Below, one piece after another: positions 1-64,000 of a stretch of 64,000 bases of DNA. The position numbers and the translations under genes are program-made. The stretch's first letter is position 1, and the number at the start of each line of letters is the position of its first letter. The DNA lies in contig NC_090340.1 of assembly GCF_035084215.1 (NCBI RefSeq), forward strand, positions 3,906,001-3,970,000. Reading direction: 5' to 3'. This DNA comes from Heptranchias perlo. Taxonomy: Eukaryota. The notes below the pieces were generated by a model that had not been told where the DNA came from, made no database searches, and was given only the letters and a program-made list of their open reading frames with translations.

Positions 1-195
1 GATGAAGCAGCTGAAGGTGTTTTGGAATTGGACACTGCCCTGAGGAACTCCTGCAGCAATGTCCTTGGGCTGAGATGATTGGCCTCCAACAACCACTAAC
101 ATCGTTCTTTGTGCTAGGTATGACTCCAGCCACCGGAGCATTTTTCCCATTGATTCACATTGATTTCAATTTTACTAGGTCTCCTTCGTGCCAAA
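1..195 (-). mobile_element. Fragment of CR1/L2-group LINE 'family B' RT region
   Basis: Reverse complement matches the QDIAAGVPQGSVLGPTIFSCFI-encoding segment of the family B copies at 34140-34210 and 48705-48775. Confidence 0.7.
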
Positions 196-306
196 ATTGT
201 TCCAACTAATTATCTATTGAAAGTTGGTTGTGCTCCCATCACCCTTTTTGACAGCATATTCCAGATCATAACAATTTGTTGCGCAAAACAAATCCTTCTC
301 ATCTCT

Positions 307-780
307 TGTAAGAATGTATCGACCTGACAACAGCTCGTTATGGTAATCATTTTTTATTTAAATAAGAGCAAGGATTAATACATGCACGCGCATAAGCAGG
401 TAATTATCAATGAACAAGGAATCATATTACCCGGTTGTCCTCTGGATAGTGATCGTCAACCGATCACTGCCTCGAACCCTGCCTTCTACCTTCATGCTCA
501 GCTGCTTTACTCCTCGACAACTAAATGTTGATTTGTTCTGGAATTTCTGGAATAATAATTCTTAAACTCACCCTAGGTGCTTGATGTGGTTCGGGGACCG
601 TCTGTCTGCTCGTCTCTTTTTTTGCATTTTCTTGGCTAGTCTCCAATATTAGCACATTTTAGCAGACATAGGATGTCTTCCACGCACTATGCGGAATGGG
701 GCTGACCTGTCTGCTAGTCCATGTTTTTCCACTGTCCTGGCAAAACGCCAATATTAGCACATCCTTTTCTGACAACGACC
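307..780 (-). repeat. Putative 3' LTR of the ERV
   Basis: Lies just after env. The minus strand ends ...TTCTTACA at 307, has AATAAA near 355 and a TATA-like GTAAAGCAGCTG near 500-510. An internal ~105-bp imperfect direct repeat (about 602-659 / 708-762) fits U3. The upstream boundary is uncertain. Confidence 0.45.
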
Positions 781-879
781 TTAGAATGTGATTAATTGTT
801 CTTGAAAACAATTTTAAATGCTTCATCTTTCTAATTTACAGCCTGCCCGTGGTGGAAAAATTCTGAGTCTCCGTTAGAA

Positions 880-3100
880 AAATGCCAACTGCTGGATACA
901 CTCCCAACCAAAGAGTAACTTCCACCAATGGTGCTTCGTTCGGGTCTTAACTCGTTCAAGAACCTTCGCGATCTGTATTCCACCCTGATGGACATTTGTG
1001 GTAATTACCATAGCATCACTTTCTACTGTATGCAATAGTTTAATTAACTCCTTATACTGTAAAAGTTATTGCACCAGTGCCAGGCTCATTCCCAATACTA
1101 CAAGTTCTCTGTGTCTATACAAAGTATAATTTCCATGTCCCTGATGGCGTAGCCATTTTAATATTACATTCCCGCATCGTTGTAACATTGCAAATACATA
1201 CATTATTCCAGTTCGGGAATTCTATGAACACTTCTTTAATAGTTATGTTGGGACAAGTCGTACGTACATACATTCACCCCTTTCCTATTACACGACTTTA
1301 GTTTCTCTTCTCCCATCAGATTTAAGATCAAAATGACACTTGTTTCTCGTCCCTTCTTGGGTTTAAACAAGGATCACTATTCTCAAGTTTACTTCCTTCA
1401 CAAACAAATCCAAGACCTCCTTCCTGTATGCATGCCTCCACTGACATAAATTCCCATCGTCCATCTGTCCCTTTAGTTGCGACTGAGCGAAGATCAGTTG
1501 GCATTACGAGTGTCGTATTTTGCTCTAATCTTAGACTTATTGTAGCATAAATGGAGAGGCAGGTCGCATTGTTCAAATTTAGTACATACCCAACATCATA
1601 TGGAAAGTTTACTATATGCCAACAATTCTGCCATTTATGTTCAAACTCTGAAGAGGTATCCCATCTTATCTTTTTGCATCTTTGGGTATATCATTCTTTT
1701 GCCCCATCCCTTTTCATTCCCATGCCCACAGTTTGTAGCCACGCTTGGCCTATTATGTGGAAATTGCTAAGAATGCATTCTCCTGTTCCATCCCTCGTGC
1801 TTCCAGGAGGAACAAATGATATTTTTCATTCCCGTGATTCCAATAAAGGAACAGGTGCGCTTGCATCCACTCACCCATTGCCATTTTCTCCAAACAGGTT
1901 ACCAGAGGTTTACCCATACCCCTTACTGAGTGACGTAATTTATTCGTCAATGTTTCCACATTCATACTATTCAAAACACTTACCGCAGCACCTGTTCCTC
2001 CAAATACTCTACCCAGAATATCACGTTGACAACATGTATGCGATTTTTAAGATTGATATGGCAGCGTAAGCAACCTATTATTCTAACCTGAATTTAGTAT
2101 TTTAATGAAGGGGGCGCACTTCGGTTTTATTGAGGAGATATTAATTCATTTTTGGGATATTACAATTTTCTTCAGGATACTACTTGGATTCTCCTTTGAT
2201 CCTTGTGGCGTATTTGGTCCTACTACATATGGACACACCCATGTTACATTTGGAGTCATTGTTGGTAAACGGGAAATTTCTCCGTAAAAAATGGACGGTC
2301 CATAAATAGTCCAAATCCCTCCCATTTCTGGTCTCATGCGGGTCTGATTTCCACCTTTACACCACACTATTAAGTGCACTTGTTGTGTGTTGTTACACCA
2401 TCCATAATCACATTTATACCAGGGCCACGAGGTAACCATTTATGCCTGGAAGCATTACCGAATCTATTTTGTACAATTTAAACTAAAGGCCAGAAACTTA
2501 CCATGTGGATTCACTATCGTGATGTTGTAATTTGGCCCATTTAATTTATTTGGTCCTACTTGACTATATCGTACTTCTTTATTAAGGTCTTTATCGAGTT
2601 TTGCATATAAGGGGTTATTCCATGTTATAAAATGACATTTATAACCTACGGCTACCCAAATGTCAATCAATTGTCCACATATTTTCAAGTGTCATCTCCC
2701 AACAATCTCGCATCGTTTACAGTAGCTATACCCTCGCACCAGTAGACTGCTAAGCTATGGTGTTTGCAATTGTTGGGTCAAGGACCAGTCCAGAACCGAT
2801 TGTGACTCTACCTGACGTCCGTTGCTTTTCTCCGAAGGCAGGGGCATATTACCATGACAGGTCCAAATTATAAAGGTGTTTTGCACTTCGTTACCTCTCA
2901 ACGTTATTCCACCTACCCCGGGTAAGCATCTTGTCTCTAAATGATGATGATCGCCTGGGTGGTGTTGGTCTCAAAACTATGCGGTGCCACATTAGGCCAG
3001 AAGGACATATTGAGTCTCCCGTACCCAACCATGCGTCATAGGCCATAGACTCATGAATAACCGTAACATCTTAATTCGTGCGGCTAACTTGCTCTCTGTA
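880..3100 (-). pseudogene. env: ERV env remnant (class I fusion protein, lokiretrovirus-type)
   Basis: T-C-C-Q-R|DILGRVFGGTGAAVSVLNSMNVETLTNKL (TGT TGT read as CpG-decayed CGT CGT, giving furin site RRQR at 2023-2034); Cys-rich VEACIQEGGLGFVCEGS...DPCL; a heptad-like region ending ERVKTRTKHHWWKLLFGW near 905-960. Confidence 0.7.
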
Positions 3101-3120
3101 ATGTAAAGCACAGTGTCAGA

Positions 3121-4330
3121 TTATCGTACAGTTTTATCTACTGCTGCTATCGATTTGAGCTGGTTAATATGGTACAATTCAATTACCTTTTCATTTCCTT
3201 TTCCTGTATACTGTATTAAGTACAGATCCAGATTTGCTCTGTATACTATGGGGAAGAGTCTTTTCCATTTACGCTCAAATACGTGTTCTCGTTTCGCATA
3301 ATTCAGAACCATAACTAAATCTCCTACCTAATTCAGAGGGTTTTACTTCTTTGTGGAAGTACATTTTAACCTGATTATTAGAAATCCCAATGTTACTTGC
3401 CGCAAGTCGGTTAGTTTCGTTTACATATTTCACCGTCTGAATTAACAATTTCCTTCCGATCATTCCCAACAACAAGAGTTGCAGTGGGCACTAAAATGGG
3501 TCTTGGTATGAGCATTAGTCTACCCGTCATGGTGAGATACCTATAATGGCAGGAGGGATTGATCGAATTTCTATAAGACACATAGGCAGCATGTTCATCC
3601 ATTGAGTGAGGTGATCTGCACGAAACGTCTTTAACATAGTTTTTAATGTCCGATTTGTTCTTTCGACCTCACGCGACGATTGTGGGCGATGTGAGATGTT
3701 CAGTTTGTGCTCTGTTTTCATGAGCTTTTGGAGTTCAGTAAAGATGTTGTCTGTGAAATGTGATCCTTGATCATTATCTATTATATCCGTACTCCGCACT
3801 TGCAGACCAACGCACTCAACAATATTCTAGCTGCAATAATAACGGTGTTGGTCTTACATGGTAATAATTCCATCCACTTTGTGAATTTCTAAATAATGAC
3901 CAAACAATGCAAGCATCCTGAAGGCGCCTGGTATAAAGGACCAATGAAATGAATCTGTAAATGCGTCCAATGTCCTTCGGGTGACGGGGGTGGTGGGGGG
4001 TGGTGGGGGGTGGGGGGTGGGGGGGGTGGTTGCGTGTACCTCGAAGAAAAGCACGATTGATGTGTAAGGCTGGAATGTGTTGTGGGCATACTAAACATCT
4101 CGCTGCACGGTGAATGAAATCCTCTTTGCATTCAGGCCACCGTGCAATTTTTTGGATTTAATGCGCTGTGGTCACTGCAGAAAAATGCACCCCCGGCATG
4201 ACCTTGGAACATGTCAAAGAATCCTTCAGCCATAGTAGGGGGAATACACACAATTGGGAAATATTTGGCCTTGGATTGATACACGAGTATCGCCAAGCGT
4301 GGTTTCGTGAGACCATGGTGTGGGTTGAGA
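3121..4330 (-). pseudogene. pol: ERV integrase remnant
   Basis: ORFs 3889-4131, 3527-3799, 3275-3475 and 3121-3312 are frameshifted pieces of the HHCC, DDE core and C-terminal (KWKRLFPIV...YHINQLK) regions. Confidence 0.85.
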
Positions 4331-4404
4331 TAGTAGTTTATTTTCTTGGTGCCAAACCATGGTTTGCTCATTCAATGACTTGGACATTTGTAGGATGTGT
4401 TAGT

Positions 4405-4528
4405 CACACGGACTGCAGCGGTTCAAAAAGGTGGCTCATCACCACATTCTCAAGGGCAATTGGGGATGGGCAATAAATGCTGGCCTCGCCAGCGACACCC
4501 ACATCCCATGAACGAATACAAAAAAAAA
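4405..4528 (+). mobile_element. 3' tail of family B LINE (or partner SINE) inserted in ERV pol
   Basis: GGACTGCAGCGGTTC...GGGCAATAAATGCTGGCCTCGCCAGCGAC...CCCATGAACGAAT plus A-run, same terminus as 35020-35130 and 49585-49690. Confidence 0.85.
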
Positions 4529-4529
4529 C

Positions 4530-4990
4530 TTGACGGATATGACTAGCTATGGCACAGATACGGCCATTGGAAAATGGACCAAAATGATACCCGGTGTGGG
4601 CGGCCTTTTCCGCAGCCTTGTTGGCTTGGTAATTACCGACTGAATGTTGATCGGTTCCTTTGGTGTGGGCCTTTACCTTACCTATGAAGCGCGACTGTCT
4701 TCTATCTCTTTATGCGTTCCACAACATTCTAAATACATCACCATGTACTCGCAATTTTGTTTCAGATGTGTGGTAGCTATTCTTGCAATACGGAGGAAGT
4801 GACAAATATAGCAATGATAGTGCCGATTGATGTGCTGTTTTGCAGCACATCCTTTTCATCCGATCATAAAAGCAAATGGAAACATTCTAGTGCTGTCAAA
4901 AGCCAAAAAGTGCAATTTGCAGATTTTGTCGGTAAACTGCAGAATCGCTACTGCTCTTTACAGCCAATAACAAAATAAACCAGTCCTTCT
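4530..4990 (-). pseudogene. pol: ERV RNase H remnant
   Basis: Minus-strand pieces CSLPTKSA..., HGDVFRMLW, IGKVKAHTKGTDQHSVGNYQANKAAEKAA match the retroviral RNase H C-terminal motifs. Confidence 0.65.
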
Positions 4991-5440
4991 CTCAGATAGA
5001 GCATGTCAATTCAATACTAAGCTCAGCTCATCCATTAGCTCCGGTTCGGTAACAAATGTGCAGCAACGGACTTCAGCCATCGCTGATACATTACTTGACA
5101 CGCCTTCTGTGACCCAGGCAATGTCGTGGCTGATGAGGGTTATTGAGCAAAATGAAATATTCGCCATGGCTTTCTCAGGAGTTCCCGCCGATGTTTTGCC
5201 CGTGTTGCGGCGGGAGTTGGGAGGAAACGCTGCCGAAATTCAAGGACAATTAATTGACACCAACGCTGAAGAACGGCTTTTTCTGCTACACCAATTAACT
5301 ATACAGGACCGTAATTTACAATAAATAACAAAAAGGTTTTATTTTACGTCTACGCACATTAACCCGATGTATGAGGCAAGTATTTCGTTAAATTTACATT
5401 GCTGATTCGTGTCAGTTGCTAACTTAGCCTTGGGACGATC

Positions 5441-6430
5441 CTAGAATCATAGAATGAAAGAATCGTATTAGCACAGAAGGAGGCTATCCAGCCCATCGAG
5501 TCCTTGTCGTCTCTTTGTAAGAGCAAACCAGTTACTCCCATTAACGCGCTCTTCCCCTTCGCAATGCATTTTTTTTCCCTTCATATATTTATCCAATTCC
5601 GTTTGGGAAGCCACGATTGAAGCCGCTCCCAACATCCTTTCTGGCAATGAATTCCTGATCATAACTACTCCCTGCGTAAAAACGTTTTTCTTCAAGTCGG
5701 CTTTGGTTCTTTTGCCAATAACCTTAAATCTGTGACCTCTGGTTTGCGACACTTCCACCAATGGGAACAGTTTATCTTTATTTACTTTATCTAAAACCTT
5801 CATGATGTTGAATACTTCTATCAAATCTACTCTCAACCTGCTCTGCTCCAAGGAGAACAACCCCAGCTTCTCCAGTCTATCCACGTAACTGAAATCCCAC
5901 GTCTCTGGAACCATTCCAGTTAATCTTTTATGCGCCCTCTCTGAGGGCTTCAAATCCTTCCTTAAGTCTGGTGCCCAGAATTGGACACAATTCTCCAGTT
6001 GTGGCCGAACCAGTGTTTTGATCATCATAACTTCCTTGCATTTCTACTCTGTGCCTCTATTTTGAAGCTCAGGTTCCCGTATGCTTTTTAAATCGCTTTC
6101 TCAACCTGCCCTGTCACTTTCAAAGATTTGTGCACATGTATCCCCAAGTATCTCTGTTTCTGCACCCACTTTAGAATGGTACCATTTAGTTTGTAGTGCA
6201 TCCCCTCATTCTTCCTGGCAAAATGTATCACTTCGCACTTTTCTGCATTAAACTTCATCTGCCATGTGTCTGCCAGCCTGTCTATTTCCTCTTGAAGTCT
6301 ATTACTATCCTACTCTTTGTTTACTACACTTCCATGTTTTGTGTTATCTGCAAATTTTGAAATTGTGCCCTGTGCACCCAAGATCAAGATATTATAATAT
6401 ATCAAAAACGCAACGGTCCTATTCCCGACA
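5441..6430 (-). mobile_element. 5'-truncated CR1 LINE
   Basis: ORF 5468-6028 (KTLVRPQLENCVQFWAP...TRGHRFK); TAGAATCATAGAAT 3' microsatellite at 5441. Confidence 0.9.
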
Positions 6431-6789
6431 CTTGGGAACCTTCTTCTTCGTGAGACGGTCAACATTGCAATTTATCATTGACAGCGAATTGTAAATGGAA
6501 ATTCTCCACGAAATGGTATTTAAATTTAAATGTTGCCCAGGGGAACCTGTTGATCCAATGGATAGAATTTTCACCAATGTTTCGCTGAAGATATTGCGGG
6601 AGTTCAGGAAACAGAAATTGCGATAAAGCTACGCATTTTCACGTTGGGTTATAGGCTAAAGGGGTAATTTCAACTTCTGGTGATAGCTTACACAGGTTAA
6701 CACTGTTCTTCAACGGCGGACCAAGTAATTTTCGAGAAACAGTTTAAGTGACTCAATTTGAGAAATCCGCACCTCAATTTTACTTCATA

Positions 6790-8350
6790 GGTACATCGAA
6801 ACAATAATAGCCTATTTAGCCTCTCCAGTCTCTTCCAACATTCAATGAATTCATGGCAGATCTGTATCCTGACTCCATGCATCCTCTTTGGCTCTATAAA
6901 CTTTAATACCCTTGGCTAGAAAAAAATTATCGATATCAGATTAAAAATAATTTAAAATATCTGCTGCGTTCTGTGCAAGAGAGTTCTACAATTCGACAAC
7001 ACATTGCGTGAAAAAGTGTTTCATAACTTCTCTCCTGAATGGCTTGTCTCTGATTTTAAGATGATGTCCCGATGCCCTGGACTCCCCCAACAGCAGAAAA
7101 CATTTATCTCCATCTACCCTATCAACTTTTTCGAAATCATAAAAACTTGAATGAAATCACTTAAACTTCTGTATTCCAGGGAATACAAGACTAATTTATG
7201 CAATCCCTCCTCCTAATCAAACACTTGGAGCACTGGCAACATTCTGGTGAATGTACACCACACTCCTTCCAAGGCCAATATATCCTTTCTAAGTTGCAGT
7301 GCCCAGAACTGTACACAGTACTCCAGAGGTGGACTAGTAAGGACTTTGTATACCTGTAGCAATAATTCCTCACTGTTATATTCTAGCCTTCCAGTTATAA
7401 AGGCTAACATTCCATTCGCCTTTTTGATGTTTTTTTGTGCCTGGCTACGACATTTCAGTGATCTGTGTAAATGGGCCCCTAAATCTCTCTGGACCTCCAC
7501 TGTTCCTAACTTTTCACGGTTTGAAAAACGCTTGGATCTCTCGTTTTTTGGTCGAAAATAGATGACCTCACACATTCCTGCATTGAAATCCATACGCCAC
7601 AGTTTTATCCACTAAGTTAAACTGTCAATGTTTCTTTGTAATTTTATGCTCCCGTCCACACTATTTACTATGCCAACAATGTGTCATTGTGTCATCAGCA
7701 AACGTGGATATATTTATCTCAATTTTGTTATCAAAGTCATTGATAAATGCAGTGAATAGTTGAGGCCGCAGCACAGATCATTGTGGGAAACCACCAGTCA
7801 CTTCCTTCCAATTCGAGTACTTGGCATTATCCCTACACTCTATCTTCTACTGCCTAACCAATCTCCTAACCAGGTCAATAATTCGTTTTCAATTCCATGA
7901 GCTTTCATGTGAGCTAACAGTCTTTTATGTGAAACCTTTTCAAATTCCTTCTGGAAGTCCATATAAACTACTTCCATACAAAGCCATGTCTCTACTACAT
8001 TAGTCACTTCCTCAAAAAGTTCAACTAGGTTCCTTAGACATGAGCTACTCTTTACAAATACATATTAGATCTCTCTAATCAGCTCAAATTTCTCTAAGTG
8101 CTTAGTCACCCTGTACTTAATTATAGATTACAATAACTTCCCCTCAACAGATGTTAGACTAAGCGTTATATACTTTCCTGGTTTCTCTCTCACAGCTTTC
8201 TTAAATGATGGAATTACATTTGCAAATTTCCAATCGGAAGTCACAATTCTCGAATAGAGAGAGCTTTCGAAGATTATGGCCAAAGCATATGAATTTCATC
8301 ACTTACTTTCTTTAAAACTCAGGCTTGAAAACCCTAAGGTCCTGGTGAGT
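6790..8350 (-). mobile_element. Decayed CR1 LINE fragment
   Basis: ORF 7213-7593 (QRDLGAHLHRSLK...LEYCVQFW). Confidence 0.85.
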
Positions 8351-8402
8351 TGTCCAATAGTTCATTTAGTGCTCCAGAAATCCGATTAATATTATTATTT
8401 GT

Positions 8403-9284
8403 TTTATTCGTTCATGGGATGTGGGCGTCGCTGGCGAGGCCGGCGTTTATTGCCCATCCCTAATTGACCTCGAGAAGGTAGTGGTGAGCCGCCTTCTCGA
8501 ACCGCTGCAGTCCGTGTGGTGACGGTTCTCCCACAGTGCTGTTAGGAAGGGAGTTCCAGGAATTTGACCCAGCGACGATGAAGGAACGGCGATATATTTC
8601 CAAGTCGGGATGGTGTGTGACTTGGAGGGGAACGTGCAGGTGGTGTTGTTCCCATGTGCCTGCTGCTCTTGTCTTTCTAAGTGGTAGAGGTCGCGGGTTT
8701 GGAAGGTGCTGTCGAAGAAGCCTGGGGGAGTTGCTGCAGTGCATCTTGTGGATGGTACAGACTGCAGCCACAGTGCGCCGGTGGTGAAGGGAGTGAAAGT
8801 TTAGGGTGGTGGAAGGGGGGCCAATCAAGCGGGCTGCATTATCTTGGATGGTGTCGAGTTTCTTGAGTGTTGTTGGAGCTGCACTCATCCAAGCAAGTGG
8901 AGAGTATTCCATCACACTCCTGACTTGTGCCTTGTAGATGGTGGAAAGGCTTTGGGGAGTCAGGAGGTGAGTCACTCGCCGCAGAATACCCAGCCTCTGA
9001 CCTGCTCTCGTAGCCACAGTATTTATATGGCTGGTCCAGCTAAGTTTCTGGTCAATGGTGACCGCCAGGATTTTGATGGTGGGGGATTCGGCGATGGTAA
9101 TGCCGTTGAATGTCAATGGAAGGTGGTTAGACTCTCTCTTGTTGGAGATAGCCATTGCCTGGCACTTATCTGGCGCGAATGTTACTTGCCACTTATGAGC
9201 CCAAGCCTGGATGTCGTCCAGGTCTTGATGCATGCGGGCTCGGAGTGCTTCATTATTTGAGGGGTTGCGAATGGAACTGAACAC
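8403..9284 (-). mobile_element. 5'-truncated family B LINE (CR1/L2 group)
   Basis: ORF 8460-9284 (QDLDDIQAWAHKWQVTFAPDKC...) and the family 3' terminus at about 8403. Confidence 0.9.
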
Positions 9285-9942
9285 TTATAGGCCAAGCCTC
9301 ATGTCTTAGCGGGCTGATTCTCCAGGCGTGGGGCATCTCACACTCGCACTGCTTGTCTCCAGTTATCTCTCGATTAAATTCGGAAATTGGCTGACGAGCT
9401 GTGTTGCCAATTTAGCCTTAACCTGATGTAAGTGTAGCTGCAGAGCTCGTAAAAAAATGATTAACTTCCATAGTCCATATACGGCCCATAAATTTGTAAT
9501 AATAACCCGAGGATAAATTTGAAACTCGACACATTTATTAAAACTACATTCAATTGCCTCCTCTACCACAATCTGTTCGGGCCAGCAGATCAGGTAGTTT
9601 TGACACCATCCAAGAAACTATGGGACTTCCTCCCGTCCAAAATAGTACCTGTTACACGAATGAACCCGATGATTGAATCTTTGGCACTGAAGCAATCCTC
9701 TTCAGCTCAACCATGCAAACATTAAACAGATTCTTCAGAATCAAAAATAGTAAAGACTTGCAATATTCGTACTTCGTGGCTGGCGAAGAGCTCATGTATA
9801 ATTTTAATAAACTCCCCCTACTTTTGCTGTAACTACAGCTTCCTAGTTCCTGTTACCGATTCTGATCACAGCTGCACCCGCAAATCTTACTCTAAGGGGC
9901 ATGTTTTTCTCCACTGTACACCACTCCGCAACAAAACAGTAA

Positions 9943-9959
9943 TGTGGTATTTGACGTCA
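9943..9959 (+). promoter_or_regulatory. RUNX-like (TGTGGT) and palindromic CRE (TGACGTCA) about 110 bp upstream of gene 1 ATG
   Basis: Exact motifs at 9943-9948 and 9952-9959. Function is inferred from position only. Confidence 0.35.
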
Positions 9960-10066
9960 CAGATAATAATGAAATTATATTAGATACACAGCCGCCCATT
10001 CATCAATTTTTCATCCATTCAGTTCTCAGTCACAAAGGATGATATACTGTACTTTCAGTACACGAT

Positions 10067-10121
10067 ATGTCTATGAGTTTGTCACTTTGGAGCATTTGTT
10101 CCTTGGGCATATTCTATCAAG
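10067..10121 (+). CDS. Gene 1 exon 1, signal peptide MSMSLSLWSICSLGIFYQ
   Basis: 55 nt, the same length and phase as the gene 2 and gene 3 leader exons; donor is AAG|GCAGGC (GC-AG intron). Confidence 0.6.
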
Positions 10122-13100
10122 GCAGGCTTTTATTTTTGTTGTTATCAATCAATTTTTCCTGAAAAAGAAACAGCATGAAGCCGATAATATATTTGAGGTA
10201 CAATCGGATATTGTTTCATGCTGGATTAATTTGAAGTATTTTTTATCATTTCCCTTGCCAAAGGGAAACATCAAGTTGAGAAAGGTGATGTTATTTTTGG
10301 TCATTCAATGAGGAAACAATTTCATCAGATGGAGAATAATTCTCCGCGTTAGGTACATTCAATTACTAATGTATCAATGGATTGGAATGAAAAACTTATT
10401 TTGGTGGTTCAGATCATCTTCCCTGTGTAAGAATTATTTAATCGTGTGGCTTCTTTTGTTGATAGTTGCTGTGGACATTTCAGGCAAATTGATTCCGGAT
10501 ATTACAAAAAAGAAGGCAGTAAGAGGTACGAACATTACCTTGAAATGTCCTTTTCCCTTCGATCTCAATCATTCAAACATGAAGGTTCACTGGTGGAGAG
10601 AGGGCAACTTTACCTTTCTGAAAGAAGACAGTAGAACACAGTTCCAAATAGAGAAAGGCTGCGCCTTTCTTCATCTCCTGAATGTGACTGTCTCGGACAA
10701 CGGGACGTATCGTTGTGCAATTAAAAATCAGAAGCAAACTGTTGGAAAAGGAACGCGTGTCGAAGTTGTTGTATATGGTAAGTATCAGTGGAACTGGAAA
10801 CTTGAAGAGTTTAGTTGCTGTCGATACTCAAACTACGTTTGACATGGAATTCCAATAAGGAAATGCCCTGTGTATAAAAGAGTACAGCTTTCTAGTTGTT
10901 TATAACGACACGCATTCAACAATATGGAAACTTTCCCACTTCCAGAGTCTCTGCAAAATGTGACAACTGACCTATATCAGCAATGTTATTGAATGTTATG
11001 TTCATCAAGGGAAGTAAATTCAAGGCTGAGAACTAAAATGCTTCTTTCCAATTTTAGCACTAAGTATCACTATGAAACACCTCGGGGTTATTTACAATGT
11101 TATAGATGTTTACAGGTCCAGTGGAGAGAAGAGGTTAGAAGAGGAAGATTCCCATTCCCTCGTTTAGACAGCGCGCTTCCCGCTTCTGCGAACCAGATAC
11201 AATTCCTGAATCGGTGGAACAGGGGTGACACACACGATAAATCAGGTGTCATAGTCCAGACCAAGGTTTAAACTGGATCCTTTACGTACAAATGAAGGAC
11301 ATGTTCTGGCTGTAACAACAGAACGCGTTCTGTACTATTTCAACGGTTTAAGCGCAGCATGGCCATTCGTACATCATAATATCAATAAAAAGAGGTCCAA
11401 CATTGAAAATAAATGTTGTTAAATTCAAAAGTGATACGTCAGTACTGCTGGCAATAAAATTGGATAATACCTGTAGATACAGTGAAGAAAAAAATAGTTT
11501 GAGTTCCAGTCAGGATAAACAATAATTACCGTTACAAATACGATGCCCCGTCACAGGCATTGATTAATTAATGAAAACAGAGTGTAGATAAGAGTACTGG
11601 CCAAATATTTTGCTTTATCTCTTTTTGATTATTACCATTTAGCTGTTCCCACTCCGCTGAAGATTGTCGCCATAACATCCGAAGCGGCTTCTTCCGCTTC
11701 TCTGCGACTGCAGTGCAGAACAACTCCTTTTTACCCGAAGGACTTTAATCTCATCTGGCAAAAAAATGGTACCGAAATCGTGACTGGAGTTGGAACTGAA
11801 CAACAGTCAAACACAGAGGGACTGTATGAAGTTATTAGCACCTTAGAAGAGACACATCCAATCGAGCGCGGCACAATTTACACCTGTCAAGTATATCACG
11901 ATTCAAACTCAATTCCAGCAAATGCCAGCTACACCGTTGGTAACGATGGTAATATTATTGCACACGTTCTACTTGTATCAATTTCTGTGTTTCTTTGCGC
12001 AGTAATTGAGTTTGCATCGCAGATAGTGGGTAAATACAAGAAAACGCGGAAAGTGTTTACTGCATTTGTTTGCATATCATTCTGTCACCTCCGAAGTCTG
12101 ATTTTATTCCAGCTCCCATCGATCGGGTGAAGATTCTCTTTCTGTTGGTTATTGGGATATGATGAGAAATAATTTGGACTCAAGCAACTTGGCTAATATT
12201 GGGCACCAGACCTCAGCATATTTTCCATAATATTTTGCGAACTGGCAAATATTATTGCAAGTTCACTGAGAAAGGGCACGGGTGATACCGGAAACCGAAC
12301 CATGCATCATTGGGATTGGAATCGTTAGTGAGGGTTGGAGGCATGGAGTGGCGGAATTGATGAATTTGACATTCCCGCAGCCATGACGCAATCCAAGGTA
12401 ATCCCGCATCATCAGATGCACAGTGCGGAGCCCTCGAAACTGCACTAAATATGGAATACTTAGGTTGTTCTTGTGGAAAGATGGAAAATGTGTTCGTGAG
12501 GATTTGTTCCGAAAGGCAATTCTAGCAAATTTGTAAATACGTCCCATTATCTGTATGCGTTCGCCTTCAATCAGCAATTGTTATTTAATGTTAAGTTTTT
12601 CAAGGAAAGTAGATTCAAGGCTGCGAACTAAAATGCTTCTTTCTAATTTTAGCACTAAGTTTACGTATAAAACATATTGGGGTCATTTGCAATGTTGTAG
12701 ATGTTTAAAGGACCAATGGAAGGAAGAGGATAAAGGAGGAAGATTCCCATTCCCTCATTTTGATGACGCGCTTCCTGTTTCTGCGATCCAGATAAAATTC
12801 CAGAATCGTCGGTCGGTGAAACAGGCAAGACACACACGATAAATCAGATGCCGTAGTCCAGACCGAGGTTTAAACTGGATCCTTTAGGTACAGATGAAGA
12901 AAATGTTCTCGAACAGCAGAACGCGTCCTGTACTATTCCAACTGTTTAGCACAGCATGGCGATTCGTGCACCATAAAAAGAGGCCCAATTTTGGAGAAAA
13001 AAAATTGTAAATACAACAGTGATACATCAGTACTGCTAGGGAGGAAATTGAGTAATAGAAAACACCCAAAACATATTTAATATTTTCCAACATGTCGCGA

Positions 13101-16100
13101 CCAGATGAATTTTTATCCCAATGAACTATACTCCCATCAATTTGTGGAGGATCATTCTGTGTGTTTTTTCCACCTTTTTACGGATTGCTGCTAATTATCC
13201 AAACTACGCGTTATTTGAAACACGTTGTTGCCGATTTCATGCAAATCAGATGAATAAAGAGTTAATGAAATGGACCTGCTGATGCTTTATGTATTGTATT
13301 AGTGTATTCTCATAGGATTATTTTTGTAAGTGATGTTTGTGATATATAAACTTACGTATATTCATTTTAATTTCCAAATTTTCTAATTTTGTTTAGATAT
13401 CAATCTGATAGATGTTGACTCTGCATTCAGTGTTGCTCTGATCGCTAAATGTGCCGGGATTGCAGTGGTAATTCTACTGTTGACAGTTATGATTGTGAAG
13501 GGACTTCAATTCATTACATCCAAAGGTATGAAGCATCCCGACTTTCTTGATCATTGACTATCTGTTAGCAAATTATAACAAATTCCTTAAATTAGAAATT
13601 AACGTTATAATTGATACCGATACACGCAGGCAGAGACTGTATAACATCAGTATCACATCATTGGTAGTGGAGCTGCCCAGTTGTACAAACTATCCGAGGG
13701 ATTAATGTTTAAATATTTCTGAACGTTCATCCCCATATCTGTTTGCTTCAACTCAAATATTAGATCATAACGCGACATTAGCAGTCTTGTAGCTGGAGTT
13801 TGCTGAACTCTGTTGGTGTAGGTCTAAATCTCGTGCAGTGAATGTCTTGGGTGCATGAAGTTTACACAGCTTCATCACAAGGGACATAACACAATGGAAG
13901 CGCGCGTTTCTAGAAACCTGGAGATAAAGCGTGATACTTGGGGCCCTATTAGATCCTGCGAACTAAACTAATTGCATTTGATTTCGTGGTTCTTGTGAAA
14001 CACCGAAATATTGAGCAATTCTTGGCGATTCATTTCGATTTTATTTCCCGCCAGGTACAACGAGAAATCCAGTGAATTCTGCTCGGCATGAAGATCGGGT
14101 AACGTCACCTTACTTTTCACTCTACTTTGTTTCAAAAGGACTGAGATTTTGCACTCAAATGAGACCACGTTAAGAATGTTTCCTGCTTGGATTTATTCTG
14201 TGCTTCTAGCTGTTCTGTAATAAAAAAAGCAATTTGTGCTAAAAAAAATAACATTGTAATATAGAATAACGAACGGTGTGTTTAGAAACTCTCGCATCGA
14301 TTTTAAAAGGACAGATATATTATAGAATCATAGAATCATAGAAGTTACAACATGGAAACAGGCCCTTCGGCCCAACATGTCCATGTCGCCCAGTTTATAC
14401 CACTAAGCTAGTCCCAATTGCCTGCACTTGGCCCATATCCCTCGATACCCATCTTCCCCATGTAACTGTCCAAATGCTTTTTAAAAGACAAAATTGTACC
14501 CGCCTCTACTACTGCCTCTGGCAGCTCGTTCCAGACACTCACCACCCTTTGAGTGAAAAAATTGCCCCTCTGGATCCTTTTGTATCTCTCCCCTCTCACC
14601 TTAAATCTGTGCCCCCTCGTTATAGACTCCCCTACCTTTGGGAAAAGATTTTGACTATCGACCTTATCTATGCCCCTCATTATTTTATAGACTTCTATAA
14701 GATCACCCCTTAACCTCCTACTCTCCAGGGAATAAAGTCCCAGTCTGTCTAACCTCTCCCTGTAAGTCAAACCATCAAGTCCCGGTAGCATCCTAGTAAA
14801 TCTTTTCTGCACTCTTTCTAGTTTAATAATATCCTTTCTATAATAGGGTGACCAGAACTGTACACAGTACTCCAAGTGTGGCCTCACCAATGCCCTGTAC
14901 AACTTCAACAAGACATCCCAACTCCTGCATTCAATGTTCTGACCAATGAAACCAAGCATGCTGAATGCCTTCTTCACCACCCTATCCACCTGTGACTCCA
15001 CTTTCAAGGAGCTATGAATCTGTACTCCCAGATCTCTTTGTTCTATAACTCTCCCCAACGCCCTACCATTAACGGAGTAGGTCCTGGCCCGATTCGATCT
15101 ACCAAAATGCATCACCTCACATTTATCTAAATTAAACTCCATCTGCCATTCATCGGCCCACTGGCCCAATTTATCAAGATCCCGTTGCAATCCTAGATAA
15201 CCTTCTTCACTGTCCACAATGCCACCAATCTTGCCTCCTAAATTCTCATCCAAATCATTAATATAAATAACAAATAACAGCGGACCCAGCACCGATCCCT
15301 GAGGCACACCGCTGGACATAGGCATCCAGTTTGAAAAACAACCCTCGACAACCACCCTCTGTCTTCTGTCGTCAAGCCAATTTTGTATCCAATTGGCTAC
15401 CTCACCTTGGATCCCATGAGATTTAACCTTATGTAACAACCTACCATGCGGTACCTTGTCAAATGCTTTGCTGAAGTCCATGTAGACCACGTCTACTGCA
15501 CAGTCCTCATCTATCTTCTTGGTTACCCCTTCAAAAAACTCAATCAAATTCGTGAGACATGATTTTCCTCTCACAAAACCATGCTGACTGTTCCTAATTA
15601 GTCCCTGCCTCTCCAAATGCCTGTAGATCCTGTCCCTCAGAATACCCTCTAACAACTTACCCACTACAGATGTCAGGCTCACTGGTCTGTAGTTCCCAGG
15701 CTTTTCCCTGCCGCCCTTCTTAAACAAAGGCACAACATTTGCTACCCTCCAATCTTCAGGCACCTCACCTGTCGCGGTGGATGATTCAAATATCTCTGCT
15801 AGGGGACCCGCAATTTCCTCCCTAACCTCCCATAACGTCCTGGGATACATTTCATCAGGTCCCGGAGATTTATCTACCTTGATGCGCGTTAAGACTTCCA
15901 GCACCTCCCTCTCTGTAATATGTACACTCCTCAAGACATCACTATTTATTTCCCCAAGTTCCCTAACATCCATGCCTTTCTCAACCGTAAATACCGATGT
16001 GAAATATTCATTCAGGATCTCACCCATCTCTTGTGGTTCCGCACTTAGATGACCTTGTTGATCCTTAAGAGGCCCTACTCTCTCCCTAGTTACCCTTTTG

Positions 16101-19100
16101 CCCTTTATGTATTTGTAGAAGCTCTTTGGATTCACCTTTGCCTGATCTGCCAAAGCAATCTCATATCCCCTTTTTGCCCTCCTGATTTCTCTCTTAACTC
16201 TACTCCGGCAATCTCTATACTCTTCAAGGGATCCACTTGATCCCAGCTGCCTATGCATGTCATATGCCTCCTTCTTATTTTTGACTAGTGCCTCAATCTC
16301 CCGAGTCATCCAAGGTTCCCTACTTCTACCAGCCTTGCCCTTCACTTTATAAGGAATGTGCTTACCCTGAACCCTGGTTAACACACTTTTGAAAGCCTCC
16401 CACTTACCAGACGTCCCTTTGCCTGCCAACAGACTCTCCCAATCAACTTCTGAAAGTTCCTGTCTAATACCATCAAAATTGGCCTTTCCCCAATTTAGAA
16501 TTTTAACTTCTCTTAACTTCTCCATAGCTATCTTAAAACTAATGGAATTATGATCACTGGTCCCAAAGTGATCCCTCACTAACACTTCTGTCACCTGCCC
16601 TTCCTTATTTCCCAAGAGGAGGTCAAGTTTTGCCCCCTCTCTAGTCGGGCCATCCACATACTGAATGAGAAATTCCTCCTGAATACACTCAACAAATTTC
16701 TCTCCATCCAAGCCCCTAATGCTATGGCTGTCCCAGTCAATGTTGGGAAAGTTAAAGTCCCCTACTATTACCACCCTATTTTTCTTGCAGCTGTCTGTAA
16801 TCTCCTTACATATTTGCTCCTCAATTTCCCGTTGACTATTTGGGGGTCTGTAGTACAATCCTATCAAAGTGATCTCTCCCTTCTTATTTTTCAGTTCTAC
16901 CCATATGGACTCAGTGGGCGAACCCTCGGATATATCCCCTCTCACTACTGCCGTGATGTTCTCCCTAATCAAGAACGCAACTCCCCCTCCTCTCTTACCT
17001 CCTGCTCTATCTTTCCTATAGCATCTGTACCCTGGAACATTGAGCTGCCAGTCCTGCCCCTCCCTGCCCCTCCCTTAGCCATGTACCCATCCATGCCCTG
17101 AGTTCATCTGCCTTGCCCATCAGACTTCTTGCATTGAAATAAATGCAGTTTAATCTAGACTTCCCTTGGTCTTTGCCCTGCTTTCTCAGACCATCTGTCC
17201 GGTCATGTTCTGTACACTCTCCCTTACTGCCTTTTGTTTCTGTCACCACTTTATTTCCCACTGACTTCCTGCATCGGTTCCCATCCCCCTGCCACATTAG
17301 TTTAAACCCTCCCCAACAGCACTGGCAAACACTCCCCCTAGGACATTGGTTCCAGTCCTGCCCAGATGCAGACCGTCCAATTTGTACTGGTCCCACCTCC
17401 CCCAGAACCGGTTCCAATGGCCCAGGAATTTGAATCCCTCCAGCTTGCACCATCTCTCAAGCCACGTATTCATCTTAGCTATCCTGTCATTCCTACTCTG
17501 ACTAACCCGTGGCACTGGTAGCAATCCTGAGATTACTACCTTTGAGGTCCTACTCGTTAGTTTAACTCCTAACTCCCTAAATTCAGCTTGTAGGACCTCA
17601 TCCTGTTTTTTACCTATATCGTTGGTGCCTATATGCACCACGACAACTGGCTGTTCACCCTCCCCCTCCAGAATGTCCTGCAGCCGCTCCGAGACATCCT
17701 TGACCCTTGCACCAGGGAGGCAACATACCATCCTGGCGTCTCGGTTGCGTCCGCAGAAACGCCTGTCTATTCCCCTTACAATCGAGTCCCCTATCACTAT
17801 AGCTCTGCCACTCTTTTTCCTGCCCTCCTGTGCAGCAGAGCCAGCCACGGTGCCATGAACCTGGCCACTGCCACCTTCCCCTGGTGAGCCATCTCCGCCA
17901 ACAGTATCCAAAACGGTATACCTGTTTTGGAGGGAGATGACCGCAGGGGACCCCTGCACTGCCTTCCTACTCTTCCTCTGTCTGTTGGTCACCCATTCAC
18001 AATCTCCCTCAGTAATTTTTATCTGCGGTGTGACCAACTCACTGAACGTGCTATCCACGACTTTCTCAGCATCGCGGATGCTCCAAAGTGAGTCCATCCG
18101 CAGCTCCAGAGCCGTCAAGCGGTCAAACAATAGCTGCAGCTGGACACACTTCCCGCAGGTGAAGGAATCAGGGATACAGGAAGGAGCCCTGAATTCCCAC
18201 ATCCCACAAGAGGAACATGACACGGCGCTGGGATCTCCTGCCATGACTTAACCCTTAAATTAGCTTAAGAACAACTACAATGTCAAGAGAAAAAAAAAGG
18301 AAAGAAAAACTACTTACCACTCCCTTTAAGGAGTTTACTCCTTTAAATTGTTCTCAATTTAGAGAATGTTAACTACACTAGGGACCTTGATTCACTAAAA
18401 AATAAACGCTACTTCCTATAAGACCTGCAGACCTTCCCTTTCCTTTTACTTCAGTTACTGTAGATAAGGAGAAATACTCACCTGAACCTACTCACCAATC
18501 AGGTGCCTCCCCTGTGTCGCGTCCCGATCTGATTCCTGACGTCACTTCGAACTCGGTCGCAGCTCCGCTCGGCTCCTCTCAGCTGTTCTCAGCGCTCTGA
18601 AATCCCGCCTTTTATCCGACGCTCCCTCCGCTCGGCTCGGCTCCTCTCAGCTGTTCTCAGCGCTCTGAAATCCCGCCTTTTATCGGACGCTCCCTCCGCT
18701 CGGCTCGGCTCCTCTCAGCTGTTCTCAGCGCTCTGAAATCCCGCCTTTTATCGGACGCTCCCTCCGCTCGGCTCGGCTCCTCTCAGCTGTTCTCAGCGCT
18801 CTGAAATCCCGCCTTTTATCGGACGCTCCCTCCGCTCGGCTCGGCTCCTCTCAGCTGTTCTCAGCGCTCTGAAATCCCGCCTTTTATCGGACGCTCCCTC
18901 CGCTCGGCTCGGCTCCTCTCAGCGCTCTGAAATCCCGCCTTTTATCGGAAGCTCCCTCCGCTCGGCTCGGCTCCTCTCAGCTGTTCTCAGCGCTCTGAAA
19001 TCCCGCCTTTTATCGGACGCTCCCTCCGCTCGGCTCGGCTCCTCTCAGCTTCTACCTTCTTAAAAATTGCCTTAATATTTAAAGCACAACAGTAGTATTG

Positions 19101-22100
19101 AGCATTACAAAACGTTGTTCGTTTCTTTGTGCTAACCAGGTGATGGCATGGAGATGTAAACTCCCAACATTGATCCTTGTTCATCAATTGACAACAGAAC
19201 TCCATAGTCGATTTGGACCTTCCTAAACAGTCCATTATTGTTACCATACTTCCACTCCGCCTTTCTGCGCTGCGTCCGTTTAGACCGGTGACCTAACCTG
19301 CCTTCTCCCAGGTGACCGAACCCAAAGGGTATAGGCCGTGCAGCCAATCTGCGGTTATCTTTCATAAGCTAGTGGCCTCAAACAGTGTCATATTAGAGGC
19401 TGTTCCCGCCCATAGTTCCAAAAGTGGAGGCGTGGAAGTTGGATCAAGTTGCTGTTAGAGCACACATTTCTTTATTATTCAGTCTCGGGATCTGGGTTTC
19501 GTTGGCAAGGCCGATATTTATTGCCCATTCCCTAGTTATCCTGAGAAGGTGGTGGTGGGCTTTCTTCTTGAACCGCTTTAGAAATTAAGTGGCTTGCTCG
19601 GCCACTTCAGAGGACAGTTAAGAGTTAACCACTTTGTTGTACGTCTGGATTTACTAGTAGGCTGGACCGGGTAAGGATGGCAGGTTTCCTTCCCTAAAGG
19701 ATATTATAGAACCAGCTGGGTTCTTACGACAATTCAACAGATTCCTGTCACTGTCACTGATACCAGCTTTTTTCCCAAATATTTTAAACTAAATTCAAGT
19801 TCTCAAACTATTATTTAAACTCAGCTGCTCAGGATTATTATTCCAGGCCCCTGGATATGGTGACTAAAGTTGAAAAAATATTCTGGAATTATATGCGCTT
19901 CACCATTTTAGGAATAATGTGACATCGCTTTCTACCTTCCTTATAAACATCGAGTCAGCATGAGATGTTTGCTCGGCTCAGGGCCATGGACCCTCCCCTA
20001 AGCGGGCATTGTGCCCCCAGTGACATGCAAATCAATATCCAATTATATGATAGTCTCACCAGAGAGCTCTAACAATAAGACCCGTACTTTGTCTGCGTTG
20101 TATACTGTGATCTGGCACATGCCCACATGTGCGTTCCTACTAGATTCCAAATGATAAGGATTGCGATGAATCCTGGTCAATTATGGACCAACAAGTTATT
20201 CAATTTTATATGGCATACATGAATCATAGATTCATAGAAAATGTACGGCACAGAAGGAGGCAATTCGGCCCATCGTGTCCGCGCTGGCTGAGAAACGAAC
20301 CACACAGCCTAATCCCACTTTTCCGTATTTGGTCCAGAGCCCTGCAGGTCTCGGCTCTTCAGGTGCACATCGAGGTAATTTTTAAATGAGTTGAAGGTTT
20401 CTGCCTCTACCACCCTCTCAGGCAATGAGTTCCAGACCGCCCCCCACCACCCCCCCCCCCCCCACCATCTGGGTGAAAAAATCCTCATTTCTGCTCTAAT
20501 CCTGCCACCAATCACTTAAAATCTATGATCTCTGGTTATTCACCCTCTGCTAAGGGAATTATCAACTCACTCTAGGCCCCTCATAATTTTGTACAGCCCA
20601 CCACTATCACCCCCAGCCTCCTCTGTTCCAAAGAAAACAACCCAAGCCTACCGAATCTGTCATCATAGCTAAAATTCTCCAGCCCTGGCAACATCCTCGT
20701 AAATCTCCCCTGTACCCTCGATAGCGCAATTACATCCTTCGTGTAATGTGGTGACCAGAACTGTGCGTACTTCTCAAGCTGTGGCCTAACTAGTGTTTTA
20801 TACAGTTCCAGCATAACATCCCTGCTTTTATATTCTATGCTTTGGCTAATAAAGAAAGCATTCCATATGCCTTCTTAACCACTTCATCTACCTGTCCTAC
20901 TACTTTCAGGGATCTGCGGACATGCACTCCAAGGACCCTCGCTTCTTCTACAACTCTTAGTATCCTCCCATTTATTGTTTATTCCCTTGCCTTGTTTGCT
21001 TTCCACAAATGCATCACCTCACACTTCTCCAGATTGAACTCCATTTGCCACCTTTCTGCCCACCTGACCAGTCCATTGAAATCTTCTTGCAGTCTACAGC
21101 TTTCCGCCTCACTATCAACCAAACGACCTATCTTTTTGTCAACCGCAAATTTCTTAATCATGCCCTCTATGGTAAATTCCAAATCGTTGATGTATACCAC
21201 GAAAAGCAAAGGACCTTGTACCGAGCCCCGCGGCACCCCACTGGAAACAGCCTTCCAGTCGCAAAAACACCCGTCGACAATTACCCTTTGCTACCTGCCA
21301 CTGACCCAATTTTAGATCCAATTTGCCACATTCCCTTGCATCCCATGGGCCTTTACTAATGATTATGTTTATCACAGCAAGATTGACCAAGTTTCTATAA
21401 CTACTCCTATATTATGAAACGAAGATCCATTATATGGGCCGACGGCCTGGAATTTCCTTTCATAGATCCAACGCGGAGGTTAGATTCGATAACGGTTACA
21501 TTCCCGTGCTCATTCTGCCAAAGTTGTTAGGCTCCAATTTACTGTCAATCTCATTTCAATACGCTCCACCGTAAAATGGGAGTGAATCACCTTATACACT
21601 CGGGGCCCAAGCAAAGCACCGAGCTGAAACGATATATTCCTTCTTTAAGTAAAAAAAAGTAAGGTTTCAATTCATTCATCCATCATAAGTACGTCATTGT
21701 GTGTAAAGCGATTCGGAATGTCCTGCGATTCTGAAAGGCGCTATACAATGCAAAATCATCCTTTATTGATGAACGTTAAGCACTATGTTTAGGCACGCAC
21801 AATCGGGGAAACTTTTCAAGTTGTAAGGTGACTTCTCTTTGTGCTATAAAATCCATGAAAAGAAACATCGAACGGAGTGCCGGTCGCAGTAATCATACAT
21901 GAAATAAAACGCTCGGTAAATTACAATAGAACACCGGAAAATCACGTTGTTTCCTACTGCGCCTCAACAACAGGTAGTAATTTTAAGAGAGCCCCTGGGC
22001 AAGTGCAACTGCAGGAAACTTGCGTATTAGTCCCTGTAAATTGGGACTGGGGCCATATTTATGGTCGGAGATTTGTTCAGTTGGAGGTATTGATAGACAG

Positions 22101-24395
22101 TCGTAAAAGATCGAGTAAGTATGCACATCATGGTTACGCAAATAACAATGAAATAAATGATTAGTTAATCTGTGTTGTTGGTGTTGGCTAAAGTATCATT
22201 TCTGGGCTAGGACATCAGGAGAACTCGCCTGCTGTTTTTAAAATCTTGTGCTCGTATCTTTTAAGTGCACTTATAGGAAGCCTTGGTTTTTCGTCTCATC
22301 TGACAATGGGACAATGCAACACTCCCCGAGTACTGCACGTGAACGTCAACTGACATTATAGGATTAGCTTCTGCAGTGGTGGTTTAATGCACGACCTTCT
22401 GATAAGAGTGCTATAGCGGAGTAAAGAACGTTGGGCTGGAATTGATGTAATTTCCGTGGAAGATGCACATAAAGGCCGTTTACGCCATTTCTCACAGGTT
22501 TCTGTCGAAGTTACAGTTGACGGCTTAAATTGCCTCTGTACTTGATGCCTAGAGACATGCGTAACCTGGTTGCAAACCAATTACGTATTTAAAAATCGCA
22601 GAATTTTGGGCAAAAGTGAGTTATGTGCCTGACAACAATACGCCGACATCTCCTCGATCTTTTACGACTGTCTATCAATACCTCCAACTGAACAAATCTC
22701 CGACCATAAATATGGCCCCAGTCCCAATTTACAGGGACTAATACGCAAGTTTCCTGCAGTTGCACTTGCCCAGGGGCTCTCTTAAAATTACTACCTGTTG
22801 TTGAGGCGCAGTAGGAAACAACGTGATTTTCCGGTGTTCTATTGTAATTTACCGAGCGTTTTATTTCATGTATGATTACTGCGACCGGCACTCCGTTAGA
22901 TGTTTCTTTTCATGGATTTTATAGCACAAAGAGAAGTCACCTTACAACTTGAAAAGTTTCCCCGATTGTGCGTGCCTAAACATAGTGCTTAACGTTCATC
23001 AATAAAGGATGATTTTGCATTGTATAGCGCCTTTCAGAATCGCAGGACATTCCGAATCGCTTTACACACAATGACGTACTTATGATGGATGAATGAGTTG
23101 AAACCTTACTTTTTTTTACTTATTTATTTTGCTGCATAGAAACAGTATTTATGTTATACAAATAATTAATTTGCTATGAAACGCTTCGGGACATCCAGAC
23201 ATCCACAGTATCTGGACGCCTCTATGTAAATGCATTTTCTTCTTCCTCCGCCGCCCCACACTTGTCTGCGCTGAGGATTAATTTGCACAGCTGCCAATCG
23301 AAACGATCACGTTTCCCTTGTTTTGGATGCATCGGTATTTAACTTATTATCTATGTCAGAATGTATTTACTTGTTTCTTTACTCTCGTTTATTTATTAAT
23401 GTTTTAATTGAACTTTCATACGGGAGCGACAACATGTTTTTGTCCAGTTGTTGCACCCAACAACCTAAACTAAGGACGAAACTATTGAATTATGTGCCTC
23501 AATTTATTTATTTATATTTTTCATCCCGAACAAGGCAAAAATAATTCAACTTGTTTTATTAATATTTATAATGTAATTTCACACCAAATTGCAACTTGAA
23601 TGATTGAGTATAAAACAAATTACATTCTGAATTTATTACACTATTGTAATGAAGGAGGATGTGATTTATCTGAATAACAAAAATCGATTAATTCGCAGTG
23701 ACGCGTAAAACTCTTGTTCCTGGAAATTTAATAGTTGCCAAAATTCGCGGCTAACTTTCACAATATTAAAAATTGAAATTATTTAGTTTCTCAGTTGTTT
23801 ACCATTTTCTAAACCAGCGGCTCGGGGTTATTGATGCCTGGCGAGCGTTGGACCGCAGAAAGAAATAGTAAACTTCATTAACATCCACAGAACTAATAAT
23901 AAGGTCAATGCGACTATGCTGTCTGAATTGTCTATTAGATGCAAAGGCTTCATGAATCTTGAAACTCCAGAAAAAGCACCTCAATGAATGCTAAACATTG
24001 ACTTTCCAGAAAGAACGAGGGTCCACTGAGGAGAAGCTGACGTACGCTGCTCTGGATCTGATCGGCTCCAAGAAAACGTTCAATTCGAAGCAACATGAAG
24101 AGCGTACAGTGTATGCAAAGGTACAGTTGAGTTCACACAGGGAAATAATAATCATGCAAAAGAGTATACGTTTGCTTTTGAGATGATACTGAGAATTAAT
24201 TTGACTTCATTTTCATTTTTTTTTTGGAAGAAAATGACAACATTATTCTTAATTTTTGTTTTACACACCAAACAGGTCGCCGCTGATAGTCAATTGACTT
24301 ACGCTACTTTGAATTTGACTGGTTCCAAGAAAACGTCGAAACGTAAACAGAAAGAAACAAACCTAATATACGCAGCAGCGAAGACCAGCATCTAA
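10067..24395 (+). CDS. Gene 1: IgSF receptor, leader-V(J)-C1-TM-cytoplasmic ITIM/ITSM (SIRP/NKp30-like), 358 aa; exons 10067-10121, 10466-10777, 11643-11948, 13397-13525, 14055-14098, 24010-24120, 24276-24395
   Basis: Seven exons with AG acceptors and GT donors (one GC), intron phases 1,1,1,1,0,0, joining into a 1077-nt stop-free ORF with recognisable domains. Confidence 0.85.
10466..10777 (+). CDS. Gene 1 exon 2, VJ-type Ig V domain
   Basis: ITLKC, VHWWR, LHLLNVTVSDNGTYRC and J-like VGKGTRVEV; ttgatag| acceptor and G|GTAAGT donor. Confidence 0.92.
10976..11449 (+). repeat. Intronic direct repeat copy A (about 470 bp)
   Basis: Clearly similar to 12570-13037, e.g. shared CAAGGCTG.GAACTAAAATGCTTCTTTC and GGTTTAAACTGGATCCTTT. 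Confidence 0.9.
11643..11948 (+). CDS. Gene 1 exon 3, C1-set Ig domain
   Basis: LRLQCRTTPFYPKDFNLIWQKNG...GLYEVISTL...YTCQVYH; phase 1/1 splice sites. Confidence 0.92.
12570..13037 (+). repeat. Intronic direct repeat copy B
   Basis: Paralogous to 10976-11449; the two copies flank the C1 exon. Confidence 0.9.
13397..13525 (+). CDS. Gene 1 exon 4, stalk plus transmembrane (FSVALIAKCAGIAVVILLLTVMIV)
   Basis: tttgtttag| acceptor, AAG|GTATGA donor, hydrophobic helix, homologous to the TM exon at 50735-50848. Confidence 0.85.
14055..14098 (+). CDS. Gene 1 exon 5, short cytoplasmic exon GTTRNPVNSARHEDR
   Basis: Pyrimidine-rich acceptor ttttatttcccgccag|, donor CGG|GTAACG; its 44 nt supply exactly the phase 1 to phase 0 change the model needs. 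Confidence 0.7.
14408..17150 (-). pseudogene. CR1 ORF2 (APE endonuclease plus RT), defective
   Basis: 854-aa open stretch with GDFN, SDH, NYRPVSLTS and GVPQGSVLGP. FADD is missing, and the N-terminus (CIYFNARS) is in another frame and lacks AITET. Confidence 0.93.
17297..18244 (-). CDS. CR1 ORF1: CxxC/CxxC zinc finger, coiled coil, SGNH esterase domain
   Basis: CSSC...CGKC, VIGDSIVR, CLPGA, HIGTND, DGLHL; 315 aa uninterrupted. Confidence 0.9.
   Translation of the reverse strand: MAGDPSAVSCSSCGMWEFRAPSCIPDSFTCGKCVQLQLLFDRLTALELRMDSLWSIRDAEKVVDSTFSELVTPQIKITEGDCEWVTNRQRKSRKAVQGSPAVISLQNRYTVLDTVGGDGSPGEGGSGQVHGTVAGSAAQEGRKKSGRAIVIGDSIVRGIDRRFCGRNRDARMVCCLPGARVKDVSERLQDILEGEGEQPVVVVHIGTNDIGKKQDEVLQAEFRELGVKLTSRTSKVVISGLLPVPRVSQSRNDRIAKMNTWLERWCKLEGFKFLGHWNRFWGRWDQYKLDGLHLGRTGTNVLGGVFASAVGEGLN
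18562..19050 (-). repeat. 68-bp tandem monomer array in CR1 5' UTR (about 7 copies, one 58 bp)
   Basis: AATCCCGCC recurs at 18601, 18669, 18737, 18805, 18873, 18931 and 18999; units are nearly identical. Confidence 0.95.
19470..19860 (-). mobile_element. tRNA-headed SINE sharing its 3' tail with family B LINE
   Basis: Family B tail (ATTTATTGCCCAT...GAGAAGGTGGTGG) joined to a non-coding body and a degenerate head resembling 47656-47748. Confidence 0.6.
20221..21352 (-). mobile_element. 5'-truncated CR1 LINE
   Basis: ORFs 20581-20814 and 20979-21236; GAATCATAGA tail. Confidence 0.9.
21646..22115 (+). repeat. Left arm of 470-bp inverted repeat
   Basis: Reverse complement of 22653-23122; I find only two mismatches by eye. 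Confidence 0.95.
22165..22430 (-). mobile_element. Old Deu-domain SINE (SacSINE/AmnSINE-like)
   Basis: GGACATCAGGAGAACTCGCCTGCT...CGTCTCATCTGA...ACTCCCCGAGTACTGCAC resembles the reverse-strand Deu core (from recall). Confidence 0.5.
22653..23122 (-). repeat. Right arm of 470-bp inverted repeat
   Basis: ORFs 21877+ and 22589- share their first 80 aa. Confidence 0.95.
24010..24120 (+). CDS. Gene 1 exon 6, cytoplasmic (ITIM LTYAAL; ITSM TVYAK|V)
   Basis: actttccag| acceptor, AAG|GTACAG donor, phase 0/0. Confidence 0.8.
24276..24395 (+). CDS. Gene 1 exon 7, terminal cytoplasmic (ITIM LTYATL; LIYAAA)
   Basis: T-rich tract then aaacag|; paralogous to exon 6; TAA at 24393-24395. Confidence 0.78.
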   Translation, partial: VAADSQLTYATLNLTGSKKTSKRKQKETNLIYAAAKTSI

Positions 24396-24449
24396 TTGAG
24401 GCAAACACGGATACGTTGCAAAGATTCGAGGGATGTTTCAGTCACACGT

Positions 24450-24700
24450 TTACGTTGCTTGTGCATTTTATCCAGCTACTGGCCTATCTGCAGCCTTCCC
24501 TTCTTTCCAAAGTCCTGGAACGCATTGTTGCCTCCCACCATTCTTTATTGCACACTCTCCATTCCGACTTCTAACTCACGCACTGTGTCTCTCAAAATCA
24601 CAACTGGCTTCTTTGTAAATGTCAATACTGTCCAATCCCTTTTGCCCTCTCCATCAAGGATACCCTGAGCCATTCCATTAATCTCCTATATTTCTGTCTA
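24450..24700 (+). mobile_element. Old L2 LINE fragment
   Basis: SSYWPICSLPFF...KVLERIV resembles the L2 NYRPISNLPFLSKVLE motif. Confidence 0.55.
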
Positions 24701-27164
24701 CAGTCCGATTCCATGATATACTTTCTCGTGAATCCGCTTGTAACGTGAAACAAGGGCATCAATTTATATCCATTTAAATATTACCCTATCTGCAGTTTAT
24801 GCGTTTTTTCAATTTGGGATGCCGCTTACAGCACCAACTGTTCACGAGTTATTTGCTTGTTTAATGTCTTTAAGTTCTTAATCTTTCATTCGATTTCCTA
24901 ACAGATGAATTATCATTTCATTCTATTATCATTCCACCTATAGTTCGTCTCGATTTATTTTCCCCTCACACCCATTTCCCTTTTCACAGGTCTTATTAAT
25001 ATGTTTCATTTTTCATTTTTGTATTCAGAAGAGGAACCAAGTCCCATACGTTAACGTGTCTTGTATGCACAGTCGCTGGCTGGTTCGTGTGTTTCCTGTT
25101 TTTATTGTGTGACTTTTGTACAGAATTAGAAGGATTTTTTACAATTATTTTTTTTATTAGCGCACTCCCAGTGCAAACCAGCCCCCTGCCCACACAACCA
25201 ACTCGAGTTTAGCCCAGTGTTCCATCCATAATCCCCTACCACTTAATCATTGATATGCGATCTCATTGCAATATGATTCAGCGGGACAGAATCAGGTTTG
25301 AGATGCACACTCGATACCCAGTTTACTTTTCGAATGAGTATATTGTTCTAAAGGCTGTTGTTCCCATCTCCCAAATTCAGGCCCTGATGATTCAACAATT
25401 TATTCAATTAATGTCAACAAAACATTAGTTGCTCTTGCATTGCGTGTGTCCCCCAACATCCGCGGTTTCAGCATTAGTATCAGTCATCATCTAGAAAGCC
25501 TCAGTTTACAGGTTTAATGAGATCTAAGATAAGCACCGCACTCACATCGAATTTGCTATCACGACCACTTATGTGCATCCTCTCAACATCTTCCTCCTCC
25601 ATTCACCACCCTCTCTCTGAACTCTCGCAAGAGTGCCCTACTCTACTGGTGCATTTCACACACCCAGCCCTACCTTGACGCACGCCTAACTCATATCGCA
25701 GCTCAGTTTTGCTCACCCTCTCCACTGCTATTTGTGCCGCCACTCTCCATCAATCTCAACATGTTCAGAACATTGGAATTCGTTTTCGCACTTACAGAAT
25801 GTTCGTATACCCGAATTTCCATAATTTCCAAGCTGCAGTGGTTCTCTGGGCCCAAAACCCTCGTCCACTTCTATAAATCGTTAACTGGTCTCGCCTGACT
25901 CTACTTTGGCGATATTCTCGAAACATAAATTCCACATGCAACCGCGGCCCCTCTGAAATCATGTTATTCCTTCTTATCTCCTCCTCTGATCCACCACTGG
26001 AGATTGCAATTTTAGCCACTGCATGTCTTCTCTTTGGAATTCACTTCCTGCATCTAACTGGCTCATTGTTTCCCTCCCTGCAAAAAATCTCCGAAAACCG
26101 TTTCATTTCCCCGTACCATTGCCCTCCTCAAACTTCTCTAGTTTATTTTTTCATCCGGCCAAGCCAACATTTCATTACTTGCGTTACATAAAACGTTCTG
26201 GACGTGCTTTACACATGGAAGTTGTTTCTTCGTTTCGCTGCCAGCATACTCGAATAATTTACGGCTAACATTTATTTTTTGACTTATGATGAATAACAGT
26301 TTCAGACATCACACGTTTTAACGTTTCACAGCTTCAGCAAATCTTTTCTCTGATGTTACTTATTTGATCGGTGAGAACTGTGCTACAAAAATGTAAGAAA
26401 TGCATTTCCCGTGAATATTCTGAATAACAGAAATGGGAAGTTATTCTTGGGGGAAGTGGTGACGAAATTTTGGGGTCTGAAGTAATTCTTTTTCATTCAT
26501 GCTCAAATATGTGTAAGCAATATCTTAATGTCTTATATGCAAATAGTGATTGATACTTTGCCGAGCTACTGTCTGATTAATATGGTTTCCAATTAAAATT
26601 TAATTGACGTGACGAAATCACGGGTATTGTTTATTCAAACGCAGTTCAATTGGTCCGCCCACTATTGTTCCGGAAAACACACCAATCTAATCAATAAAAG
26701 TCAATATTTGACTTCTATTTGAAGTTATGTTTGGACATGTATGGCAGTAAAACAAACGCAAAGAATTGAGGTGAAGGAAAATGCCCTTTTTTGAATACAT
26801 TCAAGTTCATTTTTAACATTCAGAATGGACGAAATCCGGATATATATATATATATATATATGTGTACTAACGACCAAACCAAATGGAATGCCTCCATCTT
26901 TCTCCGGACCTTCGTTGATCCACGTTGTGGCTTGAATTTGCAAAGCACTGCTGTACGCATACAGCACGCCTGCGACCCTTCCGCTGACCGCTGACAGCTA
27001 ATCAGCAAAGATAACGGCGCTCTTCTGCATTAGAATAACCGGTTTTAGAGCAAAAGTAATTGGAGCAAAGACATAGCGGCTACGACAGGAGTTAACGAGC
27101 CGTCGCAGCTTGAAGAGAAATTTTCAGTAACTGTGGCATTGACCAAGATCAGAGAGGTCATGGC

Positions 27165-27335
27165 AACAGAAAGCGATTTTGTAATTTCGGTGAAGCAAAT
27201 ATGGTATATTACTAGAAGATGTGGCATCAGGAAGGATAAGGCTGTTTTCACAAAAGGAAATAAAATAATTCGGGCCATAGCGCGGGTAGATTGGAGGCAG
27301 ATGGCTGCAACTCTTAGTGCTACCTCCACATCGTC
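27165..27335 (+). pseudogene. Decayed Myb/SANT-like (PIF/Harbinger-type) DNA-binding domain
   Basis: Across frameshifts: RKRFCNFGEANM / ILLEDVASGRIRLFS / GNKIIRAIARVDWRQMAATLSA, resembling NAIF1/MSANTD N-termini. Confidence 0.45.
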
Positions 27336-27443
27336 TCTGGGTCATCAGGGAACAAGTAATTGTGTCCAGAATGAGCAATGCAAGTGCCATACTAACCACA
27401 ATGAAAATGTACATATACATCAAAGCTTATATTTATCAATGTG

Positions 27444-27478
<35 letters not shown>

Positions 27479-28859
27479 TAATTCGAGCACTTTTCCATTC
27501 CAGACGACACCAGCACTGTGAACCTTTATTTTTTTCTCCCCCAGCAGCTTTCTTTCCTGCTGCAATATTTCCTTTATACATTGTGCACCTTCATTTTTCT
27601 GATAAGCCTCCTGTGTGATTTATTATAGAATATGCTCTGTGAATTGACAAACAATAAGGGGTAAGGGTTTCTCCTTTGTGTGATTGGCGCATGCTTCTGA
27701 TGGATGCATATTGCGACCCACAAAAAGTACCACGTACTGACCAGGCAGGTGGCAATCAATTGGGAATAATAGACAACTCACTGCCACGTGGTGCAAGACC
27801 GCTCCCCCCCCCCCGCCCCCGACCCCGCCGTCCCTGTAGAATATTAGTAGAATGGTTGATATAGTCTCATAACTTATGAAAGCGCGTGTACGGTCTGATA
27901 TCAAGAGTTAAGTATTGGTCCTGTGCAGGTTATTCTCTTGCAGCATGTCTTTTGCGTTGGATCAAGCTGTTAAATGGTTTTATTTCAGAAGAAATAAGTA
28001 CAATCAATATTTTAATCAATTATATGTCTGAGTGCTACGGCTCAAGTACAGAAAGACAATCATTTTTTCATGAAATACCTTTGTTTGGGAGACAAGACAC
28101 GAGTAGGGACAACATCGAATAGCACCAAGCGAATTGCGACCTGTCGCTATGTACTGAACGACCAGCACTGATTCAACATTAATTAATAAAGGAATCATCA
28201 GGCCCAGTTTCCCAACCAGATATTAATCTACACTTATAAGAAATTTTGAAAATTCCCAAAGTGCTTCTCATATTTATAATCTTGGTAATGAAATCCCATC
28301 ACTAACATTCACAGATAAAACCCGCAATACGAATTGCATGTCGCAAACAGTAGCCTGCTTACTCATCCTTGCATTAAGGAGTAGGGTTCCAGCTACGGAG
28401 CCATGCAACTAAATTATGTTAAATGCATACCATTCTGCATCACTTTTAAATCAGCTTCTAAGTTATTCTGTATTTTTCTGAATATGGTGAAATAATTATT
28501 CACCGTTCGATTACGGGAATCATTGTCATACATATGCTAAACTTTCATTAACTGATTCAAAATCAGATTAATTTTTCATCAAACTCATTTCACAGTAATT
28601 CAAATATGAAAAAGAGCTACAAATAGGTTACATTTTGCGAAGGTTTCCGTATCGTTTATGAAACATAATGTGAGTGAAAGAATCCAGTTTTCCGACAGAT
28701 ATTGCCAAGCAACCTGAAGCATCCGCCAGTTTTCACTGAATTATATTGAAATTAATTACCTTTGAAATATTTTAAACAACTATTAAAGGTCATTGTATTG
28801 ATGCCAGTATCGAACAACCCGAAACAAAATGACTGTCCAGGGCCACTGGAGATTGGGGT

Positions 28860-29640
28860 TCACAAAAGTAAATCTAAATGGTTTTATAGTGGAAGTGTGA
28901 CGTAATTCATTTTGGCCCTAAGATATATAGATCAGAGTATTTTCTACATGGTGAGAAGCTAACAACTGTGGAGGAGCGAAGAGATCTGGTGGTCCATGTA
29001 CAGAAATCACTAATATTAGTGGACTGGTACAAAAACATAATCAAAGAGAATAATATAATGGTAGGCTTTATCTCAAGTCGGCTCCAGTACAAAGGTGTGG
29101 AAGTTATGCTTAGAGGTGTAAATAGTTCTGGTTACACTGCATCTGGAGTATTGCTTTCAATTCTGGGCACCGTACCTCATGAAGCATAGAACGGATGCAG
29201 ATTCACCAGAATGATACTGGGTTAAATTCTGAGGACAATTTGCACAGCTCAGGCTTGTATAGTAAATTGCGTAGAGAAGATTAACGAGTGATCGAATTGA
29301 GGAAGTTAAGATGATTTAGAGGAACTATTTCTATAGTGGGGGAATCCAGGTCAAGCGGGCTTAACCCTGAAATTAGCGCTCGGCCGTTCAGGAGTGTTGT
29401 CAGGAAGCGTTTCTTCACACAAATAGTACTGGGAATCTGGAACCGTCTCGCCAAAATGCTGTTGAGGTCAGATCAATTGAAAATTCCAAAACTGCGATTA
29501 ATAGATTTTTATAAGGTAAGGGTATTAAGTTATATGGAAGCAAAGCGGGTAAGTGGAGTAAAAACACTGATCTCCATGATTTAACTGAATCTCGGAAGAG
29601 GCTGGAAGGGCTGAATCGCCTATTCATGTTCATTTGTTCC
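28860..29640 (+). mobile_element. Decayed CR1 3' fragment
   Basis: ORFs 28968-29189 and 29336-29584 are CR1 ORF2 C-terminal pieces. Confidence 0.8.
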
Positions 29641-29799
29641 TCTGTTAAAATAATACTTGCAGCAACATTTAAAAATATTCTAAGCTGTTTGTTTAGTTAT
29701 TTTTTGCCATTTGCTGTTACAACGTATTTTAAGATGAGACTTTATACTAAGGGTTCGTGCATTGCCATTTGTGGTAGCTTGAAGAATTAGGGAATTCAA

Positions 29800-30455
29800 G
29801 AATCAGTGTCGTAGGCCCAACCATCTTCAGCTGCTTCATCAATGACCTTCCCTCCATCATAAGGTCAGAATTGGGGATGTTCGCTGATGACTACACAGTG
29901 TTCAGTTCCATTTGCAACCCCTCAAATAATGAAGCAGTCCGAGCCCGCATGCAGCAAGACCTGGACAACATCCAGGCTTGGGCTCATAAGTGGCAAGTAA
30001 CATTCGCGCCAGGTAAGTGCGAGGCAATGACCATCTCCAACAAGAGAGAGTCTAACCACCTCCAATTGACATTCAACGGCATTACCCTCGCCGAATCCCC
30101 CACCATCAACATCCTGGGGGTCACCATTGACCAGAAACTTAAATGGACCAGCCATATAAATACTATGGCGACGATAGCAGGTCAGAGGCTGGGTATTCTG
30201 CGGCAAGTGACTCACCTCCTGTCTCCCCAAAGCCTTTCCACCATCTACAAGGCACAAGTCAGGAGTGTGGTGGAATACTCTCCACTTGCTTGGATGAGTG
30301 CAGCTCCAACAACACTCAAGAAGCTCGACACCATCCAAGATAAAGCAGCCCGCTTGATTGGCACCCCATCCACCACCCTAAACATTCATTCCCTTCACCA
30401 CCGGCGCACTGTGGCTGCAGTGTGTACCATCCACAGGATGCACTGCAGCAACTCG
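29800..30455 (+). mobile_element. Family B LINE fragment cut off by a Penelope-like element
   Basis: GMFADDYTVF...HRMHCSNS, then an abrupt switch to GIY-YIG sequence. Confidence 0.9.
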
Positions 30456-31165
30456 CACCCACCCACCAGGTGCATGGTTCATACTCCTGTGACTCGGCCA
30501 ACGTTGTCTACCTCATACGTTGCAGGAAAGGATGCCCCAGAGCATGGTACATTGGCGAGACCATGCAGACGCTGCGACAACGGATGAACGGACACCGCGC
30601 AACAATCACCAAACAGGAGGGTTCCCTCCCAGTCGGGGAACACTTCAGCAGTCAAGGACATTCAGCCACCAACCTTCGGGTAAGCGTACTCCAAGGCGGC
30701 CTTCGAGACACACGACAACGCAAAATCGTCGAGCAGAAATTGATAGCCAAGTTCCGCACCCGTGAGGACGGCCTCAACCGGGATCTTGGGTTCATGTCAC
30801 GCTACACGTTACCCCACCAGTGAACAAATGTTATCTGTTTTTAATATAACGGGTCAGTTGCTGTCTTTTCGATGTTTCTACCTCTCTATCTCTGGTTTTT
30901 TTTGTGTTTTTTTTGGTGATTTGTATATTCAGAGACCTTGCAGGTAACACCTGTCTGTCGGCACAATGATTGCCTTGGCAACGGTCAGTTGAAAAAGCTT
31001 TCTATAATCATCATGCATTGTTCTGTGATTTATAAATGCGATTTCATTTCGAGGATTTCATTTCCAACAACGTTCACCTGAGGAAGGAGGAAGCCTCCGA
31101 AAGCTTGTGAATTTAAAATAAAATTGCTGGACTATAACTTGGTGTTGTAAAATTGTTTACAATTA
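30456..31165 (+). mobile_element. Penelope-like element 3' part: GIY-YIG endonuclease plus pLTR
   Basis: SCDSANVVYLIRC...YIGET...LRQRMNGH...VGEHF...EQKLI...GLN to TGA at 30823; then pLTR with a hammerhead motif and AATAAA, similar to 53290-53380. Confidence 0.92.
31072..31112 (+). ncRNA. Minimal type I hammerhead ribozyme motif
   Basis: GTTCAC-CTGAGGA-A-GGAGG(AAG)CCTCC-GAAA-GC-TT-GTGAAT. Confidence 0.75.
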
Positions 31166-31309
31166 AAGTTCACGCATGTTCTCTGGAGGGAAGCCAGGCA
31201 CCTGAATTTGCTCCAGAGGCAGCTTCCAATCATCTGCCAATATTTTGCCATCCACATTTTCAGGCAATGTCCACATATCTGGGAATGGAAAGGCAAAGCG
31301 AGGTGGACA

Positions 31310-31680
31310 ACAACAACAACAACAAATTGCAATGACAGTACATTTAACGTAGAAAAAAAGGTTCGAAGACGTTTCACAGAAATGTAATTAGATACAAATC
31401 GTCACTGAAAAAAAGCGCTATTGGGAGGAGTGACGAAAATCGTGGTCAAAGATATGGGCTTTAAAGTTGGTTTTAAAGGAGTGGAGGAAGGTGGGCAAGC
31501 GGTGAGGTTTGGGATGTCATTTCAGTTTTGGAGGAAGAAGAGTTTTTGGAGGGTTCTGTGGCGAGAGAAGGTTACAGAGATAGTGACGGGCGAGACAGTG
31601 ATGGGATTTGAACACCACGGTTAGAATTTTAAAGTTGAGGTGCTTGGAAACCAAAGACAATGTAGGTCAATGAGTTAAAT
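31310..31680 (-). mobile_element. Old L2-type 3' fragment
   Basis: (AAC)n tail followed by degenerate L2 3' sequence. Confidence 0.4.
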
Positions 31681-32789
31681 AAGTATCACTTCCGTTCCTC
31701 CTATGGAGATGGGCCTCCCGAAAACATCGTCTCGGAGTTGGCGATGGGTTCAGATTCCTTCAGATATCGGTCAGTCTGGCCGAATGTACATTTCAATTCT
31801 TCATTTTGTTCCCCTAACTCTGAAACCTAATACTTTACCACCTGATATTCATTTTCAAGATTGTACCTTCCTACAGTGACTTTAAGTAAAGATTCCGAGC
31901 AGACCACTCCGGCTGAATATTGTTCTACTATCTTATCTTTACGTTCCTGTACATCCTGTTTCTGTCTCTGTTTAACCTTCTGTTTCTGCCCTTTAGCTTG
32001 GATTTTGAGTCCGATATTTTCCTGAATTACAGTGTTTCTGACGGTGCAACTCTCGTATCGCCTAGAATTGACCTTGAATCAAAACAAACTGAACTTTATT
32101 TTTACTTGTATTTCGGTGCCTGAGATAGCCCTCCAGACACTCAGTGACGGCATCGGTCGAATGTTCCGATCCCTGGAGTTGTTTGACTTGCAGGACCGAT
32201 CTATGATGTCGACCGAGATAATCATCGACATATTCAATTATCTTATCAATTTCTCCCAACTTTAATGACTTACGATTGAGCCCCTGACTGCCAGGGTTGG
32301 CCACTCCCAAGTTGACACTCTTATTAATACCTCAGAGAGACCATAGTTAGCATTGTTAATACTTCATTAAGAAATAAAAAAATAATCAGTCATTTTAAGT
32401 AAGCGAGTGATTACATCTGTATACTTATAAGCAGACAACCTGTTTTATGAACCTAATATAAGCTTGACTTCCTGTGTCAGCAGTAAAAGTTTCCCGCATT
32501 CCACTAGAATGCACGAACCATTATACCGCTTCTTAAAAAGAACCTTTATAACATTAAATTAAAAAAATATTATAAACTACTGTTAATCATGTTGATTCCT
32601 TAAAATCTTACTTTGTTAGTTCTTAATTAAGTTTGCATTGTGATTAACTATGAGCTATCACAGCTTCCTTATCTCCGGCTTTCCATGTTACAAACGTTGC
32701 CTTGCAGGATTCTTCAAAGATGTCACCCCTGTGTCAGCAGAAATAAGTTATGTGCCAGTGGCCATCTGTATTAATTGATTTAGGCAAAA

Positions 32790-33530
32790 TTCGTTAGGAA
32801 GAATGAGGGGAGGCAATGTAAAGTAAAGGCCACAATTCTAAAAGGGGTTCAGGGACAGAGAGATCTGGGGTTATATGTACACAAATCGTTGAAGGTGGTG
32901 GGGCAGGTTGAGAAAGCGGTTAAAAAAGCATACCGGATCCTAGACTTTATAAATAGAGGCATAGAGTACTAAAGCAAAAAAGTCAAGATGAGCCTTTATA
33001 AAATACTCATTCGGCCACAACTGGAGCATTGTGTCCAGTTGTGGGCACCGCACTTTAGGAAATATATGAAGGCCTCAGAGAGTGTGGAGAAGTGATTTAC
33101 TAGAATGATTCCAGGGATGAGGGACTTTAGTTACCTGAATAAACTGGAGAAGCTGGGGTTGTTCTCCTTGGAACAGAGAAGGTTGAGCGGAGATTTGACA
33201 AACGGATACAAAATCATGAAGAGTCCAAGCAGAGTAGATGGAAAGAAACTGTTCTCATTGGCTGAAGGGTAAGGAGGCAGAGGACATAGATTTAAGGTGA
33301 TTGGCAAAAGAACCAAAGGTAAGAATGAGGAAAAACTTTTTCACACAGCGAGCGGTTACGATCTAGAATGCACTGCCAGAGGGGGTGGTGGAAGTAGATT
33401 CAATCATGGCTTTCGAAATGGTACTGGATAAGTACTCGTAAGCAAATAATTTTCGCTCTTGCATAGATCCAGCATGAATTCGTTGGGCCGAAAGACCTCC
33501 TTCCGTGATATAACCTTTCAATGATTCAAT
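32790..33530 (+). mobile_element. CR1 3' fragment
   Basis: Similar to the reverse complement of 5468-6200. Confidence 0.85.
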
Positions 33531-33629
33531 GATTAGAACCATAGAACCATAGAACCAAAGAAAAGATACAACACGGAAGGGGACATTCGGGCTATCATGT
33601 CCATGCCGGCTCGAAGAACAACCAGGTGC

Positions 33630-35130
33630 CCAACCAGCCTTGTGCTCCAGAACTAGCCGCGCCTCTAGCCAAGCTGTTACAGTACAGCTACAACACTGGC
33701 ATCTACCCGACAATGTTGAAATTAGCCCAGATATGTCCTGTCCTCCAAAAAACGGGACAAAACCAATCTGGCCAATTACCGCCCCATCAGTCTACTCTCG
33801 ATCATCAGCAAAGTGATGGAACGTGTCGTCGACAGTGATCTCGAGCGGCACTTACTCACCAATAACCTGCTCACCGATGCTCAGTTTGGGTTCTGCAAGG
33901 ACCACTCAGCTCCAGAACTCATTACAGCCTTGGTCCAAACATGGACAAAAGAACTGAGTTCCAGAGGTGAGGTCAGAGTGAATGCCCTTAACATCAAGGC
34001 AGCATTTGACCGAGTGTGCCACCAAGGAGCCCTAGTAAAACTGAAGTCAATGAGATTCAGGGGGACAACTCACCAGTGGTTGGAGTCATACCTAGCAAAA
34101 AGGAAGATGGTAGTGGTTGTTGGTGGCCAAGCATCTCAGCCCCAGGACATTGCTGCAGGGGTTCCTCAAGGCAGTGTCTTAGGCCCAACCATCTTCAGCT
34201 GCTTCATAATGACCTTCCCTCCATCATAAGGTCAGAAATGGGGATGTTCGCTGATGATTGCACAGTGTTCAGTTCCATTTGCAACCCCTCAGATAATGAA
34301 GCAGTCCGAGCCCGGATGCAGCAAGACCTGGACAACATCCAGGCTTGGGCTCATAAGTGGCAAGTAACATTCGCTCCAGACAAGTGCCAGACAATGACTA
34401 CCTCCAAAGAGAGATAGAGTCTAACCACCTCCACTTGACATTCAACGGCATTACCATCGCCGAATCCCCCACCATCAACATCCTGGGGGTCACCATTGAC
34501 CAGAAACTTAACTGGACCAGCCATATAAACACTGTGGCTACAAGAGCAGGCCAGAGGCTGGGTATTCTGCGGCGAGTGGCTCACCTCCTGATTCCCAAAG
34601 CCTTTCCACCATCTACAAGGCACAAGTCAGGAGTGTGATGGAATACTCTCCACTTGCCTGGAAGAGTGCAGCTCCAACAACACTCAAGAAACGTGACACC
34701 ATCCAGGACAAAGTCGCCCGCTTGATTGGCACCCCATCCACCACTCTACACGGCGCACAGTGGCTGCAGTGTGTGCCATCCACAGGATGCACTGCAGCAA
34801 TTCGCCAAGGCTTCTTCGACAGCACCTCCCAAACTCGCGACCTCTACCACCTAGAAGAACAAGAACAGCAGGTACATGGGAACAACACCACCTGCACGTT
34901 CCCCTCCAAGTTACACACTATCCCGGCTTGGAAATATATCGCCGTTCCTTCATCATCGCTGGGTGAAAATCCTGGAACTCCCTTCCTAACAGCACTGTGG
35001 AAAAACCTTCACCACACGGACTGCAGCGTTTCAAGAAGGAGGCTCACCTCCACCTTCTCATGGGCAATTAGGGATGGGCCATAAATGCTGGCCTCGCCAG
35101 CGACGCCCACATCCCATGAACGAATACATA
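33630..35130 (+). mobile_element. 5'-truncated family B LINE
   Basis: Frameshifted RT ORFs 33626-35084 and the family 3' terminus. Confidence 0.9.
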
Positions 35131-35132
35131 AA

Positions 35133-36340
35133 ACTGTGGTGCACTTGGATTTTCAGAAGGCTTTTGATAAGGTCCCACACAAAAGGTTAGCGTTCAAAAT
35201 TAAAGCACATTGGATTGGGAGGAATATACTGGCATGGATTGAGAATTGGTTGACAGACAGGAAACAGAGAGTAGGAATAAACGGGTCTTTTTCCGGGTGG
35301 CAAGCAGTGACTAGTTGGGTACCGCAGGGATTAGTGCTTGGGCCCCAGCTATTCACAATATACATCAATGATTTGGATGAGGGAACTTAAGGTAACATTT
35401 CCAAGTTTGCCGACAACACAAAGCTGGGTTGGAATGTGAGCTGTGAGGAGGATGCAAAGAGGCTCCAATGTGATTTGGACAAGTTGGGTGAGTGGGCAAG
35501 AACATAGCAGCTGCAGTATAACGTGGAGAAATATGAGGTTATCCGCTTTGGTTGTAAAAACAGAAAGACAGATTATTATCTGAATGGTGATAGATTGGGA
35601 AAAGGTGAGGTGGAACGAGACCTGGGTGTTCTTGTACACCAGTCGCTGAAAGCGAGCATTCAGGTGCAGCAAGCAGTTAGGAAGGCGAATGGTATTTTGA
35701 CGTTCATTGCAAGAGGATTTGAGTACATGAACAGGGATTTTTTACTGAAGTTGCACAGGGCCTTGGTGAGACCACATCTGGAGTATTGTGTGCAGTTTTG
35801 GTCTCCTTATCTGAGGAAGGATGTCCTTGCCATGGAGGGAGTGCAACGAAGGTTTACCGGACTGATGCCTGGGATGGCAGGATTGACGTATGAGGAGAGA
35901 TTGGGTCGACTAGGCCTATATTCACTAAAATTTAGAAGAATGAGAGGTGATCTCATCGAAACATATAAAATTCAAACAGGACTAGACAGACTAGATGCAG
36001 GGAGGATGTTCCCGATGGCTGGGGAATCCACAACCAGGGGTCACAGTCTCAGGATACAGGGTATGACATTTAGAACCGAAATGACGAGAAATTTCTTTAC
36101 TCAGAGGGTGGTGAACCTTTGGAATTCTGCACCACAGAAGGCAGTGGAGGCCAAATCATTAAATATATTTAAGGAGGAGATAGATATATTTCTTAATGCT
36201 AAAGGGATCAAGGGATACTGGGAAAAAGTGGGAACAGAGTACTGAGTTAGACGATCATCCATTACCATTTGGAATGGCAGAGCAGGCCGAAGGGCCGAAT
36301 GACCTACTCTTGCTCCTATTTTCGATGATTCTCTGATTCT
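35133..36340 (+). mobile_element. 5'-truncated CR1 LINE
   Basis: [12 protein letters not shown]... and the 240-aa ORF 35523-36245. Confidence 0.9.
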
Positions 36341-36499
36341 GTGGGCCCGAACACCCAACATTCCCGATAAGGGCCGCAATACCCTGCATTGCTGATAAGG
36401 CCTCCAATCACCCTGCATTACTGATGCTGCTTTTTGAATCAAACCCTGAATAGAAGCGATGTCGGTCGTGTTTTTCCTATGTACCGTGACACATTCCCG

Positions 36500-36790
36500 T
36501 TAAAGTGACCATTTTAAATTGGCCTGACCTTTATACAATAGCTACAAATACAACAACTAGCAGCCTGCTCCGTCAGAGACTGGAAATGGAGACAAAGGAA
36601 GAAACGCAATATATCGGAACGTTCGAGAGGGAACTGAAACATAATGGTAGGCAGGTCGCAGGTGATATTTCTGTTTTGCTGATTCGTCTGATCTCAACCG
36701 GAACAGCGCCAAGGCTTCTGCAATTGGTCTTGGAGTCCCTGGGATAGGCAAGACAACGATCAGCACGCATCCTTTTTCCTGATTGTGTCT
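36500..36790 (+). pseudogene. Possible NACHT/NLR remnant with Walker A
   Basis: GVPGIGKTT at 36732-36758; upstream DLYT/LQI resembles the pre-NACHT region; otherwise decayed. Confidence 0.35.
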
Positions 36791-37004
36791 ACTGATAAGC
36801 GTATATGGATAAATATGGGTGAGGTCAGGGTTCGCTCGTCTGTGATATCTAAAGAGTCCTTGTTCCAGTGACCCTCTCTGTCTGTGCTCACCCATAAATA
36901 ATGGCCATTTGGTAAAGTACCAGAAGATTGCCAGCGCCTGTGAAACCGAACTTCAGCAAGAGGTCGTAGAAAGAACACACAGATACAAACTTTGTCTCTC
37001 ATAC

Positions 37005-37110
37005 AAACACACACAAACTCTCTCTCTCAAACACGCACACTCCCACACACATACACACACACACAAAATCACCCACACACACATGGAAACACACAGATAC
37101 ACACTCTCAC
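37005..37110. repeat. Imperfect (CA)n microsatellite
   Basis: Seen directly. Confidence 0.85.
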
Positions 37111-38289
37111 AAGTAATCCTGGCCTGTTCGACATTATTTAATCTGTTCTTAAATAGAAAAAAAAGCACTTTAAAAGACCAATTCTTCCTGACAGTCAAAT
37201 CAGCATACAGACATTTCAAACAGAATAAGGTGGCTCCGGTTCCCCTGGTACCTGTGCAGTGGGTGACTGCACACGTTGGGTGATTATGTTCAGAAAGGTA
37301 AACTATTGATTCTATAAACACTGAAATCGGGTTGTATCCTCAAAATTATACACAATTGTCCAGTAATTCCTCGGTATATGAGAGATGGGCATGTGTGTAA
37401 AATACTTAGCGCAAGATGGCTGTGGGTCTATAACAGTAAATTATAAATTGGTGTGTCTGTAACAGTGAATGGAAGATGGCTGTGGGTGTGTAACAGTTAG
37501 TGAGAGATGGGTGTAAAACAGTTGGGCGTGGGCGTGGAACAGGGAGTGACATTTTCACTCTCTGATAGTTTTATTTTTTTTTGCTGTGAATACTTCGATG
37601 GATAAGAAAGTGGAGGAGGAGCAGCCAATGCCGAAGGAAACAATCCGTCCAGACAAAAGAAGGTTTCTATCTGAGATGGAAAGTCGCCTTATATGTTGTT
37701 TTTTTTTTCTCAACGATTATATTTCAGCGCCGATGGCCTGACTCAAGAAATGAATGTCTTACCCATAAAATGAGTCTGATTTCAAATGGTCCACAATGAG
37801 GGTGGTCCCCATCAGAATCACCGCTGAACCCAACAGGAAACGACACGACCTGATAGTTTGGAATAGGTCACTGGAGCCAGGTCGGTAGCAACAGGATAGA
37901 AATTTAAACAAGCATGATGAGAAAATGCAGAGAGTGAGCAAGTGATAGAGAGAGAGTTAACTGAAGATAGTGAGTTTGTTGGATACAAGGGCTGTGCGTT
38001 TAAAGGTTTATTTCGAAGGAGCTTCAGTTTCAGTGAGATTAGATCACAGGCATTAACGGACCACCGAAACTGATCTACAAATAAACAGATTCAACACCGT
38101 GACCGCTCAGTTCTTTGCTAAGAGCACCCAGCCTCTCTGCAAATTAAACGCTCCCTCAGCCATCAACTAGTCTGAGAACACGTAACGGCATCACCTCTGT
38201 GCGGTGTCCTGATAGTAAACCATTTTAGCCCGTCTATCCCAGAACAACCAATATCCTTATAGCCATCATCACTGATATCACCTCCTGTC

Positions 38290-40550
38290 TAACTCAGCCT
38301 TTAAAATATTCAATGACCCTGCCTCCACTACTGTCTGGGGAAGGGAGTTCCACAGACTCACAACCATCTGAGAGAAAAAATTTCTCCTAATCTCCATCTA
38401 AAATGGGAGACCCCTTATTTTTAAATTATGTCCCCTAGTTCTAGTTTCTCCCGCAAGGAGTAACATCCTTTCAGCATCTACCCCTTCACGTCCCCTCAAG
38501 ATCTTAAATGTTTCAATAAGATACCCTCTCATTCTTCTAAACTTCAATGAAGACAATCCCAACTTCTCCAACCTTTCCTCGTAAGATAACCCCCTCAAGC
38601 CAGGAATCAGTTCAGAGAACCTTCTCTGAACCGCCTCCAAAGCAATTATGTCCTTTCTTAAATAAGGAGACCATAACTACACACAGTATTCCAGATGTGG
38701 TCTCACCAATGTCCTGTACAACTGTAGCAAAACAGCTCTACTTTTATATTCCGTTCCCCTTGCAATAAATTACAACATTTCATTGCCTTCCGAATCGCTT
38801 GCTGTACCTGCATACTAACATTTTGTGATTCATGCACTAGGACACCCACATCCCTATGTACCTCAGAGTTCTGTAATCTCTCTCCATTTAAGCAATATAC
38901 TGCTTTTATATTCCTCCTGCCAAAGTGAACAAGTTCACATTTTCCCACGTTATACTCCATCTGCCAATGTTTTGCCCACTCACTTAACCTATCCATATCC
39001 CTTTGCAGACTCATTATGTCCTCTTCACAAGTTACTTTCCTACCTACCTTTTTATCATCAGCAAATTTAGCAACCATACATTCGGTCCCTTCATCCAAGT
39101 CATTGATATAGATCGCAAATAGTTGAGGCCCAGCACTGATCCCTGTGGCACTCCACTCGTTACATCTTGCCAACCTGAAAATTACCCATTTATGCCTACT
39201 CTCTGTTTCCTGTTAGCTAACCAATCCTTTATCCATGCTAATATCTTACCCCCTACACCATGAGCTTTTATCTTGTGTAGTAACATTTGATGTGGCACCT
39301 TGTCAAATGCCTTTTGGAAATCCAACTATAACAAACCCCGAGGATCCCCTTTATCCACGTTGCTTGTTACTTCCTCAAAGAACTGTAGTAAATTAATCAA
39401 ACACGATTACCATTTCACAAAGCCGTCTTGACTCTGCCTGATTGCATTGAGATTTTCTAAGTGCCCTGTTATAACCTCCTTCATAATAGATTCTAGCATT
39501 TCCCAATGACAGATGTTAAGCTAACTGGCCTGTAGTTTCCTGCTTTCTGTCTCCCACCGTTCTTGAATAGAGGAGTTACATTCGCTATTTTCCAATCTGA
39601 TAGGACCTTTCCAGAATCTAGGGAATTTTAGAAAATTAATACCAATGCATCTACTATCTCTGCAGCCATTTCTATTAAGACCCTGGGATGAAGTCCGTCA
39701 GGACCTGCGGACTTGTCAGCTTTCAGTTCGAATAATTTTAAGTTCCTCCCTCCCTTTCATCTCATGATTCACAATTATTTCTGGCATGTTATTTGATCCT
39801 CTACGGTGAAAATGGACTTACAATATCTGTTCAATTCATCCGCCATTTCCTTCATCTCCATTATTAATTCCCCAGACTCACTCTGTAGAGGACCAATGCT
39901 CATTTAACTTAATCTTTTCCATTTTAAGTACCTGTGGAAATTCTTACTATCTCTCTTTATATTTCTGGATAGCTTTCTCTTATACTCTAATTTCTCCCTC
40001 CTTATTATTCTTTTAGTCATTCTTTGTTGTTTGTTTTATTTCCTGACCAATCTTCTTACCTGCAAATAATCTTCGTGGAGTTGGATGCTTATTCTTTAAA
40101 TTTGATGCTGTCTTTAACTTCCTTAATTAACCAGGGATGGTCCGTCTTTCCCCCCGAGTCTTTCTTTCTCACTGGCATGTATCTTTGCTGAGTGTTATAA
40201 AATATCTCATTAAATGTCTGCCACTGCATCTCCACTGACCTATCCCTTAACCTAATTTCCCAGTCCACTTTAGCCAGCTCTGTCTTCATGCCCTCATAAT
40301 TGCCCTTATTTAAGTTTAAAACACTGGTCTTGGACCTACTCTTCTCTCCCTCAAACTGAATGTGCAATTCAATCATATTGTGATCACTGCTACCTAGAGG
40401 CTCCTTTACAATGAGGTAATTAATTTATCCTCTCTCATTGCACATTGCCAGATATAGAATAGCCTGCTCTCTGGTCGGCTCTGGAACGTGCTGCTCTAAG
40501 AAACTGTCCAAAAGCACTCTACGAACTCACCTTCCAGGCTACCTTTGCCA
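38290..40550 (-). mobile_element. Decayed CR1 LINE (EN-RT)
   Basis: ORFs 38398-38640, 38703-39173 (KFADD) and 40089-40376. Confidence 0.88.
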
Positions 40551-40556
40551 ATCAGA

Positions 40557-41745
40557 TGTCATGCATTGTTCCACCCTTCTCACCTCTCCTTTAAAACTGT
40601 TCTTCTCTACCACTCACCCAAGACTTAACCTCGAGTTTCAAACTGAAGTATCCTCCCTCCTTACCTGCCTCGCCGTCTGCACTGAGCGACTGCTCTTCCT
40701 GCTGATTTCAAACTCCATCTTAACTCACCTTGCCCTCTACCCTGTGACTTCACTGCCCTCCTCTCCTCTCTGAAACTTGCCCTCAATAAACTGTCCTATC
40801 CGTATTCACGGCCATCCCCTCGACCTTGCCATTTCACGTGGCCTCCTTAGTCCCAATGTCTCAATGACAAACAAGGCCAATTCTGATCATTTCCTTATAT
40901 CCCTCATCTCTCGTCCCCCGCGCCGCCCCACCCCCGAACCCCACTTCCTTCTGTGTCTATCTGCGTAAAAAAAAACTCTCCCCAAGTCACTTTCAACGGC
41001 ACATTCAAATTCCCAACTGCCGAGCCTTTGGCCCTCCATTTGCCACGATACCTCTGATGCTCTCAATCACCCACACATCTCCGTCTTTGACACCTTTTTC
41101 CGCAATAAAACCCTTACTTTTTACATCCTGATAATTCCCCGGGTACGGCCCTCAACATCGCTACCTCAAGACAAAAGGGTTCTGACTTCAACGTTTCTGG
41201 TGGACAATTTGTTTCGCCATTCATAATCAGATCTGGCTGGAATACATCAAGCACTATTGTGCACTGCTCTCCTGTGCCAAATCTGCTCACTACTTCTAGA
41301 CCATTCAAGAATGGAAATAGAACCGTCTCTTCTCTTCTCCACTATCGACCATCTCCATGAACCATTCTTCCCTGCCCCCAAAACACCTTCGTTTCCAACA
41401 AGTGTCAGGAACTCATGGCCTTTTTGGTCAGTGAGAATGAGACTGTGCATTTTGCTGCCTCTGCTGTATCCCTCCCTTCCCAGAACTCACTAAGTCAACT
41501 TTCCCACAGGTTTCCCCCTACCCTAGCCCTGAACCGACGTCTTTCTCTAGTTTATATCCTATCTCCCCTCATGACATCTCCAAGCTCATCTTATCTATGA
41601 GACCCACCTCCTGCTCTCTCGACCCTATTCCCGTTAAACAGGTGACCACCCAACTTCCTTTCCTGAGCTTCATGCTAGATGAAATTCTATATTGTTCATT
41701 TTTCTGTGGTACTGTGCGCCCTCGCTTTCAAAACTGCATTCAGTC
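40557..41745 (+). mobile_element. Decayed L2 LINE
   Basis: HGHPLDLAISRGL...SDHFLI and PTSCSLDPIP are L2 ORF2 motifs. Confidence 0.75.
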
Positions 41746-43339
41746 TGAATTGTTCCAATTTACCGAGATATCTATGGTTTTATTGTGTCCTGGGTGTCCT
41801 GACTATCTTCTCACCTCCTGACAAACTCTGAATCCAGTCATGAGCACCAAGAAGTCGAACCTTCTAAAAAGTTACCAAACGGGGACTAAACCTTGAGAAA
41901 CATGTTTTATCATTATGTTTAGATTCAATTTCATAACTTCTATTAATGTGGCTGGTGTCCAAAGACCCCATCAATTTCAACCACCAAGTTCTGTTGAATG
42001 TCAGGGGTATTCTCTCCAGTCGGTGTGTACCTGCCTTGGTACAAAGGGACTTGTGTAATCAAAAATGCAATTTTCTGCCGATTTTCCCCTCCAGAACGCC
42101 GGGATTTTGGGTCAATTGTAGCGAACGATCCAAGCTCAGGTCAGCCAACTCAGAACAGAGCAGGGTTCGAACCTGCGAACTTCAGCTCTTTGTGGTCCAG
42201 TACTTCACCGCGTGATGAATGGGGACAGAGCGAAAAAGCCAGATACAGACCGCATTCACGACACCTGCACATGCGTATCTGCAACAGTTTGGCCGGCGAT
42301 GCGATCGGTGAAGCGCTGTTGCAATTAGAAACTTTTCACGTAATTCAAAATCGGTCCATTTTCCCGCGGTCAGCAATGAGGTCTGGGTCATTGTAAATTT
42401 CAGCGTATTGTCATATCTACGTACACACACATCTGTCATAAAAGTGAACCGGTTCATTGAGGCTGCTGCATCAGATAACTTCTGGAGCGCCTGACTGTAA
42501 CACTCAGTCCCAGATTATCTTCAACATCTCTCGATGTTCTGAACTCTTCAGTGTCTCCCGCTGACTTACAGCAAACGAGTGATCGATTTCATCTCTGTTG
42601 CTCACAATGTCTATACGTGATGTGTTGCGATACCTCTCAGCTCTGGCCATTATTTGCAAAGCTTTATTTATATATACCTATCTGTTAAGTACGAAAATGT
42701 GAATAATAAGTCCATTAGCATTGTGGAGGTAGCTTATGTTCAATGTTTATTGTAATTTTCACATTTCCTTTCGTTCTACTTCTGCCGCATTATTTCCTCC
42801 CTTTTAATCCCGACGATCACGACCCCTGACTATAACCTGTGCTTGTGTTTATTTCTGACAGTTTGTAATGGGCGGAGAGCCGGCCAGGACGGGATTTTGG
42901 ATTCGTGTGCAGACAAAAGGAAAACATTTATGCCATTCAAGATAGGATCTGCCGAGTTTCCCCTGATGAATGTAGGTTTCCAGGACTCTGGAGTCTATTA
43001 TTGCAGCCTGAGAGATTGGAGAGGAAAGATTTCGAGCGGGAATGGGACTGACCTTGTGTATGATGAGTATCGCTGAGGGTTAATGGACCTTCGTAAAATT
43101 CTATGAGGATAGATTAGAGAATATTTAACAAAGATCAGCAATGATGCGCTTTATGACAGGACTTTTGATGTTTCTCTCAATTCGGTTCGGTGCGGCTCCT
43201 TTCCCCCTATTTGTAGTGAATCCTGTCAGTTCACACAGAGCAGCACCGAGGCAGTGGAATTCAGATTGTCTAACTTCAGTCAATCGTTGTTCTCTTATCC
43301 CGTATCATTTATATAAACCTGTTTTTAACTTTTCTCATT

Positions 43340-43950
43340 AATTCTCGGGATGTGGACATCGCTGGCACGGTCGGCATTTATTGTCCATTCCTAGTTACCA
43401 AGGTGGCGGTGGGTCTTCTCCTTAAACCACTGCAGTCCATGTAGTGAAGGTGCTCCCACAGTGATGTTAGGTAGGGAGTTCCAGGGTTTTGACTAAGCGA
43501 TGATAAAGCAAGGGCGATATATGTCCAAGAAAAGATGACGTGTGACTTGGAGTGGGGGAACGTGGAGGTGATGGTGTTCCCATGCACCTGCTGCCCTTAT
43601 CCTTCTAGGTGCTGGAGGCCTCGGGTTTGTGAGGTGCTGTCGAAGAAGCCTGGGCGAGTTGCTGCAGTGCATCCTGTAAATGGTACACACTGCAGCCACT
43701 GTGCACCGATGGTGGACGAAATATAAGGTGGTGGAATAAGTGCCGATCAAGCAGACTGTTTTTGTTCTGGATATTGTCGAGCTTCTTGAGTGTTGTTGCA
43801 GCTGTGCCATCCAGGCAAGTGGAGAATATTCCATCAAACTTCTGACTTGTCGGTGGTGGTGCCGCTTTGGGAAGTTAGGAGTGAGTTAGTCTCCGAGGAA
43901 TAACCAGCGTCTGACCTGCTCCAGGAGCCGCAGCTTTTATATGGCCATTT
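43340..43950 (-). mobile_element. Older family B LINE fragment (copied at 59250-59845)
   Basis: ORF 43493-43837; present in both duplicated genes. Confidence 0.85.
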
Positions 43951-46900
43951 ATATCACTTATTCACAAATCGAAAGTGTTGAATGAGATTGTTTTTGTTTA
44001 TTTTTATTGCTACATCGAATAAGGAAAAAATGTCTTTGACTCTGAATCGAATTCTGCCTGGAATCATTTCTTTCAACCCCCTGATTACTGAGGGGCCGCT
44101 CCCGACCCACCTTTTACCGCACTCCGAAGTCCAACATTAACTTTCCCAGAGTGGCTGGCAATTCAAACGTGGGGCACAACAATGAGATTGTCAGTATCTA
44201 TTAACAACTAGATCCAAGTACTAACACACAGACAGATATAAAGGACAGGGCGGGGGGCGCTGGAGGGCAGCCTGTGAAGACAAGTAGCTTGCAATGAAAT
44301 AATCAACTGCACAGAGAGGATTGAACAGGCTAAACACTAAACAACATTTTACTGCATAAAATAATAGATTTTATTTGCACTATGGATTCATTGTGGTTGC
44401 TAATAGATTTTATTTTCAGTGATAGATATATTTGCTCTGATAGATTTGATTTCGATTGATAGATTTGTTTCTGTGGGAAATAGATTTTAGATGTTGACAG
44501 ATGGCAATGGGTTTTTCAAGAATTGGATAAGGAACATTTACATGAAACAGAACGAAACTCCGTGCTACGAAGCCTGTGAGTGGAGCATCTGCTGTTCAAG
44601 CTCAGTCTGTGTCTCCAGTAAGATCTCGGCGGTGAAGGCAAAGTATCTCCCATGGATGCCAGTGCCAGAGTGGGAATCGTGATTCAAAAATTGATGGAGA
44701 AAATGGTTTGGAAGACACATTAGTGACACAAGATCATCTAAGGAAAAGAAGTTAACAAGGATCTGTAATCACCTCAGGTCACGTTGTGATAACTTTCTCA
44801 CTGGGGAGTGATGACATTTATGGATCTACGAATTGTTGAGATGCAGTTTAGGATGGAGACGAAGGTACTTTTATGACCGGAATGGGATCACTGTCAGAAA
44901 CCTCGAGAACATTCTGGATTAATTACATTTTGAACTCGGGGCTGAAATATTCCTGATCAAGCAGTTAGTGACTGATGAGTTTACAGTTTTCACCGAGCGA
45001 CAGGTTAGTTGAAGGAGGGTAGGGAGCTGTCGGCATCTGAGTGGAGTTGAGCTCCTGAAAATCAAATACCAGGTTGTATATGGGGATTTTAAGAGATCTA
45101 AGAGCAATAGTCGAGTGTTGAAAAGGATGGAGATAAAGTTAATTCGAACATTGAATAATTACTCCCGCAATTCCAATATGAAACTGCGACCTCGTCAGTC
45201 TGAAGTTCTAAAAAACAGCATGAGGTTCGGGATTATTCTCACATGAGGAATTATTGATAAACCGAACAAGATAAAGTGACATGGAAAGAGAGAAGACAAG
45301 GAGCAAGTGTGTGGGAGGGTTGAGGGGAGTGAAAAATAGAGAAGGATTGGACCTTGATCAATTTTTAAATATGAACGATTCGCCCATGGATGAGGCAGAT
45401 AGATAATGGGGTTCAGGATGGAGCGGTATTCCAGATTTGCCGATTTAAAAGCCATTGTCTCGGCCACAGTAGGAGCAGTGCGCGAAATTTTGATGTGAAG
45501 AAGGGTGTAAGATTTATTTACTTGGTGATATCAGTCCTAGATCTCCTGAATCAAAAGACATTAAAGGGAGACTCAGTTGAAGGTATCTGCGGCGAGTCCC
45601 ACTAGTGATCAAGGGGAATAAATGTAGAAAGAGTAAGAGGAGGTTAGAAGATTTTTTTTACGCAAAGGGTTATTAGAGCGTGGGGTAGAACCGCAGAAGG
45701 GCAATTGGCGGAAATCAAACACAGGGGTTCGGGGGGAATTACAATAATATTGATAGTTGCGGGGGGATGGCAGGGGACTGGAATGAGGTAGAGATCTCTT
45801 TCTGGGCTTAACCTTCTGGAATTTAACCGGAAAGTAAATGGACACGGAACACGGAGACAGTCAAATTTAGCGAGACTCTGCCGATGAATGGGTCACAGGT
45901 GGGTCACTCAATGAGGATTCATATTGCGCCAGCAAGGCTCCGAGTCGAGAGCGGAGATCCGTCGACTTCCTTGATCAGTGAGAAGTGGTAGAGGCGGATC
46001 TCTGCAACTGCAGAATATTGGGAGCTTGGTAAATTTGATACTACTTTGGCCCCTCTCTCTTTTAATTCGTGATATCGGAAACGGACGAAGACTTGAAATA
46101 ATTCACACAGAGCGAGAACCGGGGTCAGGACCGGAACATTATCTGGGAAATGAATTGAGTGAGTGAGCTCTGGTACAGGACAACTGCACACGTTTTGGAC
46201 CTTAACAACGAGTCCCAGACTGGAACTGAGACAATAATTTCCTTCATGCTTTTGTATTAATTTATCACTCTGTCAGTGAAAGCATATTATAGAATACTCT
46301 CTCCCTATTAGCAACGCAGAAGCCTATTTAGAACGTCGTTCTAAATCATAGTGAAGCATAAGCAGAAATAGACACCGAGGGCTTTAAGAGATCCCACGGG
46401 ACGGGTTCGGTTTAACTCGGACTTAAATTCATTTCAATGCCCAGACATGCGGCCTTCCCGTCACCGAGTGCTGGATAAAGACAAGAACTAAATAAATATT
46501 GCCATGGACTGTTTCAAGCAAATCAAGCGTTCTTTATTAATACTAAAATGGCGGTAAAATTTCCCTCTTAAAGGGACTCTGCAGATGCTCCAGGCTCTCC
46601 CTTCTCGGCGTCTGTTGTTTCCATTCTCTAATATAATATACGGGTAGTGATTTCAACTCAATTCCTTTAACTCCTTTCCAGTGCCGCTAACTCCTGTGAA
46701 GATTACCCGCCTGCACTCTCCGTCTCTCACACTCCTCTGCACAACGGCTGTTTTTTTCCCCCGAGGAGTTGAACCTAACTTGGTATGAAAATGGCCCCAA
46801 AATTACATCTGGGATAAACTTGGTAGAAACACGGAGCGAAGAGGGATTGTATCAAGTTTCCAGCTCCTTGATCTCTGTGTATCTGCCGCGTGCCCCATCC

Positions 46901-47655
46901 CTCTCTGCTGGCTCCAGCCAACTCCAGCTGCACGGTTCGTGATCCGGGTAAGAGACCCACCTGATCAGCACTGCAGTAAGCTGTATCTGTGTTAAATACA
47001 GGAGCCATTCAGGGCTTTTCTGTCACCACTAATCCGCACCAGAATATTGTCAATGCAGTGCGTTTGAAGGGGCTGAATATGCTCATTGCAATATCACAAA
47101 GCATTTGAGGCGGCCACTCACATTGGTCACCATGCAAGATGGAGTCTTGCGCAATTGAACGGCGGATCCATGGTCAAAATGTAAAAATGAACCATACTTT
47201 CGAAACACAGTATCTGACGTAACACACTGAGCGGGGAACCCCATCCCAACTGCCCAGTTCTTCAACTACATGGGCAGGTTCTCAATTGTCTGCTACTGGA
47301 GGCGTCCATTAGCGATCGGTGTCAGGATTGCACTTCTTGAGAAATGTCAATGATCTGGATGAAGGCGTCCACAAGTTCACTGATGGTACAACTATATGTG
47401 CTAAAGTCAGAACCATTAAGGAGAAAACATTTACAATCGGATCGAGATGCGATCGGGGAATCGGCCTGTATCTGGCAGATGCCAATTAATGCAGATAAAT
47501 GTAGTCTAATACTTGTGGGCAGGTTTAATACCAAGCATTGTGCACAGTGCTAGGCTCTGAATTAAAGTCTGTTGAGGGGCAAAGATTATTGGGTGTTCGT
47601 GTCTGAATCTCCCAAATTCCACGACAAATGCCGAGAGATGATAACCAAAGCAGTA

Positions 47656-49704
47656 AGGTACGGTACCATAGTGGTTATGTTACTGGATTAGTAATCCGGA
47701 GGCATGGACGACGATTCAGAGTCATGAGTCCAAATCCTGCCACGGCAGGAGCAGCACCAGGCGTACCTAAAAATGAGGTGCCAATCTGGTGAAGCGACAA
47801 CTCAGGACTACATGCATGTTAAAAATGGTATAAACAGAGCTAAGCGATTCCACAACCAACGAAACAGATCAAAGCTCTGCAGTCCTGCCACGTCCAGTTG
47901 TGAATGGTGGTGGACAATTAAACAACGTAACAGGAGGAGGAGGCTGCGTAAACATCCCCATCCTCAATGATGGCGGAGTCCAGCACGTGTGTGCAAAAGA
48001 CAAGGCTGAAGTGTTTGCAACTATCTTCAGCCAGAAGTGCCGAAGGATGATCCATCTCGGCCTCCTCCCGATATCCCCACCATCACAGAAGCCAGTCCTC
48101 AGCCAATTCGATTCACTCCACGTGATATCAAGAAACGGCTGAGTGCACTGGATACAGCAAAGGTTATGGGCCCCGACAACACCCCAGCTGTAGTGCTGAA
48201 GATTTGTGATCCAGAACTAACTGCGCCTCTAGCCAAGCTGTTCCAGTATAGCTACAAAACTGACATCCACCCGAAAATGTGGAGAATTGCCCAGGTATGT
48301 CCTGTCCACAAAAAGCAGGACAAATCCAATCCGGCCAATTGCCGCACAATCAGTCTACTCTCAATCAATCAGAAAAGCGATGGAAGGTGTCGTCGACAGT
48401 GCTATCAAGCGGCACTTACTCAGCAACAACCTGCTCACCGATGCTCAGTTTGGATTCCACCACGACCACTCGGCTCCAGACCTCATTACAGCCTTGGTCC
48501 AAACATGGACCAAAGAGCTGAATTCCGGAGGTGAGCTGAGAGTGACTGCCTTTGACATCAAGGCAACATTCGACCGAGTGTGCCACCAAGGAGACCTAGT
48601 AAAATTGAATTCAATGTGAATCAGGGGGAAAACGCTCCAGTGGCTAGAGTCATACCTAGCGCAAAGGAAGATGGTAGTGGTTATTGGAGGCCAATCATCT
48701 CAGCCCCAGGACATTGCTGCAGGGGTTCCTCAAGGCAGTGTCCGAGGCTCAACCATCTTCAGCTGCTTCATCAATGACCTTCCCTCCATCATAAGGTCAG
48801 AAATGGGGATGTTCGCTGATGATTGCACAGTGTTCAGTTCCGTTTGCAACCCCTCAAATAATGAAGCAGTCGGAGCCCGCACGCAGCAAGACCTGGACAA
48901 CATCCAGGCTTCGGCTCATAAGTGGCAAGTAACATTCGCGCCAGATAAGTGACAGGCAATGATCATCTCCAACAATGCAGAGACTCACCACCTCCCCTTG
49001 ACATTAAACTGCATTACCATCGCCGAATCCCCCACCATTAACATCCTGGGAGTTACCATTGACCAGAAACCTAACTGGACCAGCCATATAAATACAGTGG
49101 CTACGAGAGCAGGTCAGAGGCTGGGTATTCTGCGGCGAGTGACTCATCTCCTGACTCCCCAAAGTCTTTCCACCATCTACAAGGCACAAGTCAGGAGTGT
49201 GCTGGAACACTCTCCACTTGCTTGGATGAGTGCAGCTAAAACAACACTCAAGAAGCTCGACACCATCCAAGATAAAGCAGCCCGATTGAATGGCACTCCA
49301 TCCACCACACCACCCTAAACATTCACTCACTTCATCACCGGTGCACTGTACCATCCACAGGATGCACTGTAGCAACTCGCCAAGGCTTCTTCGACAGCAC
49401 CTCCCAAACCCGCGACCTCTACCACCTAGAAGGACAAGAGCAGCAGGCACATGGGAACAACACCACCTGCACTTTCCCCTCCAAGTTACACACCATCCCG
49501 ACTTTGAAATATTCCTTCATCATCACTGGGTCAAAATCCTGGAACTCTCTTCCGAACAGAACTGTGGGAGAACCGTCACCATACAGACTGCAGCGGTTCA
49601 AGAAGGCGGCTCACCACCACCTTCTCAAGGGCAATTAGGGATGGGCAATAAATGCAGGCCTCGCCAGCGACGCCCACATCCCATGAATGATTTTTTTTTA
49701 AAAA
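47656..49704 (+). mobile_element. Family B LINE (5'-truncated) with a tRNA-like SINE head at its 5' end
   Basis: RT ORFs 48037-49724; absent from the paralogous site near 63600. Confidence 0.9.
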
Positions 49705-50734
49705 TAGAGTATAAAGATGTTTAGCCGGGACAAACCGATAGAAACAAAGAGCACCATAATGTCCTTTCCCATTGTCAGCCCTCATCTACAATATTGTGTC
49801 CAGTTCTGTTTCCCTCATATGGTGAGAGTTATTGGGGCATTGGGGAAAAAGTTCAGCGCAGAGCCACTATATTCATACTATTTTAAAAACCCTTAGTTAT
49901 CACGATAGGTTCAAGGATTTGGGTATTTGTACTCTCGAAAAGCGTAGACTTTGGGATACTTAATTGAACGATGAAGGGACTAGTCTGTGCACACGTGGAT
50001 AGATCACTTGAATTAAATTATTACCGAAAACGAGGGCTCATGGGTACATGTCATTTAAGCACAGAACACGGTTTGATATCTGGAGGATAGTCTTCTTCCA
50101 GAAGGTAACTGAACTTTGGATTAAATCGAAGTCTCGTGCAGTGAGTGCGGATTCTCTGCAAAGTTACAAAAGGAGCTCGACGAGTTCCTGAGGGAGGCTG
50201 ATATCGTGGTGTACAAAGGATAGGTGTGATGTTGCAAGACGCACCTCAAGGTCAATGTTATTTACTGGAACTCGTTTCTCATCACCTTCGGGTCGGAGAG
50301 AAAGCACCTATAATTCTGTGGGGGATTTTGCCTCTCCCTGGAGACCAAACGGCACAAACAATCACGGGGAGAGAGACAGACAGACACATCCGTACATAAA
50401 GACACGGCCCCCTCCACACCCACACCCTCCCCCCACAACACACACACACAAATATTTACATACACATGTGAACAAAACTACATAATCATTAATTAAATGC
50501 GATTATTAATCCGAATTAAATGATGATATTATCAGACATGGAAAGTCCCTGTGTGCTTTGCATTCCGCTGTACTTTGGCCGCTTGATGCTGAGATACGAT
50601 GGAGGCGCATTAGTATTTCGGTAAGAGACGATAGCTGTGATATGTCGGTGCTGCATGATATCTGACGTTGATTAAATATTTCGCAATATCTCGCCTATAA
50701 AATGCTGAAATTCCACTTTCTGTGTCCCTTTCAG

Positions 50735-50848
50735 CTGACGGGAACAGTACATCCCTCTACCCCCTGGTGTCGGGGTGTGCAGCAGGCGGGTTAATAATTC
50801 TAGTGCTGGTAATTCTCGTCAAGCGATGCAATTTAGTCAGAACTGAAG
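50735..50848 (+). pseudogene. Gene 2 TM exon (ADGNSTSLYPLVSGCAAGGLIILVLVILVKRCNLVRTE), uncharged TM
   Basis: Intact ccctttcag| and AAG|GTAAGA sites, phase 1/1, open frame. Confidence 0.85.
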
Positions 50849-52930
50849 GTAAGACCTGACACGATCCTGATTCAGAATTAAGTTTGTTAGTTACATTTCA
50901 GCATGGCGGCAGCGAGGGCGAGGGGACGGAGTATGCGGCGTCAACTGGGATCTAGATTTTGGGAGCGGTGTCCGTCACACGAAGTGAGTTTATATTCCTG
51001 GGGTCGAATTTTGTTGCGAGGGCAAAACTTAAACCCAAGAGATCCCTCAGAATAATTGCAGCAGGTCTGAACATTAAAGCCACCTGTAATTTCGGTTAGT
51101 GTTTTTACAGCAACTGAAGGTGTTGAACTTCCCCTACATCGCCCCGGGACTCTGAGACTGAACCATGCATCGGAAAGGGGTCAAAGAATCATAGAATCAT
51201 AGAATCATAAAAAGGTTGCAGCACGGAAGGAGGTCATTCGGCCCATTGAGTCCGCGCCGGCTCTATGCAAGATCAATCCCGCTTGTCCGACTCCCCCGCC
51301 CTATTCCAACGACTTGTTTTCAAGTAATCATCCAGTTCCCTTTCGAAGGCCATGATTGAATCTGCCTCCACCACCCGCTCGGGCAATGCATTCCAGATAG
51401 GAACATCGGAACATAGGAACAGGAGTAGGCCATTCAGCCCCTCATGCCTGCTCCGCCATTTGATAAGATCATGGCTGATCTGTGATCGAGCTCCCTACCT
51501 GCCTTTGGCCCGTATCCCTTAATATCTTTGGTTGCCAAAAAGCTATCTATCTCACATTTAAATTTATCAATTGAGCTAGTATCAATTGCCATTTGCGGAA
51601 GAGAGTTCCAAACTTCGACCACCCTTTGTGTGTAGAAATGTTTTCTAATCTCACTCCTGAAAGGTTTGGCTCTCATTTTTAGACTGTGCCCCCGACTCCT
51701 CGAATCCCCAACCAGCGGAAATAGTTTCTCTCTATCTACCCTATCCGTTCCCCATAATATCTTATAAACTTCGATCAGATCACCCCATAACGTTCTAAAC
51801 TCTAGAGAATACAACCCCAATTTGTGTAATCTCTCCTCGTAACTTAATCATTGAAGTCTGGGTATCATTCTAGTAAACGTACGCTGCACTCCCTCCAAGG
51901 TCAATATGTCCTTCCATAGTTGCAGTGCACAGGTGCGGTCTAACCAGGGTTTTTTTTATAGCTGTAGCATAACTTCTGCCCCTTGTACTCCAGTCCTCTG
52001 GATATAAAGGCCAGCAATCGCTTAGCCTTCTTGATTATTTTCTGCACCTGTTCATGAAACTTCAATGATCGATGTACCTGAACCCCTAAGTCCCTTTGGA
52101 CATCCACTGTTTTTTTTTTAAGTTTTTACCATTTAGAAAGTCCCCTGTTCTATCCTTTTTTGATCCAAAGTGGATGACCTCACATTTGTCCACATTGAAT
52201 TCCATTTGCCACAGCTTTGCCCATTCACCTAATCTATCAATATCGCTTTGTAATTTTATGTTTCCATCTACACTGCTTACAATGCCACCAATCTTTGTGT
52301 CATCGGCAAACTTAGATGTGAGACGTTCTATGCCTTCATCTAAGCCGTTAATAAATATTGTGAATAATTGAGGCCCCAAGACAGATCCCTGCGGGACTCC
52401 ACTGGTCACATCCTGCCAATGTGAATACTCACCCAGTATTCCAACTCTCTATCGGCTCAGCCAAATTCCTAACCATGTCCATACTTTTCCCTCGATTCCA
52501 TGGGCTTCTAACTTAGCTAACAGTCTCTTATGTGGGACCTTATCAAAAGCCTTCTGGAATTCCAGACAAACAACATACATTGACATTGCCCTGTCCACTA
52601 CTTTAACCACCTCTTCAAAAAATTCAATCAGGTTTGTCAGGCACGACCTACCTTTCACAAATCCATGCTGGCTCACCCTCATTAACTGAAAATTCTCGAG
52701 GTGTTCAGTCACCCTATCCTTAATTGTAGACTCCAGCAATTTCCCCACTATAGATGTTAGGCTAACTGGTCTATAATTCACCTGTTTCCCTCTCTCTCCT
52801 TTCTTAAAAAGCGGAGTGACATGTGCAATTTTCCAATCTAGAGGGACAGTTCCTGAATCTAATGAACTTTGAAAGATTATGTAAGGAATCGTACAACACG
52901 AGGTTATAGTCCAACAATTTTATTTTAAAA

Positions 52931-52967
52931 TCACAAGCTTTCGGAGATTATCCCCTTCGTCAGGTGA
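52931..52967 (-). ncRNA. Minimal hammerhead ribozyme motif
   Basis: TCAC-CTGACGA-A-GGGGA(TAA)TCTCC-GAAA-GC-TT-GTGA on the minus strand. Confidence 0.72.
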
Positions 52968-53292
52968 ATGAGTGGAATGTTCTCAAATCGCATATCTTAT
53001 ATTAGGCTGGGACAGAATCACAGCAATCAAAAGGTGTCGTTGTTGTTCAAACAGGCCAGTCACGGAGAACAGTACATCCCAGTACACTGAATATACATTG
53101 TGTCAATAACACAGACAGAGAGAAAGAGACCATCTTTCTCTCGGTCTGTGTAATTGACACAATGTATATTCAGTGTACTGGGACGTACTGTTCTCCGTGA
53201 CTGGCCTGTTTGAACAACAACGACACCTTTTGATTGGTGTGATGCTGTCCCAGCCTAAAATAAGATATGCGATTTGAGAACCTTCCACTCAT

Positions 53293-53329
53293 TCACCTGA
53301 CGAAGGGGATCATCTCCGAAAGCTTGTGA
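53293..53329 (+). ncRNA. Minimal hammerhead ribozyme motif
   Basis: TCAC-CTGACGA-A-GGGGA(TCA)TCTCC-GAAA-GC-TT-GTGA. Confidence 0.72.
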
Positions 53330-56300
53330 TTTTAAAATAACATTGTTCGACTATAACCTCGTGTTGTAAGATTCCTTACATTTGTCCACCCCAGTCCATC
53401 ACCGGCATCTCCACATCTTGAAAGATTATGGTTAGAGCATCTGCAATCTGCTCACCCACTTCCTTTAAACCCTGGGATGGAAACCTTCTGGTCCTGTGGA
53501 TTTGCCACTCTTTAGTGCTATTATTTTCTTCATTAATGTTGCTTTACTTATGTTAATTTTATCGAGTCCCTGTCCCCGATTCAATATTATTTTTCTTGGG
53601 ATTTCCGGCATGCTATCTCTTTTTCTACTGTAAATACTGACGCAAAGTAATTGTTCAACATGTCCGCCATTTCCCCATTGCCAATGACAATATCCCCACT
53701 TTCAGTTTTTAAGGGGCCAACAATGCTCCTGACCACCCTCTTTTTCCTAATATAACTATAAAAGTTGTTCGTATTGGTTTTGATATCCCTTGCAAGTTTC
53801 TTTTCATACTCTCTTTTTGTAGCTCTTACTATCTGTTTTGTGACCCTTTGTTGATTTTTGTTTGTTTCCCATCCGCCAGGATCTGTGCCATTTTTTGCCT
53901 TTTTGTATGCCCTTTCCTTATGTTTTATACTGTCCCTTACCTCTTCAGTTGTCCATGGCTGGTTTTTTTTGGCAAGTAGAGTTCTTGCCCCTCAGAGGTA
54001 TAAACCGGTTCTGTATCTCGTTAAATGTTTCTTTAAACGTTTCCCACTGATCATCAGTCGTTTTACCCATTAACAGATTTGCCCAGTTTACTGTGGACAG
54101 ACTCTGTCTCATCCCATTGAAGTCGGCCTTACCCAAGCCTGGAATCTTAGCAGCTGATTCACTTGTTTCCCTTTCAAACACTTCATTGAACTCGATCGTG
54201 TTATGATCGCTATTGGATAGATGTTCACGCACATTTAAGCTGTTCACTAAATCTGGTTCATTACTCATTGCTAAATCTAGTATGGCTTGCCCCATTGTTG
54301 CCTCTAGGACATACTGCTGTAGAAAACTATCCCGAACACACTCAAGAAATTCACTACCTTTCTGACAGTTGCTCGTCTGCTTTCCCCAATCTATGTGAAG
54401 GTTAAAGTCCCCCATTAAGACCACTATGCTTTTGTAACACGCTTGTCTAATCTCTGCATTTATACAATCTAGCACTTCAGAGCTGCTGCCAGGGGTCCTA
54501 TACACAACTTCCACTAAAGTCTTAGATCCTTTTCTATTTCTCAATTCAACCCATAAGGTCTCTGTTGGCTGCTTACTTCTCGTTATATCCTCCTTGAACA
54601 TTGAATTTATTTCATCTCTAATCACTAAGGCTACTCCTCCCCCTCTTCCATTTTCCCTATCTGTTCTGTAGACCTTATAACCCGGTATAATTACTTCCCA
54701 ATCCTGACCATCCTGCAGCCATGTCTCAGTAATAGCTATCATGTCATACCCTCCAATTTGAATTTGAACCTTTTCTGCACACTCTCAAAGGCCTTCAAAT
54801 ATTTCCTAAAGTGCGGTGCCCAGAACTGGACACAATACTCCAGTTGTGTCCAAATGAATGTTTTATAAAGGTTCATCATGACTTCCATACTTGTGTAAAC
54901 TATGTCTTTATTTATAAAGCCCGGGATCCCATATGCTTTTTTAACCGCTTTCTCCACCTGCCCTGCTACCTTCAACGATTTCTGCACGTAAACCCCCGAA
55001 TCTCTCTGTTCCTGTACCCATTTTAGAATTGTGCTCTATAGTTTATATTGCCTCTCCTCGTTCATCCGACCAAAATGTACCACTCAGCATTTTTCTGCAT
55101 TAAATTTCATCTGTCACTTGTCTGCCAATGCTACCAGCCTGTCTATATCCACTTGAAGTCTATCACTATCCTCCTCACTGTTTACTAGACTTCAAAGTTT
55201 TGTGTCATCTGCAAATTTTGAAATTGTGCCCTGTACACCCAAGTGCAAGTCATTAATACATATCAAGAAAAGCAGTGGTCCTAGCACAGACCCGTGGGGA
55301 ACACCATTGTATACCTCCCTCCAGTCCAAAAAACAACCGTTCACCACTACTCTGTGTTTCCTGTTAATTAGCCAATTCTGTATCGATGTTGCTACTGCCC
55401 CCTTTATTACATGGACCGCAATCTTGATGAAAAGTCTAACATGCGGCACTTTATCAAAAGCCTTTTGAAAATCCACATACACCACATCAACCGCATTGCC
55501 CTCATCAACCCTCTCTGCTACCTCATCAAGAAACTCTATCAGATAAGTAAAACACGATTTGCCTTTAATAGTTCCCTGCTGGCTTTCCCTAATCAAGCCA
55601 CACTCGCCCTAGTGACTGTTACTTCTGTCCCGGATTCTCATTTCTAAATGTTTCCCCACCACTGAGGTTTAACTGACTGGCTTATGGTTGCTGGGTTTAC
55701 CTTTACACCCTTTTTTGGAACAAGGATAAAATTTGCAATTCTCCAGTCATCTAGCACCACCCCCGTACCTATGGATGTTTGGAAGATTATGGCCAGTACC
55801 TCCGAAAATTTGCACCCTTACTTCCCTCAGCAACCTACGATGCATCCCATACAGACCAGGTGACTTTGTACAGCTGGCCTTTCTAGTACCTCTTCTTTAT
55901 CAATTTTTAGCCAGTCCAGTATCTCAACTATATCTTCCTTTGCTGAGACTCTGGCAGCATCTTCTTCCTTGGTAAGGACAGATGCAAAGTACTCATTTAG
56001 CATTTCGGCTTATGCCTCCATGTGACATCTCCTTTATGGTCCCGAATTGTCCACTTCCCTACTCCTACGGCCCGTTTACTGTTTACATGCCTGCAGAAGA
56101 CTTTTGGTTTCCCTTTTATGTTGGCCGCCAGTCTATTCCCATACTCTCTCTTTGCCCCTCTTATTTCCTTTTTCACTTCGCATTTGAAATTTCTATATTC
56201 GTCTGGTTCTCACTTGCGTTGTCAACTTGACATCCGTCACACGCCCCTTTCTTTCGATTTCATTCACTGTCTATCTCCTTTTTCATCCAGGGCGCTCCAG

Positions 56301-58238
56301 CTCCAGTTGCTCTAATTTTATGCCTCGTGGGAATGTGCCTCGACTGTACCTGAACCATCTCATCTTTAAAGGCCGCCCACTGTTCAATTACAGTTTTGAC
56401 TGCCAATCTATGATTCCAATTTTCCCGGGCCAGATCTGTTCTCATCCCATTGAAATTGGCTCTCTTCCAATTGAGTGTTTTTACTTTTGAGTGGTCCATG
56501 TCCTTTTCCACAGCTATTCTAAACCTTTTTGATACAATCGCTGCTCTCTAAATGCTCCCGCAGTGACACTTGTTCCACTTGGACGGCCTCATTCCCTAGA
56601 ACCAAGTCCAGCAATGACTCCTTCCTTGTTGGTACTGAAACGTAATGGTCAAGAAAGTTATCCTGAACACTTTTCAAATATTCTTGCCGCTTATAATATT
56701 ATTGTTATCTCAGTCTAGTTTAGGATAGCTAGTTATCACTACTTAATAGCTTTTGCAACTCTTTGTGATTTCACTGCAAATTTGCTGCTCTATATCCTTC
56801 CTACAAGTTGGCGGCCGACAGAAAACACCCAGTAATGTAATGGCACCTCTTTTATTTCTTAACTCTCACCAAATAGATTCTGTCCTTAACCCATCCTGGA
56901 CATCCTCTCTCTCCAGTACTGCAATATTCTCCTTAATCAATACGGGCACCCCGACCCTCCTTTCTTTCCTTCCCTATCTATTCTGAACACCTTGCATCCA
57001 GGAATATTTAGGCCCCAATCCTGGCCTTTTTTGAGACATCGTATTCCCATGTGGCTCTTTGCGTCTGCAGCTCACCAACCTTGTTCGCCATGCTTCGTGC
57101 CTTTACACACATGTACTGCAAACCAGTCTTAGACTTTAGAAACACAGAAACACAGAAAATAGGAGCAGGAGTGGGCCATTCGTCCCTTCGAGCCTGCTCC
57201 GCCATTCAATGTGATCATGGCTGATCCTCTATCTCAATACCATATTCCAGCTCTCTCCCCATACCGCTCGATGGCTTCTGTGTCTAGAAATCTATCTAGC
57301 TCCTTCTTAAATATATTCAGTGACTTGGCCTCCACAGCCTTCTGTGGTAGAGAATTTCTCAGTATCACCATGCTCTGAGTGAAGAAATTTCTCCTCATCT
57401 CAGTCCTAAATGCCCTACCCTGTATCCTGAGTCTGTGACACTCGTTGTTGACCGTCCAGCCAAGAGAAACATCCTCCCTGCATCCAGTCTGTCTAGTCCT
57501 TTCAGAACTGTATACGTTTCAATGAGGTCCCCTCTCATTCTTCTAAACTGCAGTAAACTCAGGCCTAGTCGACCCAATCTCTGCTCATACGACAGTCCTG
57601 CCATCCCACGAATCAGTCTGGTGAACCTTCGTTGAACCCCCCTTTATGGCAAGTATATCCTTTCTTAGGTAAGGAGAGAAAAACTGCACACAATGCTCCA
57701 AGTGTGGTCTCACCAAGGACCTGCATAACTGCAGTAAGACATCCTTGCTCCTGTACTCAAATCCTCTTGCAATGAAGGCCAAAATACGATTTGCCTTCCG
57801 AACTGCTTGCTGCACCTGCTTGTTTGATTTAAGTGACTGGTGTACAAGGTCACCCAGGTCCCTTTGTACAAAAAAATTCCCAATCTATCACCATTTAAAT
57901 AATGCTCTGCCTTTCGATTTTTCCTTCCAAAGTGGATAACTTCACATTTATCCACATTATACTGCATCTGCCATGTATTTGCCCACTCACTCAGCTTGTC
58001 TAAATCGCCATGAAGCCTCTTTGCATCCTCCTCACAACTCACAATCCCACGTTTCTTGTACTCTCTCTTTGTCTGATCTCTTGTCAAACACAGACCAATC
58101 TCACCGCAGCTTCACGTACATCGCTGCAAAAATGTGACCAACTTTGCGATTAGTCAAGAGCTGTCACAATTCGGAATCGTACACGTGATGCAAATCTCTT
58201 GACCACCAATGAGATTTGGGTGGTTGTAATTTCAGCTC

Positions 58239-58256
58239 TGACGTAAAAGTGAAACC
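58239..58256 (+). promoter_or_regulatory. Overlapping CRE-like (TGACGTAA) and IRF-E (AAAAGTGAAACC) upstream of gene 3
   Basis: Motifs lie about 150 bp before the ATG; CCAAT at 58206-58210. Confidence 0.45.
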
Positions 58257-58400
58257 AGTGCATTGAATTGCCGCTTCAGATATCTTATGGAGCGTCTCAT
58301 TGCAACACACTCACCGCCAGATTATCTTCTGATCTCTGAGTCCCACGCACCCTTCAGTGTTACCAGAAACGAGTGATGAAGTTCATCGCCGTTGCTCAGA

Positions 58401-58455
58401 ATGTCTGCGCTTGATATGCTGCTGTACCTCGCAGCCCTGGCCATTATTTACACAG
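58401..58455 (+). CDS. Gene 3 exon 1, signal peptide MSALDMLLYLAALAIIYT
   Basis: Hydrophobic leader, CAG|GT donor. Confidence 0.75.
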
Positions 58456-61400
58456 GTTTTTGTATACGTGCCTTTTAAATATTAAAGTGTGAATAATAAG
58501 TCCATTAGCAGTATGGAGGCAGCTTCTCTTAAATGTTTATTGCAGTTTACTCATTTCCTTTCGTTCTAATTCTGCCGCATTATTTCTTCCCTTTTAATCC
58601 TCACGATCACTATTCCCGACTGTAACCTGTGCTTGTGTTTATTTCTGACAGTTATTAATGGGACCGCTCTCACAGTGACTCAGTTCCCCGCCCGCGTGAC
58701 TGCGGTGAAAGGTACAAATGTCTCCATTTATTGCTTTTTCGCGCTTTTGGATCGCAACGCATTGGTGGATGTTTACTGGCGGAGAGCCGGCCAGGACGGG
58801 ATTTTGGATTCGAGTGCAGACAAAAGGAAAACATTTACACCATTGAAGAAAGAATCTTCCGAGTTTCACCTGCTGAATGTAGGTTTCCAGGAATCTGGAG
58901 TCTATTATTGCAGCATCAGAGATTGGAGAGGAAAGATTTCCAACGGGAATGGGACTGACATTATTGTGTATGGTGAGTATCGCTAACGGAACTTCGTAAA
59001 ATTCTATGGGTATAGATTGGAGAATATTTAACAAAGATCAGAAATGTATTTTCTGACAGGACTTTTGATGTTTCTCTCAGTTCGGTGCGGTGCGGCTCCT
59101 TTCCACCTATTTGCAGTGAATCCTGTGAGTTTACACAGAGCAGCACCGATTACCCTGCACGGGGCAGTGGAATTCAGATTATCTGACTTCAGTCAATCGT
59201 TGTTCTCTTATCCCGTATAATTTATATAAATCTGTTTTACCTTTTTTTCATTAATTCTCTGGAAGTGGACATCGCTGGCACCGTCGGCATTTATTGTCCA
59301 TTCCTAGTTACCAAGATGGCGGTGGGTCTGCTCCTTGAACCACTGCAGTCCATGTAGTGAAGGTGCTCCCACAGTGCTGTTAGGTAGGGAGTTACAGGAT
59401 TTTGACTCAGCGATGATAAAGCAAGGAAAATATATGTCCATGTGAGCATGATGTGTGACTTGGAGGGGGGGATCTTGGAGGTGATGGCGTTCCCATGCAC
59501 CTGCTGCCCTTGTCCTTCTTGGTGGCGGAGGCTTCGGGTTTGAGAGCTGCTGTCGAAGCAGCCTTGGCGAGTTGCTTCCGTGCATACTGTAGATGGTGCG
59601 CCGGTGGTGGACGGTATATAAGGTGGTGAAATAAGTGCCGATCAAGCAGACTGTTTTTGTTCAGGATATTGTTGAGCTTCTTGACTGTTGTAGCTGCGCC
59701 ATCCAGGCAAGTGGAGAATATTCCATCAAACTTCTGACTTGTCGGTGGCGGTGCCGCTTTGGGAAGTTAGGAGGTGAGTTACTCGCCGAGGCAGACCCAG
59801 CGTCTGACCTGTTCGAGGAGCCGAAGCATTTATGTGGCCATTTATATCACATATTTGCAAATCGATAGTGTTGAATGAGATTGTTTGTGTTTACTTTTAT
59901 ACCTATATCGAATAAGAAAAATGTGTCTTCGATTCTGAACAGAATCCTGCTTGGAATCACTTTCTTCAATCCTCTAATCATCGAGGGACCGCTCCCGACC
60001 CACTTTTTACCGCACTCCAAAGACCAACAGTAACTCTCCCCGAGTGCTTGCCAATTCAAACGTGGGACACAACAGTGAGATTGTCAATATCTATCGCCAA
60101 ATAGATACAAGTACTAACACACAGACATATAAAAAGGACAGGGGGTGGGGGGTGTAGAGGAGAACACGACAAGGCGAGGAGCGAGCAAAGAAAAATCAAC
60201 TGGACAGAGAGGATTGACAGGCTAAACACTGAACAACATTTTACTGCATAAAACAATATATTTTATTTACACTTTGGATTCATTGTGCTTGCTAATAGAT
60301 TTGATTTACAGAGATAGATAAATTAGCTCTGATAGATTTGTTATCGATTGATAGATTTGTTTATATGGGAAATAGATTTTAGATGTTGACAGGTGGGAAT
60401 GGGTTTTTCAAGCATTGGATAAGGAACATTTACATGAAACAGAACTATGTGCCGCGAGGCCTGTGAGTGGATCATTTGCTGTTCAAGCTCATTCTGTGTC
60501 TCCAGCAAGATCTCGGCGGTGAAGCCAAAGTATCTCCCATGGATCCCGGTGCCAGAGTGGTAATCGTGATTCAAAAAAGGGATGGAGCAAATGGTTTGGA
60601 AGACACATTAGTGACACAAGATCATCGAAGGAAAAGAAGTTAACAAGGATCTGTAATCATCACCTGCAGGTCACGTGGAGATAACTTTCTCACTGGGGAG
60701 TGATGACATTTAGTGGATCTACCAATTGTTGCGATGCAGTTTGGGATGCAGACGAAGGTACTTTTATGACCGGAATGGGATCACTGTCATATACCTCGAA
60801 AAAAATATGGATTAATTACATTTTGAACTCGGGGCTGAAATATTCCTGATCACTCAGTTGGTGACTGATGAGTTTACTGTTCTCACCGAGCGACAGGTTA
60901 GTTGAGGGAGGGGCCGAGCTGTGGGCATCTGAAAGGAGTTGAGATCCTGAAAATCAAATACCGGCTTGTAAAATGGGATTTTAATCGATCTAAATGCAAA
61001 AGTCGAGTGTTGAATAGGATGGAGATAAAGTTAATACGAACATTGAATAATTACTCCCGCAATTCTAATATCAAACTTTAACCTCGTCAGTCTGAAGTTC
61101 GAACAAACAGCATGAGGTTCAGGATTATTCTCAAATGAGGAATTGTTGATAAACCGAACAAGATAAAGTGACATGGAAAGAGAGAAGACAAGGAGCGAGT
61201 GTGTGGGAGCGTTGGGAGGGAGTGAAAAATACAGAAGGATTGGACCTTGATCATTTTTTAAATATGATCGATTGGCCCATGGATGATGCAGATAGATAAT
61301 GGGGTTTAGGATGGAACGGAATTCCACATTTGCCTATTTAAAAGCCATTGTCTCGGCCACAGGAGGAGCAGTGCGCGAAATTTTGATGTGAATGAGAGGG

Positions 61401-62853
61401 TGTAAGATTTATTTCCTTGGTGATATCCGTCCTAGATCTCCTGAGTCAAAAGAAATTAAAGTGAGACCCAGTAGACGGGATCTCCGACGAGTCCCACTGG
61501 TGATCAAGGGGAATAAATGTAGAAAGAGTAAAAGGATTTTCGAAGATTTGTTTCACTCAAAGGGTTATTAGAGCGTGGGGTAGATCGGCAGAAGGGTTAT
61601 TGAAGGAAATCAAACACAGGGATTAGGGGGGAATTACATTAATATTAATGCGGGGGTGGGCAGAGTACAGCCCTGAGGTAGAGAACTCTTTCTGAGCTTA
61701 AACTTCTCTAATTTAACCGGGAAGTAAATGGACACGGAACACGGAGACAGTAAAATTCAGCGAGACTCTGCCGATGAATGGGTCACAGATGGGTCACTCA
61801 ATGAGGATTCATATTGCGCCAGCAAGGATCCCAGTCGGAAACTGAGATCCGTCGACTTACTTGATCCTTAAGAAGTGGTGGATACGGATCTCTGTAACTG
61901 CAGAATATTGGGAGGTTGGTAAATTTGATACTACTTTGGCGCCTCTCCCTTTTAATTCGTGATATCGGAAACGAACAAAGACTTGAAATAATTCACACAG
62001 AGCGAGAACCGGGGTCAGGACTGGAACATTATCTGGGGAATGAATCGAGTGAGTGAGCTCTGGTACAGGACAACTGGACGCGTTTTAGACCTAAACAACG
62101 AGTCCCAGACTGGAACAGAGACAATAATTTCCTTCATGCTTTTGTATTAATTTATCACTCAGTCAGCGAAACCATATTATAGAATACTGTCTCCCTTTTA
62201 TCAACGCAGAAACCGATTTAGAACGTAGGCCTAAATCACAGTGAAACACCAGCAGAAATAGACACCGCGAGATTGAAGAGATCCCACGGGACTGTTTCGG
62301 TTTAACTCGGACTTAAATTCATTTCAGTGCCAAGACATGGGGCCTTCCCGTCACCGAGTGCTGGATAAAGACAAGAACGAAATAAATATCGCCATGTTTT
62401 GTTTCAAGCAAATCAAGCGTTCGTTATTAATTCTAATATGGCGGTAAAATTTCCCTCTTAAAGGGACTCTGCAGATGCTCCATGCTCTCCCTTCTCGCCG
62501 TCTGTTCTTTCCTTTGTCCAATGTAATATACGAGTAGTGATTTCAACTCAATTCCTTTATCTCCTTTCCAGTGCCGCCAACTCCTGTGAAGATTACCCGT
62601 CTGCACTCTCCGTCTCTCACACTCCTCTGTACAACGGCCGTTTTTTTCCCCGAGGAGTTAAACCTCACTTGGTATCAAAATGGCTCCAAGATTACATCTG
62701 GGATAAACTTGGTGGAAACACGGAGCGAAGATGGATTGTATCAAGTTTCCAGCTCCCTCATCTCTGAGCAGAGTGGGACGGTTTATATCTGCGAGGTGTC
62801 CCATGCCTCTCTCCCGGTTCCAGCCAACGCCAGCTACACGGTTCGTGATCCGG
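58401..62853 (+). CDS. Gene 3 (3'-partial): V(J)-C1 IgSF receptor; exons 58401-58455, 58652-58972, 62572-62853
   Basis: Canonical phase-1 GT-AG introns and an open frame. By colinearity with gene 2 the TM exon is expected about 0.6 kb past the window end. Confidence 0.88.
58652..58972 (+). CDS. Gene 3 exon 2, VJ-type V domain
   Basis: VTQFP...VSIYC...VYWRR...ESGVYYC...GNGTDIIV; G|GTGAGT donor. Confidence 0.93.
59250..59845 (-). mobile_element. Older family B LINE fragment
   Basis: Paralog of 43340-43950. Confidence 0.85.
62572..62853 (+). CDS. Gene 3 exon 3, C1-set domain
   Basis: LTLLCTTAVFFPEELNLTWYQNG...DGLYQVSSSL...YICEVSH; G|GTAAGA donor. Confidence 0.93.
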
Positions 62854-64000
62854 GTAAGAGACCCACCATCTCACCACTGCAGTAAGCTGTATCTGTATTA
62901 CATATAGGAGTGATTCAGGGACTTACAGTGTCAAAAAAGCTTTTGAGGCGGCCCCTCACAGTGCTCATTGTGCAAGAAGGATTCCTCCGCAATTGAACGG
63001 CGGATCCATGTTTGGTTGGGGAATTAATTGCCTTCTCGTTGACAGTGGGTAGACTTTAATAGTTGTGGGACAATGCAGCCAGTCAGGATACGTGGAGGAG
63101 TAACAGAAGTTGGTACTTGCTGGTCAAAATGTTGAAATGAGCCATACTTTCGAAACACAATACCTGACGTAATGCAATGAGCGGGGAAACCCATCTCCAC
63201 TGCCCAGCTCTTCAACTACATGGGCAGGTCCTCCATTGTCTGCTACTAGAGGGGTCCATTAGCGATCGCTGTAAGAATTGCTTTTCTTGATTCATATCAA
63301 TCATCTGGTTGAAGGCGGCCACTAGTTCACTGATGGTACAAATATCTGCTGATGTCAGAACCCTTAAGGAGAAAACATTAACAATCGGATCTAGATGCGA
63401 TAGGGGAATGGGCCTGTATCTGGCAGATGACATTTAAAGTAGATAAATGTAGTCTAATGCATGTGGGTGGGTTTAATACCAAACATGTGTGTACAGTGCT
63501 AGGCTCTGAATTAAAGTCTGTTGAGGGGCAAAGAGACATGGGTGTTAGTGTCTGAATCTCTAAATTCCACGACCAAGGCCGAGGGGTGATGACCAAAGCT
63601 AGTAGAATATAAAGATGTATAGCCGGGACAAACCGATAGAAACAAAGAGCACCATAATGTCCTTTCCCTTGAGCAGAACCCATCTGCAATATTGTGTCCA
63701 GTTCTGATTCCCTCATATGGTGAGAGTTATAAGGGCATTGGGGAAAAAGTTCAGCGCAGAGCCACGAGATTGATATTATTTTAAAAACCCTTAGTTATCA
63801 CGATAGGTTCAAGGATTTGGGTATTTGTACTGTCGAAAAGCGTAGACTTCGGGATATTAATTGAACGATGAAGGGACTGGACTGTGTACACGTGGATAGA
63901 TCACTTGAATTAAATTGTTCGCGAGAACGAGGGCTCGTGGGTACATGTCATTTAAGCACAGAATAAGGTTAGATATCTGGAGGATAGTCATCGTCCAGAA

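What the first reader, a model, noticed from the sequence alone, without database searches (positions are those of the whole stretch)
10067..62853. Tandem family of non-rearranging VJ-C1 immune receptors with an antigen-receptor-chain-like ectodomain
Seen: three genes, each with one V exon already containing a J-like G strand (VGKGTRVEV; GNGTDIIV) and one C1-set exon (FYP/FFP, W.KNG/W.QNG, Y.C.V.H), then a TM. No RSS flank them. Knowledge: C1-set domains are largely limited to Ig, TCR, MHC, tapasin, SIRP and some B7-like molecules. SIRPalpha is V-C1-C1 and NKp30 is VJ only. A germline VJ-C1-TM gene is the layout long proposed for the pre-RAG antigen receptor precursor. Inference: a poorly described, expanding chondrichthyan receptor family. 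The V domains of genes 1 and 3 are very divergent, suggesting different ligands.
Basis: partly seen in the sequence, partly recalled or inferred. Interest (0 to 1): 0.8.

Follow-up and report, generated by a model that had tools for sequence, protein, structure and literature searches.

The report
Large shark paired immune receptor family
These genes belong to a cluster of several dozen shark cell-surface immune receptors that come in braking and activating versions; the family seems poorly described, but it looks more like an innate receptor family than like the ancestor of antibodies.

Summary
The window holds two intact-looking leader-V-C1-TM genes (1 and 3) and one pseudogene (2), with no RSS. 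They belong to a family of at least 86 V-C1 exon pairs (69 unflagged; some may be assembly duplicates) in two clusters on one contig. Some paralogues have a TM arginine and a short tail instead, and one such paralogue is seen spliced V-C1-TM. Named close relatives occur only in sharks, rays and chimaera. This is a paired inhibitory/activating receptor family that works like SIRP, LILR or NITR. It is not B7-H6, NKp30 or UrIg2, whose counterparts lie on other contigs, and it is not linked to the SIRP neighbour NSFL1C. The pre-RAG precursor reading is weak: the V domain is short, lacks F/W before the GxG, sides with B7-type V domains in trees (alternatives not rejected) and models as a B7-like rod. 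I found no description in ten library searches, but the key VJ-C1 papers could not be read. Ligands and expressing cells are unknown.

The parts
10067..10121 (+). Gene 1 leader exon; GC donor where paralogues have GT
   Evidence: homologous to leaders of P0001/P0002
10466..10777 (+). Gene 1 V exon, short V (55 aa between cysteines), degenerate J-like G strand, no RSS
11643..11948 (+). Gene 1 C1-set exon
   Evidence: PF07654 E 2.3e-12
13397..13525 (+). Gene 1 transmembrane exon (one Lys near its outer end)
   Evidence: tblastn of P0004, P0007, P0008
14055..14098 (+). Gene 1 short cytoplasmic exon (inferred from splice sites and frame)
   Evidence: similar segment in P0007 and P0018
24010..24120 (+). 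Gene 1 cytoplasmic exon with ITIM (LTYAAL) and ITSM-like (TVYAKV across the splice) motifs
   Evidence: (55% to P0004 tail)
24276..24395 (+). Gene 1 last coding exon with ITIM (LTYATL), a fourth tyrosine and the stop; partial duplicate of the previous exon
   Evidence: 81% over 42 nt
42607..42661 (+). Gene 2 (pseudogene) leader exon, donor lost
42862..43063 (+). Gene 2 V remnant, 117-bp deletion, donor lost
46682..46947 (+). Gene 2 C1 remnant, frameshifted
50735..50848 (+). Gene 2 transmembrane exon
58401..58455 (+). Gene 3 leader exon
58652..58972 (+). Gene 3 V exon (58 aa between cysteines) with GxGTxIxV G strand, no RSS
62572..62853 (+). Gene 3 C1-set exon; its TM (64310-64423) and two tyrosine-motif exons (ending 67674; 67815-67964) follow beyond the window in L021

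Best explanation
Genes 1 and 3 are inhibitory members of an old, cartilaginous-fish multigene family of germline-encoded paired receptors (leader, V with J-like G strand, one C1, TM, tail). Shown: exon chain, four tyrosine motifs per tail, paralogues with a TM arginine and short tail, tandem clusters with pseudogenes. Inferred from SIRP/LILR/NKp30 biology (recalled): the V domain binds a ligand on another cell or microbe; Src-family kinases phosphorylate the ITIM/ITSM motifs, which recruit SHP-1/SHP-2 and damp activation; arginine-type members pair with an ITAM dimer (FcR-gamma or CD3-zeta rather than DAP12, as the Arg lies near the outer end) and activate. The C1 is a rigid stalk, not a chain-pairing module. 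Expression on myeloid or NK-like leukocytes is a guess. The family turns over by birth-and-death duplication.
For: Seven exons of gene 1 give one open 358-aa frame; same tail design in gene 3 and in other species' proteins. Of 54 aligned family proteins: 21 ITIM only, 7 TM Arg/Lys without ITIM, 2 both, 11 neither, 13 without a parsed TM. 86 of 89 V matches have a C1 downstream within 15 kb, 69 without stop or fragment flag. One contig of run X1 (RNA is the tool's guess) runs V end - C1 - TM start without introns for an Arg-type paralogue, 38 differences over 294 nt (junction residues read by eye against P0001). C1 domains of 21 family rows form one clade, 100/96, with chimaera rows interspersed. 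Pairwise dN/dS in the gene 1 subfamily: V 0.77, C1 0.60 (5 genes); V front face 0.93, back 0.57 (7 genes). SIRP-alpha is 4th in the PDB profile search, its best stretch spanning both domains; 19 of 26 hits of a lungfish SIRP-like protein in this genome are family C1 exons, best E 2.7e-6.
Against: No transcript of gene 1 or gene 3 itself was shown, and gene 1's GC donor may impair it. No ligand, cell type or adaptor was tested. The TM classes come from automatic gene models and a simple pattern. dN/dS above 1 was not shown (gene 3 subfamily 2.3 rests on 3 sequences with dS 0.02). 8 of 9 presumed duplicate locus pairs are 99.3-99.9% identical, so part of the count may be uncollapsed haplotype. 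Gene 1 has both ITIMs and a TM Lys, which the simple pair model does not explain.
Confidence: 0.75

Rival explanations
1. The family is the true chondrichthyan orthologue of SIRP, moved from or predating the NSFL1C-linked locus, with one C1 rather than two; it would bind CD47-like self markers. Compatible with the same signalling mechanism.
For: Four-tyrosine tail like SIRP-alpha (recalled); SIRP-alpha and -gamma rank high; family exons are the best genome hits of a lungfish SIRP-like protein; holding family and SIRP-like C1 together costs only 0.76 log-likelihood, p-AU 0.46; no V or C1 exon found in 170 kb around the C22 SEP gene; many automatic names say SIRP-like.
Against: Neither SEP-domain gene is on C18. 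One C1 only. The single SIRP-like V falls with NKp30 on the other side of the V tree. C1 scores of SIRP-like, IgH and B7-H6-like domains against the family profile are all 43-48 bits.
Confidence: 0.25
2. The family derives from a B7/B7-H6/butyrophilin-type V-C1 gene and acts as co-signalling ligand or bidirectional receptor; the GxG motif is convergent or old and shared.
For: V tree splits family+B7-type V from Ig/TCR/UrIg2/NKp30/SIRP V, 95/86, 98 SH-aLRT under a mixture model without two long rows. Model of P0002 superposes on B7-H6 over both domains, Z 15.2, rmsd 3.0, 182 residues; ICOS-L, B7-H3, BTN2A1, PD-L2 tie within about 1 Z.
Against: The B7-H6-like gene exists separately, about 140 kb from KCNJ11 on C12. 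AU tests do not reject any alternative (p 0.14-0.20). TM-Arg/ITIM pairing is typical of receptors, not ligands (recalled). Long branches may attract.
Confidence: 0.3
3. [quoted passage not shown]
For: Single-exon VJ, split leader, one C1, TM, all phase 1; GxG in 47-51 of 54 rows; older than the chimaera split; family+Ig/TCR not rejected for C1 (p-AU 0.37) or V (0.20).
Against: V Cys-Cys spacing 53-59 in 45 parsed of 54 family rows versus 64-73 in Ig/TCR/UrIg2 V domains; no F/W before GxG; TCR chain and UrIg2 superpose on the model at rmsd about 10.5 (elbow of a monomer model is uncertain); no A2M/C3/C4/C5 marker on C18; UrIg2, NKp30-like genes and a separate VJ-C1 pair lie on other contigs.
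Confidence: 0.1

Closest known systems
SIRP family (SIRP-alpha/beta)
   Same: V with J-like G strand, C1-set stalk, four-tyrosine inhibitory tail, charged-TM activating partners, clustered genes.
   Different: One C1, shorter V, Arg near outer TM end rather than central Lys (recalled), not linked to NSFL1C, dozens of genes.
PRARP / VJC1 genes (Fu 2019, Ohta 2019; recalled, cited in PMC10751288)
   Same: Non-rearranging VJ-C1-TM with ITIM/ITSM.
   Different: Recalled as a gene pair, not a large paired family; an inverted VJ-C1 pair with a long V and a PPP motif on C11 fits that description better and lies outside the family in both trees.
B7-H6 (NCR3LG1) and B7 family
   Same: V-C1 rod, best structural match, V tree neighbour.
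   Different: No J-like motif, longer V (71), own gene next to KCNJ11 on C12.
NKp30 (NCR3)
   Same: Germline VJ with GNGT-type G strand; TM Arg in activating members (recalled).
   Different: No C1; NKp30-like gene on C42.
NITR (PMC2442602)
   Same: Large clustered VJ paired-receptor family with mostly inhibitory and some activating members, birth-and-death evolution.
   Different: Second domain is a six-cysteine I domain, here a two-cysteine C1; NITRs reported only in bony fish.
UrIg / UrIg2 (PMC12227049)
   Same: Shark non-rearranging VJ followed by C1.
   Different: Three or more C1 domains, disulfide-linked dimer, MHC or Ig/TCR linkage, no ITIM tail; UrIg2 is on C1841.

Membership tests
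Rearranging Ig/TCR | RSS after V, separate J | tested here: not met
   0 of 33 family V exons versus 7 of 13 parsed control V exons; window scans
Antigen-receptor precursor (UrIg type) | Single-exon VJ with split leader followed by C1 | tested here: met
Antigen-receptor precursor (UrIg type) | Canonical F/W-G-x-G J motif and full-length V | tested here: not met
   position before GxG is N in 36, K in 8 of 54 rows; Cys-Cys 53-59
Antigen-receptor precursor (UrIg type) | Linkage to MHC or Ig/TCR complex | tested here: not met
   no A2M-family marker and none of the top 150 C1-set or V-set matches on C18; marker set is small
Antigen-receptor precursor (UrIg type) | V and C1 group with Ig/TCR | tested here: inconclusive
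   best V tree separates them 95/86 but p-AU 0.20; C1 unresolved
Antigen-receptor precursor (UrIg type) | Chain dimerisation | not testable with these tools
   needs recombinant protein
SIRP | N-terminal V with J-like motif plus C1-set | tested here: met
SIRP | Two C1 domains (V-C1-C1) | tested here: not met
   one C1 exon per gene; one skate model P0039 has a near-identical C1 repeat
SIRP | Four-tyrosine ITIM/ITSM tail with charged-TM partners | tested here: met
SIRP | Linkage to NSFL1C | tested here: not met
   SEP-domain exons only on C22 and C3
SIRP | Clade with SIRP domains | tested here: inconclusive
   only lungfish SIRP-like rows were available
SIRP | CD47 binding | not testable with these tools
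   needs assay
B7-H6 | Gene beside KCNJ11, V without J motif | tested here: not met
   that gene is on C12
NKp30 | Single VJ domain, no C1 | tested here: not met
   C1 present; NKp30-like exon on C42
NITR | Six-cysteine I domain as second domain | tested here: not met
   two Cys, C1-set; definition from passages of PMC2442602
PRARP | VJ-C1-TM-ITIM architecture | tested here: met
   definition recalled
PRARP | Orthology by sequence and synteny | not testable with these tools
   papers not held; no named PRARP sequence obtained

The most novel reading that the evidence does not exclude
This is the missing inhibitory/activating receptor system of shark NK or myeloid cells, the counterpart of KIR/Ly49/NITR, built on a VJ-C1 scaffold older than 400 million years that links the B7/SIRP-type genes to the pre-RAG antigen-receptor ancestor, and some members read MHC class I or other self markers.
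Probability: 0.2. Interest if true: 0.85.

Novelty: new variant of a known kind. Interest (0 to 1): 0.58.

Why it matters
Which receptors let cartilaginous-fish leukocytes tell self from altered self is open (my knowledge). A family of several dozen paired receptors, conserved from chimaera to rays, is a direct candidate and can be tested in existing nurse shark tissue and single-cell data. It also shows that a germline VJ-C1-TM layout was used for a mass innate receptor family, so this layout alone does not mark an antigen-receptor precursor. Databases scatter its members under SIRP-, tapasin-, B7-H6-, MHC II- and Ig lambda-like names, which hides the family.

Tried and rejected
Complex prediction of two copies of the P0002 ectodomain: no verdict, score 0.00, alignment not used; no evidence either way. 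No RNA holder listed for gene 1; X2 and X3 laid nothing and the V, TM and leader exons were not covered. Flank reading for synteny (200 kb) gave only a GPCR-like ORF and repeats. KCNJ, Wnt and A2M markers are absent from C18. ESM Atlas gave only generic Ig names and did not name the cadherin. AU tests rejected no sister group for C1 or V. RSS-like hits near three V loci lie at the 5' end of the V match and were dismissed. The hydrophobic read-through after gene 1's C1 donor (11951) was rejected as TM in favour of the conserved exon at 13397. P0146, named SIRP-alpha in a turtle, groups with the B7-H6-like gene and was not used as a SIRP. Gene 1 V genome search did not complete; V counts come from the gene 3 query. 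Earlier-findings look-ups were empty. Literature searches showed no paper on this family.
Full report
Observation. Motif scans and exon reading show three loci on the + strand. Gene 1 has seven exons from 10067 to 24395 that give one open frame of 358 aa: leader, V, C1, TM and three cytoplasmic exons. Pfam confirms V-set and C1-set for genes 1 and 3. Gene 2 is an 88% copy of gene 3 with a 117-bp deletion in V, two indels in C1 and two dead donors. Gene 3 continues past the window: TM at 64310-64423 and two tyrosine-motif exons near 67.6-68.0 kb. No RSS follows any of 33 parsed family V exons; the same scan finds one in 7 of 13 parsed control V exons. Gene 1's leader donor is GC where 7 of 7 other paralogues have GT, so its activity is unproven.

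Both intact genes carry four tyrosines in two exons: LTYAAL, TVYAKV, LTYATL and a fourth in gene 1; PSYAAI, TVYAQ, LTYASL, AEYAAI in gene 3. The two exons of gene 1 are partial duplicates. Proteins of other sharks show the same tail. Other members end soon after a TM with an arginine near its outer end (P0001, P0002, P0003, P0006). Among 54 aligned proteins, 21 have ITIM only, 7 a TM Arg/Lys only, 2 both, 11 neither and 13 no parsed TM; these rest on automatic models and a simple pattern that misses some arginines.

Family size and range. The window is G000:C18:3906001-3970000. Gene 1's C1 gave 130 matches (150 of 256 candidates scored), 103 on C18; gene 3's V gave 91, 90 on C18. After merging fragments, 86 of 89 V matches have a C1 downstream: 56 at 2.7-6.0 Mb, 29 at 14.5-15.6 Mb, 1 at 19.0 Mb; 69 carry no stop or fragment flag. 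Eight of nine presumed duplicate locus pairs are 99.3-99.9% identical, so recent duplication or uncollapsed haplotype inflates the count; several dozen genes is safe. 31 of 32 hits and 9 of 10 divergent representatives named are chondrichthyan, including Callorhinchus; one search added only weak unrelated hits outside the group. One search listed only the best 150 of 694 proteins at E 1e-10 or better, so distant bony-fish relatives are not excluded. A contig of run X1 joins V end, C1 and TM start of an Arg-type paralogue without introns (RNA status is the tool's guess; one sample).

Relationship. In a C1 tree of 62 rows the 21 family rows form one clade (100/96) with an unresolved sister; AU tests reject neither SIRP-like, TCR, Ig/TCR, B7-H6-like nor MHC as sister. 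Outgroup labels for Ig, TCR and MHC exons are mine, from recall. In a V tree of 43 rows the family sides with B7-type V domains against Ig/TCR, UrIg2, NKp30-like and SIRP-like V (95/86), again without AU rejection of alternatives. Family V domains are short (53-59 residues between cysteines in 45 parsed of 54 rows; 64-73 in Ig, TCR and UrIg2; 63-69 in NKp30-like and SIRP-like) and have N or K where J segments have F/W. An AlphaFold model of paralogue P0002 (pLDDT 87.5) matches B7-H6 over both domains (Z 15.2, rmsd 3.0), SIRP-gamma at 13.6/5.8, a TCR chain at 13.5/10.6 and UrIg2 at 13.4/10.5; the elbow of a lone chain is uncertain. By sequence profile SIRP-alpha is fourth after three multi-domain antibody-type chains.

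Synteny. The known look-alikes have their own loci: a J-less V plus C-like exons about 140 kb from KCNJ11 on C12 (B7-H6-like), NKp30-like on C42, UrIg2 on C1841, and an inverted VJ-C1 pair on C11. SEP-domain genes are on C22 and C3; 170 kb around the C22 one showed no Ig exon (150 kb by HMM; 20 kb by pattern). C18 has no A2M-family, KCNJ or Wnt match but 5 of 19 classical cadherin tails; three read to me as CDH8, CDH11 and CDH5 in human 16q21 order (recalled, not confirmed). C18 is therefore probably the human 16q/chicken 11 homologue, not an MHC paralogon; immediate neighbours were not identified.

Mechanism. Best reading (0.75): a paired receptor family in which ITIM/ITSM members recruit SHP-1/2 and Arg members signal through an ITAM dimer, with ligand bound by the V domain. 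The motifs and gene structure are shown; signalling, cell type and ligand are inferred from recalled SIRP, LILR and NKp30 biology. dN/dS is higher on the V front face (0.93) than back (0.57) but not above 1. The rivals concern ancestry more than function and are not exclusive of it.

Literature seen. PMC10751288: passages, section 13 and a supplement search; it names NKp30, PRARP, UrIg and tetrapod VJ-C1 genes, not this family. PMC12227049: parts 1-4 of 8 and passages; no occurrence of SIRP, PRARP or ITIM; its supplements were not read. PMC2442602, bioRxiv 2021.06.11.448072, PMC11599192, PMC3964593: passages only; the elephant shark supplement, which might list these genes, was not read. Ohta 2019, Fu 2019 and Flajnik 2023 were not held and are recalled. 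Ten searches showed no description; most subscription papers are not searched, so prior description cannot be excluded.

Verdict. A real, large and apparently undescribed paired-receptor family of cartilaginous fishes; a new variant of a known kind. It works like SIRP or NITR but fails membership tests for both, and is a weak candidate for the antigen-receptor precursor. Interest 0.58.

Noticed in passing
L170/L171 and L190-L192 (G000:C11:54.19-54.37 Mb): Inverted pair of germline VJ-C1 genes whose V has the YxCx6PPPx5GxG signature given for CD28X in PMC11599192, but with a C1 exon and, for one, a TM and ITIM-like exon; may be the PRARP pair or a C1-bearing CD28X relative.
   Followed up: partly
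L204, L205 (G000:C8:1.25-1.95 Mb): Several V exons with a joined J-like end and no RSS in the two read; they group with Ig/TCR V domains (91/91). Possibly a closer non-rearranging relative of antigen receptors than the window's family.
   Followed up: partly
L101-L103 (G000:C12:29.11-29.14 Mb): B7-H6-like gene with one V and about seven C-like exons; turtle, frog and wrasse proteins of similar build are auto-named SIRP or uncharacterised.
   Followed up: partly
L173/L174 (G000:C14:59.91 Mb) and L165/L160 (G000:C11:48.13-48.14 Mb): Two C1 exons with no V found within about 15-20 kb on C14; a J-less V plus C1 gene on C11.
   Followed up: no
window 21646-23122: 470-bp inverted repeat, 99.6% identical, 537 bp apart, inside a gene 1 intron.
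   Followed up: no
window 1328-4709, minus strand: Broken ORFs resembling retroviral env, integrase and RNase H pieces; observed only.
   Followed up: no
window 14408-18247, minus strand: LINE-like element with an 888-aa endonuclease/reverse-transcriptase ORF and a 316-aa ORF1-like frame in a gene 1 intron, followed by a 68-bp tandem repeat at 18562-19050.
   Followed up: no
P0015 (Hemiscyllium model): An automatic model fuses a gene 1-type and a gene 3-type unit, suggesting the same neighbour order in a distant shark.
   Followed up: no
G000:C1:103491459-103491761 (L115): A dispersed family V copy with five stops on another chromosome.
   Followed up: no
window 13397-13525: Gene 1 combines ITIMs with a TM lysine at about the place of the activating arginine; P0004 has Gly there.
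   Followed up: no
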